This document shows, piece after piece, positions 1 to 64,000 of a stretch of 64,000 nt of DNA. The stretch covers positions 171,594 to 235,593 of IMG/VR virus record IMGVR_UViG_3300026518_000006. The stretch is one strand, 5' to 3'. Below the pieces are notes generated by a model. The model was not told the origin of the DNA and did not search any database. It worked only from the letters and a program-made list of their open reading frames with translations. The position numbers were made by a program, and so were the translations under genes. Numbering within the stretch: the first letter of the stretch is position 1; each line of letters opens with the position of its first letter.

Positions 1-357
1 ACTTATCAAAAAGTGATTCGTGATGGCGATTTTGTAGCAATAAGAGCGTCTATTATTTTATCTCACATTGAAACCTCAAGACAATTCATAATTAACCCTG
101 AATATAAAGGAAATGGAGGGTATATAATGAAACAAACCATAAAGACCATTCTTGATTCAGGAAAAACCTATCAATCTTTTTGGAATAGTAAAGTATTGAC
201 AATACTTAACGGATTTTTCAAGAATATGACAATTACTAAAATAAATAGTAAACTTAATTATATCGTTATATTTGATGGTGAATTAAACCCAAAAGAAACA
301 ATAAAGTATAATAGAAATATTGCATAGCAGTTTCATTATGCCCCTTATGGTTAAATT

Positions 358-365
358 TATAAATA
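358..365 (+). promoter_or_regulatory. T4-type late promoter TATAAATA (also at 7051, 15220, 23218, 23245 on +; 20083, 21679, 53962 on -)
   Basis: Consensus gp55 promoter a short distance upstream of structural-type genes. Confidence 0.75.
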
Positions 366-390
366 AGATAAATACCATAAGGATTATTGA

Positions 391-2652
391 ATGGCTAACT
401 CAAAAGATACTATACTTAATCTATTTCCTGATAACAATAATAATGAGATTACAGCTTCTAAAATAAGACAATTTGTAAGCTCAATTTTTGATGAGAAAAT
501 AGATATTAATGAAATCCAAAACCGCTTAACATCTACTGACACAGATAAACCACTATCTGCCAATATGGGTAGAGTTTTATCAGAAAGAGATGATAACCTA
601 CAACAACAAATAGACGGCAAAGAAAACTCTTTACCAAACGGAAATGCAGGGGATATTCTAGTATTAGACCCAAATGGGAATAAAGTATGGGAAGCCCCTA
701 CTGTTTATAACGAAACTATCGTATATGATGGACTTGATTCTTCATCTTCTATAGAAGCTTTGTCTGCTAATATGGGTAGAGAACTTGATAATAAAATTCA
801 AATTCAAGCTAATATAAACACAGCCCAAGACACACTCATCTCAGCCCTTGAAAATAGAGCTACTGTTAATGAAGCCGATATTCTTCAAAATAAAACCGAT
901 ATTTCACAAAATGCGTCTGATATAGCTCAGAATAGAACCGATATAAACCAAAATATTATCAGAATTAATGACAACAGAGCTGATATAGTATCAGCTAATC
1001 AACGAATTTCTCAAAACATCACGGACATCACACAAAATGCTTCTGATATTACAGCTTTGAGAAGTAGCTTAGATGCAACCAATATAAATGTTAGCACAAA
1101 TACTTCAAATATTGCTCAAAACACAGCAAATATTTCCCAAAACATAGGAGACATATCAACCCTACAAACACTTGTTGGCTGGGTAAATATTCCGAACCTT
1201 CAAGCACAAGTATCCGCAAATACAGCAGATATCAGTGGTCTACAGGGGATAGTAAGTGGTTACACAGGAATGATTAATGCGAATACATCAGCAATTCAAG
1301 CCAACACAAATGCTATTCAAGTAAATAAAGACGCAATTGTAGTGCTTGATACAAGAGTTACTTCAAATGACAGCGATATAACGAATCTACAAAATGTAGA
1401 CGCTCAACAACAAACGGAGATTGATGATTTAGAAAGTCGTGTTACACAAAATGAAAATGACATAGCCGTAAATGCGACTAATATAACAGCTAATGCAAAT
1501 GCTATATCAATCAACACTAATAATATCAATTCTAATGTCACGAATATAGCCAATAACCGCTCTGATATAGTCAATTTGAGAACAGACCTTGACACACAGG
1601 GTATTAGAATTACAACAAATGAAACGAATATTGCGGATAATGTGGCGGATATCGAAAGCAACAGACTCAATATTCTAAGACTTGGACAAGACCTTGAAAA
1701 TACTGATACTACCGTTGCTCAAATGCAGGTGCAGATTAACAGCAAAGAAGCATTTTTGGGACTCCCACCTGAAGACGGTATGGTGTTAGCTTCGATGACT
1801 AACGGCACAAGAATGTGGGTAGAAAATCAAGGCAGTGGCAGTGGTAATATCACTGTTATTGACCACTTAAATGGTGTTGGTCTTGCAGATGATGCCTTAT
1901 CAGCGAATCAGGGTTACATATTAAACCAAAAGGTAATCTCTAAAGAAGAATATTTGGGACTTCCATATATGGATAATATGGTCTTAACAAGCACATCTTC
2001 AGGGAATAGAATTTGGAAAGACCCAAGAATACTTAAAATTGATTATGGGGTATTCTATGGTGCAGGAAATAGAATTGTTAGCGCAACAATTACACCATCA
2101 GATGCTACATATTTTGAGAGTTCACAACCTGTTCAACTTATAGCGATAGCGACAAGAGCAGGAGGACAAGTTGAGGACATAACAACAAGAGCCGTTTGGA
2201 GTACAAACAACACGGCTATTCTAACGGTTAGTGATACGGGGGTTATTGTTCCTACAGGTACGGCATATGGTACAGCCATAGTCACAGCAGAAATTGATGA
2301 TGGTTCAGGAAGCAATGTTATCGTAGCTACAGCCAATATTACAATAGAACAGGTGCTTATAACTGATTTAACCCTTACCCCTGCTGATGCTGTTGTTGGA
2401 CAAAATGTGACAATCCATTATGTAGCCACCGCTACAAATAATGACGGTTCGACTGAAGATGTTACACAACTTTGTGATTGGTCGATAAATGACCCAAGTA
2501 TAGCGACTATACTAAATGCGTATCCTGATAAAGGAACGGTTATCACTAATAATAGTTTTGTTACAGGCACAGCCCATATTTCAGCGACAATTGATAATGG
2601 GGCAGGCACAGATATTTTAGGCACTACGAGTTTAAGTGTAACAACTTCTTAA
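391..2652 (+). CDS. Fibritin/whisker-like trimeric coiled-coil virion fibre with two C-terminal Ig-like (Big_2-type) domains
   Basis: Long heptad run with Asn/Ile cores (NxxxIxx); repeated LSANMGRxL/LSANQGYIL motifs; two C-terminal repeats of ITPxDA...ATA...G..EDVT....WS....IATI; TATAAATA late promoter at 358-365. Confidence 0.7.
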   Translation: MANSKDTILNLFPDNNNNEITASKIRQFVSSIFDEKIDINEIQNRLTSTDTDKPLSANMGRVLSERDDNLQQQIDGKENSLPNGNAGDILVLDPNGNKVWEAPTVYNETIVYDGLDSSSSIEALSANMGRELDNKIQIQANINTAQDTLISALENRATVNEADILQNKTDISQNASDIAQNRTDINQNIIRINDNRADIVSANQRISQNITDITQNASDITALRSSLDATNINVSTNTSNIAQNTANISQNIGDISTLQTLVGWVNIPNLQAQVSANTADISGLQGIVSGYTGMINANTSAIQANTNAIQVNKDAIVVLDTRVTSNDSDITNLQNVDAQQQTEIDDLESRVTQNENDIAVNATNITANANAISINTNNINSNVTNIANNRSDIVNLRTDLDTQGIRITTNETNIADNVADIESNRLNILRLGQDLENTDTTVAQMQVQINSKEAFLGLPPEDGMVLASMTNGTRMWVENQGSGSGNITVIDHLNGVGLADDALSANQGYILNQKVISKEEYLGLPYMDNMVLTSTSSGNRIWKDPRILKIDYGVFYGAGNRIVSATITPSDATYFESSQPVQLIAIATRAGGQVEDITTRAVWSTNNTAILTVSDTGVIVPTGTAYGTAIVTAEIDDGSGSNVIVATANITIEQVLITDLTLTPADAVVGQNVTIHYVATATNNDGSTEDVTQLCDWSINDPSIATILNAYPDKGTVITNNSFVTGTAHISATIDNGAGTDILGTTSLSVTTS

Positions 2653-2675
2653 TAAATAAATTAAAAGGAAAATAA

Positions 2676-4961
2676 ATGGCTATTCAATTTAAAGGTTCAA
2701 ATATATCAGGTGTAGTTCCTGATATGTCTGAATTAGCAGAAAGAGAAATCGGGATAAACACTGCTGATGGTAAACTCTTCACCAATGACGGCTCAGGCAT
2801 AATTGAAATTGATGCTTCAAAAACAAACACAGGTTTAGAATTAATCAATGGTGTTGTTAGTTGGAGATTAGTTGGTCAAAATGTTGGTCAAAGTATTGGG
2901 GTTAGTGCTATTGAATTATGTACAGATAATCCAAGTACAGGAGCGATTGGAAATTTTTCTATCGCAATAGGAGATAAAGCGACAGCATTAAATACAAGAG
3001 ATATCGCTATTGGTAATGATGTTGCCGTTGGAAGTCCCGATAGTCTTAGTATTGGTTATGATAATGTTGTTGGCTCAACAAATTCATCAGGCAATATAGT
3101 TATTGGTATTCATAACACCGCAACAAATTCGAATCCATCAAACAACAACACTATAATTTATGGCAATAATAATGATATTAGTGGATTTAACTCTATTGCG
3201 GTGGGATATAACAATACAAATGGAAGCTCAACAAATGAAAATAGTGTACTGTTTGGTGTAGGTTTGTCGGGGGGGGATAAGAAAACTGTAATTGGTATGT
3301 ATAATGACACAACAGCTATTCCAAATAGTGTATTTGAAGTTGGTGCGGGAAATCTTGCAGGAACAAAAACAGTATTCGGTATCAATAATGATGGGGTTGC
3401 TATAGTACCTACCGCTACACCTGCAAACATCACTAATGCAGGCGCATATGCAATAGTAACATCAGGATATCTTGCAGACCCCGCTACACTTGGTGTTTCT
3501 AAGGTAAATAATCAAACAGGTGAAGTATTCCTATACACTAATGATGTACCTACTTCGAATGATAAACTTTATATTAGTCAATCGAAACTTGATTTGATAG
3601 ATACAAATGCCTCAAATATCTCAACACTTGATTCAACAAAACAGGATAATATTATATACGGCAACGCAGGTCAAATTATGACCACAAACGGTGCTTCTGA
3701 TGGATATAATTGGATTGATTTCTCTATTCTAAATAATATCGATGTTGTTGACACAATGGGTTCAGCGGGTCAATATATGAGAGTCAACACAGCAGGCACT
3801 CAAATTATATTTGAAGATATGACTGCTACTGTTATCGGACTTGATAAAGTTGAAAATATGTCGCCATTAGAATTGGCTACTTCTGAGTTTCTACCTGATG
3901 GAACCACAAGAAACCCTATAGACCAACGATTTGATGGATTGGATGAAAACAAAATAAATGCTCCGGGAGTTCCTGACACAGACCAAGTTGGGGCGGTTTT
4001 ACAGGTAGAGTCTACAAATGGCGTGGACGCCTATACTACAAGATGGACGGATTTCACATTTTATGAGCTTGGTGATGTTACTCAATATGTCCCGACAACA
4101 GATGACGGCAAATTTTTGAGATTAGCAACTCCTTTGGTAAATGGTAGCCCTGCTGTTGTTTACGATAACATAGACCTCTCATATACAGCTTCTCCTACTG
4201 ATGGTAGTGTAGATATCAATAGCGGTACAAGTGCTGTTATCCCATTAGCTGATGGTACTAATGCGGGGCTTTTGGCACCTGCGGACTTTAATAAACTTAG
4301 CTACATCACTGTGACTGGAAATGTTGATTTAGATAATGTTGTAAGTGATACTTTAAGTTATGGTACAGCGGGGCAGGTATTAGCCACTAATGCTTCGGGT
4401 GATGGGTATGCTTGGGGCACAATTCCGAACACAGATTTATCTTACACTGCTTCGCCTACAGATGGTAAAGTAACAAGTTCAACAGGTACAGATGCTACAT
4501 TGCCTTTAGCTGATAGTACTAATGCAGGACTTTTATCGCCTGTTGGTTTTGATAAGCTTGGGTATATTAGTGTAACACAGGCTGTTGATTTAGATACAAT
4601 GGAAACGGATATAGCCACTAATGCAACCAACATAGCAAACAATACGACAGCAATCAACACAAAAGCGGAAAAGATTACCTACACAAGCCTTACCTCTAAT
4701 GGGATGGCTTCCGCTAATAATTACTATTTTGCTGATACTTCAGGGGGAGCAATTACATTAACCCTACCAAACGGTAATGCAGGTGATGTGGTTTATGTGC
4801 TTGATGTTGCAAACAGTTTTGCTACAAATAACTTAACTGTTGCGGTTCAAACTGGCGACTCAATAATGGGTGTTACAGATGGAACTGTTACACTATCTAC
4901 AGGAAATGAAGAAGCGAAAATGATTTACGCAGGTTCTGATTGGAGAGTAATAGAGTACTAA
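2676..4961 (+). CDS. Tail fibre / receptor-binding protein
   Basis: N-terminal L.E.EIGINTADGKLF fibre motif; YadA-head-like SIAIG/DIAIG/SLSIG repeats; duplicated DLSYTASPTDG...PLADxTNAGLL unit; C-terminal YFADTSGGAITLTLP...GD.V...D....FATNNLTV domain typical of T4-like baseplate/fibre proteins. Confidence 0.75.
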   Translation: MAIQFKGSNISGVVPDMSELAEREIGINTADGKLFTNDGSGIIEIDASKTNTGLELINGVVSWRLVGQNVGQSIGVSAIELCTDNPSTGAIGNFSIAIGDKATALNTRDIAIGNDVAVGSPDSLSIGYDNVVGSTNSSGNIVIGIHNTATNSNPSNNNTIIYGNNNDISGFNSIAVGYNNTNGSSTNENSVLFGVGLSGGDKKTVIGMYNDTTAIPNSVFEVGAGNLAGTKTVFGINNDGVAIVPTATPANITNAGAYAIVTSGYLADPATLGVSKVNNQTGEVFLYTNDVPTSNDKLYISQSKLDLIDTNASNISTLDSTKQDNIIYGNAGQIMTTNGASDGYNWIDFSILNNIDVVDTMGSAGQYMRVNTAGTQIIFEDMTATVIGLDKVENMSPLELATSEFLPDGTTRNPIDQRFDGLDENKINAPGVPDTDQVGAVLQVESTNGVDAYTTRWTDFTFYELGDVTQYVPTTDDGKFLRLATPLVNGSPAVVYDNIDLSYTASPTDGSVDINSGTSAVIPLADGTNAGLLAPADFNKLSYITVTGNVDLDNVVSDTLSYGTAGQVLATNASGDGYAWGTIPNTDLSYTASPTDGKVTSSTGTDATLPLADSTNAGLLSPVGFDKLGYISVTQAVDLDTMETDIATNATNIANNTTAINTKAEKITYTSLTSNGMASANNYYFADTSGGAITLTLPNGNAGDVVYVLDVANSFATNNLTVAVQTGDSIMGVTDGTVTLSTGNEEAKMIYAGSDWRVIEY

Positions 4962-4987
4962 CCTCTATTACTTGATAGTAGTTTTGA

Positions 4988-5016
4988 AGATTTTACTTTT
5001 CAAAAAAGTAAAATCT
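4988..5016. repeat. Dispersed palindrome copy (no adjacent early promoter)
   Basis: AGATTTTACTTTT-CAA-AAAAGTAAAATCT between convergent genes. Confidence 0.9.
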
Positions 5017-5026
5017 CTCAAAGAGC

Positions 5027-6586
5027 CTACATATCCTCAAAGTTAATTTTTTTGTGATTCTTGAGAGTAGGTGTTACACCATCACCATTTTCTGTAGTAT
5101 TGAGCCACAGAACTTTAGGTTTAAATTTCAACCAATTTTCATCAGTATCCACATCTTCAATATACATATCAGAAATCATAATCAGCACATCGGGCTTCGC
5201 ATTTTTGCTTTCAAGGAACGGCACAATAGCACCCATATATGTACCTCCATACCCTCTTCGTTTAAAGTGCTTATTTTTTTCTCCAAATTCTTCAATGCTT
5301 TTAATTTCTGTATCAATTTGAATAACCTTCAAATCGGTACCGTTAAGTTTAGCTACTTCCAAAATCTCAACAAGACCGTCCAAAATTTGTTCATCACTCA
5401 TAGACCCTGAAGTATCAACTCCAACATAAATTTCGTGTTTATCTTTTGTGACCTTTTTACCTCTTAGGTCAGTTCTTCTTGGAAATCTTCTATCTCTTCG
5501 TTTGATAGTAGGCTCTCTCTTTCCTGTTTTTGAGCTGAGTATTCTTCTCAGTTCTTTTTTCCAAGAAACTTTTGGTTTTCGTCTAAGGATATCCAAAATC
5601 TGCTCAATATCTCCCGGAAGATGACCTCTTTGGGTAGAACTCATAGAATCTTTAACCATTTTTTCTGCAACAGAGCGAGCGAGTTCTTCTGAGTCTTCAT
5701 CACTTTCACACCAAGTAGAATGATTGTCGATTGTATAACTTTTGTCGAGATTTGTTAAGTTAGGGTGTCCGTTAGAAGGCTCCCATTTACCACCATCTTG
5801 TTTTCCTGAGCCACCACAGGATTCACAAGGCTCTTTACCTCCATCTTCATTAGCTTGACTTTGACCATTTTCGTCTTTATTTCCATCTTCTTGACTTTGA
5901 CCATTTTCGTCTTTATTTCCATCTTCTTGACTTTGACCATTTTCGTCTTTATTTCCATCTTCCTTATTTTGACCATTTTCGTCTTTATTTCCATCTTCCT
6001 GATTTTGACCTTGGTTATTCTTGTCTTGTTCTCCTGAGCCACCACAACTTGAACAAGAGCTCTGATTTTTCATAAACTCACTTTTCTCTTTTTCTTGTTG
6101 TTTTTTTTCTTCTAAAAGGAGTTCATAGTATTGTTCAGCGGTAAGGTTTTGGGGGAAATCAAAATCTTCAGGATAAAGGGCTCCACCAACTTTTTTGCCT
6201 GTCACAGGGTCTTTTGTTCCTTGGGGAAGGTTTTTGATAAGTTGATTCATAGCGATATCAGAAGCGTAATTGAACAACTGATGGTCACGCTCACCCTGTC
6301 TGAAAATGTGTCCTGAAATAATATGGCGACTTTCGTGGACAAGAACTGCAATTCTTTCGAGCAAAGACCATTTTTTAAACTCATCCCCAATTGCAAGATT
6401 GTATGAGTTTCCTGAAAATGATACGCCTGCTGTTTTGATTTCGGGAATGAATTTAATGCGACATTTTGCAATAATAAAAGAGTAGAAAGACACATCAAGC
6501 ATCTCAGGGTTAGTCATCATATTCGCCAATGCTTCTTCGAAAGCGTCTCTGTCGGGCTGAATGTTATATTTCTTGTTTTCGGTCAT
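5027..6586 (-). CDS. VWA-domain protein with N-terminal putative metallopeptidase (DUF2201-like)
   Basis: HExxH (VHESRH), then NYASDIAMNQ; C-terminal MIDAS motif VDTSGSMS, GYGGT and MISD. Confidence 0.85.
   Translation of the reverse strand: MTENKKYNIQPDRDAFEEALANMMTNPEMLDVSFYSFIIAKCRIKFIPEIKTAGVSFSGNSYNLAIGDEFKKWSLLERIAVLVHESRHIISGHIFRQGERDHQLFNYASDIAMNQLIKNLPQGTKDPVTGKKVGGALYPEDFDFPQNLTAEQYYELLLEEKKQQEKEKSEFMKNQSSCSSCGGSGEQDKNNQGQNQEDGNKDENGQNKEDGNKDENGQSQEDGNKDENGQSQEDGNKDENGQSQANEDGGKEPCESCGGSGKQDGGKWEPSNGHPNLTNLDKSYTIDNHSTWCESDEDSEELARSVAEKMVKDSMSSTQRGHLPGDIEQILDILRRKPKVSWKKELRRILSSKTGKREPTIKRRDRRFPRRTDLRGKKVTKDKHEIYVGVDTSGSMSDEQILDGLVEILEVAKLNGTDLKVIQIDTEIKSIEEFGEKNKHFKRRGYGGTYMGAIVPFLESKNAKPDVLIMISDMYIEDVDTDENWLKFKPKVLWLNTTENGDGVTPTLKNHKKINFEDM
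5858..6010 (-). repeat. 36-bp tandem repeat x4 encoding GQxxEDGNKDEN
   Basis: TTGACCATTTTCGTCTTTATTTCCATCTTC recurs four times at 36-nt spacing. Confidence 0.9.
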
Positions 6587-6679
6587 TTTTTTACCTCTCT
6601 TTGGTTTTTATATAAGTAATTATAGTGTATAAAACCTTAAAGAGAGGTAAAAACTCATTTAAATATTATTTAAATGAAG

Positions 6680-7030
6680 TTATGCGAGTGGAATTTCTTC
6701 TTCATTAATATCATCTGTATCGTCAGATTTACACTCTTCATTTTCTTGGATAAAGTCATCAACCACAGTTTCAATAAGACGCTCTATTGTTTGGGTGAGG
6801 TCTGCATTAGGAAACAGCTTTGAAAATAATTCATTAAAATCATCTGCAATTTCAATTGTAATGCCACCTTCTTGTGTAAGTTCTGTATCTTCAGGAATTT
6901 TGATAGGTTCTTCACCATTCATAGCATACTCAGCCATTACCTGTACAAATAAACCCATATCAATGACCTGATTTGTGTCGAGTGGTTTTACTTCTGTTTC
7001 GGGTTGTTTGGTGTTTTTGTCTTTACTCAT
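6680..7030 (-). CDS. Acidic hypothetical protein (probable start MSKDKNT)
   Basis: AAGGA RBS before the ATG at 7030; the longer ORF call overlaps the divergent gene. Confidence 0.6.
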   Translation of the reverse strand: MSKDKNTKQPETEVKPLDTNQVIDMGLFVQVMAEYAMNGEEPIKIPEDTELTQEGGITIEIADDFNELFSKLFPNADLTQTIERLIETVVDDFIQENEECKSDDTDDINEEEIPLA

Positions 7031-7093
7031 AAGAGTCCTTTTTTTGTTTTTATAAATATAGTAATAATACAATACCAAAATTAAAGGAAGCTT

Positions 7094-7738
7094 ATGGCAA
7101 CTTATAAAACACCCGATTTCGGAAAATATTTTATGGAAAAAATCAACGAAAAACTCAGAGAGGAAAAATCTGATACCATTGATAAAGTTGATGAGGTTGG
7201 TACGAACCAAACAGAGGACATTATAGAGAGTTCTGTTACAGATGATGTTGCTTCAACTTATCAAGAAGGTGATGGTGATGCTACATATGGTGATTTAGTA
7301 GAACTAATCGGAGTCCTTGATGAAGAAGACTACAATGAAATTGCCGATTGTCTACTTGATTTTATGGACGAAAAATACGGTGATTTAGACGATGAAGATA
7401 TGGAATTTGACGATGAAGATATGGAAGAAGCCGTAGACGCTTTTGTTGAAACATTGATTATATCTGAGGAAAACCTTGATAATCTTACTGAAGATGAGCT
7501 TATTGAAATTGCCAAAAGATTTAAAAACTTCAACAAATCCCGTACATTTTTCACAAAAACTGCTTCTAAAATGAAAGTCGATAGACTTAAAAACAGAACA
7601 GTAAATCGTATCAAGAGAATTAAAGGCAGAGTTCAAAGAAAAAGAACTAGATTTGCCCGTAAAAAATACCAAAAATCAAGAAATCAAGCTATAAAGATAG
7701 GTAAGCATATCGTTAAAAAACACAGAGGTTTAAAATAA
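7094..7738 (+). CDS. Late protein, probable prohead core/internal head protein
   Basis: TATAAATA at 7051-7058; very acidic N-half and very basic C-terminal tail. Confidence 0.45.
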   Translation: MATYKTPDFGKYFMEKINEKLREEKSDTIDKVDEVGTNQTEDIIESSVTDDVASTYQEGDGDATYGDLVELIGVLDEEDYNEIADCLLDFMDEKYGDLDDEDMEFDDEDMEEAVDAFVETLIISEENLDNLTEDELIEIAKRFKNFNKSRTFFTKTASKMKVDRLKNRTVNRIKRIKGRVQRKRTRFARKKYQKSRNQAIKIGKHIVKKHRGLK

Positions 7739-7745
7739 CCTCTGT
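7722..7745. terminator. Hairpin between convergent genes
   Basis: ACAGAGGTT-TAAAAT-AACCTCTGT. Confidence 0.55.
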
Positions 7746-9364
7746 TAAGCGATTTCTATGTCATCGAATAAGCCCTCTAGTTCTTTATCGAGGGCTTCAT
7801 CAAGACTTGATTTAGCTTCTTTTTTTGTGGGGTTTGATGGGTTATTTGTCTCAATTGATGTATCATCTCCTACAGTTACATTTGCATTTTGAGATTTACC
7901 ACCAAACACACCTATATCCATATTTGGTATAGGCTGTGTTATATTCTCACCTTTTAAGTCTTCTGCTGTTTTAGGTGTTGTTTTAGGCGTTGTTTTTTGG
8001 TTGCTGTATATAACATTACCTCCATATTTAGACATATTTTCTTCATAATATCTATCTACAAATCTCATTTTGTTATAATCAAAACCCATTTCAACAGGAA
8101 ATGTTTTACCAGTCATACGGTTTTTTTCAAAGTTTACCTTTAATGTGCCTGTTTCTTTCATCTCTTTGGTTTGGAGTAACATAATCATACTATCACTAAA
8201 CATAGAGATACCCGCTGAATCTGATACTGTTTCTTGTCCTGCTTCAACATTCCCGATAGCCTGTCTGTTAAGTTGATGTGCTGTTAAAATAGGAATATAT
8301 AATTTTTGGGCAACTCCTCTTAATTCTGCCGTGACCGACTTCATATACTCATATGATGATGTTCCTGTAGCCATTCTTGATGAACTCAATAACCCCAAAT
8401 AATCAACGAATACAACCATATTTGAAAAGATGTCTTCAGGCGTTACTTCTTTTTCAGGGGTGCTTCTATCTTTTGCCAACTTAACAGCATATTTCTCCAA
8501 GTAGTTTTGAATCTGAATAGGAGACACACTGTATGATGGGTATTCTTTTACCACAAGAGTTCCAAGGTCGTGTTTAATATTGTCGAATATATTTTTTGTA
8601 TTGGTTTTATTCTCGGTATCAAGAGTTGTTATATCCATATTTAAAATATTAGCATATATACGCTTCATCCACTCAGCTTCATCCATCTCAAGAGTAAACA
8701 CAACAACATCTAATTGTTGTGTTAGAAATTGACAAGCAAAAGCACTCAACGAAGCCGATTTTCCAACCCCAGGAGGTGCAAGAAATGTGTGTAAAGTTTT
8801 CGGCAAAAACCCTCTTCCAAGCATAAAATCAAAAGTTCCTATGTTTGGCAAAAATCCTTGTGTATCGTCTTGATAATAGTCCAAGCAATAATCTAAATCT
8901 TCAACTGATGTTCCAAAATCATTATCAAGAGTTACTTTTTGAGCAATTTCAGCTATTGCAAAACTTTCAGCCAATTTCTCATTGTTATTTTCACTCATTG
9001 CTTCCGCACCCAATATGAGTGATTCTGTATGTATTGCTTTACGAATAAAATCCTCAGTCTTTTCCAAAAGTAGCTTTTCGTTTATGTGGGTGTCGGAATT
9101 TTTTATTTTTTTGAGGGCTTCTACTTCTACTGCTTGAGTTGATTTAGGGTCATCTTTAATCATAACCACCAAATCTTTAAATGTTGGCTTATCTCCTGTT
9201 TGAGTGTAAAAGTTCTTCATCTTTTCAAAGAGAGCACTATTTCCCACATCACTAAAAAATCGTGGCTTCATTAAAGGGACTACACTACCAAAATAAGACC
9301 CATCATTTAATAATTTGTGTAAAATCTCTTCTTCAAACAATCCCCGTGCGTTTATATCTTCCAT
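7745..9364 (-). CDS. gp41: Replicative DnaB-like helicase (T4 gp41-like)
   Basis: Walker A APPGVGKS, FTLEM, VFVDYLGL, TAHQLNR and KNR motifs. Confidence 0.92.
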   Translation of the reverse strand: MEDINARGLFEEEILHKLLNDGSYFGSVVPLMKPRFFSDVGNSALFEKMKNFYTQTGDKPTFKDLVVMIKDDPKSTQAVEVEALKKIKNSDTHINEKLLLEKTEDFIRKAIHTESLILGAEAMSENNNEKLAESFAIAEIAQKVTLDNDFGTSVEDLDYCLDYYQDDTQGFLPNIGTFDFMLGRGFLPKTLHTFLAPPGVGKSASLSAFACQFLTQQLDVVVFTLEMDEAEWMKRIYANILNMDITTLDTENKTNTKNIFDNIKHDLGTLVVKEYPSYSVSPIQIQNYLEKYAVKLAKDRSTPEKEVTPEDIFSNMVVFVDYLGLLSSSRMATGTSSYEYMKSVTAELRGVAQKLYIPILTAHQLNRQAIGNVEAGQETVSDSAGISMFSDSMIMLLQTKEMKETGTLKVNFEKNRMTGKTFPVEMGFDYNKMRFVDRYYEENMSKYGGNVIYSNQKTTPKTTPKTAEDLKGENITQPIPNMDIGVFGGKSQNANVTVGDDTSIETNNPSNPTKKEAKSSLDEALDKELEGLFDDIEIA

Positions 9365-9379
9365 AATATTCCTTTTATT

Positions 9380-9757
9380 TTAATCATAAAGAGTTTTGAA
9401 CTCTTCAATTTGTGGGTCTTTCATAAGCTCAAGATATTCTATTGCCGTTTCTATATTAATATTATAATATCTGCTTATATTTTCTAATAGTTTATTGTTC
9501 AACTTTTCTTTTTTCTGAGGTTGAATAAATTTTATCTTGCCCTTGAGTAGCTGTTTGGCAATATCATACTGAATGTTCAATGGAATTTCATTATAATATC
9601 TATTAATAATATTCCCTACAAATACCGACTGTGGATTATTACTCAAATATCTACAAAAGAAAAAAGAATTTATACTCATCTTTTCTTCATATGTTGGTTG
9701 ATAATCACTAAGAATAGATGTCATAATCTTGTATGGGTTTGGTTTTTTTGCCATCAC
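9380..9757 (-). CDS. gp62: Clamp loader small subunit (T4 gp62-like)
   Basis: NSFFFCRYLS...N...QYD...ISRYYNINIETAIEYL pattern; size about 125 aa. Confidence 0.7.
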   Translation of the reverse strand: MMAKKPNPYKIMTSILSDYQPTYEEKMSINSFFFCRYLSNNPQSVFVGNIINRYYNEIPLNIQYDIAKQLLKGKIKFIQPQKKEKLNNKLLENISRYYNINIETAIEYLELMKDPQIEEFKTLYD

Positions 9758-10140
9758 ATTCCTTTTTTAAAATTAATGTATTTTACTATCTTAAAATCAA
9801 GATAACCTTAAAAGGTTTCTTCAATAAATATCACATCTGTATATATAGTATTATTTGGAAATTTCATAACTATCAGATTGTTTTTATCAAAATTCCCAAT
9901 ATAGTTATCTACTTCTTCCCCATATATAAGGTAGTTTTGTTCTTAATTTAAGTTCATTTTCAATATCTTTATATTCTATTTTCTTCACTTTACAAAATCC
10001 TTTTCTGAAATATGTTTGAGCGAGTTTTGATTCGGGCGAAGTGCCTATAAACGCCTCTTCTTTAGTTTTAATACTTATGGCTCTAATTAAATAGTAATTA
10101 TTAGTCATATATGGACTTTCCATAAGCTTTAACGCACATA

Positions 10141-11593
10141 TCATATTAAAAACTCCGCATTTTCATTTTTAAAATTTTCCAACCTCTCTTTAAGTATCTC
10201 CAACATTTTATTTTCATAACTCCACTGTTTTTTTGCTTGGTTTAACCTTTCTTCATCAGAAGTATATCTCATTATGCTATCATAATATTCCAATGCACTA
10301 TATGTCTGATTTATAGAATTTTCTATATCAGCTAAAGTCTTGTTAAAATCTGCTTTAGTGAGTGGTCTTGTACTCATTTTAATCCCTTTATTATACCCAA
10401 TATTCAGGAAACTTTTTTATGTGTGCTTTTATTTCCCTTTTTATTTGTTCGGGAACTTTGGCGTTTTTGTTTGCTGTTATAATATTATGGTAATATTTAA
10501 ACAAATCCACTTTATTAGTGTATAAATTTTCCATATCAGTATTAAAAGTCATATAAAATATCTTTTCAGAGCGTCTATTTAAATCCCTAAAGCCATATCT
10601 ATATGAATATGGTTTAGGGTAAGTACTAATATTCTCAATATCTTCGACTATATATATTCTATATCCAACTTTAGTTTGAGAACTTCGTATAGCATATATT
10701 TTTTGCCCAAGCTCCAATTTTTCATCGGCTTTTATCATAACAAATCCTTATACAAATAATTCAGGAAATATCTCTTGATATCTCATACAACTCTCTTCTA
10801 AAAATTTTAGGTTCGATGGATTTTCTGTGAGTGTAAATCCAAAAACCTTGTATGCAATATACTCTTCCAAAACATCTAAAAATAAACTTTGGGATATAGT
10901 TAATTTTTTAGAGTGTGACAGCATACCTTCACTTATGTATTGCTCTACCTGCTTTTTAACTTCAGGGTCATAACAAAACTCATCTCCAAGAGGGTCATTC
11001 ATTTCGTTTTGATAATCCATTTATTCGAGTCCAAGATAAGATAGTCTTTCCTCTGCATCAATGAGCTTAATGTAATCTTCTTGAGATAACTTATAGTCAT
11101 TCAAAGTGGAAATTAACTTTCTCTTTTCCTCTTCAGATTTACCAACAACATTTATTTCGTCTAATTTCCTACAAAAATAATTGTAATCTTTTGACAACTT
11201 TGAAGTAATATTTTTAAGCTTGTTATATTCGGCTATAACCGCTCTCCCTGTCATTGGGTTATCTTCTATTTTTAAAAACAGTCTAATGTTAATATCTCCT
11301 GTTCTATCGAAATCATTACTATAATCTATATAGTATTTTCCTAAGAAGTACTCTCTACTTTCTTGAGAGATATCATCAAAATCATACCAATTGTAATACA
11401 TTTCACCATCAGCTTCATCATATCCTTCATCAACAATATTTCTAATATCTCTATAATCACCGTGGTTATTTGAAAACCCAAAATCAGTGAGAATATTAAA
11501 AAAATGCCCCTTATGACCATAGTGTAGGTCTGCCAAAAACTCAATAACTGCTTTAAAATCCTCTTGCTTGGTTAAATCATATGTTCCTACCAT
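10141..11593 (-). CDS. Run of four small hypothetical genes (10141-10377, 10391-10738, 10748-11020, 11021-11593); the first three end in the PEYFI-type tag
   Basis: Closely packed ORFs with RBSs; C-termini NAEFLI, FPEYWV, FPELFV. Confidence 0.7.
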
Positions 11594-11605
11594 AATACAT
11601 CTCCT

Positions 11606-11824
11606 TTATTCATCTATATAATCTGCATCGTGTCCGTGTCTTCGCATATCCCGCACTACTTTTCTGTGAAAGTTTGGGTCTGTTGAAGTACAACCAAAAT
11701 TGATTGTGTTTCCATTTTCATCACGCCACAAATCACCGTGTTTAGCGTGCCTTACCTTTTTATACCCGTGTTTAGTGGATAGTGCCTCTAATTTTTTGAT
11801 GGCTGTTGAGAGTTTCAAATGCAA
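11606..11824 (-). CDS. HicA-like small basic protein
   Basis: 72 aa; GY..VR..KH..W......TI pattern resembling the HicA dsRBD-like fold; no adjacent HicB seen. Confidence 0.4.
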   Translation of the reverse strand: MHLKLSTAIKKLEALSTKHGYKKVRHAKHGDLWRDENGNTINFGCTSTDPNFHRKVVRDMRRHGHDADYIDE

Positions 11825-12630
11825 CCCTTTTGTGGTAATATAATAGTATAGTGTAAAATTATTTAAAATAAACTTAAATTATAGAGGGGATGTTGGGATT
11901 GGGAAAAGCCGATTGGCTTAACCCAAGATAATTTCTTGTTTTGGTACTTCAATACCTGAGATTTGTTGTAGATAGCCCTGAAGAAGGTCGTTATTTTCAG
12001 CTTCAACAGAACATAAAATATGTTCGTTTTTCAGCTCTAATTCAGGCACATTTTGACCGATATGTGCTTCCAAGAATGGAGTTAAAAGGAATGGATTTCC
12101 ATTACCACCTTGGATGCTGTACGGTTTTTTAATAACAATGCCACTATTGGTCTGCTCTGTGTCGCCTATTAAGATTACATTGTTTGTTAAAACAGTGATT
12201 TTATTCATTATCTTATAGCTTTTTCTTCTTTTTCTTCTTTTTCTTCTTCATACTCAGGAGTAACTTCAGTAAATGTGCCTGTTCTTGACAACAGAAAATT
12301 AACAAGATACTGTACAGCATAAGTTAAATCCCGTATTTCAAGTTTTTTTGCTCCAATTTTATCATTGATTTCAATGGCTTGAGTAAAAGCATTTTTACTT
12401 TCTTCGTCAAGTGAATTAAATAAATATTGTTTATTATCAATATTTACAATTTTTTGTTCTGCTTCTTGCTCAGTTTGTGGATTTGGTAGTGTCATAACTT
12501 TCCTTTTATTTTATTTTATTTTATTTTATACCATTATCTTTAATATAAACTTAAATCATATTTTAAAACATAATAGTTTAAGTTATAATTAAATCCTTTA
12601 AGGTAAAATAGCAGATAAAAAAGGATGTAA

Positions 12631-13437
12631 GTGATAGAGAAAAGTGAAAAACAATATCTCGATATTATGAGAGATATTCTTGATAATGGTGAGATAAAAG
12701 ACACTAGAAACGGCAGAACCAAATCTATATTTGGCGCACAAATTCGTGTCACAGAGTTAAAAGAGGGTAGATTCCCCCTTATGACTTCACGAAAAAACTT
12801 CTATAAAGGCATTGCGGGTGAGTGGAGTGCTTTCCTAAATCAACCAAAAACAATCGAAGACTTCAGAAGCAGAGGGTGTAATTATTGGGATTTATGGGGT
12901 AATGAAGATGGGTCTATAAACATTGATTATGGCAACGCTTGGTCGGCTTTTGATGGTGATGAAAACTATAATCAAATTGAGTATGTGTTAAATCTGTTGA
13001 AAAATGACCCGAATTCAAGACGAATTATTTTTACAGGTTGGAACCCAAAGAACATTATAGATGATACTTTAAATTTACCTTGCTGTCATCATACATATCA
13101 ATTTGTAGTTTCTGAGGGAAAATACCTAAATTTAAAATGGATTCAAAGAAGTGTTGATTGGGCGTTAGGCAACAATTTAACCTTAGCTTCACTGATGTTA
13201 TTGAGTTTTGCACGGGCTTCAGGTTATGAAGTTGGGGAAATTCTAATGGATTATACAGATGTACACATTTACGAAGAACATTGGGAAAATGCTCGAAAAC
13301 AAATTGAAGCCGAAACATTTAGATTTCCAACTTTCGCCGATACTATATCTAACGATATTTATGCTTTTAATAAAGATATGATAAATCTTCAAAACTATCA
13401 ATATAGTGATAGTATCAAATATACACTAAAGGCTTAA
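12631..13437 (+). CDS. thyA: Thymidylate synthase
   Basis: RNGRTKSIFG, FPLMT, DPNSRRI, catalytic LPCCH, QRSVD and HIYEEH motifs. Confidence 0.93.
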   Translation: MIEKSEKQYLDIMRDILDNGEIKDTRNGRTKSIFGAQIRVTELKEGRFPLMTSRKNFYKGIAGEWSAFLNQPKTIEDFRSRGCNYWDLWGNEDGSINIDYGNAWSAFDGDENYNQIEYVLNLLKNDPNSRRIIFTGWNPKNIIDDTLNLPCCHHTYQFVVSEGKYLNLKWIQRSVDWALGNNLTLASLMLLSFARASGYEVGEILMDYTDVHIYEEHWENARKQIEAETFRFPTFADTISNDIYAFNKDMINLQNYQYSDSIKYTLKA

Positions 13438-13438
13438 A

Positions 13439-13816
13439 ATGATTGTAGGAATGTTACTTATAGACCAAGACGATATATATGTTAGAGAGGATGGCTCTTT
13501 ACCAAAAAGACCCGCTTTTGATAAAGGCTTATTATTGGGTGTTGCTACTAATCAAGTTGGTATTTGTAGTGATAACACAAAAAAGGATTTTCCCCCATCA
13601 CTATTAAAGGTTATGAAAGATATAACAAATTCAGACAAAGGTGATTTGGCAATGAGTCCTGACAAGATAGATAAAAATGCCCATCTATTAATAATTAGTA
13701 GAAGTAGCGACAGTGGACTTGGGGGTAAGAAATTTCGTTTTGATAAATTCAAACGATTAGTATCTATGTATAGCCTTGAAATTTGGGTTAGAGATTATGA
13801 GAAGGAGATAAAATGA
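13439..13816 (+). CDS. Divergent dihydrofolate reductase-like protein
   Basis: Directly follows thyA; DGSLP.....DK and I.S.NT....P align loosely with the DHFR N-terminal motifs. Confidence 0.45.
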   Translation: MIVGMLLIDQDDIYVREDGSLPKRPAFDKGLLLGVATNQVGICSDNTKKDFPPSLLKVMKDITNSDKGDLAMSPDKIDKNAHLLIISRSSDSGLGGKKFRFDKFKRLVSMYSLEIWVRDYEKEIK

Positions 13817-14033
13817 CACCACCTATAAATGCCCCTGAAGATAAGAATATCGAGTATGATGATTTAAGCTCTGATGGGAAAATGATTGTAAGTATTTTTG
13901 AAGAGAGTAGAAAAATAGACACATATATGAGCCAATCAGAATATGGTAGATTTATTAAACATATGTCGTTTTCAGAGCGTGAAAAACTAATTACAGAAAT
14001 GTTATTTAAAATAAAACTTGAAAAGGAAAGTAG

Positions 14034-14594
14034 ATGAATTTTACAACAAAAGAACTTGAAGAACTAACAGAAATGTGGCTTAGAGATAGAAAGATTACAA
14101 TCAATGGGGTCACTAATAGCCAAATTATTAAATTTTTAGAAGAATTTGGGGAAACTGCGTTAGGTATTTTACAAAAAGATAGTAATGAAATTAAAGATGG
14201 TTTAGGGGATATGGCTGTTGTTATGACTGCTATTACAGGGCTTATTATCCGTGATACTCCTGAATTGTCTAAAAATGGTGTGCCGAACATTTTAGATGTA
14301 TATATAGAAAAAGACTATAGAAACCACTCTATTGAAACACCCGAAAGACAAGTGTTAAAGCTCATTGTATCGCTTGGAAAGACTTGTGGGTATATTGCAC
14401 GGGGTAAGAACGAAGAAGCCTTTAAAATGCTTTCTGAGAACTTTGACAATATTGCACTGTTGGCTATCGCAAACGGATTTGATATTAATGAGAGTTGGAA
14501 TATTGCTTATAATGAAATAAAAGACCGAAAGGGATTTTTAAACGAAGATGGGATTTTTATCAAACAGTCTGATATTGATGAAGGAAAAGCATAA
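14034..14594 (+). CDS. MazG-like NTP pyrophosphohydrolase
   Basis: KFLEEFGE...EIKDGLGDMAVV...AYNEIKDRKG. Confidence 0.8.
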   Translation: MNFTTKELEELTEMWLRDRKITINGVTNSQIIKFLEEFGETALGILQKDSNEIKDGLGDMAVVMTAITGLIIRDTPELSKNGVPNILDVYIEKDYRNHSIETPERQVLKLIVSLGKTCGYIARGKNEEAFKMLSENFDNIALLAIANGFDINESWNIAYNEIKDRKGFLNEDGIFIKQSDIDEGKA

Positions 14595-15208
14595 TGGAAA
14601 AGACTATCATTTTAATCAACGGAAAAAAACGAAGTGGTAAAGATTTTAGTGCGGATATACTGCAAGATAAGTTGAGTAGTTTAGGAGGAGCAGATAAGAT
14701 TTCTTTTGCTACTCCACTTAAACAAATTATAGCTGATACATTCAATATACCTATGGAAGACTTAGAAACCTTTAAAAATGATGTGAATGGTTATGGTATT
14801 GAGTGTAAAGCCTACCCGAACAATCAGCCTGAAGTGACATTTTTATACACAAATTTCAGAACTATTTTGCAAAGATTTGGTACAGAAGGTATGAAGCCTG
14901 TGTTCGGGAAAAGTGTTTGGGCGGATATCACCTATAAGAACTCCATTGAAAGTGACAGTAAATATATCATTATACCTGATTTTAGATTTTATGTAGAACA
15001 CGATGTTTTTTATAAACCATTTAAAGAGGGGAAAATAAAGCTTGTCACCCTAAAAATAGAAAACAGTGATGTGGAGGTTGATGATGCTCACGCTTCTGAA
15101 AAAGAACTTGATGATTTCCACTTTGATTATATTATAGATAATACAGGATATACAGAGCATCTGCCTGAGTATTTGGACAGCTTTATAGATACCCATTTAA
15201 AAGATTAA
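14594..15208 (+). CDS. Deoxynucleoside monophosphate kinase (T4 gp1-like)
   Basis: GKKRSGKD P-loop, SFATPLK, RTILQRFGTE, PDFRF and HASE motifs. Confidence 0.88.
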   Translation: MEKTIILINGKKRSGKDFSADILQDKLSSLGGADKISFATPLKQIIADTFNIPMEDLETFKNDVNGYGIECKAYPNNQPEVTFLYTNFRTILQRFGTEGMKPVFGKSVWADITYKNSIESDSKYIIIPDFRFYVEHDVFYKPFKEGKIKLVTLKIENSDVEVDDAHASEKELDDFHFDYIIDNTGYTEHLPEYLDSFIDTHLKD

Positions 15209-15254
15209 TTTTTAATTTTTATAAATAACATAATAACCTTATAAGGGGACTACA

Positions 15255-15740
15255 GTGGGTATCAAGTACCAATTAAAATTAAATGAAATGCTTGGAAAAT
15301 TATTGACTAATGAGATTTCAGCAAGTTCAATGTATGTTGAGGCTTCAGGATATATAACGGATATTACTCTTTCAAAAGAAATTTTGACACACGCTGAAGA
15401 AGAATTTGGTCATTTTCAAAAACTTATGAAATTTTGTATTAATCACGGACTAAAAACAAATTATGATTTTGACAGAACTGTGATTAAGAAAGTTCCAAAG
15501 AATAAAAAGCAGATAATCAAGTTGATTCAAAATCTTGAGCAACAAGCAATACAAGATTATAAAGAGGCTACTATTTTTGCAAGACAAAATAATGATATCG
15601 AAGCTGAAGCATTATTTACTGAAATAATGAATGATGAGATAGAGCACTTTGATGATTTAGCACAAGAAACAGGTCAAACAAGAAGATTGGGCGAAGGTTT
15701 TAAAAACTTTAAAGCTCAATTTGAAAAGATTGAGGACTAA
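15255..15740 (+). CDS. Ferritin/bacterioferritin-like four-helix protein
   Basis: E...EEFGH...EQQAI..Y...DEIEH ferroxidase-type residues; late promoter TATAAATA at 15220-15227. Confidence 0.75.
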   Translation: MGIKYQLKLNEMLGKLLTNEISASSMYVEASGYITDITLSKEILTHAEEEFGHFQKLMKFCINHGLKTNYDFDRTVIKKVPKNKKQIIKLIQNLEQQAIQDYKEATIFARQNNDIEAEALFTEIMNDEIEHFDDLAQETGQTRRLGEGFKNFKAQFEKIED

Positions 15741-15766
15741 TCAATTACCTTCGGTTAGTCCTTTTT
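15734..15766 (+). terminator. Rho-independent terminator
   Basis: GGACTAA...TTAGTCC stem followed by TTTTT. Confidence 0.6.
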
Positions 15767-15967
15767 AGTACTTAATTATTAGTCGTAGTGCTCAACCTTT
15801 TTCATCTTCTTTCTGTTGTATCTCTTTTTGTTTTGTGTGTTTCGGATAGTCCCTATCTGACACTCACCACGAATACCTGCTAAAATATTCAAATCCCTTG
15901 GTTTAACAGTCTTTTTATTTTTCTTTTTCTTAGCCATTTTCAATCCTTTTATAATATTTATAAGACT

Positions 15968-16065
15968 ATTATACAATAATCTTTGAAAGAAGTCAAGGAT
16001 TTTTGTGTATTTTTTGAGTATTTTGAGGACTTTTAAAGATTTTACTTTTTTAAAAAGTAAAATCT
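15968..16065 (-). promoter_or_regulatory. Early cassette: palindrome plus sigma70 promoter
   Basis: Palindrome 16037-16065; TTGACT-N17-TATAAT at 15996-15968; AAGGATTGAAAATG RBS/start at 15937. Confidence 0.85.
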
Positions 16066-16709
16066 CTTGAAGAGGTGAGAAAAGGTTATATCCCGCACTC
16101 AGGGTAACGCTCATATATACTTAGTAGTTTTTCATTTAGGGTATCGACACTTTTTTGTAGGCTTTCGTTTTCTTTCTGTAGAGATTCTATTATGTCTTGA
16201 GAATATTCCACCTCTCCATTTAAATCTTTAATTTCATTGATAGCCACATCTATCTGAAGTTCAAATTCTTTAATTTCTTCATTTGTTTTTTCGATAATAG
16301 AACAAAGTGGACATTCCATACCGTATCCGATAATGGGGTTATGTCTATTGGCAAAATCACCAACACACACCCACAAAAATTCTTCATCTTCCACGATAGA
16401 ATGTAGGTACTCCTCTATCTCTTTGATGTTTGAAGTCAAGTTATATTTGGCTACCATTTAATTTATTTCCATCACAATGTTTTGAGGTTCGCTATAGAAT
16501 ACTGCTTTGAATACCTTGATGTTCTTTTTTATTGTGGGGTAGTTCAGCATATATTTAAATACCTCATCTTTAGTAAACAACATTGCTTCTTTAAGGTTTT
16601 CTGTGGTGTCAAAACCACCTGTCGAATCATCAATTGTTTTAAAGAATTTCCCTTCATACTCAATATAAAATAGAATATCTTTGATGTCTGTTTTTCTCAT
16701 AATAACTCC

Positions 16710-17267
16710 TTATACAGTTACAGTTTTATAGTACTCTAAGATTCGCCCGCAATCACCACATCTATATTGTGCTTTTTTCTTTTGTACTTTGTTGTGTCTA
16801 ATTGTTGATAGATGCTTCATAGCTTCACAGTCGCATTCATAGAGGTGGATTTGTTTTTTCTTTTGTACTTGTTTTGTTATTGTAGCTCTTTTTAATGCTT
16901 CAGAATTGTTAAATGCTGTAGTGGTTGATTTTCCGTTAGTTCCCAAAATTCTACAAACAGCTTTGAACTCTTTTCCGTGTGGTTGTACTCTTCGATGATT
17001 GTCATATCCTGTAGGAAACCTTTTGTTCACAATAATGTGAGCCAATTCGTGAAGCACAACTTCTTTAATGTAAAGGTCGGCATTTTCTTCAAGCAGAAGA
17101 GGGTTCAGTCTCATAGTGATTTTGTTGTTATACACTACTTTTCCCAAAGCATTTTGAGTTGAAAGGTCATATTTTACATCAAATTCACCAATATCGACAT
17201 CATAAATAAGGTTTGCTCTGTTTCTAACATACTTGATGGCTTCTTGTACTTTGTTTTTGTAATCCAT
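16710..17267 (-). CDS. SprT-like zinc metalloprotease
   Basis: LHELAH, PHGKEFK and C-terminal YECDC...YRCGDC zinc ribbon. Confidence 0.9.
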   Translation of the reverse strand: MDYKNKVQEAIKYVRNRANLIYDVDIGEFDVKYDLSTQNALGKVVYNNKITMRLNPLLLEENADLYIKEVVLHELAHIIVNKRFPTGYDNHRRVQPHGKEFKAVCRILGTNGKSTTTAFNNSEALKRATITKQVQKKKQIHLYECDCEAMKHLSTIRHNKVQKKKAQYRCGDCGRILEYYKTVTV

Positions 17268-17623
17268 TACTTTTCCTTAATCAATTTGTATAATTGGGCT
17301 CATTATAGCCTCTTCACGCTCGACATCAATATCATAATCACATTCACCCGACAAAATTTCTTCTTTATTAATAGAAACTCTCCATTTTTTACTTTCAACT
17401 TCAACTTCCATAATGTCATCAGAATCTTTATCAATATAAATGGCATAAGTAACGATTGGAATATTGGTATTCAAGTCAACTGAAACTGTGCCGAAATCGA
17501 TATTGTCGATGTCTTCTAAAGTTTCTCTGTCAAACCCGTATTCAACAAGAGCTTCCAAAGCCTCTTTTGGTAACTGTGGTATTTGTTGTTTCATTTTCAA
17601 TCCTTTATCTCTTTTTATACCCT

Positions 17624-17652
17624 ATTATACAATAATCTTTAGAAGAAGTCAA
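17624..17652 (-). promoter_or_regulatory. Early sigma70 promoter repeat
   Basis: TTGACTTCTTCTAAAGATTATTGTATAAT. Confidence 0.85.
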
Positions 17653-17690
17653 GTGGTTTTGAGAGATTTTTGTGTACTTAAATAAAGTAC

Positions 17691-18299
17691 TTAAATAAAA
17701 TACTGAGGAAAGTGTTCTTTACCGAACTCAATATATTTTTGTTTAATGTCTTTGTCTAACTCTACATTAGGGTAATAATATTTGTTTTCAAATGAAGTTA
17801 TTTGGTTATTATAACAATAGAATTTGCCCTCAATATCAGGACAGTATTTAAATGAAGTTATTTGATTATCACTACAATTAATATCACCTTTAATATCAGG
17901 ACAGTATTTAAATGAGGTTATCTCGTTATAACTACAATAAAAATAACCACCAATATCAGGACAATACTTGAATGAGGTTATTTTGTTTCCCCTACAATTA
18001 AAATCCCCCTTAATATCAGGACAATACTCAAAGGAAGTTATTTGATTTCCACTACAATAAAAATCACCCTTAATATCAGGACAAAACTTAAATGAGGTTA
18101 TCTCGTTATAGACACAACTAAAGTCACCCTTAACATCAGGACAGTATTCAAATGAAGTTATTTTGTTATAACTACAATCAAAATTACCCTCAACTCTTTT
18201 ATAACAACCCTCTAATGAAGTCAATCCTTTTTCAGAGACATCAAGGTCTCCATAATAGACTTCATTTGATTTGTCTCCGTAGAGGTCTTTGAATGTCAT
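17691..18299 (-). CDS. Leucine-rich-repeat-like protein, paralog 1 (7 x 20-aa repeats)
   Basis: LTSLEGC followed by 60-bp repeats encoding NxITSFxYCPDIKGDFxC; ends FPQYFI. Confidence 0.85.
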   Translation of the reverse strand: MTFKDLYGDKSNEVYYGDLDVSEKGLTSLEGCYKRVEGNFDCSYNKITSFEYCPDVKGDFSCVYNEITSFKFCPDIKGDFYCSGNQITSFEYCPDIKGDFNCRGNKITSFKYCPDIGGYFYCSYNEITSFKYCPDIKGDINCSDNQITSFKYCPDIEGKFYCYNNQITSFENKYYYPNVELDKDIKQKYIEFGKEHFPQYFI

Positions 18300-18318
18300 T
18301 TGAGTCCTTTTTTATCTT

Positions 18319-18347
18319 ATTATACAATAATCTTTAGTAGAAGTCAA
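18319..18347 (-). promoter_or_regulatory. Early sigma70 promoter repeat driving LRR paralog 1
   Basis: TTGACTTCTACTAAAGATTATTGTATAAT; the -35 overlaps the upstream gene's TGA. Confidence 0.85.
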
Positions 18348-19642
18348 GGCATAAAAACCTCTATAGCAATCGTAGTGAAATATTTTACTTCATTAAGTGC
18401 TTCTTTTTCAGTAATATCAGCACCTATCCACTTTCCCTTATCATCATACAGTCCATATAAAGCTTTTCTATATGCTTCTTTATCTGTCATTCCTGCAAAA
18501 TCAAAGTAATATTTTCCATTATAGATATTAAAAAAATTAAAAACTTTGTTATAAAAGTCCTTGTTTTTAACAATAGGAACCTGAAAACCTTTTTCTTTTG
18601 CCATTTCAACAGCTACACTTTTATAATGGTTGAGAATTTCAGGGTACAAGTCTTTAAGCCCTTTCAGTAAGAAAAAAATCTCATAAACAGAGCGGTTTTT
18701 AAGTTCTTCTGCTGTTTTCTCAGCAAGCACCTCATCATTATTATCAACTGATTTTTTGATATTCTGATAAAACTTTTTTATTTCTTTTACTGTCATAATT
18801 TACCTTTCTATTTTGACTTTATTGATTGGATATTCATCACCAAACTTTCCTTGAAGTTCATCAGTGTTACACACAACAACTTTGCTTGTACAGTATCTCA
18901 CTTTATAAACATTTCCGCCTACTTTTAGTGTACCTTTTGTTTTATTAAAAAGTTCCTTTCATCACTTCTTCCCCATTTTTTCTTCTACTTCTTTATACTT
19001 ATTCTCCACATTAACCAACTCCATCTCTGCTTTAGAAAGCTCATATTCATACTTGTGCATAGAGTTTTTCAAAAGGTTTCTTGTCAATGACAACTCTTCG
19101 CCCATTGTATTCAATAATTCCAACTCAACCTTTGCTTTTTCGACATTTTCCTTTTTGAGCCTAACCACATTCTTTTTAATACTAAGCTCTTTTTCAAAAG
19201 GGTTCTCGTTTTTATTGACTTTCTCAATCAAATCCTTTGTCATTTCACTCACATCAGCTTTACCCTTAATACCATTAAAGCCTGTACTATAATTAGCTCT
19301 TGTGGTTACTTTGTTATATCTCTTTTTCTGATTGATTTTTGCCTCGACTCTTTTTTGGTTGATTAGGTAGAAATCGATATAGATTTCTTGAAGTATCTGT
19401 GAATTCGAAACAAAAGCGTTGTTTTTTGGTTTTCCGTTATCGTCATAATAGTCGTTACAGCCATATATCGAAACTCTATCAACAATAGGACTTGTTTTTT
19501 CGTTATAGTCGCTAATACCAACAATCTCCATAACTTCATCAACTTTTACTTTAAGATTTGGTCTATCTTTAACAAACTCTTTCAAACTTTTTAGGTCAGT
19601 TACTTGTACCATTTTCAATCCTTTTCTCTTTAAATATACTGT

Positions 19643-19731
19643 ATTATACAATAATCTTTAATAGAAGTCAAGTGGTTTTGAGGACTTTTTGATGACTTTT
19701 AAAGATTTTACTTTTCAAAAAAGTAAAATCT
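19643..19731 (-). promoter_or_regulatory. Early cassette: palindrome plus sigma70 promoter
   Basis: Palindrome 19703-19731; promoter 19671-19643. Confidence 0.85.
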
Positions 19732-19760
19732 CTTGAAGAGATTAGGAGATAAGAAGACGA

Positions 19761-20075
19761 TTAAAAATCATCTTCTTCTTTAGGAAGTTCTTGACTTGGT
19801 AGAACCTGAAAACCAACGGTGTCTTGTGTGCCATCGCCATTGCTGTCGAATTTTCTAAGGTTTAATTTATAAACATTAGACCCTATCACAATATCATAAG
19901 ATTTCATATTGACTCCATCGCCTGTCATATTTTCAATATGCTTGAAAACAAATTTATCGCCATATTTTCCTTTAAGCCAACCCTCTGCATCTTCAACTGC
20001 TTTAGAAAGATTAAACTCTTCACTTTCTTTTAGTTTCTTGTAATTTTTAAATTTCATAATATTTCCTATTATCAC
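19761..20075 (-). CDS. Late hypothetical protein (possible head-internal protein)
   Basis: TATAAATA on the minus strand at 20083-20090; N-terminal MKFKNYKKLKE resembles cleaved leaders of T4-like internal proteins. Confidence 0.4.
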   Translation of the reverse strand: MIIGNIMKFKNYKKLKESEEFNLSKAVEDAEGWLKGKYGDKFVFKHIENMTGDGVNMKSYDIVIGSNVYKLNLRKFDSNGDGTQDTVGFQVLPSQELPKEEDDF

Positions 20076-20090
20076 TTTTTGCTATTTATA

Positions 20091-20714
20091 TTAGAAGCAG
20101 TTTAAGTTTCTTAAATCAGGATAGTCTTTCCAAGAGCCAAATTTTTTTGGTATATTGTGAATCTGATTTAACAACATAATACCTTTAGAGGCTTCATCAG
20201 GACTCATATTCATATGAAACCCACAAATAAGTTCGCTATTTGTGGTCACTTCATCAACAGAATTTAAATATCTACTTCTACCATCATAAGACAGCTTCTT
20301 TAGTACTTCATAAGCATTTTTGTCATCAAGCAGAATAGCCCCGCCTTTGCCTATATTAAGACGCTTTTTCTGATGAAAAGAAAGACACATCATAGACCCA
20401 CCAATATACATATTTTCATCAAAATAAACAGCGCTGTCTATAATGTTGGCAAATACATAATAAAATCTTTCCCATTTATCATTATTAAATGAAACACTAC
20501 CAAAGAAATTCTTAATAGTCATAGGAACGCTCATATATGTGTGGGGTGTAATTTCGATATTCAGTGAGAGGTTTTCATATTTCTGTTTGTACCACAAAGA
20601 AAGAAATATTGCATTAGTACATCTATCTGTTAAGACTATATAAGGGGCACCCGTATATTCTTTTAGACGAGCTTCAAAAATATCTAAAAAGCAGTCGTTG
20701 TTTGTTATCATCAT
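20091..20714 (-). CDS. DegT/DnrJ/StrS-family PLP aminotransferase, compact form
   Basis: FEARLKEYTGA...CTNAIFL, IDSA, CLSFHQKK.L.IG.GGAIL, GFHMNM. Confidence 0.85.
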   Translation of the reverse strand: MMITNNDCFLDIFEARLKEYTGAPYIVLTDRCTNAIFLSLWYKQKYENLSLNIEITPHTYMSVPMTIKNFFGSVSFNNDKWERFYYVFANIIDSAVYFDENMYIGGSMMCLSFHQKKRLNIGKGGAILLDDKNAYEVLKKLSYDGRSRYLNSVDEVTTNSELICGFHMNMSPDEASKGIMLLNQIHNIPKKFGSWKDYPDLRNLNCF

Positions 20715-21343
20715 AAAGTGTTATCCAAAGTTCTAATGACTTCAAAAGATTCGGCATATTTCATTCCGCATTGTAATCCTCTATACTCTGCGTAAATCAA
20801 AATACCGCTAATACTTCTAGGGTCAGGGTATCGGTTTATTTCATCTTTATAGCACTCCATTGCGCTTATTTTTTTATCGATATGGTTGTGTATGTTCACA
20901 AAATGAGTAGGATTAAATGGTGATGGTTGTAAATTAGACCCCATCACTTCATAAGCAAATATTTTTTCTACAAAATATTTATTAGGTCGTGTTGCTACCA
21001 TTGTAGCTTCATACGCAATTTTATGGTCTTGATTTAAGTCATTTTTAGAGTGGGTGTACAGAATATTAGGAGACACAATATCTATAATATCCGCAATAAC
21101 ATCCGCAATTTTTGATTGCGGAACAGTTTCAAAATGTTGAGCTTCAAACTTTCCAAATAGAATGTTATTCCGACAAACACCCAATTCATTCACAGCACTG
21201 TAAATATGATTTAGGTCTGTTATTCTTCCTGTACTCAAATACAAAATAAAAACATCATCTTGGTTTTCGATATGTTTTGCGATAGTTCCACCACACCCAA
21301 GAACTTCGTCATCAGGGTGAGAAGCTATAAATAGAACATTCAT
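20711..21343 (-). CDS. PIG-L/LmbE-family N-acetylsugar deacetylase
   Basis: ASHPDDEVLGCGG, THS..DLNQDH and KISAM..Y motifs. Confidence 0.9.
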   Translation of the reverse strand: MNVLFIASHPDDEVLGCGGTIAKHIENQDDVFILYLSTGRITDLNHIYSAVNELGVCRNNILFGKFEAQHFETVPQSKIADVIADIIDIVSPNILYTHSKNDLNQDHKIAYEATMVATRPNKYFVEKIFAYEVMGSNLQPSPFNPTHFVNIHNHIDKKISAMECYKDEINRYPDPRSISGILIYAEYRGLQCGMKYAESFEVIRTLDNTL

Positions 21344-21688
21344 TTAACCCCCGTTTCGGTAGGTTCATATTCTTCTGATTTACCACAAAGACCAAAAACA
21401 CCACACAAAACATTAACTCTAAACCAAGACCACATCAATAATCCTTTTTCTTTTGAAATCTATTCACATTCCTCATCGGTTGGAATTGTACCACCGAGAT
21501 TGGACAACTTTTTCATTGCATCTGCCAATTTTGCTTCTTCTCTTGCGATTTTATCATCAAACATCTTTTTTCGTTTGACTTTTAGTTTGTTGATTTTTCT
21601 TTTAATACCAACAACAACACCTTGTTGTTTGACGATTTTAACACTGTCTACGATACCCATAATTATACCTTTTTGGTATATTTATAGG

Positions 21689-22021
21689 TTAATCTCTAAC
21701 ATCTTTCACACGGAGTCCATCAACTCTGTCTTCTGGTACCATTAAGTATTTTTCATCACCCTCGCTTCTAATCATTTCCAAATCAAAAGACGCTTGAGGG
21801 GCAAAAAATACTTGTTGACCAATCTCAAATTTTTTACAGTCAGGTCCTTTGCTTACGATGATGCCTGTGGATGGTCTGTCTGTTACGACTGATGGTTTTG
21901 ACGCTGTTATGATTATCCCTGAAGGGCTCTCTTTTTTTGTCATATCGGGTTTGTTTTTAACCACTAATAAATTGTCTTGTGGAGCAAACTCATACCACTC
22001 TAAATAACCTGTTTCAGTCAT
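21689..22021 (-). CDS. groES: GroES-like co-chaperonin
   Basis: P.DNLLVV...SPSGII.....P.TGIIVSKGP......GQQVFF. Confidence 0.8.
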   Translation of the reverse strand: MTETGYLEWYEFAPQDNLLVVKNKPDMTKKESPSGIIITASKPSVVTDRPSTGIIVSKGPDCKKFEIGQQVFFAPQASFDLEMIRSEGDEKYLMVPEDRVDGLRVKDVRD

Positions 22022-23277
22022 ATAATTTCCTTTTTATATAATTTGTATAGCAGTATAATAAAAAATGTTTAAATTGGTCTTAAACAATTTATATAAATCT
22101 CTCAGGATTGTCTTTCGAGTTCCAAATATCTCTAAGGTGCCAAAATTCAAGTGCGCTTATATAAGGAGTGCCTGCACTTGTTTTCCCGTACATTATAAGC
22201 TCTGAAGTTTCTTTTAAGTCTTTAAATGGAACATCGAAATATACATCAGTTATTATACCCTCATCATAAATTAAAAACGGCATTTTCGGAACAAAAGCTT
22301 TAGGAATATACTCATCTGTTTCTACCCTAATACCACTCTGCCCTTCAATATTACCGTAGCTTTTATCTATAGCTATATATTTTTCTTCATCCAAAAGGTC
22401 GTTTAATGTCAAAAGCTGAGCCTTATACACTATTCCCTTTTCTTTTACTAATTTCATTAAAGTATTATAGGTGGTTATATCTTGTAAGACAGAACTACCG
22501 TCTAATAAATTAGTAATTGTCTCTAACATCCCACTAAATCCAAATCATCTTCTATTTTAGTCACATCGTTTCTACCATCAATAGTCCATATAGTATGTTC
22601 TTGTATTTTTAACAACAACTCTTTTAGTTCACTAATTTCATTGGCTTTGTTAATTTTGTTTTCCATTCAAAATCCTTTTGTTTTTTTTTTTTTAATTATA
22701 GTGCAAATAACTTTAAAAGTATATTATATGATGTATTCAGGATATTTTTCTTCAATTACCCTATTTGTAATGCCTCTTTGATTTAATTCTAAGTTGATTA
22801 CAGTCTTTTCTATGTCCCCAATTAATTTACTGTTTCTTCTTTTTAACAACTCTTCTATGGTCATATCACCAATTTTAGTTTCCTCGTTTGTAGTGGTATT
22901 AGTGACTGAAGCCTTAATCACACCTTCTGAAAGTTTATTTAAATCTAAGCCTAAATGGTCTCTATTAACGTTATGGTTCATATAAAATACTCCATATATT
23001 TTTCTTTTATTTCTTTTTCATTTAAACCCAATCTTTCTTTTAAGATGTTTAGTGTAGCTGTGTGTTTGATTGTTTTTGGTTTTGCTGTAGCAAAAGCTTT
23101 CAATATTTCGTGCACATCTTCACTATTAAAGCGATTAAATAACGCTCGTAATCTTTTATCATATTTATTGTTATATCCCAAAATTTTTTTCATAAGCCAT
23201 AATAACATAAAAATTATTATAAATAGATAAAGATTTTATAAATCTATAAATAAAATAAAACTCCTAAAGGAATATTA

Positions 23278-23925
23278 ATGCCAGCAAGATTTAAAGTAAG
23301 AAGAGGAAATACCCCACCACCTGTAGAAACAGCCACACAACAAGGACTAATTGATTATGAACTTGGTTATGATACTGCGTCTAATCAACTGTATATCAAT
23401 AATGCAGGAACTGTAATGACACTCGATTCTGCGGATTCCGACACTGTAGGTGGAATAGACCCTTCTTCGTTTGTTAGAAATGACGATGGAGACCAATATA
23501 TTGATGGGAACCTTACACTTAATGGTGAATTAATAGCTATTGCTCAGAAGGCTAGATATGCCGATATTGCTGAATATTATGAAACTGATAAGACTTATTC
23601 AGCAGGGGATGTTGTTATGGTTGGTGTTGAGAGCGAAGCCACTTTAGCCGATGGTTCAAGCCCTATTATGGGGGTATGTTCTACTAATCCCGCTTATCTT
23701 ATGAATATTGACATTGAAGCTGAACACTTTGCTCCTGTTGCCTTAAAGGGTCGTGTTCCTGTAAAAATAACAGGTTCAGCGGAAAGAGGGGATTATATTG
23801 TTGTAGATGTTGATAATATTGGAAAAGGAAAAGCTGTAAAAAGCCTTGATGGAATTGATAGAGAAAGATTGTATATAGGCGTATGTATTACAGCAGGAGA
23901 GGATGTTTGTGAAGTCAAGATTTAA
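23278..23925 (+). CDS. Short fibre/appendage protein with C-terminal Peptidase_G2-like intramolecular chaperone
   Basis: N-terminal FKVRRG...ELGYDT...LYI (Mtd_N-like); YADIAEYY...GDVV...GVCSTNPAYLMN...VALKGRVPVK; late promoters at 23218 and 23245. Confidence 0.7.
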   Translation: MPARFKVRRGNTPPPVETATQQGLIDYELGYDTASNQLYINNAGTVMTLDSADSDTVGGIDPSSFVRNDDGDQYIDGNLTLNGELIAIAQKARYADIAEYYETDKTYSAGDVVMVGVESEATLADGSSPIMGVCSTNPAYLMNIDIEAEHFAPVALKGRVPVKITGSAERGDYIVVDVDNIGKGKAVKSLDGIDRERLYIGVCITAGEDVCEVKI

Positions 23926-23936
23926 TTCTTGACTTC
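23911..23936. terminator. Hairpin between convergent genes
   Basis: GAAGTCAAGA-TTTAAT-TCTTGACTTC. Confidence 0.6.
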
Positions 23937-24429
23937 AAGCTTACCATACCTCTACCGTTATTTTTTTGGAGACGAGTTTGTTTCCGAATTTTTCTTTATA
24001 CAGACGATAGGCTATTGAACTACCATTCAGCCTCATAGCGACTTTGCTCACTCTGTCTGTATGAATAATTTCTGTTTTTGCACCAACAGTCTTTTGGAGG
24101 TTAAAGGCACTATCTCTCATATCACAAAAATATACATCCAAATCCACACCCTCTGTATCAACTATTTTCTCGTTTTGGTTTATTACAGGTTTTATTACAG
24201 GTTTTATTACAGGTTTCATCTCTTGTCCTTTATCTCTATTTTGAAGTTTTTGTTGTCAGGAGATAGCATAAGTCCGTAGGTACCATATAGAGATTGAGTG
24301 AGTTTATCTACTTCACACATCGCTTTGTGCTCTTTTCCATTTCTTTCAAAAGTTATATATGCCCTTTGAGACTTTATCTCATTGATGTTTCGTCTTTTCA
24401 TTTCAATCCTTTATCTCTTTTTATACCTG

Positions 24430-24517
24430 ATTATACAATAATCTTTAATAGAAGTCAAGTGTTTTGAGAGATTTTTGAGTAGTTTTGAAGATTTTATTTT
24501 TCAAAAAAGTAAAATAT
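24430..24517 (-). promoter_or_regulatory. Early cassette: palindrome plus sigma70 promoter
   Basis: Imperfect palindrome 24489-24517; promoter 24458-24430. Confidence 0.8.
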
Positions 24518-24610
24518 TTGAAAGAGGTTTAAAACAAGACAAATTAAGTCTTATTTAAGACAGTATTAATTTTTTATAAGTATAATGCGTAAAATTACAA
24601 AAGGAACACT

Positions 24611-25744
24611 ATGGCTTGTTCATTAGAGGGTGGGTGTGGTAGCTCATCAGAAAGTATTCATATAGATATCAATACTACTAGCATTTGTAATATTGCTTGT
24701 ACTTATTGTTCAGAGGGAAATGAGTGTGGTTTGAGTACTCTATATATGGGGAATACTGAGGTAAAAGTAGAAGACTTGATTAAAAAATTAGGCAAAGACC
24801 CCGCTAAACATAAGACTATAAATTTTTGGGGGGGAGAGCCTTTTGTAAATTTTGATTTCTGCAAAGCTATTATAGACGGTTTTAAAGATGACAAAACATT
24901 TAGTTTCTTTTTTTATACCAATGGGTTGTATATACCAAATTATATCGACCAATTAAAGCGATGGAATGAAGAATTCGGGAAAGAGTTAAACGCTGATGGA
25001 CAAAATAGATTGTATCTTCAAATAAGTTATGATGGGCGACACCTCACAAATACAGTGAGAGTGGATAAAGGCGGTCACGGCACTGCTGATAGAGTTGAAA
25101 AGGCATATAAATTACTAAAAGAAAACAATATAGGAACTTCATTAAAAGCAGTGATTAGCACCGATGGTTTTCCATATCTTTTTGAAAGCTTTAAAGATTT
25201 ATATGAGCTTCAAGGTTTTTATTCACCAACACCTGATTTATGGTCTGATAGAAGTGAAGAAGAGTTCAATACTGATTTAGAAATACTTGGAAAAGAGCTT
25301 GAGAAGATAGCAAAGTATATATACCAAAATGATTTGAGTCCTGAAGTATTTAGTTGGTTTGCTAAATCAAGAGCGATTTGTAGTACAGGTGCGGGTATGC
25401 TTAGTATAGACCTTGATGGTGGCATATACCCTTGTCACGCAGGTATGTATGGTGAAAGCGAAGAGCATAAAATAGGAGAGCTTGAAGATTGGGAACATAT
25501 TAGAGAAAATGTTATGGATGACTTTAAAAAAATTAATACCAATCTTCCATTGGAATGTCAAACTTGTGATGTAAATTATTGTATGAAGTGCCAAATATCA
25601 AACTACGCAAAATCTACAAAAGATACATACGAGGAAAGATTTACAGATTATCAAGCAAATTGGCAGGTTTGCAAAATATTTAAAATGAACGACAAATATA
25701 ATAAAACACTGAGATATGCAATGACACAAAAAGGATTGAGATGA
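24611..25744 (+). CDS. Radical SAM/SPASM enzyme 1
   Basis: CNIACTYC, FWGGEP, TNG, ISYDG; SPASM cysteines CSTG...YPCH...CQTC....CMKC. Confidence 0.93.
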   Translation: MACSLEGGCGSSSESIHIDINTTSICNIACTYCSEGNECGLSTLYMGNTEVKVEDLIKKLGKDPAKHKTINFWGGEPFVNFDFCKAIIDGFKDDKTFSFFFYTNGLYIPNYIDQLKRWNEEFGKELNADGQNRLYLQISYDGRHLTNTVRVDKGGHGTADRVEKAYKLLKENNIGTSLKAVISTDGFPYLFESFKDLYELQGFYSPTPDLWSDRSEEEFNTDLEILGKELEKIAKYIYQNDLSPEVFSWFAKSRAICSTGAGMLSIDLDGGIYPCHAGMYGESEEHKIGELEDWEHIRENVMDDFKKINTNLPLECQTCDVNYCMKCQISNYAKSTKDTYEERFTDYQANWQVCKIFKMNDKYNKTLRYAMTQKGLR

Positions 25745-26364
25745 GTGCCAAACTCACATCTCAAGAGCTCAAAGATAAAGCAAATAAAAACAATCCTGAT
25801 GTGCAAATCATAGGTAAATATATAAATTCCAAAACAAACATCTATGTTATTTGTAAATGTGGCAATACGACATCTGTTAGACCCAGTGAATTATATAAAT
25901 CTTGGCGATGTTTTGAGTGTGGTATAAAAGCAAGAAAATACATAAATGGAAATGGAGGATGGTCAACTAAAAGAAATAAAGAAGCTAAAAACAGAATAAT
26001 TCAAAAACACAAAGAATTATTATCCAAAAAATTGCCACATATTGAGTTGGTAGGAGATTATGAGGACAGTAAAACAAAGACAAATTATATCTGTTTTAAG
26101 GTTGGATTAACTCTTTATAAGTATAATGATGTTACGAAATGTATAAAAAATCGCTTTAGAAAAGAGAATAATAATATACTTCTGTTAGGATATATTATAT
26201 TCAAAAATGGAGCGGAAGGTTATGAGTTGGAGCAAAGAATCTTAAATTCTCATCAAAAATATAACTCGGATATTTTGCAATTTGGTGGTAATTCCGAACT
26301 GTTATCTGAGAATATTATTGCTCTCGATAAATACAAATTCATAAAAACAAAGGAAATTATATGA
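25741..26364 (+). mobile_element. Homing-endonuclease-like gene (zinc-ribbon repeats plus GIY-YIG/T5orf172-like C-terminus), apparently internally truncated
   Basis: YINSKT....CKCG...CFECG repeat; a second repeat runs straight into FKVGLT...RF...ELEQ...GNSEL and lacks the YLY segment seen in 34201-34911. Confidence 0.6.
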
Positions 26365-27660
26365 AAACAAACACAACAAACACAACAAACACACAAAAAT
26401 ATACTGAGCTTCAAGACAATAATATAAAAATGAAGTACAATATGAAAACAAACACAACAAACACAACAACCAAAATTAATACCAAAAAACCAACACAAAA
26501 AAGTAAAGGTAATGGATTTAAAACATTTACACTTGAAGTACAAACAACACAAAAATGCAATTTGGGCTGTCCTCGGCTTTGCCGATAAGTTAATTTTTTA
26601 GTATTTAGAGTAAATACCTTATTGCTATGTAGCAAATAGAGACCTTTTTCTTACACCTGAAGTATTTGATAAAAGTTTCGAAAGAATTATTGATTTAATG
26701 CAGAGAAGTGGCACTACCAATTTGAATATTAGTTTTTTTGGTGGCGAGCCTTTATTAAATTTTGAAGTTATCAAGCATATTACTAAAAGAGTTGAAGCAC
26801 TCCCTATTAGAACAGACTTAGTTTTAATTTCAAATATGACTATGATTACAGAAGAAATTTCAGACTTTTTGTTTGAGCATAATATTGGTGTGTCTTGGTC
26901 TTTCGATGGTATGGGGTCTAATGAAACAAGACCACTTTTGCCTATTTTTGAAAACAAGAATAAAGACGGAAAATTATACAATGGAATTTTAGACCTCTAT
27001 GAAGACAAAAAAGACCTTATTTTAAAGCACACCAACGGCTGTAAAATTATGATTTGGGCAGGAAATATGCACCAAATGAGCGAAAATTTAGACTTCTTTG
27101 TTGATTGGGGTTTAACAGGGCTTGATTACTCATTAGTAAGAGATGATGTGTGGACTAAAGATGATTTGATAGCATTTAGAGGACATCTAAGAGACTTAGC
27201 CGATAAGTATATTCAGTACACAAAAAAAGGTGTCCCTTTACATATAGGTTTTTTTGATTTAGCTATTGGTGATAATGTTATTAACTTTACATTTGGCAAA
27301 AGAGATTTCGGGTGTTTTGCAGGTGTAAATGGTGCAAATATGACACCAACAGGAGAGTTCTACCCTTGTGCTAGATTTGCTACAAAATCACTTATGAAAA
27401 TTGATGATGAGTATGATTTTAATTATTGGGCTGAACAATTTAGACCTGCCAATTATGATAAATGCAAGACTTGTGATATTCAACAAGTTTGTAACGCAGG
27501 ATGTACCTTTAGTCAAGTTAGAAATGACAATAAACCTGTGGATAGTGTTTGTGAGTTGTATCATATGATACAAGAAGAAACGATTAGAATAGTACACGAA
27601 TTAAAAGACAACGAGTTGTTTCAAGAACAGGTTATGTCATTATTTAACAATATGGGGTGA
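26361..27660 (+). CDS. Radical SAM/SPASM enzyme 2, interrupted by a 46-nt coding gap (join 26361..26573, 26620..27660; about 417 aa)
   Basis: CNLGCP ends at 26573 and YCYVANRD resumes at 26620, in frame with the 26698..27660 ORF (FFGGEP, SFDG, CFAG...YPCARF, CKTC....CNAGC); joining restores CNLGCPYC. Confidence 0.88.
26574..26619 (+). other. Candidate programmed translational bypass (hop) element
   Basis: CCT take-off (26571-73) and CCT landing (26617-19); hairpin TCGGC-TTT-GCCGA then TAA; hairpin GTATTTA-GAG-TAAATAC; GAG 6 nt before the landing codon. Confidence 0.7.
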
Positions 27661-28046
27661 TTATGGTGGGTTATATTTTAGAGTTTATATTTGAGTTATT
27701 GATTGGAATAATTACTATTGTAACAGCGTTGGTTATTATTATATTTGGGTTTGTATTTTTGTCTGTGGCAAATCTATTTGATAAATTATCTGATAAATTA
27801 TCTGATAAATTCTTTAGTAAAATAGAAACAAAAAAGGATAAAAATTGAGTTGTGAAACTGAACACAAAAACATAGATATAAATGATTTAGAAACAATGTT
27901 ACAAGAAGCCCGTAAAGGCAGAGCCAAAATAGACAAACAATATGTAGATTTTGATGAAAAAGGTCATTTGTTTGAATACAATATAGACTTTAATCAGTTT
28001 TTAGATGATATTAATTATATATTTAAAAAACACAAAGAGCGAAGTA

Positions 28047-28877
28047 GTGGACAAAAGAAATAATATCAGCACTCAAAATACCAACCTTGTGTATTTTACC
28101 ACAGCCTGCAATCTAGGGTGCACATATTGTTTCGAACAACTTGACAATATAAAACCAAAGCACATTCCAATACAAGAGTTGTATAAGATTGCAGACCGAG
28201 TTATAGAAGCTGAAGACCCCAACCTACAAACTCATTTTGTATTATATGGTGGAGAAGCAACACTTCGTTGGAAAGAAGCTGAACTCTTTATGGAATATGC
28301 ACACTCAAAAAAGAACAATGTCACATTTAACCTAATCACAAATGGAATATTGTTTTTAGATGATGAGTTTTTTAAGAATTTCTTTAGTAATAAATATTAT
28401 AATAATGGTATGCTCAGTATTGATATCTCATTTGATGGAGATAAGGGTAATGTTGAGCGTGTGTATAAAGATGGTGGAAGTAGTACTGAAGATGTTATTA
28501 TGGTTTTCAGTAAACTTAAAGTTTATAATCTTCGTTGGAGATTACGATACACAATTCACAAAAAAAACATAGATACTTTTGTTTATGATATTAAGAAATT
28601 GATTAAACATTTCAAACCCGAAAGAGTAATAAAAAATGTAGTATATCACGAACTTGATGAAAACGACCTATCTATGTTGGAGAAAGGCTTTGAGGAACTA
28701 AAGAAGAATTGGGATAACAAAAAAGACACTCCTATTTGTGATTTAGTTTGCGATACTTGTGATGGGTGTTCTATGACATTTGAAAACTATGCTAACCATA
28801 CTCCTGTAGGCACAAGCGTACATCCCAAGCAACAAGCTAAAATATATGATACTCTTGATAAACTAAAATATAAATAA
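28047..28877 (+). CDS. Radical SAM enzyme 3
   Basis: CNLGCTYC, YGGEA, TNG, ISFDG; C-terminal CDLVCDTCDGC; probable GTG start at 28047. Confidence 0.9.
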   Translation: MDKRNNISTQNTNLVYFTTACNLGCTYCFEQLDNIKPKHIPIQELYKIADRVIEAEDPNLQTHFVLYGGEATLRWKEAELFMEYAHSKKNNVTFNLITNGILFLDDEFFKNFFSNKYYNNGMLSIDISFDGDKGNVERVYKDGGSSTEDVIMVFSKLKVYNLRWRLRYTIHKKNIDTFVYDIKKLIKHFKPERVIKNVVYHELDENDLSMLEKGFEELKKNWDNKKDTPICDLVCDTCDGCSMTFENYANHTPVGTSVHPKQQAKIYDTLDKLKYK

Positions 28878-29270
28878 GAAAAGGAAATTTAATGAGCAAA
28901 AATACAACCAGTACTGAAACTACAAATAATAACGAAGTAGCACCTCCATTTGTTGAAGCAACTGAAGAAATTATTGAAATTTCAAAGGTATATGAAGCAT
29001 ATGGGGTTAGAGAGTTATTTCTTGACATCTTGGGGGTTTTTCTTGAGGTGACAAGAAACCTTGGAGCAGAAGCAAAAGGTATAAGTAGAACTGAAGTTAA
29101 AATGAAAATTTTTGAAAAGATGTTTGACATAAATATTGAAGAAGAAATTGAGAAAAAGGTTCAAGAGTATATTCAAAACAATACCTCAGACGCTGATACC
29201 GCAGATGTAGACGCTGAATTATTGGAAAGTATTCGCTCTAATTTCAATGAATATTTAAAGGATTAGAATT

Positions 29271-29783
29271 ATGAGTGATTGGCTAAAAAATCCATACGGA
29301 ACCCCAGGAGGAGACGAAAAAACTTATTCTTCTGAAGAATTAGCTCAAATGGGGGTAAATATAGGTGAGTTAATCACCAATGAAAAATTCAATTATTTAT
29401 CAGGGAAAGTTAAAAACGAATCTGCAAGAAGAGGTGTGGGGGTACCTGATTATGAGCGAAATGACGGTGAACTTATCACCGCTGTGGATTACAATGTGAT
29501 AATTGACAGAATTAATAATGTGTTGGATATTCCGAGAAACCCTGATGGAGCAGATTTACCACATTTGTCAAATGTTGCTATTGGAGATTTAATAACCGCT
29601 TTAATTCACAATAATATAAAAAACAAGCTTGTTGATGCAGGAAATCAATGTATGTGTAACTGTAATTACTGTGCTTGTAACTGTAATCAGTGCATCTGTA
29701 ACTGTAATCACGCTTGTGTGTGTAACTGTAATTATTCTGATGAACGACTTAAAACAAATATCGTTTATATAGGTGTTTTTTAA
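29271..29783 (+). CDS. Cys-rich protein ending in the first motif of a Peptidase_S74 chaperone domain; candidate radical SAM substrate
   Basis: Three G(E/D)LIT....N repeats, then CMCNCNYCACNCNQCICNCNHACVCNCNY (12 Cys) and SDERLKTNI. Confidence 0.75.
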   Translation: MSDWLKNPYGTPGGDEKTYSSEELAQMGVNIGELITNEKFNYLSGKVKNESARRGVGVPDYERNDGELITAVDYNVIIDRINNVLDIPRNPDGADLPHLSNVAIGDLITALIHNNIKNKLVDAGNQCMCNCNYCACNCNQCICNCNHACVCNCNYSDERLKTNIVYIGVF

Positions 29784-30082
29784 TGTTTGGTTGGAATTTT
29801 ATAAAGGCATTAAAGCCCGCCAAATATGAGTACTCAAGTGTGGATGATAATCTTGAAATATCGAAAGATGGTAGAACTCATTTTGGAGTTATGGCGCAAG
29901 ATATTGAAGAATACCTGAAAAGTGTTTCTGATGAAGATTTCGCTATAATAGAAAAAGACGAAAACGGGTATATGATGGTAAATTATACCGAGCTGATTGC
30001 CCCTATGATAGCCACTATCCAACAACTTCAAGAAAGAGTGGAAGAACTAGAAATCCAAGTTTCTAACCACTCTTCAAAATAA
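29783..30082 (+). CDS. Remainder of the Peptidase_S74 / intramolecular chaperone domain
   Basis: FIKALKP..YEY, HFGVMAQDIE, VNYTELIAPMIATIQQLQERVEELE; TAATG overlap with the upstream gene and AGGTG SD. Confidence 0.85.
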   Translation: MFGWNFIKALKPAKYEYSSVDDNLEISKDGRTHFGVMAQDIEEYLKSVSDEDFAIIEKDENGYMMVNYTELIAPMIATIQQLQERVEELEIQVSNHSSK

Positions 30083-30087
30083 TCACC

Positions 30088-30140
30088 AACCTCTTTTAAA
30101 GATTTTACTTTTTTAAAAAGTAAAATATTTCAAAGAGGTT
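30088..30140. repeat. Extended palindrome copy after the S74 gene
   Basis: AACCTCTTT...AGATTTTACTTTT-TTA-AAAAGTAAAATAT...AAAGAGGTT. Confidence 0.85.
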
Positions 30141-30757
30141 GTTTCTTCAAAAAAATTTAAGCCTATTTTTATATAATAATTCAATTTAACATAAGGTATT
30201 ATAATGCTATTCGAGATAAAACGAAACGACAACAAAATTTATATTTTAGGTAAAGCTACTTCAAAAAATGAAAGTTCCCTTGAGTTTGATGATAGTTTAG
30301 AGGCTGTAGTAAATGAAAATAGAGAGAAAAATAAGATAGTATATTATGACACTAATCTTGACAAAATTAAAATTGAAGACTCAAAGTATAGAGATATTCC
30401 GGTGACAGACTTTAATCGAGTAAAAGCCCTTAAAAAGGCTAGATTGGATTTAGAAAGTATCGTAAAAGATGTGGATATGATTGACTACATCAGATATATT
30501 GATTGCAATAACGAGCTTAATTCAAAAGGTTATTTTGTGACCGATGAAAATCGTGAGGAGGTTTATCTTGATATTTTAGAAAAAGGTGACGAAAAAGTGA
30601 TTGATATCCTTGAAGAATTTCTGATTACTAAAGATAAACTTACAATTATAAAATCAGCCAAGAAAAGATATGATGAGCTTGAAGAGGAAATTAAAGCGTC
30701 AAGTGAAGAAAATTTGGACACAAAAAAATTAAGTGAATTGTTGAATATAGAGTTCTA

Positions 30758-31561
30758 ATGGAACATATAGGAGTATTCTACGATTTAATACCACACAAAA
30801 AAATAAACGGAAGTCTATTTTACGCTTTTGAATATTTTGTATTTTTAAATAAGTTTAAAAAAACTGTATTTTATATTTCTAATATTAGAGATGAGTATAT
30901 TGGTGAATTAAAAGAGGTATTTAAAAATAGATATAATTTCAATAATCATCTACTTGATAGAATAATTGCGATAAAAACTATAAAGCAATATACACTGATA
31001 AACAAAAATATCAAAAAGGCTTTGTTTGTAGATGTCCGTAGTTACGAAAACATCCACGCTTTTTTAAATTGTCCACTAGTGATATACTCAAATGAGGCGC
31101 ACGAAATAACCACCAAAAAACCACACAAAGTATTTGGGTACTATGACTATCAAAATTTCCAAATCAAAGAAAAACTAAAGTTTAATTTTGAGATATATAA
31201 GCCCATATCGAACAAGAAAACAAACACTGCACTTGTAACAAGAGTATTGGGAGCTGAAAATGTTATTCATAAAATAGACATAAAAGAAAACAATATAATA
31301 TATAAACCTAAAGAACACGCTATAGAAAGTGTTTTTGAAAAATTTGACACACTGTATTATTATCACAGCTTCTTGGACACAAATAATCGCCTTATAGTTG
31401 AAAGTTTATATTACAACAAGAATGTTGAAATTATATATACAGGACTCAAAAAAGATAGTGTTTATTATCGTTATAATGATATTATGAATAACGGGGTAGA
31501 CGGGTATCGTCTGACAAAAGATGATTTAATAATTCAGGAAATGCTAAGTGAAAATAGTTAA
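30758..31561 (+). CDS. Putative glycosyltransferase-like protein (paralog A)
   Basis: Shares G..F...EY and F..FDT..Y...R.I.E..YY.K.V motifs with the next gene; resembles the GT-B C-terminal domain. Confidence 0.4.
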   Translation: MEHIGVFYDLIPHKKINGSLFYAFEYFVFLNKFKKTVFYISNIRDEYIGELKEVFKNRYNFNNHLLDRIIAIKTIKQYTLINKNIKKALFVDVRSYENIHAFLNCPLVIYSNEAHEITTKKPHKVFGYYDYQNFQIKEKLKFNFEIYKPISNKKTNTALVTRVLGAENVIHKIDIKENNIIYKPKEHAIESVFEKFDTLYYYHSFLDTNNRLIVESLYYNKNVEIIYTGLKKDSVYYRYNDIMNNGVDGYRLTKDDLIIQEMLSENS

Positions 31562-32438
31562 ACTTGACGGTGATTTAACTTTGACTTATAGTTGGAGTAA
31601 CAATAATCACGGTATTTGTGGACACACTTTTGAAGTAATTGAGTACTACTTTATACTGAAGGACTTTTTTGATACAAACATTTTATTATGTGAAGATATT
31701 ACACCTGAAATATTTAAATCGGCTATTGAGGACAAATATGATTTCACAAAAGAAGAAATTGCAGATATTTTAAACAATACAAAGTTTATTAATAGACCTA
31801 TATTATTAAAAGGAAAGAATATTTTATTTGTTGATGGTGGAATTATTAACACCAACAACTACACTCTCCTATTTGACAATATTTTTTACTTTGCTTGCGG
31901 GAATAAAGAGGTCAAACATAACAATAAAAACAATGTTTATATTTTACAAGATGATAGAGTATATGAGCCTGTTGTTAAGAATGGCATAAATTATAAAAAG
32001 AAGTTATTATTTGATAGAATGAAGCCTATCAAAAACAATAAAACAGCAAATCTAATCTATGTTACAAAGAATTGCCGTGATATAAATGATGAGGTATTTA
32101 AAGAGCTTGAAAAAACCTACGATGGAAACTTTTTATACTTAGGAAATGAAGAAAAATACACCTCAAATAGATTTAAATTTATGAAAATGCCCGTCCGTAA
32201 CCTTTTTAGTGAGTTTGACACCTACATATATACTGAAGTTCCAAGACACTTTGATTGTAGCCCAAGGTTCATAGCTGAATGCAAATATTATGATAAAAAA
32301 GTAATATACCACAACATCTATTATTTAGAAGAAGATTTAGGATTAAAGTGGAGAAAGTATGATATAGAAAATGACTTTAATTCACTATTCTTAACTAAAG
32401 ACGATGACTTAATACCTATTATAAAGAGTATAATATGA
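31548..32438 (+). CDS. Putative glycosyltransferase-like protein (paralog B)
   Basis: GHTFEVIEYY...FSEFDTYIY...SPRFIAECKYYDKKV. Confidence 0.4.
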   Translation: MKIVKLDGDLTLTYSWSNNNHGICGHTFEVIEYYFILKDFFDTNILLCEDITPEIFKSAIEDKYDFTKEEIADILNNTKFINRPILLKGKNILFVDGGIINTNNYTLLFDNIFYFACGNKEVKHNNKNNVYILQDDRVYEPVVKNGINYKKKLLFDRMKPIKNNKTANLIYVTKNCRDINDEVFKELEKTYDGNFLYLGNEEKYTSNRFKFMKMPVRNLFSEFDTYIYTEVPRHFDCSPRFIAECKYYDKKVIYHNIYYLEEDLGLKWRKYDIENDFNSLFLTKDDDLIPIIKSII

Positions 32439-33061
32439 GTGAATGCAAAAACAAATACTCTATAGCGGTTACTTATGATTGTAATTGGAATTGTGGTTTT
32501 TGTATAGTTGATACTCATCATCAACCAAAAGTAACCTTTGAGGAGCTTAAAGAAAAGATAGATGAAGTAGAGCCCTTTTCGGAAGTATCGCTTAGTGGAG
32601 GAGAACCAGGACTACTTAAACAAAACGAGCTTGAGTATTGCATAAAAACCCTTAAAAACAAAAACTGTAAAATTAATGTTAATACAAACGGAACATTTTT
32701 TGTAAATCATAAAGAGTATTGTGATGATATAGATTTCTTTTATTATCATTGTTCGGAAAATTTGGATATAGATAAAGGTATATTGCTTGATGGGGTTCCG
32801 TTAGATAAAACCGAGTTTATGGTAGTATTGACAGATGAGAACTTTAAACGACTTGATTGGTTTATAGAAAACTATCCAAACATCTTATTTCGGGTAGCCT
32901 CTGCTGATGAAGCGATGGTAGGTGGAAAAAAGGGGACAACATTAAATACAAAAAATGCTATTAAAGTGTGGAAAAAACACAAAGACAAAATAACTAAAGA
33001 TAGTGTTATGTATCTACTTGAGAATTGTGTTAGTGTTAATAATGAATACAAGATAAAATAA
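32435..33061 (+). CDS. Radical SAM enzyme 4 (short)
   Basis: CNWNCGFC, LSGGEPG, NTNG. Confidence 0.9.
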   Translation: MSECKNKYSIAVTYDCNWNCGFCIVDTHHQPKVTFEELKEKIDEVEPFSEVSLSGGEPGLLKQNELEYCIKTLKNKNCKINVNTNGTFFVNHKEYCDDIDFFYYHCSENLDIDKGILLDGVPLDKTEFMVVLTDENFKRLDWFIENYPNILFRVASADEAMVGGKKGTTLNTKNAIKVWKKHKDKITKDSVMYLLENCVSVNNEYKIK

Positions 33062-33075
33062 ATTAGAGGTGTAAT

Positions 33076-34131
33076 TTGAGTAAAGTAAAGAGTCAAAGTA
33101 TTTTCAATTCAGCCTCTGTTGGAGGGATTATACCTGATACGACAGAGCCTATTTGCGAAAGAGCTAAATTAGATACAGGCACACATTGTCAAGCAAAGTG
33201 TTTTTTCTGCTATTATATTGATAGACTTGATGAGGTAACGCCTTTTGATGTTATTAGAAAAAGAATAGATTATTTGGTTGAATGCAGGATTAAAGAAGCT
33301 GATTTAAGTGGCGGGGAAAGTTCTATACATAAAGATTGGTTCAAGATACTCGACTATTGTCGAGAAAAAGGACTGAAAATTTCAACACTAAGCAATGGTA
33401 TTAAATTTGCGGATTTTGAGTTTTTAAACCAAAGTAAAGAGCACGGATTAAGTGAAATATTATTTAGCCTGCACGGTTATGATGAAGAAAGTCATAATCA
33501 AATAGTAGGGTCTAAAATAGCATTTAAAAATATCATACAATCAATAAAAAATGCTCATAAATTAGGTATAAAAGTGCGTATAAATTGTACAGTCACAAAC
33601 AAAAATTATACACAAATAGATACAAAATTTGTGGAATTAGTAAGAACACTAATGCCTTTTGAGGTAAATTTTATTACACTAAATTATTGGGATGATGCCA
33701 AAACACAAAAAACGATAGATTATAACCAAATAACCCCTCATATACATAAGGCTATCGATGAGCTTAAAGATTTTGTACCATATATTAATGTGCGTTATAC
33801 CCCTTATTGTTTTATGAAAGGGTATGAGAAATATGTGTGCAACTATTATCAGCATATATATGATATATATGATTGGAATATAGCAGTTTATGACCAAAAT
33901 ATAAGCCCTGATGAATACAAGAAAGACCCACTTAAAGCCTTATATGATAGTGCGAAAAGAAATAGATTAAACTCCTATTACAAAACAAAAGAGTGTTTTA
34001 ACTGTAAATACTACTATATATGTGATGGAATTGAAAATTCTATTCAACAAATAGAATTACATCCTGAAAGTGGAGAGAAAATAAGCAATCCAAACTTTTA
34101 TCGTAAAAACTTTTACAGTTATTCAAAATAA
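33076..34131 (+). CDS. Radical SAM enzyme 5
   Basis: CQAKCFFC, LSGGES, SNG, FSLHG; C-terminal PYC...CFNC...ICDG. Confidence 0.9.
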   Translation: MSKVKSQSIFNSASVGGIIPDTTEPICERAKLDTGTHCQAKCFFCYYIDRLDEVTPFDVIRKRIDYLVECRIKEADLSGGESSIHKDWFKILDYCREKGLKISTLSNGIKFADFEFLNQSKEHGLSEILFSLHGYDEESHNQIVGSKIAFKNIIQSIKNAHKLGIKVRINCTVTNKNYTQIDTKFVELVRTLMPFEVNFITLNYWDDAKTQKTIDYNQITPHIHKAIDELKDFVPYINVRYTPYCFMKGYEKYVCNYYQHIYDIYDWNIAVYDQNISPDEYKKDPLKALYDSAKRNRLNSYYKTKECFNCKYYYICDGIENSIQQIELHPESGEKISNPNFYRKNFYSYSK

Positions 34132-34200
34132 ACACTATTAAAGATGTAATTAAGTTTGATTAATTAAAATAATTAATCAAAACATAAGGTTAAACACAGT

Positions 34201-34911
34201 ATGAGAATTTTATCAAGAGAAGAAATCATAAAAGTTTGCGAAGAAAAGCACGGAAAGAAATACAACTACAGTCTTGTCAAGGATAGTTTAGGTTCAGACT
34301 CAATCCCTATTATTTGTGATAAACACGGTATTTTTAAACTATCTGTAAATTCCCACAAAAGAGGCGCAAGATGTCCCGTTTGTCATCCTCCTAAACTTTC
34401 TAATGAGGAAGTGATAGAGCAATTCAAAAAAGCCAATAATAACCAATACATATATGACATCACTAATTATACAAGCAATCAGACAAAAGTAGAAGTAATA
34501 TGTAAAAAACACGGAGTTTTTACGACATCCCCTGATAACCACAAAAGAGGCAACGGATGTCCTGATTGTGCGATTGATAAGATATATAAAAACAAACCTA
34601 CTTATCTTTACCATCTTAGTATTAATAATAATGGGAAGACGCAATATAAATTGGGGGTGTGTTTGAAGCGTGATTTTGATACAGTTGAAGAGGCTGTTAA
34701 TTACAGATATAGTTATGAAAAGAAGCATAATGTTGAATTTCATATACTTGATTATAAATTATATGATGATGGGGTACAGGCATATAAACTCGAACAGGCT
34801 GTCATAAATGAATTGAAAGATAAACATATACCTAAAAATGAAAGTATTATGTTTAGCGGATATACTGAAATATTTAATGAGGATTTTATATCGGATTTCA
34901 ATTTATTTTAA
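34201..34911 (+). mobile_element. Homing-endonuclease-like gene (two C.KHG.F...H..G..CP.C zinc ribbons plus GIY-YIG-like nuclease)
   Basis: ICDKHGIF...HKRGARCPVC and ICKKHGVF...HKRGNGCPDC; TYLY...YKLG...RY...LEQ...GYTEIF. Confidence 0.7.
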
Positions 34912-35032
34912 GGTTGAAATGGTATTATTCATTAATAATTTGTTAATTAATGTTGTATTTTATTAACAGATTACAAATAAAATAAGTCATTCGACTAAAA
35001 AACAAAAAATCCCAAGAGGTAAAGGAATAATT

Positions 35033-35614
35033 ATGAAGCATATTATCGCTTTTTTCGGAATTATGGCAGTTATGGTATCAACAGCAGTTGCAGGTGGGGA
35101 CATCGCACCAGTAGAGCCTGTAGTAGAGCAACCCAAGAACTTTTATGTAGGTGGCGCATTAACAGCTTCGCAAGTATATGACCAAGGTGACTCTCATTGG
35201 TTTAACGACACTGCATCAGCAGAAACAGGATATGGTCTTGGTGTTCAAGCAGGTTATGTATTCTTTAGAACAGGTGATTTTTCTTCGGCTGTAGAGGTTA
35301 GAGCTAACAGAACATTTTGGTCTTTTGCAGATGATGTTGATGGTGAAGTAACCTCTTACGGTGCTTTTGTTAAACCTGAGTATAGCTTTGGTGATTATGG
35401 TGTTTATGGTCTTGTTGGTTATGGTCAAACAAGACTTACAGGTACAGGATTCAAACAAACAGAAAATGGTTTTGCATATGGCGGTGGTGTAGAATATGCA
35501 CTTACTGAGTCATTTGCTGTATTTGTTGATTATGTGGTTAATCCTGAAATCAAAGAAACTCCGAAAGATATCGAAAATGACACTATTTCAATCGGTGTAA
35601 ACTACAAGTTCTAA
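35033..35614 (+). CDS. Outer-membrane beta-barrel protein (OMP_b-brl/porin family)
   Basis: Signal peptide, GGDIAPVEP, alternating beta strands (FYVG, GVQAGY, YGLVGYG, FAYGGGVEY), terminal GVNYKF. Confidence 0.88.
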   Translation: MKHIIAFFGIMAVMVSTAVAGGDIAPVEPVVEQPKNFYVGGALTASQVYDQGDSHWFNDTASAETGYGLGVQAGYVFFRTGDFSSAVEVRANRTFWSFADDVDGEVTSYGAFVKPEYSFGDYGVYGLVGYGQTRLTGTGFKQTENGFAYGGGVEYALTESFAVFVDYVVNPEIKETPKDIENDTISIGVNYKF

Positions 35615-35634
35615 TCCTTAATTAGAGCTATTTG

Positions 35635-35656
35635 AGAACACTCCGAAGAGTGTTCT
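35635..35656 (+). terminator. Hairpin after the OMP gene
   Basis: AGAACACTC-CGAA-GAGTGTTCT. Confidence 0.6.
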
Positions 35657-35679
35657 ATTAATAGTTTGTAAGGATATAA

Positions 35680-36369
35680 GTGAAAATAACCAATTTTAAA
35701 CTACTTCAATCGGAGCAGATGGACTATTTTGATATCAAGATAAATATCAAGATTTCCTCGCAGATAAATCAATGGACAGAAGAAGATTTTGAAACAGTAT
35801 TGGGCTTTATAGCAAAACAAAAATACAACAAAATTTGGGTTATAATTGAAACTATCGACACAAATCATTGGGAATACTTCATATATGAACTAATAAAGAT
35901 ATTCTATAATAAAGAGCTTTTAGTAGAGTTTCCTAAATTAGATATAGATGATAATAGATTGGAACTTTTTGTGACCCAAATCAACGAAATAAAATCATAC
36001 CAACAAGAGTTTGTGTTTTGTGAAGACAATAGAGTGTCGGATAAATACATAGATGATGAGGGTATATACTACAGAGAAAATGACTCCAAAAAACACCATA
36101 GAAATTTTAAAATAATAACGAAAAACAAAGAAAAGATAATCACAGAAAAAGAAGCCTTAAAACTGCCATTTAAAGATATGAAGTGTCAGAGTGGTGTGAA
36201 AAGTCTTTTTATAGATGAGATGTTAAACGCTTACCATTGTATACAAGATTGCCAGTCTGATACAAACATAATTAACTTGAAAACCAATAAAAGCGATAAT
36301 TTTTTTAAGCCCACTATATGTGAGCATAAACAATGTAAAAGCGGTTTAGATTTTGAGAAGTTTATATGA
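35680..36369 (+). CDS. Degenerate radical-SAM-like protein retaining only the C-terminal twitch/SPASM-like cysteines
   Basis: No CxxxCxxC; C-terminal CQSG..SLFID......HC...ICEHKQC matches the C-termini of neighbouring rSAMs. Confidence 0.5.
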   Translation: MKITNFKLLQSEQMDYFDIKINIKISSQINQWTEEDFETVLGFIAKQKYNKIWVIIETIDTNHWEYFIYELIKIFYNKELLVEFPKLDIDDNRLELFVTQINEIKSYQQEFVFCEDNRVSDKYIDDEGIYYRENDSKKHHRNFKIITKNKEKIITEKEALKLPFKDMKCQSGVKSLFIDEMLNAYHCIQDCQSDTNIINLKTNKSDNFFKPTICEHKQCKSGLDFEKFI

Positions 36370-37001
36370 AACTCAGTGTTTTAATACCTACCCATAATAG
36401 ACCAAAAATGTTTAAAAGAGCCCTCAGCAGTATATTGAGTGTGATGGGAAAATATAATGTTGAGATTATTGTAAGATGTGATGACAACAGTGTTACAAAA
36501 AAGGATATACCTGTAGGACATAATATCCACCTCTACCACGCTAAAAAAGACATCAATGGAATGTACAAAGAACTCTATGAAAAGAGCACAGGGGATTATA
36601 TCTATTACTTAGAGGACGATGATTATATTACGCCTTATTTTGAAACAGCATATAAAGAAGTATCAAACGGTTTAGAACTCTTTGTAGGGCTGTATAATAG
36701 TGTTAATAAAGAGACCAATATTTCGCAAATATCCGAATATCGGATAAAACACAACACCTTATATATACCAAGTGATTTTCAATTGAGTCAAATGATTTTT
36801 AAACGAAATTTAATAAAACCAAGTGATTTCCCAACATCATACCATAATGAAAATGATGAGGTGTTATTGAAAACTATTTTAGACAGAGTTAATAAAAAGA
36901 AAGTAAAGTATTCAATGCGATATATATTTAATCAGGACATTGACTATAATAACCTCAGTTTAGATGATATTTTAAAACCAAGAAAGATAAAAAATGGATA
37001 A
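36366..37001 (+). CDS. Glycosyltransferase family 2
   Basis: LSVLIPTHNRP, EIIV.CDD, GDYIYYLEDDD. Confidence 0.88.
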   Translation: MKLSVLIPTHNRPKMFKRALSSILSVMGKYNVEIIVRCDDNSVTKKDIPVGHNIHLYHAKKDINGMYKELYEKSTGDYIYYLEDDDYITPYFETAYKEVSNGLELFVGLYNSVNKETNISQISEYRIKHNTLYIPSDFQLSQMIFKRNLIKPSDFPTSYHNENDEVLLKTILDRVNKKKVKYSMRYIFNQDIDYNNLSLDDILKPRKIKNG

Positions 37002-37893
37002 TTTTGACTATTTTTATGAAGATGTAGTGAATTATAGCAACGACAACACTATTCAATTATTCATAGACATCACTACAGTTTGCAATCTTACCTGTAGCTA
37101 TTGTTTCGCACGAAAAGAAAAGGATTGGGATGAGGTTTTAGAGACAGAAAGAGTGCAGAAAATTATGACACTAATCAAACAAAGTCCTTATAATTTCAAT
37201 GTATTGTTATTCGGAGGAGAACCACTACTTCATAAAGATATAGAAACGATAATCAATATTATTAAAAAGTCAGATAAAGTAAAGAATATTATGGTGCTTT
37301 CAAACGGGACTTTAAGTGACGGATTGTATGATTTCAAAGATGTGTATTATTGCTTGACACTTCACGAACTTACAGATAAACAAATAGATAAGTTTGTGAG
37401 GCATTGTCATAAAATAGAGCCCGATAAATTGAAGATAAATATACCTTTAAATATTTACAACACTTCACTAAAAAGAGCGTACAAAAAACTAATTCAAGAG
37501 GGCTTTAAAGACAAGATATTTTTCAGTGTTATTTATGATGATGATACTAAAAATATAATACCTCTTCCTGAAATAAGAGAACGCCTTGATTATATCGACT
37601 TTACTATAGATGATAATCACTATCTCAACGGAAAGAGAATGAACTATATGGATTATTTAGATTTGCATTTATCACTAAATCCAAAAAGAGATGTAAAGAC
37701 CTGTTATATTAATGAACTAAACATAGATATTGATGGTAATATAAGTAATGATTGTATGGGTATAAATTCCAACATTTATGATGATGTTTTTTTCTTTAAA
37801 CACTTTAAATTAGGGTATAATTGCACAAAAGAACAATGTAAAGATTGTACAGGAACTATCACCTGTGCTAAAGAGTTACAGGAGAGAAAATGA
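36994..37893 (+). CDS. Radical SAM enzyme 6
   Basis: CNLTCSYC, FGGEPLLH, SNG; C-terminal Cys cluster. Confidence 0.9.
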   Translation: MDNFDYFYEDVVNYSNDNTIQLFIDITTVCNLTCSYCFARKEKDWDEVLETERVQKIMTLIKQSPYNFNVLLFGGEPLLHKDIETIINIIKKSDKVKNIMVLSNGTLSDGLYDFKDVYYCLTLHELTDKQIDKFVRHCHKIEPDKLKINIPLNIYNTSLKRAYKKLIQEGFKDKIFFSVIYDDDTKNIIPLPEIRERLDYIDFTIDDNHYLNGKRMNYMDYLDLHLSLNPKRDVKTCYINELNIDIDGNISNDCMGINSNIYDDVFFFKHFKLGYNCTKEQCKDCTGTITCAKELQERK

Positions 37894-38931
37894 CAGAATA
37901 TGATGAGTTAAAGACTGTAGTAGTTGGAAGAGATTTTGACTGCAACTATATTATTGACAAAGAACTAAAATACTCATTAACATTGAAAGGTGATTTTGAT
38001 TATGATAAATTCTATAATGATATTAAAAAGAATTTAAGAGAGCGAAATGAATCACTTGATAAGTTATCAGAAATATTGGAAAGTAAAGGCGTTAAAGTAT
38101 TTAGACCAAAATACAACTCTTATGATGAGATAGTTGATGACTCAGGTAAAGATGTTGCTGATACTCAGAATTTTGATAGCAATGCCCGGGATATTTTTAT
38201 AGTTATCGAGGATAAAGTGATTATTGCGCCTACATTTAACTCAAGAAGAAATAAGTTATATAAACTCTATGAAAATGTGTTTGAGTATTTGTTGGGAAAA
38301 GGGTATAAAATAATTTATCCTCCTGAAACAAACGGAAAGCGTGATTTCGATTATTACCCTATCACAACTCCTGTTGATTTTTTTGTTGAAAAAGCTCACG
38401 ACTATGTTTGAGACAGCCAATTTAATCAAAACAAAAGATGGAGTTGTGTTTAATATAAGTAATCATAATCATTATAGTGGTTATCTTTGGTTTAAAGAAA
38501 TTGTTGATTGTGATGTTTTTCCTTGTTTTGTTGATTATGGTCATATAGATGGGGGAATGAATATAGTCAATGATGACTTATTACTATTATGTTTTAACTC
38601 AGACCATATATCTGAATCTGAAATATTAAAAAAAATACCAACACCATTTAAAAAATGTGATGTAATAACGGTTGACAAAAATCCTAAATCATATAAAAGA
38701 AAAACCGATGTATTTTTGGCTTCAAAGGGAGGAATGGAAATAAACAGTTTATCAATAAATCCAAACACTATTATAATATCAAAAAATAAATCTTTAAAAA
38801 AGAAGCTTAATGATAGAAATATAGATGTTATCGAAATGTCGTTAAAACACGATAGACTGTTTAATGGAGGTGTGCATTGTGTTACTGTAGACTTAGAAAG
38901 AAGTGATGATGAATCCACACTATCAATTTAA
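37890..38931 (+). CDS. Amidinotransferase (glycine/inosamine-phosphate type), frameshifted into two ORFs near 38378-38410
   Basis: EYDELKTVVVG, GVKVFRP and ARD in ORF1; FETAN, HIDG, N.LSI and GGVHCVTVDL in ORF2; removing one T from the T7 run at about 38378 fuses them. Confidence 0.8.
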
Positions 38932-39727
38932 CTATTACATCAATACCATTTGCAATCAGTATTGTGATTATTGTTATGCACGAAATGGGTATGAATGGAA
39001 TAAAATAAAACCTTTAAGGACTATCTTGACAGAATTAAGTTGGTTCAAAGAATTTAAGCATAAATCTATTATAACTCTTATTGGAGGAGAGCCTACTTTA
39101 CACCCAAAATTCAATGAAATAGTCACATTTATAGCTGAAAATCTTGACCATTATTTGCATATATATACAAACGGACAATTTAATGTAGATAAAGTGTCTC
39201 ATACACTTAAACATAATGCGCTTTGGACTTTCAGTTATCACGGTAAATATGTGAAAGATGAAAAATTATTTATAAAGAACATCGAGTATTTTATAAACAA
39301 TAATATAGATTTTAATATTACTATTATAGCGCAAAACACGATTTCTGATGAGTTTTTCAATTTTTTGAAAAACAATAATTTAAAAGAAAAGGTATCAGTG
39401 ACATTTATCCACGAATCAAATGATTATACACCAAACGAAACAATTAATTCGATATTCTTCAGTGATTGGTTCAAAAACACCAAAAATATGGTAAGTTTTT
39501 ATGATGATAACTATTTTAAGAAAAATGCAAGATATAAAGGTCGCAAATGCTATTACAATGAGATTGATATATTGGATGGAAAAATACACTCTAATGAATG
39601 TAATATAGATTTTTGTGAGCCATTTACAAAAGAAGCACTGTTGCAATTACCGCCTTTTTCTCCTGTTGTTTGTGATAGAGACTATTGTAAACAAGATTGT
39701 GCTTTTCTGTTCCCAAAGAAGGTATAA
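38903..39727 (+). CDS. Radical SAM enzyme 7
   Basis: CNQYCDYC, IGGEPTLHP, TNG, SYH. Confidence 0.9.
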   Translation: MMMNPHYQFNYYINTICNQYCDYCYARNGYEWNKIKPLRTILTELSWFKEFKHKSIITLIGGEPTLHPKFNEIVTFIAENLDHYLHIYTNGQFNVDKVSHTLKHNALWTFSYHGKYVKDEKLFIKNIEYFINNNIDFNITIIAQNTISDEFFNFLKNNNLKEKVSVTFIHESNDYTPNETINSIFFSDWFKNTKNMVSFYDDNYFKKNARYKGRKCYYNEIDILDGKIHSNECNIDFCEPFTKEALLQLPPFSPVVCDRDYCKQDCAFLFPKKV

Positions 39728-39728
39728 A

Positions 39729-40679
39729 ATGCAAACTTACAATAACAAAGAAATTGTTAAATTTTATAATAGAAATGAAATTAAAGACCATAATTTTTTA
39801 ATATTTGAACTACTTATAATAGAGGTGTGTAATCTACATTGTTCTTATTGTTATATGCGAAATGAAAGCCCCACTTGGGAAAGTATATACCGAAAAGAAA
39901 AAATCACAGCTATTATAGAAAAATTATCGTCTTTAAATAAACCAGTATCAATTTGTTTGAGTGGAGGTGAAGCAACACTCAGCCCACATTTTATGTATTT
40001 TGTAAAATTGATAACTACACATATAAAAAATCCAAACAGTGCTATAAAGAACTTGCATATAAACACAAACTTCAGATTGTCTAAAGAGAAGATAAAAGAA
40101 ATTCAGTCTATAAATCCTAATGTTACATTTCACATATCTTACCACAGCTCTGACGAAACACCACAAGATGAGTTTATAGAAAAGTTATTATTGTTGCCAT
40201 CTGAACATAGAGAGCTAAATATTATGTTGCACCCAAAAAAATCTGAACTTAAAAAAACCGAAAACTTTATCCAAAAATGTATCGAAGCAGGTATAAACTT
40301 TTATGTCAAACCTGTCTATATAAATGGAAAATATAAACCCCAAAAACACGCCCTTGAAATTATTGAGAAGTATTCTCAATATACCACTAAAGAATATATA
40401 ATAGAAAGTAAAGAAGATAAAACACCAATGAATGATTGGGATTTATACCAAAATAATTTGATACCTTTAGATACTTTTGGTTATAACTGCAAATATACTT
40501 TTTTTACTATTGATGGTAATGGGTATATCAAACAGATGTGTAAATTGTTTGATATCAATAATATTTTTGATGATTTTCAATTTTTCTTAGACTATAATAT
40601 AAAAGATGGTATAATATGTCCATTTAAAAATTCTTGCCTATGGGCTTCGTCTTTAGACCACTTAAAAGAGAAGATATGA
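39729..40679 (+). CDS. Radical SAM enzyme 8
   Basis: CNLHCSYC, LSGGEATL, NTN, SYH; probable start MQTYNN at 39729. Confidence 0.9.
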   Translation: MQTYNNKEIVKFYNRNEIKDHNFLIFELLIIEVCNLHCSYCYMRNESPTWESIYRKEKITAIIEKLSSLNKPVSICLSGGEATLSPHFMYFVKLITTHIKNPNSAIKNLHINTNFRLSKEKIKEIQSINPNVTFHISYHSSDETPQDEFIEKLLLLPSEHRELNIMLHPKKSELKKTENFIQKCIEAGINFYVKPVYINGKYKPQKHALEIIEKYSQYTTKEYIIESKEDKTPMNDWDLYQNNLIPLDTFGYNCKYTFFTIDGNGYIKQMCKLFDINNIFDDFQFFLDYNIKDGIICPFKNSCLWASSLDHLKEKI

Positions 40680-41581
40680 CATACAATAATCAACATACAA
40701 CAATAGTGATTCCAATTGAAAACCATAAACAATTATTAGTACAAACTATAATTTTGATAAGAAGTATAAGACAAAATATCCCAAACAGAAGAGTGTTAAT
40801 AATCAATCACAACAATTCCAATATACCCGAATGGTTTATAAAGCTATTGGATGATGAAGAGTTGATAAATATATCTTTGACTAATAACAAATGGTATTAT
40901 AAGAAAGAAGCTTATTTTTTACTTATGCCCGAAACACTAAAATATGTAAATGAAAATTACAACTTAGATGCCTATTTATTTTTAGACCCCGACACTATAA
41001 TCACAGAGTCTTTACCACCCGCCTCAAATAGTGTAGATGTCTTCAAAACACCGATGAATGAGTACACAGACTTATTACTTTATATGTTTTCTATAGAACA
41101 CCCTGTAATAAAAAAGAACTACACACATTTTGACACTTTTTGTATTTATTCTAAAAACAAAGATTTTATTAACGATTGGTATGAAGAATCAGTAAAACTT
41201 TCCAAATTCAAAAGTAAAATTAATGAGCGTTTTCAACATTTTTGTGAGGAGTTGGCTATTACTATATTAATGGATAAATACACTATAACGAGTCAAGTTT
41301 CAAACGCTTTTTTGGACACAGAACCAATTATGTTTAAACCTGTTTATCATTATGATAATCTCAAAAACATATACAACCATCTACCAAAAAAAGACAAAAT
41401 ATTAGTAGATGTTATATTAAAAGGTGAGTATATGGGGGAGGACAAACACTACAGGGTCATAAATAATTTAGATGTTATAAAAAAAGAAATAGAAGATTTT
41501 ATCAAATATGAAAAATCACCAATCTATTATGAAACAATTAGAACACTACGGTACAAAACCCCATATGATTTTATAGATTAG
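40676..41581 (+). CDS. Putative GT-A (GT8-like) glycosyltransferase
   Basis: LIRSIR...YLFLDPDTI (DxD)...EE.A...YHY. Confidence 0.55.
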   Translation: MTYNNQHTTIVIPIENHKQLLVQTIILIRSIRQNIPNRRVLIINHNNSNIPEWFIKLLDDEELINISLTNNKWYYKKEAYFLLMPETLKYVNENYNLDAYLFLDPDTIITESLPPASNSVDVFKTPMNEYTDLLLYMFSIEHPVIKKNYTHFDTFCIYSKNKDFINDWYEESVKLSKFKSKINERFQHFCEELAITILMDKYTITSQVSNAFLDTEPIMFKPVYHYDNLKNIYNHLPKKDKILVDVILKGEYMGEDKHYRVINNLDVIKKEIEDFIKYEKSPIYYETIRTLRYKTPYDFID

Positions 41582-41589
41582 GAATAAAA

Positions 41590-42579
41590 ATGAGACAGTA
41601 TGATTTTAATTATATTGATAGCAAAGTAGTTGGGTTTATGATAAATGATATTTGTAATATGGCTTGTACTTATTGTTATCAACAAGCAAACAATTTATGT
41701 GAAGACGACCACAAAAAAAATAGAGCTCTTATTGATAAAGTGCTTGATTATGTTGTGCATCTATCAGAAGTAGATAGACCTCATCAGATAAGCATAGAGG
41801 GAGGGGAGCCATTTTTTGATACACAAACATTAGAATACTTTTTCACACAGGTTGAAAAAAAATTAAAACAATACCCAAATTTTTATTCAAGGATATTAAT
41901 TGTAACAAACGGGACTAAAAGAGATAATATAAAATACATTATAGATAAATTTGATTTTAGTGCTTTCAATGTCACAATGGAAGTATCATTACATTATACG
42001 CAAATGTCAAATACAGCACTAAAAAAATTCACATCTAATGTTGTGGAATTTAAAAAATATATTGAGTATGTTAGAGTATTGGCACCATTAAGCCTAAAAA
42101 AGCTCCCAAAATACCTAAATATTATATTGAAAGTGTTAGATTTGCACGATGTATATTATTTTTTTGCACCAATTGTAGGATTAAATGAAATTAATGAGAT
42201 ATATGATATGAGTGGTTTTCCTTTTAAGGGTGAGGTAGATGTTTTAATAAATGGGGAAACAAAGAATATCAATGCAATATACGACAAATCACTAACAACT
42301 GACGGTATGGTGTGTGAAAATAATCAGTGCTTCTTTTTTTATAATACAGGGGATATAAAAATGTTTTCCTGTATTAATAATAGAGAAACAAAAAATATCT
42401 TCAAAGATAGTTTTGATGATATTTTTCAAATGGATAAACGAACAATATGTACTCTTGATTATTGTATGGACTGTAATTTGAATACAAAATATGAGATGTC
42501 TGAGTTAGACCCAAACAATAAAGACGATGCTGACTTAATAAAATATTACATAGAGCAACGAAATAATACATCTTTCTAA
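41590..42579 (+). CDS. Radical SAM enzyme 9
   Basis: CNMACTYC, EGGEPF, TNG, SLH; C-terminal Cys cluster. Confidence 0.9.
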   Translation: MRQYDFNYIDSKVVGFMINDICNMACTYCYQQANNLCEDDHKKNRALIDKVLDYVVHLSEVDRPHQISIEGGEPFFDTQTLEYFFTQVEKKLKQYPNFYSRILIVTNGTKRDNIKYIIDKFDFSAFNVTMEVSLHYTQMSNTALKKFTSNVVEFKKYIEYVRVLAPLSLKKLPKYLNIILKVLDLHDVYYFFAPIVGLNEINEIYDMSGFPFKGEVDVLINGETKNINAIYDKSLTTDGMVCENNQCFFFYNTGDIKMFSCINNRETKNIFKDSFDDIFQMDKRTICTLDYCMDCNLNTKYEMSELDPNNKDDADLIKYYIEQRNNTSF

Positions 42580-42643
42580 TTCCTAAACATTGCCATAAAA
42601 CTATTAAAAGTATTTTTAAAGGTAATTTATGGCATAATAAAGT

Positions 42644-43339
42644 ATGAGTTTAGAAACAAAAGAATTATTAAAATACTCTTATAAAAATAAGTTGGCACAT
42701 ATACCGAGTGCGCTTTCAATGGCTCCCTATATCAATGCTGTATTTAATACAAGAGTAACAAAAGATGATATTATAGTTATAGGTAAACCATTTGGGTCAC
42801 AGGCATATTATCTGACTTGGAAGAAGTTGGGTTGGATAGATGACATTGAATCATTAAGTGTAGGTGTAAAACACGATGAAATTGATTTTGTGGACTACTC
42901 TGAAGAAACTATTGGTAACGCATTGGGTGTAGCCATAGGATTGGCATTAGCTAACCCGAATAAATTGGTCTATGTAAACCTCAGCGATGGTGCTCTACAG
43001 ATGGGAAATACCCTTGAAGCCATTCAATTTATAGGACATAATAATATAAAAAATATTTTTGTAACCGTTGATATGAACAATTATCAGGTTACGGGTAAAA
43101 CTACTGATATAATTGATGTTGCACCTGTGATGAAGTTGTGTGAAGAATATTCTTGGCAAGTTGGTGGGGTTACAGGGTTTTATAAAGATATTTTAGAAAC
43201 TTATTTTAAATCAATGACATTTATAGGCAAACCTAAAATTGTCTTTATATCAACAATAAAAGGCTATGAGGTTCCATCTATGACTAAAGACCCTGTTAAG
43301 TGGCACTATAAGAAATTAGAGCCTGAAGATATGGTTTAG
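42644..43339 (+). CDS. Transketolase-like N-terminal (TPP-binding) subunit
   Basis: AHIPSALS, IGNALGVAIGLA, SDG..QMG..LEA...DMNN.Q, TIKG...WHY. Confidence 0.85.
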   Translation: MSLETKELLKYSYKNKLAHIPSALSMAPYINAVFNTRVTKDDIIVIGKPFGSQAYYLTWKKLGWIDDIESLSVGVKHDEIDFVDYSEETIGNALGVAIGLALANPNKLVYVNLSDGALQMGNTLEAIQFIGHNNIKNIFVTVDMNNYQVTGKTTDIIDVAPVMKLCEEYSWQVGGVTGFYKDILETYFKSMTFIGKPKIVFISTIKGYEVPSMTKDPVKWHYKKLEPEDMV

Positions 43340-43348
43340 GAGAAAATT

Positions 43349-43612
43349 GTGAAGATAGAGCCAAATGATTTAGTGCAATACAAAATAGAAGACCACAGTG
43401 ACAGCAGTCTAAAATATGGTGTTATTGAACATATATCGTAGCGCAAAGATACAAATAATGATATGCTATCAGGCACAATTGCTTTATGGAAAATAAAAAA
43501 TAAAGGCTGTATTAAACAAATGTATCTACTTTCACATTTTAAAGTTATTGAAAATTTTGGTAAAATAACCCCCGCTGAATTCAAAAAACAATACCCTGAG
43601 AGGTTTATATGA
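43349..43612 (+). pseudogene. Small PEYFI-tag gene with an in-frame TAG at 43439-43441 (absent from the ORF track)
   Basis: AGGAG SD and GTG start; reads MKIEPNDLV...EHIS*RKDT...KKQYPERFI. Confidence 0.6.
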
Positions 43613-44410
43613 GATTATACAAGAACAAAAAACTAATGGTTGCCGTAGATGACAATCTGCAAAGTTGGACGAAAATAACCGACAACCCAAACAGCATATT
43701 CAACAATAGTGATAAATACACTCCAAAAGGATATGTGATAAAGATAAAAAAAGACTTTTGTATTTGCAGAGTAGGTTTTGAAACAACTCCTGTTATGGAA
43801 TTATACTATGTTGGTGTTTTTTACAATGAAGATGATTTAAAGAAACTTATACCTGAGAATTTTGTTTAATTATGAGAATATATATTAATAACCAAAAAGA
43901 AACTCCCTTAATGGTGGGCTTGACAGACGACCTTAGACATCATTCAACTGTATCAACTAAAACCAAAGATTTATTTATCACTTTAAAAAAGGTGTATTTA
44001 AAAGATGTTTCAGAAAAATATTGTTATTATACCTCTAAGTATTCTTACAGTGAGATGGGAGGTACTATAAAATTCAAGTACATAGGTCAGGTTGAAAAAG
44101 AGGAAGATGTAATGAGTCTTATAGCGGAGTATTTTATATGACTAAAGAACTCGTGGTTGGCGAATATTGTGTATATGACTATGAGGGTGTTGTGATATTA
44201 ACCAAAATAGAAAAGAATAAAGAATATTTTGGTGGAATTCAAGCTGTGGATATATTTAAAGTTAATAAAGGAGCTGAAAATCCACACATAGACATAATGA
44301 CATCTCCTTGGGAAATTGCGAAGGTCATCACATCAAATGGAATAGATGTACTGGGCGTTTTTAAGAATAAAGAGGAAATGTTGAAAGAATTTGGAGAATA
44401 TTTTATATAA
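43609..44410 (+). CDS. Three small hypothetical genes (43609-43869, 43872-44141, 44138-44410) with PEYFI-type C-termini
   Basis: Ends IPENFV, IAEYFI, FGEYFI; located between the two transketolase halves. Confidence 0.75.
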
Positions 44411-44476
44411 AATATATGAGTTTTATAATATCAAAATAGAGGGCGGTTAATTAGCCTATATTTTAAAAGGACTAAA

Positions 44477-44956
44477 ATGAGAGCGACTTTAGATAAGTTT
44501 TTAAGACGAGTTAAAAATGAAGATATTTGGTTTCTTCACGCTGATATGTGGGGGTTTGACACATCAAAATACCCTAATTCTTTGAATTGTGGTATACAAG
44601 AGCCTACAATGGTTAATATAGCTTCAGGGTTAGCCTCACAAGGAAAAAAGGTTATAATCTACGGGGTAGCGGGTTTTGTGTTGTATAAAGCATACGAACA
44701 AATAAAATTTAATGTTAAAGGTTGGGCTGAAAACTACGGAAGTATTATTTTTGTAAATGCAGGTCATAATGGGTGTTATTCTGTTGCGGGAAGAGGACAC
44801 TTGGTTGAAGATGACTACAAGCTTTGTGATGCTTTAGATTTAGAGCTCTCTACCCCTATGTGTAGAAAGGAATTTTTGAGAGAAGTAAAATTGGGGTTAA
44901 AAGAAAATGGAGCAAAATTTATAAGATTAGGGTGGGATGATGAAAAGTGGCAATGA
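44477..44956 (+). CDS. Transketolase-like pyrimidine-binding subunit
   Basis: LHADM, NCGIQEPTMVNIASGLASQG, KAYEQIK, GH...D, FIRL. Confidence 0.85.
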   Translation: MRATLDKFLRRVKNEDIWFLHADMWGFDTSKYPNSLNCGIQEPTMVNIASGLASQGKKVIIYGVAGFVLYKAYEQIKFNVKGWAENYGSIIFVNAGHNGCYSVAGRGHLVEDDYKLCDALDLELSTPMCRKEFLREVKLGLKENGAKFIRLGWDDEKWQ

Positions 44957-45761
44957 TTTATATGTGGTTTTTGGTGGAACAGGTGTAATAGGAAAAAGTC
45001 TTATAAAAAGATTGGTGTCCGAAAATAAAAAAGTGGTGAATATAAGCCGTGTAAACAAAAATGAGCAAGCTAATAAAAACTATCAGTTAGATTTGGGCAC
45101 CGCTTCTTATGATGATATTATGCGGTTGTATACGAAAATCAGAAATGATTTTTCGGAATATGTTATAAAAGGTACTTTTTATTTAGCAACTTACTCCACT
45201 TCAGAGAAGATGAGCAAAAAGCAATTAGAAAATGAACCTAATGTTGTTGACAATATTATTGGATTATTTGGTGAGCCGTTTTTATATATGAGCTCTTACG
45301 CTGTTATGGATGATACAAAATTTAAAAGTGGTGATGTTAAGATAAATTATAGAAGAGCTAAAACAAATACCGAAAAAGTTATAACTAATTTTTCTGAATT
45401 AGAGGTTTATGCTTTGCGTGTTCCTGCTGTTTATGGTGGCTCTGATAATCATAGAGCAGTCTATAAAATAGCGGAAAGATTAAAAAATAATAAAGATGTG
45501 TGTATTCACGACAATAAGATATTGTTTGTTTATCTTAAAGAAGTTGTAGATGAAATTATGTCGATTTACTCAAAAGATGGGTTGTTTCCCAACTCTTATG
45601 AAGATTTTGATTTAGATAATGTGTTTGTTCTTGAAAAACAAGAATTGCCGTTGTTGAATATTGTGTTCAATCTAAAGACTGTCTTTAAAAGTTCATCTGA
45701 TATAATTATAGATATATCAGATGAAGAGGACGCATTTATCAGAACAATACTCAACGATTGA
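44937..45761 (+). CDS. NAD-dependent epimerase/dehydratase (extended SDR)
   Basis: GGTGVIG, YMSS.AV, YRRAK (YxxxK), LRVPAVYG. Confidence 0.85.
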   Translation: MMKSGNDLYVVFGGTGVIGKSLIKRLVSENKKVVNISRVNKNEQANKNYQLDLGTASYDDIMRLYTKIRNDFSEYVIKGTFYLATYSTSEKMSKKQLENEPNVVDNIIGLFGEPFLYMSSYAVMDDTKFKSGDVKINYRRAKTNTEKVITNFSELEVYALRVPAVYGGSDNHRAVYKIAERLKNNKDVCIHDNKILFVYLKEVVDEIMSIYSKDGLFPNSYEDFDLDNVFVLEKQELPLLNIVFNLKTVFKSSSDIIIDISDEEDAFIRTILND

Positions 45762-45985
45762 GTGGAATATTTTTGTTATCTGAACAGATATCATAAACTC
45801 CATCTTTTTCAACTAAAGCATAAGCTCCATTTGAAGTAAGTACTTTATATCTTACTTCATCTACCATTACTATAAAGCTTTTGTCGAGTTTTGCTGTGTT
45901 TACAAACATCTCAACTAAATCTTCAAACTGCTTTTTTGCTTGGTTAAAAGTCATTTTCAATCCTTTATCTCTTTTAAGGTACCTA

Positions 45986-46084
45986 ATTATACAATAATCT
46001 TTAGAAGAAGTCAAGTAGTTTTAGAGGTTTTTGAGTATTTTTTGAGGACTTTTGAAGATTTTACTTTTTGAAAAAGTAAAATCT
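45986..46084 (-). promoter_or_regulatory. Early cassette: palindrome plus sigma70 promoter
   Basis: Palindrome 46056-46084; promoter 46014-45986. Confidence 0.85.
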
Positions 46085-46093
46085 CTTGAAGAG

Positions 46094-46642
46094 CTATATG
46101 AAATACTGAGGAAAGTGTTCGTTACCGAACTCAATATATTTTTGTTTAATGTCTTTGTCTAACTCTACATTAGGATAGTAATACTCGTTTTCAAATGAAG
46201 TTATTTGGTTATTATAACAATAGAATTTGCCCTTAACATCAGGACAGTATTTAAATGAAGTTATCTGATTATAACTACAATTAATATCACCTTTAATATC
46301 AGGACAAAACTCGAATGAAGTTATTTGATTTCCACTACAATTAATATCACCCTTAATATCAGGACAAAACTCGAATGAAGTTATCTGATTTCCACTACAA
46401 TCAAAATTGTCCTTAATATCAGGACAATACTCAAATGAGGTTATCTCGTTATAGGCACAATTAAAGTCACCCTTAATATCAGGACAGTACTTAAATGAGG
46501 TTATTTTGTTATAACTACAATCAAAATTACCCTCAACTCTTTTATAACAACCCTCTAATGAAGTTAATCCTTTATCAGAGATATTAAGGTCTCCATTATA
46601 GACTTCATTTGATTTGTCTCCATAGAGGTCTTTGAATGTCAT
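46094..46642 (-). CDS. Leucine-rich-repeat-like protein, paralog 2 (6 x 20-aa repeats)
   Basis: Near-identical N- and C-termini to 17691-18299, with one fewer repeat. Confidence 0.85.
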   Translation of the reverse strand: MTFKDLYGDKSNEVYNGDLNISDKGLTSLEGCYKRVEGNFDCSYNKITSFKYCPDIKGDFNCAYNEITSFEYCPDIKDNFDCSGNQITSFEFCPDIKGDINCSGNQITSFEFCPDIKGDINCSYNQITSFKYCPDVKGKFYCYNNQITSFENEYYYPNVELDKDIKQKYIEFGNEHFPQYFI

Positions 46643-47055
46643 AAATACTCCTTATAAATAATCATCAAAAATTTCTACTTTAAAACCACAATCATCCATT
46701 AATGAGTTACAAACAATGACATTCTCCTTAAATATATCTTTTATTTTTAACAAATTTTCCAATCTATCTAACTCTATTGTGTAATACACTATTTCAGTTC
46801 CTGATGGTGCTTTGTGTTTTCGTTTTGTTACGGACAAATTTTTAAAATCCGTACTATTACTTACTCTTGAAATTTCTGCTCTCATAATTAAATCCTTTTT
46901 AATTTGATGTATTTTAACATAATAATCTTTAAAACAAAATTTGTTGTAAACCCACATAACAAAAAATACCTTAAAATAAGATAAATTGGATAACTTTTTG
47001 TAATATTAATACCAAATTTAAAATTAAATTAAGCTTAATATCATAAAATAAAATT

Positions 47056-47946
47056 ATGAAAAATAAGAACGATAACAATAATCAAATTGAATTGCCTAGT
47101 GATATTGAAGAGATGTCGGGAATAGAAATAGACGACCCATCAGTATTACAGACAATTAAAGGAACCACCAAAACAGTTTCCCACTATCTTAGTGAGCCGA
47201 CATTAAATTCTGAATTAATTCTTCGCAATAATCGTCTAAAACTAGAGAAGGATAAAAGCTTATATAATGACGAACATTTAGAAAAATTGCTTGAATTAAG
47301 AGCAGAATATGAAAGATTAGACCAAGATACATCATCAGGACTTCAAAAAATCAAAAGAGAGATACGAAATGAAATTCGTGATTTAAGCTCCAAAACTTAT
47401 GTGTATAGAGATGATAATATTTTTGGGGCAATGGTACTTCAAATTATGAATAATATCGCAACAAGACCTAACTTTAGCGGTTATTCGTATCTTAATGAAA
47501 TGAAGTCGTTAGCCACAGAACATATTTTAAAATACACTTGGAAATTTGACTCTTATAAACAAAGTAAAATCACAGGTCAATATATCTCGGCATTTACATA
47601 CATCAGTACAATTATATTTAATGCTTTTGTGGCGACCATCAATAAACAAAACAAAGAAGCTGAGAAAATAAAACAAGATTTCCTAGAAACACAAAAACTC
47701 TTCCACAGAGAACCGAACCAAAGTACCTATCAAAAAGACCACAGTGAATTTGAAAAAACGGTTAAGATAGTGAATATTCCTAAAAAACTAATCAATGAAA
47801 TCGAAAAAATACCACTTGATGCTGAAGATATTATGGTAAAAATTCCTGAAGACTATGTAATTGAAATGAAAGAATATATTATGATTACGCAATATAGTAA
47901 TAAGAATAACATAAATCTGAGTATTACTAGAATTAAAGAGGACTAA
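47056..47946 (+). CDS. gp55: Late-transcription sigma factor (T4 gp55-like)
   Basis: IA.RPNFSGYSY..EM...A....LKY...FD...AFTYISTIIFNAFV..I.K; TATAAATA promoters present in the window. Confidence 0.8.
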   Translation: MKNKNDNNNQIELPSDIEEMSGIEIDDPSVLQTIKGTTKTVSHYLSEPTLNSELILRNNRLKLEKDKSLYNDEHLEKLLELRAEYERLDQDTSSGLQKIKREIRNEIRDLSSKTYVYRDDNIFGAMVLQIMNNIATRPNFSGYSYLNEMKSLATEHILKYTWKFDSYKQSKITGQYISAFTYISTIIFNAFVATINKQNKEAEKIKQDFLETQKLFHREPNQSTYQKDHSEFEKTVKIVNIPKKLINEIEKIPLDAEDIMVKIPEDYVIEMKEYIMITQYSNKNNINLSITRIKED

Positions 47947-48425
47947 TGCCGACACAACTTGAGCACAAAGATATAAAAGCTTTGAGACTTGAAATTCTTG
48001 AAGAACAGGACGGTATTTGTCCTCTTTGTGGAACCCCAATTGATATCGAGGATGCGGTACTTGACCACGACCATTCAACAACATTAATAAGAGGGGTGTT
48101 GCACAGTTGTTGCAACTCTATAGAGGGCAATCTAAAACACAAGTTTAAACGGGGAGGTGGAGAAAAATATACTGACTTCTTGAGTTATATAAAAAATTTG
48201 TGTGTATATCTTGAAAAAGAGCAATACCCGCTGATACATCCTATTGAAAAACCAAAAGAACCAAAGCTTATGAAGAGTAGCTATAATGAATTAATCCGCA
48301 CATTAAAAAAGAACAAGTACAAGTATAAAATACCACCATATCCGAAATCCAAAAAAATAACAAAACCACTTTTGAGGTTATATGAACAATTCAACATAAC
48401 ACCAAAATTCTACAAAGGAAAATGA
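47946..48425 (+). CDS. gp49: Recombination endonuclease VII (T4 gp49-like)
   Basis: QDGICPLC, VLDHDH, IRGVLHSCCNSIEG. Confidence 0.9.
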   Translation: MPTQLEHKDIKALRLEILEEQDGICPLCGTPIDIEDAVLDHDHSTTLIRGVLHSCCNSIEGNLKHKFKRGGGEKYTDFLSYIKNLCVYLEKEQYPLIHPIEKPKEPKLMKSSYNELIRTLKKNKYKYKIPPYPKSKKITKPLLRLYEQFNITPKFYKGK

Positions 48426-48667
48426 TGAACAACAGTATAGTCGATTTAATCAATAAGATATGGGAAATGAATGGCGATAGTTTAGCGGATAAGATATTAG
48501 ACTATTGTGAAACATTTGGAGAAGATGAAAGAGAAGTTGGGGAATTGTTAGCACAAAGTCCTGATTTTAAGAAAATTCTTTATAAAGACTGCTTAAAAAA
48601 TAATATAATCAAAGATGATGATTTAAAAGCACACTTGAGTCGTACAGAAAAAATTGAGCCTTGGTAA
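48422..48667 (+). CDS. Possible late-transcription coactivator (gp33-like)
   Basis: Size, D.ILDYCE...D..EV..L pattern and position near gp55. Confidence 0.45.
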   Translation: MMNNSIVDLINKIWEMNGDSLADKILDYCETFGEDEREVGELLAQSPDFKKILYKDCLKNNIIKDDDLKAHLSRTEKIEPW

Positions 48668-49320
48668 TTTCTGTTTTAATAATCCTTTAATGGTTAAAAT
48701 GGTAAAATATTTTTTAATTTAACCTAAAAAAGGAAAATATGTGATTACATACAGACAACAAGTGAAGATAATTTACAATATTTTTAAGTCATTTGAAACA
48801 GGAGAGATTAAAGACCACTTTATGCCAAATGACTATAACCAATTCACAAAATTTTTGTACAATCATTCCAAATTTGAGAGTATGACTATACCATATTTCA
48901 AACTAATTCTGATATACACAAATTATTATTTTTCAACAACAAGTATTAAAGACCTATTAGAGACAATCAGCGACTTTACCAAGTCTGATTTGATAGGCGT
49001 AAAACAATTAAAAGAAGATGTGAAATCATACAACTATATTATAAGAACAGACCTATCTAAAATAGAGGAGAGTACTTTAAACTATTTCACGCTTTTACAG
49101 AGAAAAGAAATACACCCTTTCACTTTTGCTTGGTATTACAAAAGACACCCTGAAGAATTGGAAAGTTTTGGTAGACACGAAAAACGAATAATTGAAAAAT
49201 ATTACAAAAGAGCAAGAGTTCTGACAGACTATTTCAAATTGGATAGTGACGATTGATATTGTTTAAGGATAATATCAGAAAGTTACAATATAATTCAAAA
49301 TTAAACAAAGGTGAAATACA

Positions 49321-50277
49321 ATGGCTTCAAAACCGAATATTACTATAAATGAACGAGAGACAATCTTTATTGAGAGATTTAGACCTAAAACCATAGACGA
49401 CATTATTCTACCAAAAAATATCAAAGATGATATACGGAAGTGGAAAGAAGAAGGGCAGATACCAAATCTCCTACTTGTATCAAAAAAAGCAGGTTTAGGA
49501 AAAACATCTTTAGCCCACACTATTATTAATGAGTTGCAAGCCGAAGCTAAGTTTATCAACGCTTCATTAGAAAGTAATATCGACACCCTCAGAAGCAAAA
49601 TCAAAGGCTTTGTATCTACTGAAAGTTTCAACGGAAAACCTAAAATTGTGGTTCTTGACGAAGCAGATTTTCTTAACCCAAATAGCACACAGCCTGCTTT
49701 AAGAGCTTTTATAGAAGAGTTCAGCCAAAGTGCCCGCTTTATCCTCACTGCTAATTATATAGACAAAATTATTGAACCTCTTCAAGATAGACTTATGGAT
49801 TATAACTTTGATGACATCTTTAATGACCATAAAGAACTGGTCAAGGACATTTATGTTAGATGTTCTGCTATTTTAGAGGAACAAAATATCGAATTTAAAA
49901 AGGAAGATTTAGTATATTTAATTAAGCATTTTTATCCAAGTACAAGAAGTATTGTAAAAAAACTTGAACAGTTTTCATATAGTGGGAAACTTGTAATTAA
50001 CAAAGACCGTCTTGACAGCGATACTATCATTGATACTGTTATTGACACTATCAAAACTTCAGACTTCGATAGAATGCGGAAAACGATTATAAACATAAGC
50101 GACCCTGCTATGTTGTTCACTGAGTTTTATGATAGATTAGATGAGTTCCCTATCGAAAAGCGTCCACCTATCCTTATGTGTATCGCAAAATATCAAAGTT
50201 GGGACGGAGTAGTGAGAGATAGAGTAGTAAATACCGCCTCTATGTGTACTGAACTTATGGGTATTATAAGAGATTGA
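49321..50277 (+). CDS. gp44: Clamp loader large subunit (T4 gp44/RFC-like AAA+)
   Basis: ERFRPKTIDDIILP, GLGKTS, INAS, VLDEAD, QPALRAFIEEF, FILTAN. Confidence 0.93.
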   Translation: MASKPNITINERETIFIERFRPKTIDDIILPKNIKDDIRKWKEEGQIPNLLLVSKKAGLGKTSLAHTIINELQAEAKFINASLESNIDTLRSKIKGFVSTESFNGKPKIVVLDEADFLNPNSTQPALRAFIEEFSQSARFILTANYIDKIIEPLQDRLMDYNFDDIFNDHKELVKDIYVRCSAILEEQNIEFKKEDLVYLIKHFYPSTRSIVKKLEQFSYSGKLVINKDRLDSDTIIDTVIDTIKTSDFDRMRKTIINISDPAMLFTEFYDRLDEFPIEKRPPILMCIAKYQSWDGVVRDRVVNTASMCTELMGIIRD

Positions 50278-50278
50278 T

Positions 50279-51505
50279 ATGAGTTTAGATAAATTAATAT
50301 CGAGGTTAAATAACGATACTTTGAGTAAACTTTCTAAAGAGAAGTTGAAAGAGATTAGAGCAAAATTATCATCAATACAAGACGATAGAGTAAAAGAAAT
50401 CATTAAAAAAATCAACATCATAATAGATGATAAAAACTTAATCAGTATTGTGGAGACCGATGAAATCACTGATAGAATTGCATTTGATTTTGATATAGAT
50501 TTTAGTGGAATAAATGTTTTTGAAAAAAAGAAAAAATATACCCATAACCAAGAATTTAACATAGGTTTAATAATTGGTACTTCAGGGTGCGGAAAAACCA
50601 CACTACTAAAAGACTATGGTGATTTGGAAGAATTTAAATTTGATAATTCAAAGGCAATAGCTTCACATTTTGATAGTTATGAGCAAGCAAAAAAAGCATT
50701 TTTCGGAGTAGGACTAAATTCAATACCTGTATGGTTGAAGCCATATAATGTTTTGAGTAATGGGGAGAAGTACAGAGCTCTAATGGCTAAAAAATTAAAA
50801 GATGCTGCTGTTTTTGATGAATTCACATCAATAGTGGATAGACCAACCGCTAAATCGATGTGTTTAAGTATAGGAGAATATATCAGAAAAGAAGATTTTA
50901 AAAATGTAGTTTTTGCTACACCTCATAAAGATATTATAGAGTGGTTACAGCCTGATTGGGTTTATGATTTAGACACTAATGAAATAACTATAAAGGAAAA
51001 TCTTCGGCAACGACCAAAAATTGAGCTCAAATTCAGAGACGGAGAAAAACACCTGTGGGGATTATTTTCCAAGCATCACTATATAAGTGCTTCTTTGAAC
51101 AAATCGTGCAGATTTTTTACTGCATATTGGGATGATGTGTTAGTCGGTATGAGTGCTGTTTTATCATTTCCTTCAGGAACCATAAAAAATGCTTCAAGAG
51201 AACATAGAGTTGTTGTGCTTCCTGAATATCAAGGAATGGGGTTCGGCAAAGCTATATCAGATGCTATTGCACAATTATATATTGATAATAATAGACGGTT
51301 TTTTTCAAAAACAGCACATCCAAAATTAGGTGAGCATAGACAAAATTCTAATATATGGAAGCCGACTTCAAAAAATAAAGTTAAAAGAACCCCTAAAGAA
51401 GCAAGTAACGATACATATTGGGCTGTGATTGTAAACAAAGCTTCATATTCCCACGAGTTTATAGGAACATACCCAATAACATATTTAAAAGACTTCACCC
51501 TTTAA
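50279..51505 (+). CDS. ABC-type ATPase fused to a GNAT acetyltransferase
   Basis: GTSGCGKTT, LSNGEKYRA, FDEFTS, H-loop; then HHY...RVVVLPEYQGMGFG. Confidence 0.85.
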   Translation: MSLDKLISRLNNDTLSKLSKEKLKEIRAKLSSIQDDRVKEIIKKINIIIDDKNLISIVETDEITDRIAFDFDIDFSGINVFEKKKKYTHNQEFNIGLIIGTSGCGKTTLLKDYGDLEEFKFDNSKAIASHFDSYEQAKKAFFGVGLNSIPVWLKPYNVLSNGEKYRALMAKKLKDAAVFDEFTSIVDRPTAKSMCLSIGEYIRKEDFKNVVFATPHKDIIEWLQPDWVYDLDTNEITIKENLRQRPKIELKFRDGEKHLWGLFSKHHYISASLNKSCRFFTAYWDDVLVGMSAVLSFPSGTIKNASREHRVVVLPEYQGMGFGKAISDAIAQLYIDNNRRFFSKTAHPKLGEHRQNSNIWKPTSKNKVKRTPKEASNDTYWAVIVNKASYSHEFIGTYPITYLKDFTL

Positions 51506-51560
51506 TATTTTATTAAGATTTTTTATGGCATAGTGTTACAACCAATATAAAAGGACTTAT

Positions 51561-51872
51561 ATGGACACAGAAAAAAAAGAATTCGGTTTGTGGTGGCTGT
51601 GGACGCTACTTCTTATTGTAGTCACCATTATTGTAATGGGTGTTACAGGAACACTTGGAAAATGGTTTAACACCTACTCTGAGAGAGTTATTTTTGAGAA
51701 CAGTTATCAAAAACAGGCAAGTCTAAAGGAGAGAATTTCTACTCTTGAAGCACAAAAGACCCTACTGCAATCAAAAATTGCTACAGCGGATGTCGATGAG
51801 CTTCAAAACTTGCTACGACAAATTGATATGTTGACTATTCAAATCAACTCAGCTAAAGCACAGATTAAATAA
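51561..51872 (+). CDS. Membrane-anchored coiled-coil protein
   Basis: N-terminal TM helix followed by a coiled coil. Confidence 0.6.
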   Translation: MDTEKKEFGLWWLWTLLLIVVTIIVMGVTGTLGKWFNTYSERVIFENSYQKQASLKERISTLEAQKTLLQSKIATADVDELQNLLRQIDMLTIQINSAKAQIK

Positions 51873-52120
51873 AACAAAAGGATAAATGATGTCAAAGAAA
51901 AATAAAAAAGTTGTACTAAAAGCAAGTGTCGATGAGGAAATGGTTCATACAGAACTTAACGGAACCTTTTCAGATATACAGGTAACTACAACAGGGATGC
52001 TGTATGAGTGGGCTAAACAAATAGCTAAAGTGACTGACCCTTTAACAGCGTCCATTGTACTTCAAGAAATTGTTGTGGATATTTCAAAGCGTCTTCTTAA
52101 TGGAGAAGAGGAGAGTGAAA

Positions 52121-52660
52121 ATGCGTAATGTTATTATACTTTTAGGTGTTTTTGGATTTTTCTTTGCGGGATGTCAAATGCAAGAAAACCCAACCTCCAA
52201 AGAAAAAAAGATGGTGAACCAACAACAACTTCAATACTCTAAAGCACAGCCAATTCCTACTTATGATTGGTCACTTGAAAGAGACCTTGTTATTAAACTT
52301 TATAATCTAAGAAACCAAAAAGTAAGCACGCATAGTGTATGGAGAAGCGATTATGGTATGATTGAGGGGGATTGCACATCAATGGGTTTTGGCATACCCT
52401 ATGACACTTCTTTAACAAACCCATTAAAAGGAGAATATCTTCATAATGGTGCAAGTGCTACTGTAGGACAAGCAGAGCCAAATGGTGTATTCGCTTCGCA
52501 AAATACAAGCGCAACTTGGGTTATGTGTGTAGGTGATAACGGAGCCCTTGAGCCTCATTATGTTGAATCAAAAGTAACAGTATATCCGTATGAGGTTAAA
52601 GTTGATTATGAGAAAAATCGTGTTTATCGTATCGGTAAACAATCAGCTACTTTGAAGTAA
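52121..52660 (+). CDS. Lipoprotein
   Basis: MRNVIILLGVFGFFFAG-C lipobox; GAGGAG SD before 52121. Confidence 0.75.
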   Translation: MRNVIILLGVFGFFFAGCQMQENPTSKEKKMVNQQQLQYSKAQPIPTYDWSLERDLVIKLYNLRNQKVSTHSVWRSDYGMIEGDCTSMGFGIPYDTSLTNPLKGEYLHNGASATVGQAEPNGVFASQNTSATWVMCVGDNGALEPHYVESKVTVYPYEVKVDYEKNRVYRIGKQSATLK

Positions 52661-52664
52661 TACT

Positions 52665-52970
52665 ATGAAGCTAATTCGTGATGGTTATGTAGGGGTAATC
52701 CCTGATGACCAACTTGACACTACTATAAAAAGTTCCGAAGAAAAACTTAACCTTATTCTTGACAAAATCAAAGAAGAGGCTACTGAGTATCTTGAAAGTC
52801 ATCAGAGAGACCCGAATGAGCTTGCTGATTTATTACAAGTCATTATTGATTGGGGTAATATGAATGGACACTCTTTTGATTTAGTAAATAATTTAAGAAA
52901 AGAAAAGTACAATAAACTTGGTGGATTTAGAAACTTTGTGGTCTTGAAAGAAGAAAATCAAAACCCATAG
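52665..52970 (+). CDS. MazG/PRA-PH-like nucleotide pyrophosphohydrolase
   Basis: KLIRD...KIKEEATEY...ELADLLQVI...K....GGF. Confidence 0.75.
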   Translation: MKLIRDGYVGVIPDDQLDTTIKSSEEKLNLILDKIKEEATEYLESHQRDPNELADLLQVIIDWGNMNGHSFDLVNNLRKEKYNKLGGFRNFVVLKEENQNP

Positions 52971-53022
52971 TTAAACCTAAAATTAAGATATGTACTCCAC
53001 AAATTTAATATCGCTCTTCAAG

Positions 53023-53120
53023 AGATTTTACTTTTTAAAAAGTAAAATCTTCAAAAATCCTCAAAAAATACACAAAAATCTCTAAAACTACTTGACTTCT
53101 TCTAAATATTATTGTATAAT
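53023..53120 (+). promoter_or_regulatory. Early cassette: palindrome plus sigma70 promoter
   Basis: Palindrome 53023-53050; TTGACT at 53092, TATAAT at 53115. Confidence 0.85.
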
Positions 53121-53360
53121 TAGGTATATTAAAAGGGAAAAGGGTTGAAAATGAAAATTGAAATTAAAGAGCTCGTTCTTAATGACAAAAGAGTAAAACT
53201 CCAAAAAAGAGGAGTTTTTATAAATGATTCTCAGGTCGCAGTAGTAACAACAAATAAAAATATGAGCACAACGATTAAAACGGATAACCGAACAATCGAA
53301 GCTATGTGGTTGATGAGTGAGCCCCAAATCATCTGTGAGGTACTTGACCTCATTAGATGA

Positions 53361-53936
53361 TTAGTCTACTAAGATAAACTCATTAAATTCAGAAAGCTCA
53401 GTCGCCATTTCTTCAGTAATACCAAGTGATTTTAAGGCTTCTACAACCATTTTTGGGTTTTTATCATAGTCTTTGTTTGTAGAAAAGGCATCCCAGCCTT
53501 TTCTTCTATCTTTCTTAATAAAGGTGATTATTTTTATAGTTCTAAATCTTTGGTCATAATTTATAGCTAATAAATCATACTTTCCCTTTTTATTTCTAAA
53601 CGCCACCATTGTTTTTCCAGGCTTAAAGTTCGGCTTTTTTATAATCTTTTTGATTACTTTTGTAATATATTCGTTATCCATATAATAATCTCTCTGATGA
53701 CTTTGACCATCTCTTACTTCTTTCATATGTCTTGATTTTACAACCAAAATACCATCTATATTTGCAACAAAAAGGTCATCTTCACCTGTATCAATTTCTT
53801 TTGCGTGCGCTGTAGCCTTGTGCATTTCACGGTCATCTTTGCCTTGGTCTCTTGCTCTTTTGACAATTCTAATGCCTCTAATTGCTTCGAATAATGGTGC
53901 AAACTCATTATAAATGATTTCCTTTTTAAAATCCAT
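53361..53936 (-). CDS. Late hypothetical protein (possible head-internal protein)
   Basis: TATAAATA on the minus strand at 53962-53969; N-terminal LFE motif. Confidence 0.4.
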   Translation of the reverse strand: MDFKKEIIYNEFAPLFEAIRGIRIVKRARDQGKDDREMHKATAHAKEIDTGEDDLFVANIDGILVVKSRHMKEVRDGQSHQRDYYMDNEYITKVIKKIIKKPNFKPGKTMVAFRNKKGKYDLLAINYDQRFRTIKIITFIKKDRRKGWDAFSTNKDYDKNPKMVVEALKSLGITEEMATELSEFNEFILVD

Positions 53937-56900
53937 TTCAATTCCTTAATTTTTATTAATCTATTTATAAGCGGGAATAGACTATAATTGTTTATAAAAT
54001 ATTTAAAAGAGGTTTATAAATGGTGTATGATAAAATATATAATGACTATATAGGTGTTGATTTCGTAAAGAAAATTATTGGTGAAGAGGTAGATATTGAG
54101 CTACTTACTCCAAAACAATTGAAAGCCATTTATAAAACGACAATAAAGATATTGCAAAACTATGATAAAACAAAAGAATACCTTGAACCTGAAGCTACAA
54201 AATTTGAAGTTGAAGCCCTCAATAGATTTATAGAGGAAAATTGGAGTGAAGCACTTATTTAAAAGGATAACAATATGTGGTTGGAAGAAATAAGAAAAAT
54301 ACCGCTTAAATCAACAGATAAAACTTTCGTTATATATGACATAAAAACAGGATATGCAGTTCCTATTTTAGAAGAGGTTAAAGATATAAAAACTCAATAT
54401 AAAGAGATTTTAAAATTCTTGAAATTTCCTGTTGTGTCTCCTGATGCTGATTCTGAGAATATAACGAAACTAAAAGAAGACGCAAAAGAAATAAAAGAGT
54501 TGATAGAGCGGTATTATGCTGAACATTTAATATAAGGATGACAAGATGAATACAGGAAAATCTTTTTGTGTAGTGTGTGAACGATTGGTTAATAGTGTCG
54601 AAACTGAATGTACAAGATGTAAAAATCCTACTGTTTATATTGGACAAATACCACGATTTCCGAAACACCCCAAAAAATCGGATTATGAATTTATGGCTAA
54701 TGCTGTGATGAGAGCTTTAAAATACAACAGAAAACGCTATAATAAAACAAATGATGGCTTTTTAGATAAAATTAACAACTTTTTATCGAAATATTCTTCT
54801 ATTTATGACAAAAAAGTAATTGACTCTATAATAAATCCTGAAGAGAAGGAGCCACAGGTGTCTCTTTGTGATTTCGACTCAACACACTTTGACAAAGAAA
54901 GTCCTGATGTGTTCTACATTTTTAAATTTCTTGATAGGTATGCTGTTAAGGAGATAAATATAAACAAAACCTATTACACTTCTAATATTTCTATTATAAC
55001 AAAGCTTATTGATGCAACAACACTAACTGGATTATTCACGATTAAAGAGAGTGAATTACAAAATATCGAATGGTTTAAAACCACAAAGACGAACTATCTA
55101 TCTAAAACAAAACGAATGAGTAACACTGTTGTTTTGGGTTCATTTATGAACAGAGAAGGTGATGATGTATTGAATGTCTATTTTGAAGATAAATTGTTGT
55201 CTAAAATTTTGGCTTCTGAAATGAAATTATTTGTGTTAAAATACCAAAACTTTTTTAACACAGAAATAGTTAGGCAAGCTTTGGAGGCTCCTGATTATCA
55301 TACGATAAGTAGACACTTCCCCGAAATAATGGTATAAAGGATTTTTTATGGAACTCATACACATTTTTGGTATATTAACAACAACATTTTTGAACTATAA
55401 TGGATTTTTTAAAACAGTAATAATTTTAGTGTTGTTGTTTATGGCTCTTTGGGCTAATGATGAAGAAGTTGGTGGCGAAATAGTGGGGTATATTGGCATA
55501 TGGGCGGGGGTAGGTGCTATATTATATTCTCAAATTAGTATTGAAGAAGCGGTTATGGGTTTCTTACAATATTTTATTTTGGGGTTTGTTTGGAGTGTAT
55601 TTATGTATTCAAGGGTTGTAAAACACTTAGTTATAAAAGACAAATTAAGCAAATATGAAAAAGTAAAATCGCTTGATTACTACACTAAACAGATTACAGT
55701 GGATAGAATTATAGTTTGGATATTGATGTTTCCATTGTCGATTTTAAATTTTCTGTTTGAAAGAAGTTTGAGCGGTCTTGTAGCCACATTAAAAAAGACT
55801 AAAAATATATACAAATATTGGGCAAAACATTACTACGAAAAAATAGGAAAATCGAAACCAAATTATAAAGATTAAGCTCTTACTAATATTTTCAATGCTA
55901 TAATTTAACATAAAGACAGAAAGGATTGAAAAATGGAAAATCGAGAATACAACAAAAAATATAGCCGTGCATTGATTGCCATCACCAATATCAAAACCGC
56001 TATGATGAATGCCAAGATAGATATTAATTTTTTGGGTAGAAAAGACATCGATGGAAGTATGTACTCCAAAACAAAACTTCAAGAAGATTTTGAAAAAATT
56101 GAGCAGGCTTTTGAAAAAGAGTACAAATATCTTCTTGAACTAACAAAAGAACTTCAAAACAACACAAAATGCACTAAGGATTGAAAATGAAAATTGAAAC
56201 AGAGCTTAAAGACCTTTACAAAAACAACATAAAAAATAGCGTTTTAATCGCTATGTATATAGTGATGGTTGTGGGCTCCTTTTTTGGAGATGTAGAAATA
56301 CCAAAAACAAATGCAGGTGTTATCTACATAACCACGATGTTTATAGCATTTATGTTGTCAGGTATGTATATAGCGGGAGTTATTGTAGATTTTATTAAAG
56401 TGAGAGAATGGAATAAAGATGTTGCTGATGCCATTAATGGGAAAGAAAATCTTTTAAAACAAGTGTTTGATTTTCATAAAAATATTAAGGCAACTAAAAA
56501 GAAGTACTCTGATTATTTTACCAACAAAAAGGACGATTAATGCCTATTAAACAAGGTGATATTTATTATATGGATATAGGCGATAAGTCTTTTATTGGTG
56601 TAGTAGAAGAGGTTGATTTAGAGGGTGATGGTGCTTCATCGGTATATGTACTTTATTCCTTGAGCACAAATGAAGAGCGATATTTTCCATATATAATCGA
56701 TAACAAAAATCTAAAAGAAAAAATATCAAATATAAAAGTAAAAAGAGTAAAAAATAGAGTGGAGTATTACAAGCCTATACTTATTAACTTATTTCCTGAA
56801 AGGTATGTGTGATGAAAGTTAACAAACCGAATAAGGTGTTGGAATTAGGTTTAGACACACTAGAAAAAGTCACTGGGTATATAGTATTTGTGGAAGATTA

Positions 56901-57424
56901 CAAAAAAAATTTTGATAGAATTGACATTCTCAACAAATACATCGATAATAAAGAGCTCTCTATTGAAGATATTAGGTGGGCTACTAATGAAATAAGAGCT
57001 ATTCTACAAAATGAATGTGTTTGTGAACAGGCAGGAGAACCCAAATACAATATGATGTACCATAAACAAAACTACAAATCTCTTTTGGAAAAGATTTGTG
57101 AAAAATACCCTCAATTTATGGTGTAAAAAATGAAACATATTCCTTTAATTGTTTGGTGTAATGATATTTACGATTTGGAAGAAGTCGAGGGGTATCTTGG
57201 AGTTTATTTTTGTGAAGATGGTTTTCATAAAGATATCCACTATCCCTGTATTTATTATTATGACGAAAGGGAAGAATATTACGATTTACTTGAAACTTCT
57301 ACTATTTCTATAAAAGAATTAAAAGAAATTTTTTACAGAAAACAAAAGGAAAATTCACTTATACCGATGAAGCCATCTGATATTATAAAAGATTTTCCTG
57401 AATATTTAGTCTAAAGGAAACAGT

Positions 57425-57758
57425 GTGAGTACTCGATATATTAAAGTTGTGAGAAAAAAGGCTACCCTGAGTTCAGATTTGTCGCAAGAAAACCAAAAGG
57501 TGTTGTATATCTGTCTTACTCGACAAACCAAAAAAGAATTGAACAAAAAATTTACGAAAAAATTTACTCCGATATGTATGAGAAAGAAGAAGAGCTCTCG
57601 AAGAAATATGAGCCAAAAGAGCAGGAAATCGAGAAAAAATATACGCTCTCCATAGGGAGTTGGATAAACTTAGAGATGAATACAACAATGAATTAGAAGA
57701 CATAATGAATAAAATCGTGTCGGAATTCAAAGAAAATAACCCACAATATTTTATTTAG
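57425..57758 (+). pseudogene. PEYFI-tag gene broken by two -1 indels in GAGAAAAAA runs
   Basis: Adding one A at about 57454 and at about 57634 gives MSTRYIKVVRKKGYPEFRF...EKKIYALHRELDK...ENNPQYFI. Confidence 0.6.
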
Positions 57759-57773
57759 TTGTATCTCTTCAAA

Positions 57774-57859
57774 AGATTTTACTTTTTTAAAAAGTAAAAT
57801 CTTTTGAAGTACCCGAAAAGTACAAAACACTTGACTTCTACTAAAGATTATTGTATAAT
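57774..57859 (+). promoter_or_regulatory. Early cassette: palindrome plus sigma70 promoter
   Basis: Palindrome 57774-57802; TTGACT at 57831, TATAAT at 57854. Confidence 0.85.
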
Positions 57860-59147
57860 TAGGTATCTTAAAAGAGAAAAGGATTGAAAAATGGAAGTAA
57901 AAGTCAAACAAATTGATTTCGGCTTCAATGGTGTTTGTGATGAACATCAAGAACTTAGAAGAGATGTCTCCTGTTATAGAGGAGAAAAGTTGGCAAAGAT
58001 TGTTCTTAAAAACAAAGACAAACTGAAAACTGTTGCTTCTTATCAGGCAGGTGGGAGACTGTCTGAATGCCTTGAGGAGGCATTTCGTTTGACGAATAGT
58101 GTTGATAGAGCTTGGTATGAAAATCCTGAGATTTCAGTTTCAGAGTATGCGAAAGGCGGATGTCGTTCAACTTCTGTTGGTGATGTAATAGAGATTGCGG
58201 GTGTTCAGTATATGGTAGATGGATATGGCTTTATCTGCCTTGATGATGTGGAGGGTGATTAAAATGGTTTCAAATTATTTAAACAAAACAGATGCTGATA
58301 TTATGTTGGATTGGTTGAAATCCTTTTATGCCGATGAGGTTATAACAACAGTATCTTTAAAAAACAAAGAACTACAAGTGACTTTTAAAGATGGTTATGC
58401 TAAAATATTTCAAGATGAAATTCAATCTGACAAAACAAGTATGAAAAATTACTATATCCATAGGTGTGGGGATAAAGTAATTATTACAAAAGGATATTAA
58501 ATGTGCGAAAAAATCAAACAATCTTGTTCAGAGTGGTCTGAACTTTTTAATGCTTAGAAAATCGGAAAACAACTCTTAAAAAAGGTATCTAAAAGACCTA
58601 CAAACTTTAAAGTACAGTTGACTCCCCACAACAAAAAAGAAGTTTTTAAAAAAATGTTAGGTATGTTTTCAGACACTGATATAAAAGTCGTTATGAATAA
58701 CTCGACAACTACCAACAAAAAGCTGACTAATAAAGGTAAATACGGATGGGCATACTTTTTCTCATCAAACTGCCAAACCTCCGATTATTTTTATGTTGGG
58801 TGGTCTTATGATTATAATAACAAAGATGTATTTGGTAAAAATTACTATGAGGAAAAATGGACATTCGAAATCTCACACCTTATAGATGGTGACTTCTATG
58901 TTGAAAAAGAATTAACCTTGGATTGTATTATGAATGGTTCCACTCCTGATGATTGGATTATCAAACCAAATACTCCTGTCTTGGAATATCAGTGGCTTTA
59001 CACAGTTCCTACAGACGATTTGTATTACCTGACGGAAGAGCGTTTTGCCACAAAAGAAGAAGCTAAAAGAAAGATGAAGTGTTATGCAGAAGGTATAAAA
59101 ATAATCAAGCGTATTAAGCGGACTGTGAAAACAAGAGAGGTAAAAGA

Positions 59148-59945
59148 ATGTTAGACCATAAAAAATTAGATGAATTCAGCGGGTTTACCAATGCTACTAT
59201 GAATTTAGAAAATCCTAAGCTGTCTTTTGAAAACTTAAAACTAAATGATTTTACTATATTGGTTGGGGAAAATTCATCAGGTAAATCTTTCGCACAAAAA
59301 ATTATTTGGGCTAATACTTTTGCGCTCAATAGCTTTATAAATGATTATATCCAAAAAACATCGTTGTTTAGCGAAACTTCCAAAGAGGAATTTTTAGAGT
59401 TTTTGTTGAGTAATACTTTTGATGACTTTGATTTTACTGGCAAAATTCGTTTCTATGCTCAAGACAAAATTCTTGATGTGCCTTATTATATTCTTGAGTA
59501 TAAACTTTCTAATGGAAAAATATCAGATTTATTTATCGACTTTCCTACTAATGTTAAATCTGCTACCAAACCAATTTATATGAGCAAACAAACAAGACAA
59601 TTTGAATTTATCACACAATACCTTAATACAAAAAGTATTATGGGAATTGGCTTAAACACAGAAGAAGAGATTAAAGAGATTTGCGAGTTGTACAAACTTT
59701 ATGATGTATTGGCGATGGAGGAATTGGTTCATAAATTCCCATTAGTCGGCAAACTTTTAAATAGCCCACTTATTCCAAAAGAAATTATGGGAGATTTTGA
59801 TGTAAAGACCATATACTATAATAAGGACAGAAAAGCTATTTGTTACACAGATAGTTCAGATAAAGAGAGAAATATAACCACATTAGGTGATGGGCACCAA
59901 GCTATGTTGATTATGCTCTTGGGTTTAGTTCCCGATGAGGTTTAA
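59148..59945 (+). CDS. AAA/ABC-type ATPase (OLD/AAA_15-like N-terminal part)
   Basis: FTILVGENSSGKS; LGDGHQ signature near the end; no Walker B before the stop. Confidence 0.6.
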   Translation: MLDHKKLDEFSGFTNATMNLENPKLSFENLKLNDFTILVGENSSGKSFAQKIIWANTFALNSFINDYIQKTSLFSETSKEEFLEFLLSNTFDDFDFTGKIRFYAQDKILDVPYYILEYKLSNGKISDLFIDFPTNVKSATKPIYMSKQTRQFEFITQYLNTKSIMGIGLNTEEEIKEICELYKLYDVLAMEELVHKFPLVGKLLNSPLIPKEIMGDFDVKTIYYNKDRKAICYTDSSDKERNITTLGDGHQAMLIMLLGLVPDEV

Positions 59946-60276
59946 TCTTTATCTTAAATTATAGTGATATAATACACTAATACAACTAATACACAAAAAG
60001 GAAAATATTATGGTGACTTATATTGGTAGTGAGAAGTATGAAATTGAGCTTGGTGATACAAAATGTATCGTGACATCTCAAAATATTGAAGAGTTTTTAT
60101 TTGACCTGAAAAGTATCGTAGAACTTGATGAAAATATCAGCTTTAATATTATAGATGATGAGGATATGAAAGATACCCTTGAAAGTGAGTACAATTTAGG
60201 GTATGAAGACGCAAAAAAACACTATAATAGAGTTAGTGATATTGTTGATGATATGTGTGGATAATACTTCTTCAAG

Positions 60277-60372
60277 AGATTTTACTTTTTTGAAAAGTAA
60301 AATCTTCAAAAGTTCTAAAAATCCTAAAAATCTCATAAAGTACTTGACTTCTTTCAAGGATTATTGTATAAT
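60277..60372 (+). promoter_or_regulatory. Early cassette: palindrome plus sigma70 promoter
   Basis: Palindrome 60277-60305; TTGACT at 60344, TATAAT at 60367. Confidence 0.85.
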
Positions 60373-60655
60373 AGGGTAAAATAACTAAAGGACTTGAAAT
60401 GAGAAGTTATACTGAAGATTTGGAATTTATTAAAAAAACCAAGACAACCCTGAAATGACTAATGAAGTTCGGAAAGCTGTGCGAAATTTAACAACTATAG
60501 ACTTGAATACCTGTTATGAGGTTCCAAAGTCTATTGTCAGGTATGTTATACAAAACCATTTTGACCAACTTTACACACTTTATGGGAATTCAAAAAAAAA
60601 AACTTGATGAAACTTTGTTAAAATTTTGTAAAAATTATATGGCTAAAGGAATAGT

Positions 60656-61993
60656 GTGAAAACAATAAAAGATATACTTGATGAACTGAACCTTGAAAAT
60701 GGTTCAAACTACAAAATGGAAGTACTGAAGAAACACAAAGACAGCAAACTTCTTCAAAGAGTGCTCAAAATGACCTATGATAAAGTCACATACACTTATG
60801 GTATTACAATGAAAAATATCACTTACACTCCTGAAAGTATGCGTGATATAAATGTGAACCTTGAAGACGCTCTTGATGTTCTTGATGAATTTTTTGTTAG
60901 TCGTGAATGGACAGGAAATAAAGCAATTCAAGCCCTTACAAATCTTTTAAGTAAACTTTCCAAAGACGATGCCGAAGTGCTTGAAAAGGTAATCAATCGT
61001 GACCTTAGAATCAATATGGGTAGAAGTAATATTAACAAAGTGTTTAAAAACCTTATTGTGAAGCCACCTTATATGAGATGTGGTTTGTACTCTGATAAAA
61101 CAGCCAAAAAAATTGACTTCACTAATGGTGCATATATTCAATTGAAAGCTGATGGTATGTTCCAAGCTGTAACAGTTGAAAATGGTAATGTAACATTTAC
61201 AGCAAGAAGTGGTGAAGAAAGAGAATTACCACATCTTGAGCAATATTTTAAAACTTTCAAAGACGGTGTTTACATTGGAGAACTTCTTGTACACGGTGTT
61301 GATAACCGTTCCATAAGCAACGGTATTATTAACTCAGATGATGAAGAAGCAAAAAAAGAAGTTTATATTCAACTTTGGGATTACATTACACTTGATGAGT
61401 ACAGTCGTCCAAAAGATAAAAAGAATAAAACTTTTTATGTAGACCGCTTTAAACAACTACTTGAAAATATTAAAGAGGTTCCTGATACTTTTATTAATAT
61501 TGTTCCAACTGCTGAAGTTTTCAATATTTCAGATGCTCTTCAAAAAGTACAAGAATGGATGGCACAAGGTTTCGAAGGTGGTATTCTTAAAGACAAAAAC
61601 AACATCTTTATTGACCACACTTCACCAACACAACTTAAACTAAAACTTGAACTTGATGCTGATGTTCGTATTACTGGATTTATCGAGGGCAAAAAAGGTA
61701 CCAAAAGAGAGCAGACATTTGGTGCGATGACATTTGAGACTGATGATGGAAAAATTAAAGGGTCTTGTTCAGGGTTTACAGATGCACAACTTGAAGATTT
61801 TAATTCAAGACGCAACGAGTTGATAGGCAAGGTTATTACAGTTGAGTTTAATGACATTACAAAGGGCAGAGATAATGAGTACTATGCTTTAAGCCACCCA
61901 CGATTTATTGAAATTAGAAATGATAAAAATGAGACAGATACACTTGAAAGAGTTCAAGAAATGAAAAATATGGCACTAGGTTTGAAGTCTTAA
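60656..61993 (+). CDS. gp30: ATP-dependent DNA ligase (T4 gp30-like)
   Basis: QLKADG adenylation motif, IGEL, EGGILK, LKLK, CSGFTD, HPRF.EIR.DK. Confidence 0.95.
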   Translation: MKTIKDILDELNLENGSNYKMEVLKKHKDSKLLQRVLKMTYDKVTYTYGITMKNITYTPESMRDINVNLEDALDVLDEFFVSREWTGNKAIQALTNLLSKLSKDDAEVLEKVINRDLRINMGRSNINKVFKNLIVKPPYMRCGLYSDKTAKKIDFTNGAYIQLKADGMFQAVTVENGNVTFTARSGEERELPHLEQYFKTFKDGVYIGELLVHGVDNRSISNGIINSDDEEAKKEVYIQLWDYITLDEYSRPKDKKNKTFYVDRFKQLLENIKEVPDTFINIVPTAEVFNISDALQKVQEWMAQGFEGGILKDKNNIFIDHTSPTQLKLKLELDADVRITGFIEGKKGTKREQTFGAMTFETDDGKIKGSCSGFTDAQLEDFNSRRNELIGKVITVEFNDITKGRDNEYYALSHPRFIEIRNDKNETDTLERVQEMKNMALGLKS

Positions 61994-62294
61994 ACCTATA
62001 TTTCAAAGGATGATTATGATAACTTTAGTAATGGAAGAAACGGAAGGTTTACAAAAGCCTATAGAGTTAAAAATTAATGATAGAGTATTCAAATACCACT
62101 ATAATAATGAAACTCCTGATGAGAGTTTTTTAAACTACTTGAAAGCTATATCAATTACAAAATAAAAGTGGAATTTAAGAGTAAAAGTGGTACTATAACT
62201 AAAGTTGGTGTTATTAGAGATGTTAAACCTACAAAACAAGGGGTTTTTGGTATTGTATTGGACGATATGTTATTGCTTGCATAAGGGGTAAATT

Positions 62295-63984
62295 TTGGTA
62301 TATTCACAAAGAGCAACTGTAAAAGATTATACTACTATTGTTAAAGATGCTGAATATGATAAGTATTATAAAGACCCGAAAGATGTCTTAATCTTAACAA
62401 AAGAAACAATAAAAAATAAGTATTTTTTAACAAAAATTGATGGTAAACTATTTGGATTCAAAGATGAGTTTGAATATGAATTATATTCAGAGGGTGTTTC
62501 AAATATCGAGTTTATTCCGCCTGATTTAATGGGCAGAAGAGTACAAGTGTTTGAAACTACAAAAGATAAAATTAGGTTAAAGAGTAAACACTACAGATTT
62601 GAATATGCCTATATAGGCTTATGGGTGGTAGAGCGTCTTTTAAAACCTGAAAAAGACCCTGAATATTTTATATAGGATTGATATGAAAAAGTTCACTAAA
62701 GATAAGTTTGTTATTGTTTTTAAATCAGATGATTACGATAATACCCTAATACTACACAATTCATATTTTGATGATATTGCAGATGATTTCATTCCTATTG
62801 AACCATCCGATAAGAACTCAAAACTATCACCATTTGCAAGTTCTCCAATAGGATATTTTAATAGTATAGAAGAGGCTAAGGCATATATTTACTCTAAGAG
62901 GTTTATGAAGTTGGAGAATTATATAAAAAGGATTATTAATAACGATGAACATCAAGGTTTATCTCCAAGATATATTAAGGCGGTAGTAGAATCTTATATA
63001 GGAGAAAGAAATAAACTCAAAGAAGTTATTAAGAAACACCAAAAAAATTTCCTGAGTACTATATATGAAAATGCTTAAAAATAACGATGTATATATCTAT
63101 CTACCAAAATTGTTAAGTAAAGAGTTTGTTGAGTTTCTTTATCGTGTAGATAAAGAAAAAGAAAAAACTGTAGTTTTATCTATACTTGCATATGGCAAGG
63201 GAAGATACCAATTTTTTGGGAATTGGACGGAAACAAATAAAGAAGATTTTTTTGAGCATTATATGAAATATGATAAAGCTGTTGAACTATACCCTGAATA
63301 TTTTGTGTGAATTAGATGTGTAAAGTAAAAAATACTAAAGAAGTTGATGTTTTTGAATTGATTAGAAATGGTGACTACAAAACACCTATCGGTAAATTTA
63401 TCTATATTATTGATGCAAACAGCCCCATAATAACAAAACATATGATTGTTGATGTTAAGCTTCCTAATGTAAAATACCACCAATACGGGGTTATTCATTA
63501 CGACTCAGGAAATGGCGCAATCCATTCTTATATAATGGGAAGAATAAATGGGTCTATAAAAAATAGGTTTCACTCTAATATAATAAAAGTAGTCAAGGCA
63601 CTTATGAATAGACACAACTTAACTAAAACACAAATCACAGATGAGTACACAAAAGCTGTACTTAAAAGTGTTGCTGAAGAAATTCCCGAATATTTTGTAT
63701 AGGATATGTTTATGGAGATATATAAAAATGACTTATTTGTATTAAAAGGTAGAAGAGGAGCCTTTTTATTGTATATTGTTGATATTAAAACCGAAAACTA
63801 TGCAAATAAAAGCAAAGTGATGTGTGAATATTATGAAATAGATTCAAATACTTACACTAAAGAGTCGAAGCCTCTATATTTAATATCACAAAGATTAAAA
63901 CATTTTATGTTTTTAGAAAATATTGAGGTTCCTGATACAGAAATTATGAATTTGAGAGATAGATATTTAGAGTATTTTATTTAA
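62295..63984 (+). CDS. Run of five small hypothetical genes; four end in PEYFI-type tags
   Basis: Ends DPEYFI (62675), YPEYFV (63310), IPEYFV (63702), YLEYFI (63984). Confidence 0.75.
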
Positions 63985-64000
63985 AGTTTAAAGATAATAT

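What the first reader, a model, noticed from the sequence alone, without database searches (positions are those of the whole stretch)
4988..60372. Nine-copy 29-bp palindrome coupled to a near-identical strong early promoter cassette
Seen: AGATTTTACTTTT-N2-3-AAAAGTAAAATCT at 4988, 16037, 19703, 24489, 30100, 46056, 53023, 57774 and 60277. Seven copies lie about 28-42 bp upstream of the -35 of TTGACTTCT.{2-3}AAGATTATTGTATAAT, usually followed by AAGGATTGAAAATG. Two promoters (17624, 18319) lack the palindrome and two palindromes (4988, 30100) lack the promoter. Inference: an operator or activator site, or a bidirectional terminator insulating early units. The long identical cassettes could also drive recombinational shuffling of accessory genes, as proposed for promoter/stem-loop repeats in some T4-like phages.
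Basis: partly seen in the sequence, partly recalled or inferred. Interest (0 to 1): 0.6.

Follow-up and report, generated by a model that had tools for sequence, protein, structure and literature searches.

The report
Stem-loop plus early-promoter cassettes (PeSL-type)
A large T4-like phage from hydrothermal vents carries about two dozen copies of one AT-rich hairpin, mostly joined to a nearly identical strong promoter; this matches the "promoter-early stem-loop" cassettes already described in other T4-like phages, so it is a clean new example, not a new kind of element.

Summary
All nine palindromes and nine promoters are at the stated places; none is expected by chance. The window is the last 64 kb of a 235.6-kb T4-like phage contig found in hydrothermal-vent metagenomes. 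Genome-wide there are 24 palindromes and 26 promoters. Nineteen form one oriented cassette of about 125-140 bp: upstream stop codon, CTCTTCAAG, palindrome, two to five A-tracts spaced about 10.5 bp, TTGACT-17-TATAAT, conserved leader, ribosome site, ATG.

The variable number of A-tract units explains the "28-42 bp" spacing. This is the architecture of PeSLs, the composite terminator/promoter cassettes of T4-like phages (Arbiol 2010; Comeau 2014).

The hairpin most likely acts as a boundary (terminator or attenuator) of the upstream transcription unit:
- It follows stop codons.
- Stand-alone copies with longer stems sit at late-gene ends and convergent junctions.
- Copies with no upstream co-directional gene are degraded.

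It is not a canonical terminator: it is AT-rich with no U-tract, and canonical terminators exist nearby. The arms are conserved more than a hairpin alone needs, so a sequence-specific protein is not excluded.

Cassettes are mosaics, flank a seven-copy LRR gene family, and bound a two-allele module in other samples. The nearest relative has its own cassette and no shared palindrome. No function was tested.

The parts
15938..16074 (-). Full cassette. Flank CTCTTCAAG at 16066-16074, palindrome at 16037-16065, 40-bp A-tract spacer, promoter at 15968-15996 and a leader running to the ATG of a 52-aa ORF (15779-15937).
   Evidence: RNA hairpin -14 kcal/mol, z -4.8
19613..19740 (-). Full cassette. Palindrome at 19703-19731, 31-bp spacer (3 A-tracts), promoter at 19643-19671 and a leader. 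It drives a 216-aa ORF (18962-19612). It sits 29 nt after the stop of ORF 19761-20075, which carries a TATAAATA motif upstream.
   Evidence: hairpin -14 kcal/mol
24402..24526 (-). Full cassette with a degraded palindrome at 24489-24517 (2 mismatches), 30-bp spacer and promoter at 24430-24458. It drives a 61-aa ORF (24216-24401). It lies in a divergent intergenic region facing the radical SAM gene 24611-25744.
45955..46093 (-). Full cassette. Palindrome at 46056-46084, 41-bp spacer and promoter at 45986-46014. It drives a 67-aa ORF (45751-45954). It sits 9 nt after the stop of the LRR paralog 46094-46642.
53014..53150 (+). Full cassette. Palindrome at 53023-53050 (28 bp), 41-bp spacer and promoter at 53092-53120. 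It drives a 69-aa ORF (53151-53360).
57765..57890 (+). Full cassette. The palindrome at 57774-57802 is extended to a perfect 43-bp palindrome at 57767-57809. The spacer is 28 bp and the promoter is at 57831-57859. It drives a 123-aa ORF (57891-58262), whose homolog in the relative is also cassette-driven.
   Evidence: (-21.6 kcal/mol)
60268..60398 (+). Full cassette. Palindrome at 60277-60305, 38-bp spacer and promoter at 60344-60372. It is followed by a 19-aa ORF (60399-60458), a 50-aa ORF and then the DNA ligase gene 60656-61993.
4988..5016 (.). Stand-alone palindrome with no cassette promoter. It lies between the convergent tail-fibre-like gene 2676-4961 (+) and the DUF2201 gene 5027-6586 (-). 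It keeps the oriented flanks of the cassette. With its flanks it folds to about -20 kcal/mol on both strands.
30087..30141 (.). Stand-alone palindrome. The core at 30100-30128 is extended by CCTCTTT/AAAGAGG-type flanks to a stem of about 24 bp (-22 kcal/mol). On the + strand a U-rich tail follows. It sits 17 nt after ORF 29783-30082, which has a Peptidase_S74 chaperone domain typical of tail fibres.
17595..17690 (-). Promoter-only cassette. Promoter at 17624-17652, with two A-tract units and a leader; it drives a 105-aa ORF (17277-17594). The palindrome and the first spacer unit are missing. The junction falls in an AAGTAC repeat that elsewhere flanks the palindrome on both sides. The same arrangement occurs at genome position 111105.
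18300..18347 (-). Promoter-only copy at 18319-18347. The stop codon of the upstream ORF 18344-18796 lies inside the -35 hexamer. A short leader follows, and it drives the LRR paralog 17691-18299.
17691..18299 (-). LRR-repeat protein, one of seven paralogs in the genome. Each paralog is flanked by cassettes.
46094..46642 (-). Second LRR paralog in the window. Its stop codon lies 9 nt before palindrome 46056.

Best explanation
These are PeSL-type (promoter-early stem-loop) regulatory cassettes of a distant T4-like phage. Each full copy is an oriented module of about 125-140 bp that makes the next gene a self-contained early transcription unit. The module has five parts.

(a) The palindrome is transcribed at the end of the upstream unit. 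It folds into a 13-15-bp A-U-rich hairpin and marks the boundary of that unit. Its inferred role is a terminator, attenuator or 3'-end hairpin that keeps upstream transcription from running into the promoter. Because it is symmetric it can act in both directions, and it is also used alone at late-gene ends and convergent junctions.

(b) Two to five A-tracts phased at about 10.5 bp form an UP-element-like, intrinsically bent upstream region. This is inferred.

(c) A consensus TTGACT-17-TATAAT promoter is read by host sigma-70-type RNA polymerase straight after infection. This is inferred.

(d) A conserved leader with an AAGGA ribosome site sits 6-8 nt before the ATG.

(e) The copies are kept nearly identical by recombination or gene conversion within the genome. 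That same homology lets cassette-flanked genes be duplicated, swapped or lost.

Shown here: the sequence architecture, copy number, positions, folding potential, T4-like affiliation, mosaicism and lineage specificity. Inferred: promoter activity, timing, termination and the recombination mechanism.
For: Architecture. 19 palindromes are followed by the promoter in one fixed orientation, with a conserved upstream flank and leader.

A-tracts. They start 8, 18-19, 29-30, 39-40 and 50-51 nt before the -35. The spacing is quantised at 19-21, 28-31, 38-42 and 52-53 bp. The periodicity peak is at 10.75-11 bp, p about 3e-6.

T4-like affiliation. The major capsid protein matches Gp23 at E 2.7e-84. The helicase is gp41-like. 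The T4-type late motif TATAAATA lies within 70 nt upstream of 52 of 369 ORFs, including structural genes, and is a class separate from the cassette.

Published definition. PeSLs are described as upstream stop codon, AT-rich region, stem-loop, sigma-70-like promoter, Shine-Dalgarno sequence and ATG. They lie in plastic regions, the stem-loop terminates in a reporter, the stem-loop sequence differs by lineage, and recombination between copies has been shown. T4 early promoters are UP/-35/TGn/-10 promoters.

Boundary role of the hairpin.
- It lies 9-120 nt after a co-directional stop codon in most copies.
- It folds at -12 to -14 kcal/mol with z of -4 to -5.
- Stand-alone copies have stems extended to -20 to -22 kcal/mol and sit after late-type genes or between convergent genes.
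- All 4 copies in divergent intergenic regions carry mismatches, against 2 of 15 co-directional copies (Fisher p 0.004).
- The first flanking pair is always pairable on the sense strand, as G-U in 15 of 24 copies.

Exchange and homogenisation.
- Variants of the proximal spacer, promoter spacer and leader occur in all combinations.
- Seven LRR paralogs are each flanked by cassettes.
- In two other samples the piece 18320-19639, bounded by two cassettes, differs at 2.4% while the neighbouring pieces differ at 0.3% or less. A third sample has the reference allele.
- The nearest relative (capsid protein 80% identical) has 11 near-identical cassettes of a different sequence at orthologous genes and no shared palindrome.
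Against: The hairpin is not a canonical intrinsic terminator. It has 2-3 G-C pairs in 13 and no U-tract after the stem in most copies.

Canonical GC hairpins with T-runs exist elsewhere in this genome. One lies 22 bp from a palindrome, which would make a pure terminator redundant there.

The 13-bp arms are 96-98% identical across copies, more than the segments on either side (74-80%). That is more than a hairpin alone needs. Covariation support is only marginal: 8 double-sided cells against 5.5 +/- 1.4, reached by 34 of 500 shuffles.

Four cassettes have no upstream co-directional gene to terminate.

No RNA data exist for this phage. The recombination evidence is indirect. The joints seen in other samples are confounded by paralogous copies.
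Confidence: 0.6

Rival explanations
1. The palindrome is a double-stranded DNA site for a sequence-specific dimeric protein, phage- or host-encoded. The protein would regulate the adjacent early promoters as a shut-off repressor, an activator or a roadblock in the manner of stoperators. The phased A-tracts would keep the site on one face of the helix relative to RNA polymerase.
For: The arms are as invariant as the -35 and -10 hexamers and more conserved than both flanks. Spacing to the -35 changes only in steps of about 10.5 bp. The relative lacks the palindrome, as it would if it lacked the cognate protein. A canonical terminator next to one copy suggests the palindrome does something else there.
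Against: The separation of the half-sites varies (27, 28 or 29 bp overall), which fixed dimers tolerate poorly. The helical phasing follows automatically from a tandem array of 10-11-bp units. Five copies have no cassette promoter and sit at gene ends. Copies in divergent contexts, where a promoter regulator would still be needed, are the degraded ones. No candidate protein was identified.
Confidence: 0.17
2. The palindrome is mainly a DNA-level recombination element. It would be a cruciform-prone AT-rich inverted repeat, or a target of a structure-specific nuclease or recombinase. It would promote cassette exchange, inversion and spread, with little or no role in transcription.
For: Cassette parts are mosaic. 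The asymmetric centre variants occur in both orientations relative to the promoter. The promoter-only copies at 17624 and genome position 111105 look like palindrome deletions between AAGTAC repeats. LRR genes are copied to seven sites on both strands, always with cassettes. A two-allele module is bounded by cassettes. Arbiol et al. raised the same idea for the PeSL stem-loop.
Against: T4-type recombination needs only short homology, which the promoter and leader already supply. Position right after stop codons, extension of stand-alone stems and decay in divergent contexts all point to a transcript-level role. No breakpoint was mapped inside a palindrome.
Confidence: 0.12
3. The hairpin is an RNA processing or stability element. 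It would be an RNase III-type cleavage site or a 3'-exonuclease block that sets the 3' end and half-life of the upstream mRNA.
For: With its flanks the sense RNA forms about 15 bp, a 2x2 internal loop and then 3 bp. That is about 20 bp in all, without a U-tract. This shape suits processing or protection better than intrinsic termination. It lies after stop codons.
Against: There are no RNA data and no Rfam match. This reading does not explain the invariant stem sequence any better than termination does.
Confidence: 0.08

Closest known systems
PeSLs (promoter-early stem-loops) of T4-like phages RB49/phi1, T4/PST and KVP40/nt-1 (Arbiol et al. 2010, PMC2839356; Comeau et al. 2014, PMC4122927)
   Same: The repeat is a composite intergenic cassette. 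It has an upstream stop codon, an AT-rich region, a stem-loop just upstream of a near-consensus sigma-70-type promoter, a Shine-Dalgarno sequence and a start codon. It has many copies per genome, placed before small ORFs of unknown function and scarce in structural gene blocks. The stem-loop sequence is lineage-specific. Copies are mosaic and associated with gene duplication and allelic modules. The phage has a T4-type capsid protein, helicase and late-promoter motif.
   Different: The stem-loop here is a single AT-rich 27-29-bp palindrome that is almost invariant in 24 copies. The published ones are short G-rich/C-rich or A3-4G3/C3T3-4 stems of variable sequence and position. The AT-rich region is an ordered array of 2-5 phased A-tract units whose number varies. 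The palindrome also occurs alone at late-gene ends. The phage is only distantly related (helicase about 31% identical to cultured T4-likes). Promoter, terminator and mini-circle activities are untested.
T4 early promoters with UP elements (Hinton 2010, PMC2988021)
   Same: They have near-consensus -35 and -10 hexamers with a 17-bp spacer. A/T-rich sequence at -40 to -60 is positioned for alpha-CTD contact. Extra conserved positions lie outside the hexamers.
   Different: Here the TG sits at -14/-13, directly next to the TATAAT hexamer, one position closer than the canonical -15/-14 TGn. The A-tracts continue to about -85. The host polymerase is unknown.
Canonical intrinsic (Rho-independent) terminators
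   Same: It is a stable hairpin shortly after a stop codon. It is symmetric and so potentially bidirectional. The stand-alone copy at 30100 has a G+C-clamped stem and a U-rich tail.
   Different: The core stem has only 2-3 G-C pairs and no U-tract. Canonical terminators occur separately in the same genome.
Stoperators of Cluster A mycobacteriophages (recalled from memory, not checked here)
   Same: They are two to three dozen near-identical short sites spread through intergenic regions of one phage genome, oriented with transcription.
   Different: Stoperators are asymmetric 13-bp repressor sites in temperate phages. Here the site is a palindrome in a T4-like lytic-type genome, tied to a promoter cassette, and no repressor is known.

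Membership tests
PeSL cassettes of T4-like phages | The genome is a T4-like myovirus | tested here: met
   Gp23 (PF07068) matches at E 2.7e-84, with two weaker paralog matches. The helicase is gp41-like, with best hits to Vibrio and Campylobacter T4-like phages at 31%. TATAAATA lies upstream of 52 ORFs.
PeSL cassettes of T4-like phages | Sigma-70-like -35 and -10 hexamers with about 17-bp spacing, repeated many times | tested here: met
   25 copies of TTGACT-17-TATAAT share a spacer sequence, and one variant is TTGACA-17-TATAAT.
PeSL cassettes of T4-like phages | [quoted passage not shown] | tested here: met
   There are 2-5 A-tracts phased at about 10.5 bp.
PeSL cassettes of T4-like phages | A sequence able to form a stable stem-loop in or just upstream of the promoter | tested here: met
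   Folds of -12 to -22 kcal/mol, z of -2.4 to -6.8 on the cassette (sense) strand, in 19 cassettes.
PeSL cassettes of T4-like phages | Bounded by the upstream stop codon and by the Shine-Dalgarno sequence plus start codon of the next gene | tested here: met
   Upstream stop codons lie 9-120 nt before the palindrome. A conserved leader with AAGGA leads to the ATG.
PeSL cassettes of T4-like phages | Enriched in plastic regions before small ORFs of unknown function, rare in structural blocks | tested here: met
   Cassettes are absent from the long late-gene blocks (about 49-75, 112-134, 151-187 kb). Of 10 cassette-adjacent proteins in the window scanned, eight had no significant family match, and the other two were the LRR paralogs.
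PeSL cassettes of T4-like phages | Promoter and terminator activity shown in vivo | not testable with these tools
   No RNA run holds this phage.
PeSL cassettes of T4-like phages | Recombination between cassettes (indels between close relatives, mini-circles) | tested here: inconclusive
   Indirect signs exist: mosaic variants, LRR modules copied with cassettes, and a 2.4%-divergent allele of the module 18320-19639 between cassettes. The joints are confounded by paralogous copies.
Canonical intrinsic terminator | G+C-rich stem followed by a U-tract | tested here: not met
   The core stem has 2-3 G-C pairs of 13, and the tails are UUAAAAG or UCAAAAG. Only the extended copy at 30100 comes close.
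Operator of a dimeric DNA-binding regulator | Fixed half-site spacing and fixed position relative to the promoter | tested here: not met
   The overall length is 27, 28 or 29 bp. The distance to the -35 is 19-53 bp. Five copies have no cassette promoter.
Operator of a dimeric DNA-binding regulator | A cognate binding protein | not tested
   No candidate was identified.
Conserved structured RNA (Rfam) | Match to a curated family; covariation | tested here: not met
   There are no Rfam matches in the window. 11 of 23 pairs never vary, and covariation is marginal.

The most novel reading that the evidence does not exclude
The invariant 13-bp arms are read by a sequence-specific factor. This could be a phage-encoded protein that binds the duplex, the extruded cruciform or the RNA hairpin. 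The 24 sites would then form one regulon or recombination system: a coordinated switch-off or insulation of about 20 early units, or a dedicated cassette-mobilising enzyme. That would give PeSL-type shuffling a specific protein partner, which Arbiol et al. only speculated about.
Probability: 0.18. Interest if true: 0.65.

Novelty: new member of a known kind. Interest (0 to 1): 0.4.

Why it matters
It extends PeSL-type cassettes from coliphages, Yersinia phages and vibriophages to a deeply branching, uncultivated T4-like phage of more than 235 kb from hydrothermal vents. It does so in an unusually clean form: one invariant hairpin, a countable number of phased A-tract units and a near-identical promoter and leader.

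The regularity makes the cassette a good natural experiment on three questions. How much do upstream A-tract number and phasing add to promoter strength? Can an AT-rich hairpin without a U-tract insulate transcription units? Are such cassettes kept uniform by gene conversion and used to move accessory genes?

In practice the cassette marks the early genes of this phage, about 26 units, and gives a compact strong promoter and insulator part to test. It does not reveal a new kind of system.

Tried and rejected
It was corrected.
- Near-identity search of two cassette-rich stretches against deposited phages: no match.
- Exact palindrome and exact promoter patterns in IMG/VR: no other contig.
- Palindrome core in JGI metagenomes and GTDB genomes: only the source contig plus four single, unrelated chance hits. 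These had 37-47% G+C and no promoter.
- Relatives through the helicase: none found.
- Homologs of the LRR protein: three contigs were fetched, with 24-27% G+C and no cassette.
- 70 capsid-gene neighbourhoods of relatives (844 kb): no palindrome and no cassette promoter.
- AsiA family search: no match, but the control was silent too, so this is uninformative.
- Rfam: nothing.
- Covariation test of the hairpin: marginal, and the core never varies. This counts neither for nor against the structure.
- Joints in other samples' contigs: mostly other cassette or LRR copies mapping onto this stretch. For example, the joint 16074>17698 matches the copy at 46056-46094. They were therefore rejected as evidence of rearrangement.
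- The PHROG label 'HNH endonuclease' for the gene next to palindrome 4988 was checked. Pfam instead shows DUF2201 metallopeptidase-like and VWA-like domains. No link between the palindrome and a homing nuclease follows.

Full report
**1. The observation**

The palindrome pattern has seven exact matches in the window. None occurred in 100 dinucleotide-preserving shuffles. The copies at 24489 and 30100 are present with two and one mismatches.

In the window the palindrome-to-promoter spacing is 28-41 bp.

**2. The genome**

The window is the last 64 kb of a 235,593-bp linear virus contig. It has 32% G+C and an estimated completeness of 86%.

It is a distant T4-like phage:
- It has a T4-type major capsid protein (PF07068, E 2.7e-84).
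- It has a gp41-like helicase whose best cultured relatives, about 31% identical, are Vibrio and Campylobacter T4-like phages.
- The T4-type late-promoter motif TATAAATA lies within 70 nt upstream of 52 of 369 ORFs, among them tail-fibre-like genes.

The same DNA occurs in hydrothermal-vent metagenomes from four studies, dated 2018-2025. No RNA run holds it.

**3. Anatomy**

Genome-wide there are 24 palindromes and 25 promoters of this type, plus one variant promoter. Nineteen palindromes are followed by the promoter, always in the same orientation. Together they form one module of about 125-140 bp, in this order:
- the stop codon of the upstream gene;
- a conserved flank, CTCTTCAAG;
- the palindrome;
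- a spacer;
- TTGACT, 17 bp, TATAAT;
- a leader of about 30 nt, conserved in two or three variants, with an AAGGA ribosome site;
- the ATG.

The spacer is an array of two to five units of 10-11 bp, each holding an A-tract. A-tracts start 8, 18-19, 29-30, 39-40 and 50-51 nt before the -35. The spacing therefore takes only the values 19-21, 28-31, 38-42 and 52-53 bp. The periodicity is strongest at 10.75-11 bp, with p about 3e-6. The A-tracts sit where alpha-CTD UP-element contacts occur in strong promoters, including T4 early promoters.

Mean pairwise identity across the 19 cassettes:

| Cassette part | Identity |
|---|---|
| -35 hexamer | 100% |
| -10 hexamer | 98% |
| Palindrome arms | 96-98% |
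| Promoter spacer | 87% |
| Flank and A-tract units | 74-80% |
| Start of the leader | 62% |

**4. The hairpin**

On the cassette strand the RNA folds into a stem of 13-15 bp, extended over a 2x2 internal loop by three more pairs. The energy is -12 to -14 kcal/mol, with z of -4 to -5 in most copies.

The core has two or three G-C pairs and is not followed by a U-tract. In most copies it lies 9-120 nt after the stop codon of a co-directional gene.

Five copies lack the cassette promoter.
- Two lie between convergent genes: 4988 in the window, and genome position 146540.
- At least three follow late-type genes. Copy 4988 follows a tail-fibre-like gene. Copy 30100 follows an ORF with a tail-fibre chaperone domain. 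Genome position 33966 follows an ORF with a TATAAATA motif.
- Their stems are lengthened by complementary flanks to -20 to -22 kcal/mol, and 30100 also has a U-rich tail.

All four cassette palindromes that lie in divergent intergenic regions carry mismatches. There, no upstream transcript runs toward them. Only 2 of 15 co-directional copies carry mismatches (Fisher p 0.004). The four share one variant, so they are not fully independent.

The first pair outside the core is pairable in all 24 copies on the sense strand, as G-U in 15 of them.

These points favour a role at the end of the upstream transcript. Several points count against a plain terminator:
- Canonical G+C hairpins with T-runs exist in the same genome, one of them 22 bp from a palindrome.
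- Covariation is only marginal.
- The arms are conserved more than their surroundings.

**5. Exchange and concerted evolution**

Variants of the proximal spacer, the promoter spacer and the leader occur in all combinations.

A family of seven LRR-repeat genes, 75-88% identical in DNA, is spread over both strands. Every copy is flanked by cassettes.

The promoter-only copy at 17624, and its twin at genome position 111105, look like a loss of the palindrome between short AAGTAC repeats that flank it elsewhere.

Other samples' contigs break at the cassettes, as expected for repeats. In two samples the piece 18320-19639, which lies between two cassettes, differs at 31-32 of about 1,320 positions. 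The neighbouring pieces differ at 0-4 of 700-1,570 positions. A third sample carries the reference allele there. This fits replacement of a cassette-bounded module. The resolution is limited, and the listed joints are confounded by paralogous copies.

The nearest relative found is an 81.7-kb fragment whose capsid protein is 80% identical and whose gene order is partly the same. It has 11 near-identical promoter cassettes of a different sequence, with an extended -10 and its own leader. They include the ones before the ligase gene and before the homolog of ORF 57891. Hairpins upstream of them are heterogeneous or absent, and there is no shared palindrome.

So cassettes evolve in concert within each genome, and the palindrome is specific to this lineage. 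No other contig in IMG/VR, JGI metagenomes or GTDB genomes carries it in this context.

**6. Comparison with what is known**

The architecture is that of PeSLs, the composite terminator/promoter cassettes of T4-like phages. These are described as:
- upstream stop codon, AT-rich region, stem-loop, sigma-70-like promoter, Shine-Dalgarno sequence and ATG;
- concentrated in hyperplastic regions;
- with a lineage-specific stem-loop sequence;
- with stem-loops shown to terminate in a reporter;
- with recombination between copies that yields indels and mini-circles.

All sequence-level defining features are met here. The functional ones cannot be tested with these tools.

The differences are a single, long, AT-rich and nearly invariant palindrome, an ordered array of phased A-tracts in variable number, and use of the palindrome alone at late-gene ends.

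**7. Verdict**

The finding is real and striking, but it belongs to a known kind. The most likely mechanism is a self-contained early transcription unit, insulated upstream by the hairpin and boosted by A-tracts. The copies are kept uniform by recombination and serve as substrates for it.

The operator reading is weaker but not excluded, because the arm sequence is constrained beyond what pairing requires. No function has been tested, and there are no RNA data.

Noticed in passing
window 17691-18299 (-), 46094-46642 (-); five more copies elsewhere in the genome: There is a seven-member family of LRR-repeat proteins of 182-282 aa with internal 60-bp repeats. The copies are 75-88% identical in DNA and lie on both strands. 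Each is flanked by cassettes. Its function is unknown.
   Followed up: partly
window 17653-17690; genome C1:13574-13626, 21002-21067, 100621-100660: Tandem 11-13-bp repeats of the type AGTACTTTATTTA lie between the LRR stop codon and the palindrome or promoter. They look like duplications of the gene's last codons, and they resemble the A-tract spacer units read on the other strand.
   Followed up: partly
window 391, 7094, 15255, 23278, 28892 (+); 20075, 21660, 53936 (-): The T4-type late-promoter motif TATAAATA lies 23-43 nt upstream of these ORF starts (52 ORFs genome-wide). This gives a second, separate promoter class.
   Followed up: partly
window 18320-19639: Two alleles about 2.4% apart exist in vent samples from other studies, while the flanking DNA is 0.3% or less divergent. 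The step in divergence falls at the cassettes.
   Followed up: partly
window 60399-60458; genome C1:134809-134832: Two cassettes are followed by very short ORFs of 19 aa and 7 aa instead of a normal gene. The one in the window precedes a 50-aa ORF and the DNA ligase gene. They may be leader peptides, truncated genes or assembly errors.
   Followed up: no
window 24611-25744, 33076-34131, 39615-40679, 41590-42579: Four radical SAM genes lie within 18 kb. The order of this block is conserved in the relative. Multiple radical SAM genes are also reported for Campylobacter T4-like phages (recalled from memory, not checked here).
   Followed up: no
genome C1:150951-151028: A perfect 49-bp palindrome, the cassette core with both pair-2 bases changed in a compensating way, directly abuts a different consensus promoter (TTGACA-17-TATAAT) with no A-tract spacer.
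   Followed up: partly
genome C1:91772-91847: A canonical bidirectional terminator (A-run, GC hairpin, T-run) sits 22 bp from a cassette palindrome. The two hairpin types are therefore not interchangeable, or one of them is redundant.
   Followed up: no
relative G001 (L099-L103), e.g. 74789-74860 and 49490-49560: The relative has its own near-identical promoter cassette (11 copies in 82 kb). At some sites short CCTCTAATA-type tandem units lie between a hairpin and the promoter. This suggests that the layout hairpin, short repeats, promoter is older than either sequence.
   Followed up: partly
whole contig: The phage recurs in hydrothermal-vent metagenomes of four studies from 2018 to 2025. The low G+C, the AAGGA ribosome sites and the kinship to Campylobacter phages hint at a Campylobacterota host, but this was not tested.
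   Followed up: no

What the first reader, a model, noticed from the sequence alone, without database searches (positions are those of the whole stretch)
10141..63984. About 24 unrelated small proteins share a C-terminal [FY]-P-E-[YF]-[FL]-[IV]-COOH tag
Seen, C-termini by ORF start or low coordinate: NAEFLI 10141, FPEYWV 10391, FPELFV 10748, YPECGI 16086, FPQYFI 17691, NPERFI 22089, YPEYII 22724, YMEYFI 22978, YPERFI 43349, IPENFV 43609, IAEYFI 43872, FGEYFI 44138, FPQYFI 46094, WSEALI 54020, YAEHLI 54275, FPEIMV 54546, FPERYV 56540, YPQFMV 56809, FPEYLV 57130, NPQYFI 57425, DPEYFI 62295, YPEYFV 63065, IPEYFV 63316, YLEYFI 63706. Each has E/Q four residues from the end, a terminal I/V and usually a charged helix before it. 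The bodies are unrelated except for the two LRR paralogs. Codons vary synonymously (CCT/CCC/CCA, GAA/GAG, ATA/ATT/GTA/GTG/GTC, all three stops), pointing to protein-level selection. The tag is absent from core replication, structural and rSAM genes. Inference: a shared sorting or docking signal for a family of accessory effectors, such as capsid loading for co-injection, binding to a common hub or PDZ protease, or a timed degron.
Basis: partly seen in the sequence, partly recalled or inferred. Interest (0 to 1): 0.88.

Follow-up and report, generated by a model that had tools for sequence, protein, structure and literature searches.

The report
Shared C-terminal tag on phage proteins
About a fifth of the genes in this large T4-like phage, and up to three quarters of the small genes in some other phages, end in the same short peptide (aromatic-Pro-Glu-hydrophobic-hydrophobic-Ile/Val), a protein-level address label that nobody seems to have described and that travels with one particular phage protease/ATPase module.

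Summary
22 intact ORFs and 2 broken ones in the window end in [FYWHN]-[P/A/G]-[E/Q]-x-[FLMWY]-[I/V]-COOH. P[EQ]xx[IV] closes 16 of 114 termini against 0.05 expected (P~1e-35). Conservation follows codon positions 1 and 2, synonymous codons vary freely, and the protein bodies are unrelated.

The tag is a ~14-residue module: an amphipathic helix followed by PE-hydrophobic-hydrophobic-[I/V].

It is widespread:
- The cultured Vibrio phage phiKT1024 has it on 69 of ~329 ORFs.
- N4/AD45-like podovirus contigs have it on up to 13 of 17 ORFs.
- KVP40 and CP220 regions have none.

Tagged genes never sit behind T4-type late promoters (0/91 vs 39/352). They encode acidic, soluble proteins.

Two new leads:
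- Every tag-bearing locus lies in one clade of a phage HExxH-zincin + VWA(MIDAS) protein (DUF2201; window 5027-6586) that pairs with a MoxR ATPase: 19/32 loci inside the clade, 0/45 outside. Tagged genes interleave with these genes.
- The tag is also the near-universal C-terminus of a large family of Gad2-like nucleotidyltransferases.

Best reading: a shared docking handle read through its free C-terminus, probably by the zincin-VWA/MoxR machine. The receptor is inferred, not shown. I found no description of the tag in the searchable literature.

The parts
10141..10377 (-). tagged ORF, 78 aa, ends NAEFLI (weak: A at -5)
   Evidence: GCG-GAG forms a GGAG Shine-Dalgarno for the overlapping downstream start
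10391..10738 (-). tagged ORF, 115 aa, ends FPEYWV
10748..11020 (-). tagged ORF, 90 aa, ends FPELFV
16086..16457 (-). tagged ORF, 123 aa, ends YPECGI (weak last three residues)
17691..18299 (-). tagged LRR protein, 202 aa, ends FPQYFI
   Evidence: Pfam LRR_4. Only the 4 closest of 120 LRR homologs carry the tag. AF2 model pLDDT 96: helix 183-196, then a short turn
22089..22529 (-). tagged ORF, 146 aa, ends NPERFI
22724..22981 (-). tagged ORF, 85 aa, ends YPEYII
22978..23208 (-). tagged ORF, 76 aa, ends YMEYFI
43463..43612 (+). tagged C-terminal piece (49 aa, ends YPERFI) of an 87-codon frame that starts at 43349 and is broken by an in-frame TAG at 43439-43441
43609..43869 (+). tagged ORF, 86 aa, ends IPENFV; weak paralog of the next two
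43872..44141 (+). tagged ORF, 89 aa, ends IAEYFI
   Evidence: the AF2 model is poor (pLDDT 43)
44138..44410 (+). tagged ORF, 90 aa, ends FGEYFI; an ORFan in a database of 5.8 billion proteins
46094..46642 (-). tagged LRR paralog, 182 aa, ends FPQYFI
54020..54262 (+). tagged ORF, 80 aa, ends WSEALI (weak)
54275..54535 (+). tagged ORF, 86 aa, ends YAEHLI (weak)
54546..55337 (+). tagged ORF, 263 aa, ends FPEIMV; no Pfam match
56540..56812 (+). tagged ORF, 90 aa, ends FPERYV
56809..57126 (+). tagged ORF, 105 aa, ends YPQFMV
57130..57414 (+). tagged ORF, 94 aa, ends FPEYLV
57660..57758 (+). short tagged ORF (32 aa from a TTG start, ends NPQYFI); not continuous with the 57425 ORF, so probably a remnant or a frameshifted gene
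62295..62675 (+). tagged ORF, 126 aa, ends DPEYFI
63065..63310 (+). tagged ORF, 81 aa, ends YPEYFV
63316..63702 (+). tagged ORF, 128 aa, ends IPEYFV
63706..63984 (+). tagged ORF, 92 aa, ends YLEYFI
42644..43339 (+). possible extra member: transketolase-N-like protein, 231 aa, ends EPEDMV (has P-E-x-M-V but no aromatic at -6)
5027..6586 (-). candidate reader of the tag: 519-aa protein with an N-terminal HExxH zincin domain (DUF2201_N), an acidic low-complexity linker and a C-terminal VWA-like domain with an intact MIDAS motif (DxSGS...GGT...D)
   Evidence: Pfam; alignments. Tags are confined to its clade in the family tree. Its relatives are interleaved with tagged genes and MoxR

Best explanation
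The tag is a portable C-terminal peptide module of about 14 residues. It consists of an amphipathic helix (hydrophobic at -13 and -10), an aromatic-Pro kink (-6, -5), Glu or Gln (-4), three hydrophobic residues and the free carboxylate. It serves as a common docking handle.

The tag is the standard C-terminus of a large family of phage Gad2-like nucleotidyltransferases. In phages that carry one clade of a zincin-VWA protein (DUF2201; window 5027-6586) and its MoxR AAA+ partner, it has been placed on dozens of unrelated, fast-turning-over, acidic, soluble proteins of the early/middle gene arrays.

My proposed mechanism is inferred, not shown. The VWA domain of the zincin-VWA protein captures the tail, with its MIDAS metal site binding the terminal carboxylate and a neighbouring groove holding the hydrophobic knob. 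One machine (VWA receptor + HExxH peptidase + MoxR remodeller) then handles all tagged proteins. It either trims or destroys them on a timetable (a phage-encoded degron system), or uses them as interchangeable adaptors that bring host targets to the peptidase.

What is shown:
- protein-level selection;
- modularity;
- dependence on the free C-terminus;
- non-late gene class;
- restriction to certain lineages;
- co-distribution and gene linkage with the zincin-VWA/MoxR module.

For: Protein-level, end-anchored signal:
- Enrichment of 1e-35 at termini, with no enrichment inside proteins.
- 3-periodic information content and free synonymous variation.
- In 14 phiKT1024/Va1 ortholog pairs, P(-5), E(-4), -1 and -10 are each 93% conserved while most other C-terminal positions are about 65-85%.

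Modular:
- Bodies are unrelated.
- The tag sits on an LRR, an L7/L12-CTD-like domain, a nucleotidyltransferase and many ORFans.
- Only the 4 nearest of 120 LRR homologs carry it.

Lineage-specific, so a lineage-specific reader is likely:
- phiKT1024 has 69/329 ORFs tagged.
- KVP40, from the same host genus, has 0/78, and CP220 has 0/35.
- Whole lineages shift together: all tags end in V in L005 and L213, and all have Q instead of E in L121, L122 and L128.

Link to zincin-VWA/MoxR:
- Among 50,697 cultured phage records, full-length relatives of window 5027-6586 occur only in the phiKT1024 group and the Alteromonas AD45 group.
- In a maximum-likelihood tree of 77 family members, all 19 loci with a tag within +-10 kb fall in one clade (support 99/96) and none of 45 outside it do (Fisher P=7e-10).
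- That clade spans T4-like and N4/AD45-like backbones.
- Tag-rich contigs found only through the tag DNA pattern turned out to carry the gene: L002=L174, L016=L176, and also L053 and L088.
- Tagged genes directly flank or interleave with the zincin-VWA and MoxR genes in at least 10 loci.
- A conserved tagged nucleotidyltransferase-like gene follows MoxR in phiKT1024, L125, L174 and L176.
- HExxH and the MIDAS motif are intact in all members.

Gene class and protein properties:
- Tagged genes are not late: TATAAATA lies upstream of 0/91 tagged and 39/352 untagged genes.
- Tagged proteins are soluble and acidic: median pI 5.5, 3% TM-like.
Against: - No binding, cleavage or structure of a complex was obtained.
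- The co-distribution is confounded by shared ancestry and a shared aquatic gene pool.
- Some clade members show no tag within +-10 kb (13 of 32). AD45-P4 has the full module but only 3 weak tags in about 70 kb examined.
- Gad2-like tagged proteins also occur on contigs where no zincin-VWA gene lies nearby (L213, L214).
- In the window the MoxR gene is not adjacent and was not found in the 64 kb.
- Whole lineages use Gln instead of Glu, which argues against the Glu side chain being a metal ligand. The terminal carboxylate still could be.
- The AF2 model of the tagged LRR protein places the tail with pLDDT 72-90. That looks like an ordered element packed on the body rather than a floppy linear motif.
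- GntR/FCD regulators of Firmicutes and Spirochaetes, which have no link to these phages, end in the same YPEYFI with the same upstream pattern.
Confidence: 0.45

Rival explanations
1. Intramolecular structural cap. The helix, Pro kink and one hydrophobic turn fold back on the protein's own body. The module is a transferable stabilising C-terminal element for small, newly evolved proteins, and there is no common partner.
For: - AF2 places the tail of the LRR protein with pLDDT 90 falling to 72, as helix 183-196 plus a short helical turn.
- P-E/Q followed by hydrophobic residues is a typical helix start, and E/Q interchange fits capping rather than charge recognition.
- An unrelated cellular family (GntR/FCD) ends in the same sequence, and a solved homolog, 7U5Q, ends in PDYF.
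Against: - It is hard to see why unrelated folds would need an identical cap with invariant P and E and an exact distance to the C-terminus.
- It is hard to see why 23% of one phage's proteins have it while a related phage of the same host genus has none.
- It does not explain why whole lineages switch I to V or E to Q together.
- It does not explain why it tracks one clade of an unrelated gene.
- Only one confident model exists; the second was uninformative.
Confidence: 0.2
2. Classical degron or docking tail read by a conserved host machine (an AAA+ protease such as ClpXP, Lon, FtsH or HslUV, or another host hub). The phage zincin-VWA/MoxR module is only a fellow traveller.
For: - Hydrophobic C-terminal tails are known degradation signals in bacteria, and adaptor tails such as the SspB C-terminus dock on ClpX (my knowledge of the field, not tested here).
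- The tag occurs in phages of different backbones and probably different hosts, with GC 0.20-0.45.
- It also occurs on cellular GntR regulators.
- phiKT1024 and AD45-P4 also encode ClpP.
Against: - KVP40 infects the same host genus and also has clpP, yet shows no tag in 78 ORFs.
- A scan of 185,579 bacterial and archaeal genomes for the YPEYFI-stop pattern found no family of host proteins with the tag. It found only the GntR family, an LRR protein and mis-binned phage contigs.
- Lineage-wide shifts of the motif suggest a reader that evolves with the phage.
Confidence: 0.15
3. The tail is the recognition or modification site of the Gad2-like nucleotidyltransferase. The enzyme carries a copy itself (self-association or auto-modification). 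The small proteins are its substrates or partners, for example through nucleotidylylation of the Tyr at -6 or -3.
For: - 129 of the top 150 representatives of this family (3,875 clusters at E<=0.001) end in the tag with the same extended logo, and 118 keep the GG[S]...D[IVL]D motif.
- The gene sits beside MoxR and tagged genes.
- Members hit Pfam Gad2 in precomputed annotation.
- Gad2 is an anti-Gabija protein predicted to be a nucleotidyltransferase (bioRxiv 10.1101/2023.05.01.538930).
Against: - Tyr is not invariant at -6 (Y/F/H/N) or at -3 (Y/L/F/E).
- No member of this family lies in the 64-kb window.
- A Lactococcus phage homolog of the nucleotidyltransferase core lacks the tag.
Confidence: 0.08
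4. Nascent-peptide or translational effect. The last ~13 residues act inside the ribosome at termination, pausing or promoting re-initiation to support translational coupling in tightly packed gene arrays.
For: - The conserved span (-13 to -1) matches the part of a nascent chain between the peptidyl-transferase centre and the tunnel constriction (my inference).
- Tagged genes are more often followed within 15 nt or overlapped by the next gene: 45/68, against 52/123 small untagged genes.
- Synonymous sites of the tag are exploited for the next gene's Shine-Dalgarno. CCG-GAG is enriched (CCG 30% vs 9%, GAG 46% vs 21%), and ATA-TGA overlaps create the ATG.
Against: - 16 of 68 tagged genes in phiKT1024, and several in the window, have more than 40 nt or no gene downstream.
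- Untagged genes in the same arrays are coupled just as tightly.
- The same tail sits on 280-aa enzymes and on GntR regulators.
- No precedent is known to me.
Confidence: 0.05
5. Capsid-targeting signal that loads the tagged proteins into the head for co-injection (one of the reader's options).
For: There is precedent in principle: the N-terminal capsid targeting sequence of T4 internal proteins (my knowledge). The proteins are small and soluble.
Against: - No tagged gene is directly behind the late promoter motif that precedes the structural genes (0/91 vs 39/352).
- 69 different cargo species in one phage is implausible.
- The tag also occurs in podoviruses with a different head assembly.
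Confidence: 0.03
6. Nucleotide-level element (recombination cassette boundary, ribosome-binding or enhancer sequence), or the phage sliding-clamp-binding motif.
For: The tag DNA is AT-rich and lies just upstream of the next start. Part of it doubles as a Shine-Dalgarno when genes overlap. T4-type phages do have mobile intergenic cassettes and C-terminal clamp-binding tails (my knowledge).
Against: - Information is confined to codon positions 1 and 2. Leu, Pro, Glu, Ile and Val use all their codons, and nothing is conserved after the stop.
- DNA polymerase, gp32, RNase H, helicase and the gp55-like sigma factor of phiKT1024, and the gp55-like sigma factor and ligase of the window, lack the tag.
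Confidence: 0.03

Closest known systems
Capsid targeting sequence (CTS) of phage T4 internal proteins
   Same: A short peptide shared by otherwise unrelated phage accessory proteins that gives them a common fate.
   Different: The CTS is N-terminal, is cleaved by the prohead protease and belongs to proteins made for head assembly. The tag here is at the extreme C-terminus, sits on non-late genes, and marks 20-25% of the proteome.
C-terminal degrons and adaptor tails of bacterial AAA+ proteases (ssrA tag, non-polar C-termini, SspB C-terminal ClpX-binding tail)
   Same: A short C-terminal sequence read together with the free end. Hydrophobic last residues. It can mark many unrelated proteins.
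   Different: The sequence is different, with an invariant Pro-Glu and an aromatic residue before Pro. The tag is genome-encoded on each gene rather than added. It is lineage-restricted, absent from KVP40 on the same host genus.
Class II/III PDZ ligands (E-[YF]-[YF]-[IVA]-COOH type)
   Same: EYFI, EYFV and EYYV ends are, from memory, textbook PDZ-binding C-termini. The free carboxylate and the I/V at the last position fit.
   Different: No PDZ domain was found in the window or in the complete phiKT1024 genome. Bacterial PDZ proteins are mostly periplasmic, whereas the tagged proteins lack signal peptides. The conserved Pro and upstream helix are not part of PDZ motifs.
MoxR AAA+ / VWA partner systems (e.g. 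CbbQ-CbbO, RavA-ViaA, NorQ-NorD)
   Same: The window protein 5027-6586 has a VWA domain with an intact MIDAS motif, and its relatives are encoded next to a MoxR ATPase. In known systems the VWA MIDAS binds an acidic group of the client protein (my knowledge).
   Different: Here the VWA is fused to an HExxH zincin domain, is phage-encoded, and the proposed clients are dozens of proteins sharing a C-terminal peptide. None of this has been tested. I found no functional study of DUF2201 in the searchable literature.
Gad2 (Gabija anti-defence 2) nucleotidyltransferase family
   Same: The ~280-aa tagged proteins next to MoxR hit Pfam Gad2 in precomputed annotation and keep a GG[S]...DxD motif. Gad2 is a phage anti-defence protein predicted to be a nucleotidyltransferase.
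   Different: The characterised Gad2 is 400 aa and comes from Bacillus phages. Nothing is reported about a C-terminal motif. My local Pfam copy gave no Gad2 hit. No member lies in the window. Anti-Gabija activity of these proteins is untested.
Cell-wide C-terminal sorting tags (PTS1 -SKL, LPXTG/sortase, PEP-CTERM/exosortase, T9SS C-terminal domain)
   Same: One C-terminal signal on many unrelated proteins, co-distributed in genomes with a dedicated processing enzyme. This is the logic I used to find the zincin-VWA candidate.
   Different: Those are cellular secretion or organelle-import systems. The tag here is in virulent phages, on cytoplasmic-type proteins, with no transmembrane segment after it.

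Membership tests
DUF2201-type zincin + VWA protein (candidate reader; window 5027-6586) | N-terminal putative metallopeptidase domain with HExxH | tested here: met
   Pfam DUF2201_N E=4.6e-19. HE..H...H is invariant in 17- and 23-sequence alignments.
DUF2201-type zincin + VWA protein (candidate reader; window 5027-6586) | C-terminal VWA-like domain with MIDAS residues (DxSxS, T, D) | tested here: met
   Pfam DUF2201 E=1.4e-8. D391-S393-G394-S395, T449 and D473 are invariant.
DUF2201-type zincin + VWA protein (candidate reader; window 5027-6586) | Encoded next to a MoxR-type AAA+ ATPase | tested here: not met
   Met in most related loci. No MoxR homolog was found in the 64-kb window or in L120. 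The source contig is 235.6 kb, so the gene may lie elsewhere.
DUF2201-type zincin + VWA protein (candidate reader; window 5027-6586) | Binds or cleaves the tag | not testable with these tools
   Only co-distribution and neighbourhood are available.
Class II PDZ ligand | Hydrophobic-x-hydrophobic-COOH with I/V/L at the last position | tested here: met
   Logo of 82 tags: -1 is I/V/L in 82/82 and -3 is Y/L/F in 63/82.
Class II PDZ ligand | A PDZ-domain protein available in the same compartment | tested here: not met
   No PDZ hit among window proteins or phiKT1024 proteins. The host side was not tested.
T4-type capsid targeting sequence | N-terminal position, cleavage by the prohead protease, late expression | tested here: not met
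   The tag is C-terminal. There is no late promoter before tagged genes.
Phage sliding-clamp-binding C-terminal motif | Present on DNA polymerase and on late-transcription factors | tested here: not met
   The phiKT1024 polymerase ends LDDW. The gp55-like sigma factors of phiKT1024 and of the window lack the tag.
Mobile nucleotide cassette / promoter-stem-loop type repeat | Conservation at the DNA level that is independent of reading frame and extends into the intergenic DNA | tested here: not met
   3-periodic information, none after the stop. All synonymous codons are used.
Gad2-like nucleotidyltransferase (tag-bearing enzyme family in related phages) | Pol-beta-type GS...DxD motif and a match to the Gad2 model | tested here: inconclusive
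   Motif present in 118 of 150 representatives. Precomputed Pfam Gad2 hits for P0142 and P0164. My own Pfam scan gave only a weak DUF6036 hit, and there was no PDB match. No member in the window.
ssrA-like / non-polar C-terminal degron | Tag-dependent degradation by a cellular AAA+ protease | not testable with these tools
   Needs stability assays.

The most novel reading that the evidence does not exclude
These phages run their own address-label system. A genome-encoded C-terminal peptide (helix, then PE-hydrophobic-hydrophobic-[I/V]-COOH) marks a fifth or more of the proteome. It is read by a phage zincin-VWA/MoxR machine that works like a ubiquitin-free proteasome lid: a receptor, a metalloprotease and an AAA+ ATPase. 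The rapidly exchanged small tagged proteins (LRR, L12-like and others) act either as timed-destruction clients or as interchangeable adaptors that deliver host proteins, including defence proteins, to the peptidase. In the adaptor case they would be the phage counterpart of F-box or PRANC substrate receptors.
Probability: 0.3. Interest if true: 0.95.

Novelty: new variant of a known kind. Interest (0 to 1): 0.85.

Why it matters
- Most small early genes of large phages are 'hypothetical' ORFans. A shared tag gives a common handle on hundreds to thousands of them at once. It allows them to be recognised in metagenomes, purified, trapped and tested as a class.
- The tag also offers a first testable role for two widespread but uncharacterised phage gene sets: DUF2201 zincin-VWA with MoxR, and the Gad2-like nucleotidyltransferases.
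- If the tag directs proteins to a phage-encoded protease/ATPase, it would be a new principle of phage proteome control or host take-over. It would also be a compact, portable tag-and-reader pair of possible use as a tool.
- Cultured, sequenced phages carry the system (the Vibrio phiKT1024/Va1/pv27 group), so the question can be tested directly.

Tried and rejected
- **Exact 21-mer DNA scan:** found nothing.
- **Literature:** searches for the hexapeptides, for 'conserved C-terminal motif', for short linear motifs in phage early proteins, for the phiKT1024-group papers, for DUF2201 and for PDB 7U5Q found no description of the tag.
- **Tag-only protein search:** abandoned. E-values are computed for 5.8 billion sequences and max_evalue is capped at 10.
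- **One diverged paralog family:** rejected.
- **Sliding-clamp motif, DNA-level element, capsid loading:** rejected or disfavoured.
- **PDZ/TPR reader encoded by the phage:** not found.
- **ClpP as the specific reader:** weakened, because KVP40 has clpP but no tags. A ClpP locus scan returned nothing.
- **Covariation between E/Q tags and the MIDAS or HExxH residues of the zincin-VWA protein:** none seen.
- **Sigma-70 promoter scan:** uninformative in this AT-rich DNA (109 found vs 101 expected).
- **Second AF2 model (89-aa paralog):** too poor to use (pLDDT 43).
- **Homologs of a small tagged protein:** only itself was found.
- **Names for Gad2-like representatives:** none available.

Full report
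**What the window is.** The 64-kb window is part of a 235,593-bp IMG/VR contig (IMGVR_UViG_3300026518_000006), with 31% GC. It encodes:
- a gp44-type clamp loader, a gp55-like late sigma factor, a DnaB-type helicase, an ATP-dependent ligase, thymidylate synthase and endonuclease VII;
- tail-fibre-like proteins, a GroES-like protein and eight radical-SAM proteins.

The best cultured relatives reach only 38-49% amino-acid identity. They are Campylobacter Eucampyvirinae and, more closely, the unclassified T4-like Vibrio phage group phiKT1024/Va1/pv27. The T4 late-promoter octamer TATAAATA sits 30-40 nt upstream of nine genes, including the tail-fibre gene.

**The observation.**
- The frame starting at 43349 has an in-frame TAG at 43439-43441.
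- The NPQYFI end belongs to a 32-aa ORF (57660-57758) in a different frame from 57425.

The enrichment is extreme:
- P[EQ]xx[IV] closes 16 of 114 called genes, but occurs only 8 times at 18,785 internal positions (P=1.5e-35).
- The looser [EQ]x[FLIWMY][IV] closes 23 genes against 0.46 expected.
- Overlapping shadow ORFs do not show it.

Information content per nucleotide is high at codon positions 1 and 2 of Pro, Glu and the last three residues. It is low at position 3 and absent after the stop. In other phages the same residues use every synonymous codon. Selection therefore acts on the peptide.

With the last ten residues removed, tagged proteins are no more alike than untagged or shuffled ones. 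Pfam and PHROGs find almost nothing in them except LRR_4 in two proteins.

**Anatomy.** Pooling 82 tags from seven sources shows that the motif is longer than six residues:

| Position | Residues |
|---|---|
| -13 | L/I |
| -10 | L/I/F/V |
| -8 | E/K |
| -6 | Y/F/H |
| -5 | P (73/82) |
| -4 | E (79) or Q (3) |
| -3 | Y/L/F |
| -2 | F/L/M |
| -1 | I/V |

The i, i+3/4 spacing indicates an amphipathic helix, followed by an aromatic-Pro kink and one hydrophobic turn.

An AF2 model of the tagged LRR protein (pLDDT 96) shows exactly this: helix 183-196, a break at F-P, and a three-residue helical turn. Confidence falls from 90 to 72 at the very end. A second model was too poor to use.

Tagged small proteins are acidic (median pI 5.5) and rarely have a hydrophobic 19-mer (3% against 12%).

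**Distribution.**
- A degenerate DNA pattern for the tag pulled out unrelated IMG/VR contigs in which many small ORFs carry it: 14 of 25 in L005, 11 of 24 in L008, and also L016, L002 and L011.
- The same pattern in 185,579 prokaryotic genomes hit mostly chance sites. It also hit phage contigs mis-binned into MAGs, with 13 of 17 and 11 of 17 ORFs tagged (L049, L045).
- The complete genome of the cultured Vibrio phage phiKT1024 has 69 strict and about 78 loose tags among ~329 ORFs, all annotated 'hypothetical protein'.
- By contrast, 50 kb of KVP40 (same host genus) has 0 of 78, and 29 kb of Campylobacter phage CP220 has 0 of 35.
- Two backbones are involved. One is T4-like myoviruses: the window, L005, L117 and phiKT1024. 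The other is N4/AD45-like podoviruses with a family-A polymerase and an N4 gp43-like primase: L008, L016, L002 and the mis-binned 'Ignavibacteria' contigs.
- A few tagged proteins are homologous across the two backbones over their full length, so tagged genes are exchanged.
- Between phages whose core proteins are 40-50% identical the tagged gene set is almost completely different, yet the tag persists.
- Lineages have their own flavour: all -V in L005 and L213, and all Q in place of E in L121, L122 and L128.
- Of 120 homologs of the window's LRR protein, only the four closest end in the tag. The tag is therefore an add-on, not part of that fold.

**Gene class.** In phiKT1024 the late-promoter octamer lies within 60 nt upstream of 30 of 260 untagged genes (portal, sheath, tube, capsid, terminase, fibres) and of 0 of 69 tagged genes. 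With the window added the figures are 39/352 against 0/91 (P=1e-4). Tagged genes sit in tightly packed arrays typical of early/middle regions.

**A nucleotide-level side effect.** When the next gene's ATG overlaps the stop (xTA-TGA), Pro-Glu is preferentially written CCG-GAG. In the window Ala-Glu is written GCG-GAG and Met-Glu ATG-GAG. Each creates a GGAG Shine-Dalgarno 8 nt upstream of the next start. Overall, CCG is 30% in tags against 9% genome-wide, GAG 46% against 21%, and ATA 68% against 20%. This is use of synonymous freedom, not the cause of the tag. Most tags use CCT/CCA-GAA, and many have no gene close downstream.

- The phage polymerase, gp32, RNase H, helicase and sigma factor lack the tag. 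That rules out the clamp-binding idea.
- No PDZ or TPR domain was found in the window or in phiKT1024.
- Clustering untagged proteins across all tag-rich loci gave one family present in four independent lineages, even in loci of 2-3 kb. This is the DUF2201 protein of the window (5027-6586), which has an HExxH zincin domain, an acidic linker and a VWA domain with an intact MIDAS motif.
- Among cultured phages, full-length relatives exist only in the phiKT1024 group and in the Alteromonas AD45 podoviruses. Other phages match only the VWA half.
- Two IMG/VR scans gave 77 distinct family members.
- In their ML tree, all 19 loci with at least one tag within +-10 kb fall in one clade of 32 (support 99/96). 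None of the 45 loci outside it, holding well over 1,000 ORFs, has a tag (Fisher P=7e-10).
- The clade contains both backbones. It also includes the contigs of L002 and L016, which had been found only through the tag pattern.
- A MoxR AAA+ gene lies next to the zincin-VWA gene almost everywhere.
- Inside the clade the two genes are flanked by or interleaved with tagged genes in L121, L122, L124, L125, L137, L168, L171, L174, L176 and phiKT1024.

Weak points:
- 13 clade members show no tag nearby.
- AD45-P4 has the module but only three weak tags.
- The window's own MoxR was not found.
- Shared ancestry inflates the statistics.

**A tagged enzyme family.** The gene after MoxR in phiKT1024, L125, L174 and L176 encodes a 277-379-aa protein with a GGS...DIDxxF motif of the Pol-beta nucleotidyltransferase type. 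It ends in the tag. Further members occur in L178, L122, L129 and AD45-P4, where it is one of the three tags.

A profile search of 1.84 billion representatives found 3,875 relatives at E<=0.001. Of the best 150, 129 end in [PA][EQ]x-hydrophobic-[IVLF] with the same upstream logo, and 118 keep the catalytic-type motif. Precomputed annotation assigns two of them to Pfam Gad2. Gad2 is a phage anti-Gabija protein predicted to be a nucleotidyltransferase (bioRxiv 10.1101/2023.05.01.538930).

My own Pfam copy and the PDB gave no significant hit. A Lactococcus phage homolog of the core lacks the tag. The tag is therefore the hallmark end of one subfamily of these enzymes. That subfamily is probably its oldest carrier.

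**Interpretation.** The end-anchored, protein-level, modular and lineage-restricted nature of the tag argues for a docking handle read together with the free carboxylate by one partner that co-evolves with the phage. The co-distribution and gene linkage make the zincin-VWA/MoxR module the best candidate. VWA MIDAS sites bind carboxylates of client proteins in known MoxR systems (established knowledge), and the fused zincin could trim or destroy what is captured. Whether the small proteins are clients (timed removal of early proteins) or adaptors (variable domain binds a host target, constant tail docks on the peptidase) cannot be decided here.

The main rival is an intramolecular cap. It is supported by the ordered AF2 tail and by the same YPEYFI end, with the same upstream pattern, on GntR/FCD regulators of Firmicutes and Spirochaetes. 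A solved homolog of these, 7U5Q, ends in PDYF. The cap idea does not explain the genomic distribution.

**Novelty.** No Pfam or PHROG family captures the tag. The papers on the phiKT1024 group do not mention it. No paper in the searchable library contains the hexapeptides in this context. C-terminal address labels are a known kind of thing. A label carried by a fifth of a virulent phage's proteins, spread over two phage backbones and tied to a zincin-VWA/MoxR module, has to my knowledge not been described.

Noticed in passing
window 43349-43612 (+): An 87-codon frame, the same size as its three tagged neighbours, is interrupted by a single in-frame TAG at 43439-43441. It could be a pseudogene, an assembly error or a read-through site.
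   Followed up: partly
window 24611-42579 (+): A long same-strand block holds eight radical-SAM/4Fe-4S proteins, a family-2 glycosyltransferase, an outer-membrane beta-barrel (OmpA-like) protein, an endosialidase-chaperone domain and a split transketolase-like pair. The many radical-SAM genes recall Campylobacter phages. Function unknown.
   Followed up: no
window 10141, 22978, 44141 and loci L005, L045, L049: When the next gene's ATG overlaps the stop (ATA-TGA or GTA-TGA), the -5/-4 codons are written xxG-GAG, giving a GGAG Shine-Dalgarno 8 nt upstream. In the window the non-Pro variants at -5 that use this (Ala GCG, Met ATG) occur in these overlap cases.
   Followed up: yes
L027:5707-6381, L064:4981-5655, L065:457-1131, L079:5947-6639: 224-230-aa GntR/FCD transcription regulators of Treponema, Lachnospiraceae, Eubacterium and Corticicoccus end in YPEYFI, with the same hydrophobic -10 position and E/K at -8 in three of the four, as the phage tag. 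PDB 7U5Q, a homolog, ends in ...RPDYF + 1 residue.
   Followed up: partly
L121, L122, L128 (closest relatives of the window's zincin-VWA gene): All tags in these loci have Gln instead of Glu (PQYFI). The window has 4 such tags of 24. This is a lineage-wide shift of an otherwise near-invariant residue.
   Followed up: partly
phiKT1024 record 148292-151225, 180639-181772, 30872-31678, 12162-13229, 107923-108282: A second, different C-terminal pattern (acidic residues then Trp: LDDW, DLDDW, NDEW, DDFGW, QEEW) ends the split DNA polymerase, the Dam methylase, RNase H and some unknowns. It may be this phage group's clamp- or SSB-binding tail.
   Followed up: no
L129:11243-12121: One Gad2-like family member has the motif NYPEYFI internally, followed by 13 more residues. 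It is a natural 'blocked C-terminus' variant. P0156, P0190 and P0226 are similar.
   Followed up: no
L036, L045, L049, L070, L088 (MAG 'Ignavibacteria' D1103M12metaG_Bin_482); L071 (MAG 'Thermoplasmata' M9B1D): These GTDB genome contigs are phage DNA (N4/AD45-like polymerase, helicase and primase, and up to 13 of 17 ORFs tagged) that has evidently been binned into cellular MAGs. L036 has the same length as the IMG/VR contig of L011.
   Followed up: partly
phiKT1024 (L022-L025) and AD45-P4 (L019, L119): Both cultured tag-related lineages encode a stand-alone ClpP outside the head module. phiKT1024 also encodes a SohB-type S49 peptidase, a trypsin-like peptidase, GroEL/GroES, a Ro60/TROVE protein, Acb1 and an ADP-ribosyltransferase.
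   Followed up: partly
L214:7411-10390 (-) and L096:3031-3579 (-): DUF285/BspA-type LRR proteins cluster near a Gad2-like gene (L214). One in a Ca. Ruthturnera MAG ends in YPEYFI (L096). LRR bodies therefore recur among tag carriers.
   Followed up: no

Follow-up and report, generated by a model that had tools for sequence, protein, structure and literature searches.

A probable decaying mobA/gene 60-type cassette in a radical SAM gene of a vent jumbo phage

In the 64,000-nucleotide stretch of DNA analysed here (the window), the codons for the CxxxCxxC cluster motif of a radical SAM gene, rSAM-B, are split by a short non-coding gap, and a gene resembling a homing endonuclease lies directly upstream. 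The locus raises the question of how a complete rSAM-B enzyme could be made, and whether the gap and the endonuclease gene belong together as gene 60 and mobA of phage T4 do. The window comes from a vent jumbo phage with a 235-kb genome. The features of the locus are as follows.

24611..25744, + strand: rSAM-A, a radical SAM/SPASM gene, the upstream neighbour (Pfam Radical_SAM, E = 5e-11; phrog_1802)
25741..26364, + strand: truncated free-standing endonuclease gene, 207 aa, retaining zinc ribbon 1, the first part of ribbon 2 and the C-terminal portion of a domain of the T5orf172/GIY-YIG type
26084..26089, + strand: deletion junction relative to a 326-aa allele, with short A/T microhomology
26361..26516, + strand: N-terminal extension of rSAM-B, basic, missing from all uninterrupted relatives
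26517..26573, + strand: conserved N-terminal core of rSAM-B up to Cys1-x3-Cys2-Pro, with the take-off codon CCT at 26571-26573
26574..26619, + strand: non-coding gap of 46 nt that splits the CxxxCxxC codons of rSAM-B
26620..27660, + strand: rSAM-B 3′ of the gap, from the third cluster Cys (YCYVAN...), frame intact and under purifying selection
34201..34911, + strand: intact paralogous endonuclease gene, 236 aa, with DUF4379 zinc ribbons and a T5orf172-like domain

The stop codon of rSAM-A overlaps the ATG of the endonuclease ORF (ATGA, 25741-44), the stop codon of which overlaps the first ATG of rSAM-B (ATGA, 26361-64), and the distance from the end of the endonuclease ORF (26364) to the first base of the gap (26574) is 210 nt. 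The 207-aa ORF matched the phage endonuclease families phrog_559 (E = 1.7e-11) and phrog_681 (E = 2.9e-9). Two descriptions in an earlier note on this DNA held: that of a zinc-ribbon/GIY-YIG-like ORF overlapping the rSAM start about 210 nt from the gap, and that of a 46-nt insert in the CxxxCxxC codons. In the endonuclease-free relatives L003, L005, L006, and L010, rSAM-A adjoins rSAM-B directly or via an ORF of 70-80 aa. The C-terminal part of rSAM-B matched phrog_1802 (E = 5e-32) and Pfam Radical_SAM at 26.9 bits, slightly below the cutoff. The phage encodes several further rSAM paralogues.

The cluster motif of rSAM-B lies in one polypeptide only when the gap is skipped. The landing codon CCT (26617-19) matches the take-off codon CCT (26571-73), and joining the two CCU codons restores CNLGCP/YCYVAN (the slash marks the junction), which is invariant in >100 homologues. 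Stop codons close all three frames inside the gap, including an in-frame TAA at 26586-88. The first stop in the take-off frame (26586) comes before the last one in the landing frame (26611), so that a single frameshift would not carry a ribosome across the gap. The codon after take-off, CGG (26574-76), is used less often than any other sense codon in the phage (34 times in 52,181 codons, 0.65 per 1000), and the phage encodes no tRNA matching it; the first in-frame stop sits four codons past take-off, not immediately adjacent. A 5-bp take-off hairpin (26573-26585) had a folding energy of -6.4 kcal/mol (z = -2.6), far weaker than that of T4 (-14.7 kcal/mol). After an AU-rich spacer, GAG (26608-10) precedes the landing CCU by 6 nt, the same spacing as in T4 (GAG + 6 nt + GGA). 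Folding of the whole region was no better than that of shuffled sequences (z of about -0.1 to -1.1), and the local hairpins alone stood out. No Rfam match was found in and around the gap, no terminator, and no group I intron in the window phage genome. The gap insert is single-copy, with no second copy in the 235-kb genome. A 14/16 match in rSAM-B at 27193 was considered as a gap copy and rejected as chance level, as 2% of random windows equal it.

The 46-nt gap was identical in two other assemblies (L011 and L012). In a 98% identical strain, found on a contig from another study's run, the gap was 47 nt with one extra T, so that the frame offset is not fixed. Because the gap recurs in assemblies that were made independently, in two or more further studies, it is not an assembly artefact. 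Between the window and the 98% identical gap-bearing strain, the frame 3′ of the gap differed by 11 synonymous and 2 non-synonymous changes. The downstream frame is therefore under purifying selection, which supports bypassing indirectly; bypassing itself is inferred, without RNA or proteome data, the locus being present in no RNA run. The boundaries of the element could not be resolved from the closest endonuclease-free relative, which is 79% identical, with equal third-position identity before and after the gap.

The upstream endonuclease gene has decayed. A full-length allele of 326 aa (P0122) was found in L011 and L012, the DNA of which is 99.2% and 99.9% identical to the window. Across strains of 98-99.9% identity, a 326-aa version persists together with the gap. 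Relative to this allele, the window copy carries a 357-bp in-frame deletion that removed zinc ribbons 2-3 and the YLY-equivalent strand, so that 119 residues, including the first catalytic strand, are missing. The earlier claim that the ORF had lost the YLY segment kept by its relative at 34201 (24% identity to the 207-aa ORF, E = 6e-9) was proven by this allele. P0122, the 34201 paralogue, and every homologue have the first strand with the conserved Tyr, equivalent to 'GIY', which is deleted in the window ORF. The nuclease-domain alignment shows a conserved Tyr, Gly, and Arg together with two conserved Glu residues; columns G37, E79, and E101 do not vary, R53 is conserved at ≥90%, and all four are retained in the window ORF. 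Judged from sequence alone, the window endonuclease is most likely dead, as is mobA in laboratory T4.

The intact endonuclease of this locus consists of three CapR/DUF4379-type zinc ribbons and a T5orf172/GIY-YIG-type nuclease domain. The homologues P0138 and P0274 passed the Pfam cutoff for T5orf172, and P0274 passed that for MUG113 too; P0218 and P0249 matched MUG113 only below the cutoff, and P0122 alone reached no Pfam nuclease family cutoff. The AF2 model of the nuclease had a pLDDT of 83, and its best structural matches by VIA-align were GIY-YIG nucleases with modest Z scores (HIGLE, 5.5; Slx1, 5.0; UvrC-N, 3.9; I-TevI, 3.8). A Foldseek search of the nuclease against the PDB gave no significant match. 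Close relatives of the endonuclease were not found in IMG/VR, and among 1.8 billion representatives there were none with >42% identity besides the alleles P0121 and P0122. The family is likely a zinc-ribbon plus T5orf172/GIY-YIG-type nuclease, a type of enzyme that serves as free-standing homing endonucleases. Cleavage and gene conversion are inferred from comparative signs: the gene is present in some relatives and absent from others, its distribution is scattered, and every carrier has a split target site.

rSAM-B also carries an N-terminal leader, the start of which is repeated by an 81-nt tandem duplication (33-nt copies at 26359-26391 and 26440-26472). Counting from the second Met (26443), 44 aa lead up to the take-off Pro, and AAT (26511-13) stands in place of the ancestral rSAM-B ATG. 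BLASTP detected no similarity between this leader and that of T4 gp60.

Two further lineages with an interrupted rSAM-B were identified. In L075/L076, the host protein is 58% identical to that of the window, and a 44-nt gap lies at the same site. The take-off codon of L075 is CCA and the landing codon CCU, a pair that still counts as matched under the criterion of one tRNA reading both, with UGA immediately after take-off, and its take-off hairpin (CC-UUCG-GG, 5 bp, -6.6 kcal/mol) occupies the same place as in the window with a different sequence. The last 26 nt of the L075 gap are identical to those of the window gap, even though identity at third-codon positions of the flanking gene is as low as 44%. 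The allele has a leader of 44 aa, and a homologous endonuclease that has decayed lies upstream; this remnant is 66% identical over its first 58 aa to the endonuclease of the third lineage, L079, versus 28% to P0122. Between the two hop lineages, both the endonuclease and the leader have diverged in sequence despite the partly identical gap, and it is possible that endonuclease and gap do not always travel as a single unit. In L079, the Cys2 codon is interrupted by a group I intron (86.7 bits against Rfam), 5 nt from the gap site, and an intact homologous endonuclease of 317 aa lies upstream of the intron-bearing rSAM-B. The 44-aa leader is confined to the hop alleles (window and L075 lineages) and is absent from L079. 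Gap lengths across strains were 44, 46, and 47 nt.

Co-occurrence of endonuclease and insert across related genomes, which the earlier note had proposed to examine, was scored over 55 loci. The endonuclease was present in all three interrupted lineages and in none of the 48 uninterrupted loci, without exception. This count leaves out the endonuclease status of the sister proteins P0007 and P0062, only three interrupted lineages are known, and L081 begins exactly at the landing codon, so that interruption could not be judged there. In the tree of the host gene, the three interrupted lineages were scattered, a pattern consistent with horizontal spread. Pattern scans for further gapped alleles found none in IMG/VR, none in GTDB genomes, and only the window's contig in JGI metagenomes; the first scan pattern was too narrow, and L075 would have escaped it. 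Six truncated proteins considered as gap carriers (P0004, P0039, P0078, P0023, P0115, and P0075) proved to be uninterrupted, their truncation being a start artefact of the gene caller, and a long tblastn span in L059 considered as an insert consisted of two adjacent rSAM paralogues. The earlier inference that the insert disrupts an endonuclease target and spread by homing is supported by these comparisons, with cleavage, protection, and bypassing remaining inferred.

We propose that 25741-26619 is likely a decaying mobA/gene 60-type mobile cassette in a radical SAM gene; no biochemical data are available, and its cleavage, protection, and bypassing steps are inferred. The cassette would comprise the endonuclease gene between rSAM-A and rSAM-B, the N-terminal leader of rSAM-B, and the 46-nt gap in the CxxxCxxC codons. 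In mixed infections, an intact endonuclease, such as the 326-aa allele of the sister strains, would cut an uninterrupted rSAM-B within or close to the strongly conserved DNA that encodes CxxxCxxC, and repair of the break off the carrier genome would copy the cassette in. The gap, or in L079 the group I intron 5 nt away, would disrupt the recognition site and protect the carrier. The occurrence of two hop gaps and one group I intron within the same few base pairs is a known signature of an insert-protected homing-endonuclease target. The rSAM-B enzyme would still be produced by ribosomes that leave CCU 26571-73 and resume at CCU 26617-19; take-off may be aided by the starved A-site codon CGG, the hairpin, and the 44-aa nascent leader in the exit tunnel, and landing may be guided by GAG as a mini-Shine-Dalgarno sequence 6 nt upstream of CCU.

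One alternative accepts a genuine hop and regards the endonuclease as an unrelated neighbour that homed into the space between rSAM-A and rSAM-B via a cut elsewhere, the gap having arisen or spread independently without a protective role. It is favoured by the divergence of endonuclease and leader between hop lineages that share the 3′ half of the gap, by the closer relation of the L075 remnant to the intron-linked gene of L079 than to P0122, and by the reported independence of bypass cassettes from endonuclease type (10.1101/2022.08.31.505936). We nevertheless consider it unlikely, given the perfect co-occurrence and the presence of two kinds of insert within 5 bp solely beside this zinc-ribbon/T5orf172 endonuclease family.

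Another possibility is that rSAM-B is a pseudogene or split gene broken by the 46-nt insert, such that no full-length enzyme is made, or that a 75-aa N-terminal fragment and a C-terminal fragment initiated separately at ATG 26698 assemble. Gene callers do give products of 75 aa and 320 aa, the other rSAM paralogues of the phage are consistent with this explanation, and T4 topoisomerase and Aeh1 NrdA function as split proteins. However, the third cluster Cys and 25 conserved codons (26620-26697) precede the first ATG in an open, family-like frame, and the downstream changes are mostly synonymous. Moreover, the ancestral start has been replaced, a leader of constant length (44 aa) is present in both hop lineages and not in the intron lineage, and the 26 nt ahead of landing are identical across lineages with saturated synonymous sites; this explanation is very unlikely. 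Removal of the gap at the RNA level, by a tiny intron or a processing site, draws support from the L079 intron at nearly the same site, but 46 nt is far below the size of any self-splicing intron, and the searches for an Rfam match in or around the gap, for a terminator, and for a group I intron in the genome were negative. Together with an assembly artefact, against which the recurrence in independent assemblies speaks, it is all but excluded.

Research on programmed bypassing of 50 nt goes back about 35 years, and the most recent survey still found it in topoisomerase genes of T4-like phages only and called it unique (10.1101/2022.08.31.505936). If the cassette reading is true, this would be the first gene-60-style cassette seen outside phage topoisomerase genes, and the trick would be transferable, as this instance departs from the known ones in its host gene, its take-off codon (Pro), and its endonuclease partner. 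The two diverged natural variants would help to sort essential signals (hairpin, starved codon, mini-Shine-Dalgarno sequence, leader length) from accidents of T4. The L079 intron 5 nt away makes the long-standing idea that a gap protects against the neighbouring endonuclease directly testable, with three natural allele types and one enzyme. A bolder reading, for and against which we see the case as evenly balanced, is that the gene-60 cassette is not bound to topoisomerase and is a portable immunity module for any conserved target, partnered by various homing endonucleases (HNH, VSR, GIY-YIG, and here zinc-ribbon/T5orf172). In this bolder reading, hop-protected, intron-protected, and unprotected alleles of the radical SAM target site exist side by side in nature, the protection being inferred.

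The closest known system is the T4 mobA/gene 60 mobile cassette (Bonocora et al. 2011, as summarised in 10.1101/2022.08.31.505936), and the parallel drawn in the earlier note held and extends to decay of the endonuclease with the gap kept, as reported for mobA (10.1101/2022.08.31.505936). In both cassettes, the endonuclease gene sits immediately upstream, its reading frame overlapping the next, and the interrupted gene has gained an N-terminal leader (46 aa in T4 and 44 aa here). Matched codons flank a gap of roughly 45-50 nt that has a hairpin at take-off and is AU-rich towards its 3′ end, with GAG placed exactly 6 nt ahead of landing, and the cassettes are similar in total size (about 1.2 kb here with an intact endonuclease). 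They differ in that the host is a radical SAM gene and not topoisomerase II, and rSAM-B lacks the division into two proteins, with its C-terminal extension; the Topo2L homologue of the phage itself is unsplit. MobA is an HNH endonuclease, whereas that of the window is of the zinc-ribbon plus T5orf172/GIY-YIG type. The matched codons are GGA/GGA in T4 and CCU/CCU here, T4 has a stop after take-off where the window has the rare CGG, the window hairpin is weaker, and the leaders lack detectable homology.

The mitochondrial bypass elements ('byps') of Magnusiomyces, reportedly described by Lang et al. [quoted passage not shown] In collaborative (trans) homing, as known for F-CphI with the cyanophage psbA intron and T4 mobE with the nrdB intron (PMC6083498, PMC2790892, PMC2988022), the arrangement is exactly that of L079, namely a free-standing endonuclease beside a gene whose target site contains a group I intron without an ORF; in the window and L075, the putative protecting insert is a translational gap and not an intron, and the endonuclease family differs. 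In the metagenomic Topo2L bypass cassettes of clades 9-11, MobA is replaced by GIY-YIG or VSR endonucleases (10.1101/2022.08.31.505936). These cassettes still reside in Topo2L, use Gly or Asp codons for take-off, and have another middle spacer, and they share with the present locus an exchangeable endonuclease type. The clade-11 cassette has a 14-nt hairpin with UGA identical to that of L075, and its landing codon is closely preceded by AGAGUAAAU, a feature common to L075 and the window.

The window is the final 64 kb of a 235.6-kb IMG/VR virus record (approximately 31% G+C, 86% complete), and the public source runs containing its sequence are hydrothermal-vent metagenomes. Starting near 24.6 kb, the plus strand holds a row of radical SAM/SPASM genes.

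Features of the interrupted gene and its neighbors (window positions)
24611..25744, plus strand: rSAM-A, a radical SAM/SPASM gene
25741..26364, plus strand: endonuclease ORF, 207 aa, assigned by PHROG families and a paralogue match
26361..27660, plus strand: rSAM-B, an interrupted radical SAM gene, frame restored by a 46-nt skip
26574..26619, plus strand: gap, 46 nt, with CCT codons at take-off and end
34201..34911, plus strand: endonuclease paralogue, 24% identical to the ORF at 25741..26364 (E 6e-9)

The earlier note had placed a 46-nt insert in the CxxxCxxC codons of rSAM-B, and this held. rSAM-B reads CNLGCP and then meets an in-frame stop at 26586, and a second frame, opening at 26614, reads (I)P-YCYVAN and continues to 27660. 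Skipping 26574..26619, from the CCT at 26571-73 to the CCT at the gap end, restores CNLGCP/YCYVAN and yields a protein that aligns to its relatives without gaps; more than 100 homologues have CNLGCPYCYVAN or a near variant at the junction. Stops close all three frames within the gap, and a single frameshift cannot cross it because the last stop of the landing frame lies 3′ of the first stop of the take-off frame. No terminator, Rfam family, or intron was found in or near the gap, and no evidence points to an RNA-level explanation. Take-off is followed by CGG, the rarest sense codon of the phage (0.65 per 1000 in 178 long ORFs), and no tRNA for CGG is among the 15 tRNAs of the phage, which are encoded in two clusters (41–48 kb and 95–98 kb).

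A strain about 98% identical to the window, represented by a 21.9-kb contig from another study's run, has the long endonuclease allele described below and a gap of 47 nt (one extra T), so that the frame offset varies. In the differences between the two listed by the tool, synonymous and non-synonymous changes numbered 11 and 2 in rSAM-B 3′ of the gap, 2 and 0 in rSAM-B 5′ of the gap, and 17 and 3 in rSAM-A, respectively. The post-gap counts indicate that this frame is maintained like a normal gene and support continued selection on rSAM-B.

The endonuclease ORF overlaps the rSAM-B start as the earlier note had described: it begins on the ATGA ending rSAM-A and ends on the ATGA containing the first rSAM-B ATG. 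Among phage endonuclease families, it matches phrog_559 and phrog_681. A protein search retrieved a 326-aa long allele, P0122, 99% identical to the window ORF over residues 1–118 and again over the final 89 residues. Two loci, L011 (ENA) and L012 (Logan), encode P0122; outside 357 additional bp at window 26084–26089, their DNA matches the window at 99.2% and 99.9% identity, respectively, and both have the identical 46-nt gap. P0122 comprises three CapR/DUF723/DUF4379-type zinc ribbons followed by a domain of about 110 aa at the C terminus. The window ORF is a deletion derivative of this allele without zinc ribbons 2 and 3 and without strand 1, the "YLY" segment whose apparent loss relative to the 34201 paralogue the earlier note had correctly pointed out. 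Because these parts are missing, the window copy is inferred to be inactive, in the absence of activity data.

Among homologues of the P0122 C-terminal domain, P0138 and P0274 reached the Pfam cutoff for T5orf172, and P0274 also passed that for MUG113, with P0218 and P0249 matching just below. T5orf172 and MUG113 are members of the GIY-YIG clan. In the domain alignment, the strand 1 Tyr, the strand 2 Gly, and two Glu were invariant, and at least 90% of the sequences shared a conserved Arg. Foldseek returned no match for an AlphaFold model of this domain (pLDDT 83); in an exhaustive structural comparison the best-scoring structures were GIY-YIG nucleases, although the scores were modest (HIGLE, Z 5.5; Slx1, 5.0 and 4.7; UvrC N-domain, 3.9; I-TevI, 3.8).

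The phage family of rSAM-B is large, with 235 matches at E below 1e-20. Its nearest uninterrupted relatives (L005–L010; 79%, 73%, and 72% identical) have no endonuclease, and only a 70–80 aa ORF separates rSAM-A and rSAM-B. This ORF, of unknown function, occupies the endonuclease's place at L005 989..1201, L006 1302..1523, and L010 2759..3001; in L003, a more distant relative, nothing lies between the two genes. Shortened gene calls in the family were considered as interruptions: many proved to be start-codon artefacts, and two (L075/L076 and L079) were real. Public calls (e.g., P0004, P0039, P0075, P0078, and P0115) often begin some 30 codons downstream, at a conserved Met inside the gene, and are no evidence of interruption since the full ORF with its CxxxCxxC motif is open upstream.

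Fifty-five fetched loci with an rSAM-B orthologue were compared, five of them interrupted (L011, L012, L075, L076, and L079). An endonuclease of the P0122 family was present in L011, L012, L075, and L079 and nowhere else, including 0/48 uninterrupted loci within the fetched flanks. The co-occurrence check proposed in the earlier note thus gave perfect co-occurrence in the fetched loci, except that L076 was too short to reveal an endonuclease and L081 was left unjudged. The latter is a JGI contig from a related phage, and its sequence starts precisely at the landing codon (TCC TTA TTG...), which may be an assembly break at a gapped/ungapped polymorphism. In the host-protein tree, the three interrupted lineages were separate, each sister to uninterrupted proteins (P0002–P0004, P0007, and P0062), and three changes were needed for interruption. 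Counted by lineage, leaving out the flanks of P0007 and P0062, the endonuclease occurred in 3/3 interrupted versus 0/~35 uninterrupted lineages (Fisher ~1e-4 by hand arithmetic), although lineages are few.

The second hop lineage, L075/L076 (two ENA assemblies), encodes a host protein 58% identical to that of the window and has a 44-nt gap at the same site. Directly after its take-off CCA comes UGA, within the hairpin UGACC-UUCG-GGUCA. Over the final 26 nt of the gap, landing codon CCU included, it does not differ from the window, and 25 of the 30 coding nucleotides immediately 3′ of landing are identical, whereas third-codon positions over the whole gene are only 44% identical. A 130-aa ORF upstream in L075, overlapping the leader start, is an internal-deletion remnant of an L079-like endonuclease.

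An N-terminal extension is found on hop alleles only and in no uninterrupted relative. In the window, translation must begin upstream because the ancestral ATG is now AAT, and the leader, counted from its second Met (26443) up to the take-off Pro, is 44 aa long, as in L075/L076. Its start is tandemly duplicated in frame (33-nt copies at 26359–26391 and 26440–26472, 97% identical, 81 nt apart), giving candidate ATGs at 26361, 26431, and 26443, of which 26361 alone is served by a clear AAGGA ribosome-binding site; in the 98%-identical strain, the first copy has lost 9 nt without a change of frame.

In the third lineage, L079 (Logan), a 274-nt group I intron (RF00028, 86.7 bits, E 1e-21) splits the codon for Cys2 at a point 5 nt 5′ of the hop site, and the motif is restored when splicing follows the U that ends the exon and the G that ends the intron. 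The leader is absent from this allele. Directly 5′ of the gene is an intact 317-aa P0122 homologue of the same architecture (28% full-length identity, E 9e-22). The arrangement matches published collaborative homing (PMC2790892, PMC6083498, PMC2988022), which strengthens the reading of the CxxxCxxC site as the endonuclease target.

The claim that the insert disrupts an endonuclease target and spread by homing is supported by this comparative evidence, without biochemical proof. We infer that the endonuclease would cut uninterrupted CxxxCxxC-coding DNA, that the gap or intron would protect carriers, that the cassette may have spread by homing, and that ribosomes would bypass the gap. An uninterrupted allele of a related phage occurs on a contig in the same vent study as the window's strain (run X4, joint 26573>26656), which places carrier and potential recipient phages in one habitat. 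A strict single-unit cassette fits less well: the endonuclease and leader have diverged between the hop lineages, yet the 3′ half of the gap is identical, and the L075 remnant is closer to the intron-linked L079 enzyme than to the window's. This would imply either very strong constraint on this half or movement of the gap separately from the endonuclease.

Just 3′ of the rSAM genes, 29271..29783 encodes a 170-aa protein with a run of CNCNYC-like cysteine repeats, kept in relatives (L004 5243..5668 is its counterpart), and a C-terminal SDERLKTN motif of the kind preceding Peptidase_S74 chaperone domains in tail fibres; the following ORF has a weak Peptidase_S74 match in L011. The adjoining of a tail-fibre-like protein to at least three rSAM/SPASM enzymes raises the possibility, from sequence alone, that a virion protein is cross-linked by radical SAM enzymes. 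A 193-aa protein at 35033..35614, with a signal peptide, resembles Gram-negative outer-membrane beta-barrels (alternating pattern, C-terminal YKF), which suggests a diderm host.

The fetched T4 gene 60 sequence shares with the window gap matched take-off/landing codons, a compact G+C-rich take-off hairpin (window 26573–26585, −6.4 kcal/mol, z −2.6; T4, −14.7), an AU-rich 3′ part, and GAG exactly 6 nt 5′ of the landing codon. T4 differs in having a stop after take-off where the window has CGG; 'hungry' codons stand in for the stop in some cassettes (Manning and Atkins preprint, 10.1101/2022.08.31.505936). The T4 leader is 46 aa, compared with 44 aa, and the rSAM-B extension shows no sequence similarity to it. 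T4 mobA is annotated as defective in the T4 record, a parallel to the inferred inactivity of the window's copy, and the same preprint reports that MobA is frequently pseudogenised or lost with the gap kept, and replaced by GIY-YIG or VSR endonucleases in some metagenomic clades. According to the preprint, every known bypass cassette lies in a myovirus Topo2L gene, and the cassette "remains unique". In the present phage, the Topo2L homologue (G000:C1:78335-79567, outside the window; 608 aa, 31% identical to the T4 protein) is unsplit and lacks a MobA-type insertion. No description of bypassing in a radical SAM gene was found in the literature searched. Topo2L clade 11 (supplementary alignment of the preprint) has the 14-nt L075 hairpin after its take-off GGT, and AGAGUAAAU one base before its landing GGC, as L075 and the window have one base before CCU. 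Since two choices, the UGA stop and the CC-UUCG-GG tip, largely account for the hairpin identity, common descent with the clade 11 cassette is likely but unproven, and convergence remains possible. Pending biochemical proof, the locus would represent a gene-60-style cassette that pairs an endonuclease with a bypass gap, and for which both the interrupted gene and the endonuclease family are new.

Follow-up and report, generated by a model that had tools for sequence, protein, structure and literature searches.

A 21-kb block of nine co-oriented radical SAM (rSAM) genes and sugar enzymes was identified at 24611–45761 of the window, i.e., the 64,000-nucleotide stretch analyzed here, which is the end of a 235-kb T4-like phage record from hydrothermal-vent metagenomes (IMGVR_UViG_3300026518_000006). 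In over a hundred related virus contigs, this block sits next to a virion fibre protein that ends in cysteine/asparagine repeats, which suggests why these phages hoard such enzymes. The presence of many rSAM genes in Campylobacter Firehammervirus has been known since 2010 with no function assigned, and what is new here is the organizing centre of the block, namely ORF 29271, which ends in C-x-C-N-C-N-Y heptads followed directly by an S74 chaperone domain. We consider the block, with moderate confidence, to be a RiPP-like maturation cassette for this protein, although its chemistry is inferred and no modification has been observed.

Gene content of the island

The preliminary description listed nine co-oriented rSAM genes, one degenerate copy, four glycosyltransferase-like genes, an amidinotransferase, a two-part transketolase and an SDR epimerase, and this observation was confirmed, as all of these genes are present on the + strand. 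Its end coordinates coincide with copies of a genome-wide palindromic element at 24483 and 46050. All rSAM genes of the 235-kb record lie in this block. The features are as follows.

24424–24531 (no strand), left boundary, repeated intergenic element containing the palindrome GATTTTAnTTTTTnAAAAAGTAAAAT
24611–25744 (+), rSAM1, radical SAM enzyme with a full SPASM domain (377 aa)
25741–26364 (+), homing-endonuclease-like ORF (207 aa), part of a presence/absence cassette
26361–27660 (+), rSAM2, SPASM radical SAM enzyme with an added N-terminal extension, interrupted by a 46-nt coding gap (26571–26616)
27845–28063 (+), small conserved ORF (72 aa) between rSAM2 and rSAM3
28005–28877 (+), rSAM3, radical SAM enzyme with a short C-terminal 4-Cys cluster (CX3CX2CX2C)
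29271–29783 (+), Cys-repeat fibre protein (170 aa)
29783–30082 (+), rest of the Peptidase_S74 intramolecular-chaperone domain, as a separate ORF
30204–30758 (+), conserved 184-aa protein directly after the fibre gene, possible fibre-assembly factor
30758–32438 (+), two GT-B-fold glycosyltransferase-like genes (30758–31561 and 31548–32438)
32435–34131 (+), rSAM4 (208 aa) and rSAM5 (351 aa)
34201–35614 (+), lineage-specific insert, a homing-endonuclease-like zinc-finger ORF (34201) and an outer-membrane beta-barrel protein with a signal peptide (35033)
35680–36369 (+), degenerate radical SAM fold (predicted) without CxxxCxxC
36366–37001 (+), GT2 glycosyltransferase
36994–37893 (+), rSAM6
37890–38931 (+), pentein-type amidinotransferase in two ORFs (37890–38411 and 38341–38931)
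38903–40679 (+), rSAM7 (38903–39727) and rSAM8 (39729–40679)
40634–41581 (+), GT-A-like gene
41590–42579 (+), rSAM9
42644–44956 (+), two-part transketolase-like ThDP enzyme, PP domain 42644–43339 and Pyr domain 44477–44956, with three small paralogous ORFs (43609–44410) between the halves
44937–45761 (+), SDR epimerase/dehydratase-family gene
45980–46098 (no strand), right boundary, second full copy of the repeated element and palindrome

The CxxxCxxC motif and a Pfam Radical_SAM hit were found at 24611, 28005, 32435, 33076, 36994, 38903, 39729 and 41590. The start previously placed at 28047 is an internal GTG of the gene at 28005. The Pfam scores were 43 bits for rSAM1 (plus SPASM), 54 for rSAM3, 41 and 63 for rSAM4 and rSAM5, 54 for rSAM6, 49 each for rSAM7 and rSAM8, and 33.7 for rSAM9. 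rSAM6 is paralogous to rSAM7 and rSAM8, and the latter two carry the CxxxCxxC and GGE motifs. For rSAM1, the best NCBIfam hits were the PapB, CXXX-repeat and SCIFF maturases, all below their cut-offs, and the closest solved structure was 5WGG (E 3e-12). rSAM2 and rSAM3 matched NCBIfam PapB at 1.4e-30 and 9e-19, respectively, and rSAM3 and rSAM9 matched 5WGG at 1.3e-9 and 2.9e-5. With a profile, the nearest solved structure to rSAM5 was BlsE (1.8e-14), with SkfB and viperins close behind. ORF 35680 gave no sequence-family hit, but its structure model matched a viral rSAM cluster at TM 0.81, so that the term "degenerate copy" is right.

The ninth gene (26361/26698), rSAM2, is real but is interrupted by 46 nt inside its CxxxCxxC motif. 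Joining the two CCT codons gives CNLGCPYC and a 417-codon frame without stops, and intact orthologues read KCNLGCPYCYVANR. Variants without the 46 nt exist in sequencing runs X3 and X4, and positions 25749–26516 are absent from the run X3 contig. The adjacent ORF 25741, which was not in the preliminary description, matched phrog_559 "HNH endonuclease" (E 1.7e-11), is a paralogue of ORF 34201, and uses the start codon that rSAM2 uses in element-free strains. This homing-endonuclease cassette with its coding gap has the known features of T4 gene-60 translational bypass.

Among the remaining genes, GT2 was confirmed by Pfam Glycos_transf_2 (2e-10), with homologues in 39 related loci. The two GT-like genes at 30758 and 31548 matched phrog_14526/24441 and, by structure, viral Glycos_transf_1 proteins (TM 0.66–0.68), and they are conserved next to the fibre gene in most loci. 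The gene at 40634, previously called GT8-like, gave no Pfam or NCBIfam hit and is only 30% identical to CP220 gp088, which is annotated with a nucleotide-diphospho-sugar transferase fold. The two amidinotransferase ORFs matched successive halves of phrog_25854 and of CP220 gp086, annotated "possible glycine amidinotransferase", and hence represent one split homologue. The ThDP halves were confirmed by Pfam and NCBIfam transketolase hits; they are adjacent in the related locus L050, and their CP220 homologues are gp072 and gp141. The SDR was confirmed by Pfam Epimerase (9.5e-9). The insert at 34201–35614 and the three small paralogues between the ThDP halves were also absent from the preliminary description. 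This insert matched Pfam DUF4379 and OMP_b-brl (2e-19) and had no best-hit homologue in the related loci, where rSAM5 is usually followed by GT2; homologues of the outer-membrane protein are named from Sulfurovum/Campylobacterota. The 72-aa ORF at 27845 has a best-hit homologue at the same position in 47 related loci. The 184-aa protein at 30204 has one in 91 related loci; it showed only a weak structural likeness to DUF4376 and tail-fibre-assembly clusters (TM 0.46), and no Pfam hit was obtained in 21 members.

The boundary elements belong to direct repeats (D2/D6), of which the right copy is 80–87% identical to that at 24424–24531, and a TATAAT-like box follows the left one at about 24580. 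About 21 copies of the palindrome occur in the genome, but in this region only at 24483, 30094 and 46050. The palindromes bracket the island and split it directly after the fibre/chaperone pair, a transcription-unit-like structure. The earlier suggestion of two sub-modules, with the first three rSAM genes clustered with the Cys-rich ORF and the later ones interleaved with glycosyltransferases, also holds, but with a different boundary: the element at 30094 separates unit A (three SPASM rSAMs, the fibre and its chaperone; 24.6–28.9 kb for the enzymes) from unit B (everything else; 30.2–45.8 kb). Unit A plus the first genes of unit B is the conserved core, and the rest varies.

The Cys-repeat protein and its association with rSAM genes

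ORF 29271 consists of a helical N-terminal domain, four C-x-C-N-C-N-[YQH] heptads at 29649–29735, and the start of the S74 chaperone (SDERLK, 29736–29753). The rest of the chaperone is encoded by the next ORF, whose ATG overlaps the stop (TAATG), and which matched Pfam PF13884 with 28 bits against a cut-off of 22. This split is identical in three independent assemblies and was also observed in loci L014, L019 and L018, while the two parts are fused in P0006, P0007 and others. In an AF2 model, the N-terminal part had pLDDT above 90 and the heptads about 45. The fibre assignment rests on the S74 domain and on the virion proteome, and the N-terminal domain gave no structural match. ORF 29271 belongs to a family of 210 clusters at 50% identity, whose members have 2–21 C-[T]-C-[N/D]-C-N-[Y] heptads followed directly by an S74 chaperone start (SDxRLK) or by the end of the protein. 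The repeats therefore form the mature C-terminus.

A DNA pattern for two heptads alone recovered 40 IMG/VR loci. Of the 39 with a complete ORF, 37 contained homologues of the window's rSAMs, and 35 had one within 1.5 kb. Conversely, loci fetched with an rSAM2 profile contained a heptad ORF in 32 of 35 cases at 50% identity or more, in 8 of 16 at 33–50%, and in 2 of 28 below that, and several of the distant loci instead carry a variant C-x-C-N-x-x array in the same position. Such a fall-off with rSAM2 divergence is expected for an enzyme–substrate pair. Gene order varies (rSAM2-rSAM1-Cys; rSAM2-rSAM3-rSAM1-Cys; 1–4 tandem Cys genes) and the flanks differ, but adjacency is kept. However, all loci appear to come from one broad lineage of large T4-like phages, and many IMG/VR loci are near-duplicates, so that part of the synteny may be inherited rather than selected. 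The array is essentially virus-only, as the same pattern hit 1 of 185,579 prokaryote genomes, on a 9.6-kb MAG contig that also has rSAM1 and rSAM2 homologues.

The orthologue in Campylobacter phages is a virion protein. Gene 3-9 of phage IBB_35, which is 94% identical to CP220 gp140 and carries the heptads, was detected by MS/MS in purified virions, while none of the genes listed as rSAM in that study was.

Proposed role of the cassette

The preliminary description offered three possible targets of the pathway, i.e., a virion protein (the Cys-rich ORF), phage DNA or the host surface, and this interpretation is partly supported; comparative genomics favours the first. In our view, the island is a conserved, essentially virus-specific maturation cassette for one fibre-like virion protein, whose mature C-terminal tip is an array of C-x-C-N-C-N-Y repeats. 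The S74 chaperone would help the repeat region to fold, and the three CteB/PapB-like SPASM enzymes of unit A would install radical cross-links in the array, most likely Cys-S to carbon thioethers onto Asn, Thr or Tyr, as in ranthipeptides and sactipeptides. Unit B, with its putative assembly factor, two GT-B enzymes, GT2, GT-A-like gene, six more rSAMs, amidinotransferase, ThDP enzyme and SDR, would build and attach unusual sugars to the same tip or otherwise tailor it. In this reading, the distal part of unit B is swapped between related phages, which would diversify the chemistry of the tip, and with it receptor binding or resistance to host proteases. The gene content, the synteny, the reciprocal co-occurrence and the virion location of an orthologue are shown, while the identity of the substrate, the cross-link chemistry, the glycosylation and the biological role are all inferred. 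Several points weigh against this view, among them the lack of any observed modification, the rSAM family scores far below the curated cut-offs and the partly scattered genes of Firehammervirus. No RiPP recognition element or leader peptide was identified, and the substrate would be a folded protein of 170–534 aa rather than a short peptide. A sugar or nucleotide role for unit B is not resolved by rSAM5, which is about equally close to BlsE, SkfB and viperins.

It is less likely, though possible, that the Cys-repeat array is a metal- or iron-sulfur-binding structural element that needs no enzymatic modification, or even serves as a cluster donor for the many Fe-S enzymes. The rSAM and sugar enzymes would then make a separate small molecule or glycan and be adjacent only through inherited gene order. 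C-x-C spacing is typical of metal-binding sequences, marine T4-like genomes with 12 rSAM genes also carry Fe-S assembly genes (Nishimura 2017), and both the single lineage of the loci and the scattered genes of CP220 fit this reading. Against it stand the adjacency kept through rearrangement, the fall-off of the association with rSAM2 divergence, the Cys-repeat peptide substrates of the nearest characterized relatives of the unit A enzymes, and the location of the protein in the virion, which is not that of a cytoplasmic scaffold.

Hypermodification of phage DNA, in which the glycosyltransferases would act on a modified base, is considered unlikely. A thymidylate-synthase homologue and a dNMP kinase lie at 12.6–15.2 kb, relatives carry fully modified DNA (dADG in CP220), and rSAM enzymes occur in DNA-hypermodification pathways. 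However, the CP220 modification is explained by a separate QueD/QueE/DpdA3 route, and an ORF comparison covering the 7-deazaguanine DNA-modification genes QueD and QueE of CP220, but not DpdA3, found no counterpart of either in this 86%-complete genome. The island holds no transglycosylase, DNA-binding or nucleotide-kinase gene, and its conserved core is built around a virion protein. An equally unlikely reading is host-directed action, either anaerobic metabolism (Timms et al. 2010 suggested a metabolic benefit at low oxygen) or capsule/LOS modification for superinfection exclusion, for which the sugar enzymes, the host-like outer-membrane protein gene and nearby PIG-L and DegT genes speak, but against which stand the lineage-specific nature of the outer-membrane protein insert beside a homing-endonuclease-like ORF, outside the conserved cassette, the lack of any rSAM match to a host metabolic family above its cut-off, the near absence of the heptad-array pattern from prokaryote genomes, and the lack of a flippase, polymerase or lipid-carrier gene in the island.

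Comparison with characterized maturases and Firehammervirus

The best family and structure matches of rSAM1, rSAM2 and rSAM3 are Cys-repeat peptide thioether maturases (PapB, CXXX-repeat, SCIFF and 5WGG), and rSAM2 orthologues keep the seven SPASM cysteines. All rSAM family scores are nevertheless far below the curated cut-offs (for example, PapB 81–107 bits against 340), so that the enzymes belong to no characterized maturase family. The phage is not a Campylobacter phage but a distant hydrothermal-vent relative of Firehammervirus, about 25–48% identical in protein sequence. rSAM1 is an orthologue of CP220 gp136, rSAM5 is 48% identical to CP220 gp163, and the Cys-repeat protein corresponds to gp140. 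In Firehammervirus the genes are partly scattered, with the rSAM2 orthologue 29 kb from gp140, and gp140 lacks S74. As to the variability of the downstream module, Timms et al. 2010 found that the "five rSAM plus amidinotransferase" cluster is the largest difference between CP220 and CPt10, exchanged as a module.

Gene content of the island and its genome

The + strand from 24611 to 45761 is densely packed with co-oriented ORFs, and the observation in the preliminary description, that nine radical SAM (rSAM) enzymes are grouped there with a degenerate copy and a set of sugar-tailoring genes, was confirmed. The following features were assigned on the + strand, where a single coordinate marks the start of the ORF.

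24611: rSAM1, radical SAM enzyme with a full SPASM domain
25741: homing-endonuclease-like ORF
26361/26698: rSAM2, one SPASM-type radical SAM gene split by 46 nt inside its cluster motif
28005: rSAM3, radical SAM enzyme with a 4-Cys cluster only
29271: Cys-repeat protein (170 aa), putative fibre
29783: remainder of the Peptidase_S74 intramolecular chaperone
30204: conserved ORF following the fibre gene
30758 and 31548: two genes with a GT-B fold by structure
32435: rSAM4
33076: rSAM5
34201-35614: second homing-endonuclease-like ORF (zinc finger) and outer-membrane beta-barrel gene
35680: ORF with a radical SAM fold by structure (TM 0.81) and no sequence hit
36366: GT2
36994: rSAM6
37890-38931: pentein amidinotransferase in two ORFs (37890 and 38341)
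38903: rSAM7
39615/39729: rSAM8
40634: indirectly GT-A-like gene
41590: rSAM9
42644 and 44477: transketolase-like PP and Pyr domains of a ThDP enzyme
43609-44410: three small paralogous ORFs between the ThDP halves
44937: SDR

The Pfam Radical_SAM model (PF04055) scored 33.7-63 bits for eight of the nine rSAM genes, above the gathering threshold of 29.5 bits, whereas the 26698 fragment alone scored 22 bits because its N-terminal part lies before the gap. The CxxxCxxC motif is present near the N-terminus of these eight genes as written, present in rSAM2 only if the 46-nt gap is skipped, and absent from 35680, while a GGE motif was found in all nine. A search of the whole 235,593-b virus record showed that every rSAM gene of the genome lies in this block. 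The two amidinotransferase ORFs overlap at a T7/A5 run, and the second may start at an ATG in an ATGTTTGA overlap; a frameshift, an error and a true split all remain possible. The three ORFs between the ThDP halves are 86-90 aa long and end in ENFV, EYFI and EYFI; the two halves are adjacent in a related complete genome (locus L050). The endonuclease-like ORF at 34201 is a paralogue of 25741, and the neighbouring host-like barrel gene, of an 8-strand type with a signal peptide, has its closest named homologues among porin-family proteins of Sulfurovum and other Campylobacterota; this pair is an insert not seen in the related cassettes. Directly after the island, on the - strand (46094-46642), lies a 182-aa protein made of six 20-residue (60-nt) leucine-rich-repeat-like units, each with a conserved Cys (NQITSFEFCPDIKGD).

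The 64-kb stretch forms the end of an IMG/VR record estimated to be 86% complete, which was found in hydrothermal-vent metagenomes from three studies and shares 81 ORFs at about 22-49% identity with Campylobacter phage CP220. A megablast search of the island against 50,697 phage genomes gave no match, and among the same number of deposited phage genomes only Firehammervirus phages and a few faecal fragments have an rSAM2 homologue. A ThyA-type thymidylate synthase and a dNMP kinase lie on the + strand at 12631-15208. Further sugar genes lie outside the island, namely a PIG-L deacetylase and a DegT aminotransferase piece (207 aa, matching only positions 163-239 of the 360-position model) on the - strand at 20094-21343, and an epimerase, a deacetylase and a UDP-glucose dehydrogenase elsewhere in the genome.

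An AT-rich perfect palindrome, GATTTTACTTTTTnAAAAAGTAAAATC, lies within a repeated intergenic element of ~110 nt preceded by TTTTGAG repeats. It was found at 4982, 16031, 19697, 24483, 30094, 46050, 53024, 57768 and 60271, with about 12 more copies in the genome (about 21 in total), and its contig depth is about 5-fold higher than that of the flanks. It may be an operator or a transcription-unit boundary. In this region it occurs only at 24483, 30094 and 46050, and it brackets the island and separates unit A (rSAM1-3, fibre, chaperone) from unit B. Across relatives, unit A together with ORF 30204, the GT-B pair, rSAM5 and GT2 are the commonest parts, while the amidinotransferase, the ThDP enzyme and the remaining rSAMs come and go. 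This agrees with the report of Timms et al. 2010 (PMC2853527) that the "five rSAM plus amidinotransferase" block is exchanged between CP220 and CPt10. Membership of ORF 30204 in DUF4376 was considered, but was not confirmed in 21 family members.

The Cys-repeat protein

In the monomer AF2 model, ORF 29271 has a confidently predicted helical N-terminal domain (pLDDT above 90) and a poorly modelled C-terminal stretch, with pLDDT of about 45 for the repeats; a fold search with this model gave nothing significant in the PDB or BFVD. The C-terminal stretch consists of the four heptads CMCNCNY, CACNCNQ, CICNCNH(A) and CVCNCNY, and is followed at once by SDERLKTNIVYIG, the start of a Peptidase_S74 intramolecular chaperone. 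The first ~15 residues of this domain (29736-30082) end the fibre ORF, and the rest is the separate ORF 29783, which starts at a TAATG overlap and scores 28.0 bits against the Pfam cut-off of 22; a fused homologue scores 29.4 bits. An exhaustive HMMER search found 210 clusters of relatives, in which C1, C3, C5 and N6 define every counted heptad, position 4 is N or D, position 7 is mostly Y, and 2-21 heptads occur per protein. Three architectures were observed, namely S74 fused, S74 split off after about 12 residues, and the protein ending at the last heptad, and in every architecture the mature C-terminus is the repeat array. A frameshift from a homopolymer sequencing error at 29783 was rejected, since the sequence is identical in three independent assemblies and the same split recurs in many divergent relatives: in the related loci L014 and L019 the second ORF also starts at a TAATG overlap, and in L018 it has its own Shine-Dalgarno spacer. 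Some relatives carry three or four tandem Cys-repeat fibre genes in place of one (L031:4685-7285; L037:7386-9455).

The family member in CP220 is gp140 (534 aa), which has seven CxCDCNY heptads plus further CxCN motifs and no S74 domain. It lies between a ThDP-Pyr homologue and the RnlA tail-fibre attachment gene, 2 kb from the rSAM1 orthologue. Its orthologue in phage IBB_35, gene 3-9, is 94% identical and is listed among the 38 proteins identified by MS/MS in purified virions, at 2.6% coverage, whereas none of the six listed rSAM genes of that phage is on the list. This virion evidence applies to the Firehammervirus orthologue only.

Association between the repeat array and radical SAM genes

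Related loci were sought first with peptide patterns of the Cys-repeat ORF, which were unsuitable and gave no confirmed relative, and by tblastn with the low-complexity filter, which also found nothing. A degenerate DNA pattern for two heptads instead found 40 IMG/VR loci; of the 39 with a complete ORF, 37 hold rSAM homologues and 35 have one within 1.5 kb. In 185,579 prokaryote genomes the pattern occurs once, on a 9.6-kb MAG contig that again has rSAM1 and rSAM2 homologues. In the reverse direction, 79 loci were fetched with an rSAM2 profile, and a heptad ORF lies within 10 kb in 32/35 at 50% identity or more, in 8/16 at 33-50%, and in 2/28 below that. Several of the distant loci have in the same slot a variant array of four C-x-C-N-x-x-type units before SDERLK (L117:12323-13027, L119:12369-13202, L129 and L130:12369-13097, L108:12296-12826), and C-x-C-N therefore looks like the minimal conserved unit.

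Contigs carrying family members show the same order as the window, i.e., rSAM/SPASM, rSAM, small ORF, rSAM, small ORF, Cys protein, a protein of about 185 aa, two of about 270-300 aa, rSAM, rSAM, GT2 and more rSAMs. Order within the cassette and the flanking genes vary, while adjacency is kept. These counts are, however, not independent events, because many loci are near-duplicates and the contigs appear to be fragments of large phage genomes (19-53% complete); the one complete genome tested (G005, 214 kb) is T4-like, with Gp23 and seven rSAMs within 12 kb.

The radical SAM enzymes

The seven-cysteine SPASM motif (C..G....C, CX2CX5CX3C, C) is present in rSAM1 and rSAM2 and invariant in 13 rSAM2 orthologues, whereas rSAM3 has only a 4-Cys cluster. 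The best models for rSAM1-3 are PapB, CXXX-repeat, SCIFF and related Cys-rich peptide maturases, and the nearest solved structure is 5WGG. The latter is CteB, the SCIFF thioether maturase. All scores are nevertheless far below the curated cut-offs (PapB 80.7, 106.7 and 67.8 bits against 340; SCIFF 58-63 against 425), so these are new families. No leader peptide or RiPP recognition element (RRE) was found: the conserved small ORFs 27845 and 28892 gave no Pfam hit, and the rSAM motifs start at residues 26-35, which leaves no room for an N-terminal RRE. For rSAM5, the most conserved, a profile search against solved structures placed BlsE nearest, with SkfB and viperins close behind, and did not separate a sugar-acting relative (BlsE) from a peptide-acting one (SkfB). 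rSAM6-8 are paralogues of one another (E-values of 5e-9 to 6e-13), to which rSAM9 is only marginally similar (1.3e-5 to 6e-3).

A candidate translational bypass in rSAM2

Reading from 26361 onward gives KCNLGCP, then CGG, a hairpin (CGGC-UUU-GCCG) and UAA. The CCT at 26571 is matched, after 46 nt, by a second CCT at 26617 followed by TAT TGC, which restores CNLGCPYC. The joined product reads CNLGCPYCYVANR, intact orthologues read exactly KCNLGCPYCYVANR, and the joined frame is open for 417 codons. CGG is the rarest sense codon in the genome (0.54 per 1000), the hairpin is -6.4 kcal/mol, the AU-rich 3' part of the gap contains no C and no landing triplet, and GAG lies 6 nt upstream of the landing codon. 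Folding of the whole region around the gap was no better than shuffles (z = -0.07), and only the local hairpin is notable. The 46 nt are unique in the genome, which excluded a repeated mini-element.

A contig from another study (run X3) lacks both the endonuclease-like ORF region (25749-26516) and exactly the 46 nt, with 11 differences in the 54 nt between them against 6 in the next 3074 nt; a contig from run X4 also lacks the 46 nt. Without the element, rSAM2 would start at the ATG now used by the endonuclease ORF. The endonuclease cassette carries, at 26072-26128, a 79% identical copy of the promoter-like region upstream of rSAM1 (24531-24587), ending in TATAAGTATAATG, and the X2 strain has 354 extra nt near 26088. 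Bypassing by ribosomes is only inferred from these sequence features; if it does not occur, this strain has eight working rSAMs.

Interpretation

The gene content, synteny, co-occurrence, virus specificity and virion location of an orthologue are shown, whereas the repeat array as substrate, the chemistry of its modification, its tailoring and its diversification are inferred. In this view, unit A would install radical cross-links in the array, for which thioethers are likeliest; Cys-to-Asn beta-thioethers occur in NxxC peptides. Three cysteines per heptad would fit three unit-A enzymes. Unit B would glycosylate or otherwise tailor the tip, and module swapping would diversify it. No chemistry is observed, and shared ancestry inflates the synteny counts, which is the main weakness of this view.

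The preliminary description had proposed a virion protein, phage DNA or the host surface as the target of modification, and this proposal is supported only in part. Three alternatives were considered. The array may be a metal-binding element with unrelated enzymes as neighbours. DNA hypermodification was also weighed, and here a link to the 7-deazaguanine pathway of CP220 was rejected, since neither QueD nor QueE of CP220, the only genes of that pathway compared, has a homologue among the 81 shared ORFs of this 86%-complete genome. The last is a role in host metabolism or surface remodelling.

A more far-reaching reading, possible but on balance doubtful, is that large T4-like phages build the receptor-facing tip of a fibre as a ribosomally made Cys/Asn repeat array, which a dedicated set of up to nine radical SAM enzymes and several glycosyltransferases then cross-links and decorates. 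The array would then be a virion-borne, RiPP-like structure whose chemistry is diversified by swapping enzyme modules, and one of the enzyme genes would carry the first gene-60-type bypass cassette found outside topoisomerase genes.

The island as such is a compact relative of a known but unexplained feature of Firehammervirus. In the papers searched, which covered open-access text only, no description was found of the link to a Cys-repeat virion protein, of the split S74 chaperone or of the bypass-like cassette. Why Campylobacter group II phages and many marine T4-like phages carry up to a dozen radical SAM genes has been asked since 2010, and linking these genes to one defined virion protein makes the question accessible to simple experiments on a culturable system (CP220/IBB_35 gp140). 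If this reading is right, RiPP-type radical chemistry would extend from secreted peptides to virus structural proteins, new enzymes that cross-link folded proteins would be supplied, and a new route of host-range variation through enzymatic decoration of a fibre tip would be suggested. The bypass candidate would show that gene-60-type recoding is not confined to one gene.

Comparison with known systems

The multi-rSAM clusters of the Firehammervirus phages CP220, CPt10 and IBB_35 (PMC2853527), to which no function was assigned in the literature searched, contain homologues at 25-49% identity of rSAM1, 2, 3 and 5, the amidinotransferase, one GT-B-like gene, the GT-A-like gene, both ThDP halves and the Cys-repeat protein. 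The co-oriented block of several rSAM genes with the amidinotransferase and GT-A genes is homologous to CP220 gp080-gp089 (tblastn hits at 25-33% identity), and the local order amidinotransferase - rSAM - GT-A is kept. All rSAMs sit here in one 21-kb block next to the Cys-repeat gene, whereas in CP220 they are spread over at least six places, and CP220 also has QueD/QueE for dADG DNA. The host here is probably a vent Campylobacterota, not Campylobacter.

With the SPASM thioether maturases of Cys-rich RiPPs (PapB/freyrasin, CteB/SCIFF, CXXX-repeat and Cys-every-fifth systems), the island shares the radical SAM core with a seven-Cys SPASM domain and an enzyme gene lying next to a gene for short tandem Cys-containing repeats. 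It differs in that the putative substrate is the C-terminal tip of a virion protein with a folded N-terminal domain and a self-cleaving chaperone, that three to nine rSAMs are present instead of one, and that the system is viral, not bacterial.

In tail fibres and tailspikes with a C-terminal Peptidase_S74 chaperone (K1F endosialidase, T5 L-shaped fibre), as here, the S74 domain follows directly after a repetitive region and begins with an SD-x-R-L-K motif. In the window and many relatives, however, the chaperone is split off as its own translationally coupled ORF, and the preceding region is a Cys/Asn heptad array, not a known beta-helix sequence.

The element at 25749-26616 shares with the MobA/gene 60 bypass cassette of T4-like phages (Manning & Atkins, bioRxiv 10.1101/2022.08.31.505936) a homing-endonuclease-like gene (phrog "HNH endonuclease"), an N-terminal extension on the downstream ORF, a recoded target region, a gap of about 50 nt with matched take-off and landing codons, a rare codon and a hairpin after take-off, an AU-rich 3' gap free of landing triplets, and GAG 6 nt before the landing codon. 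It is inserted in a radical SAM gene, whereas all known cases are in the topoisomerase II large subunit, and tblastn of the endonuclease ORF against the phage collection matched only one unannotated metagenomic record and no T4-type phage. The take-off codon is CCU (Pro) rather than GGA or GAU, and it lies just 5' of the stem rather than in it.
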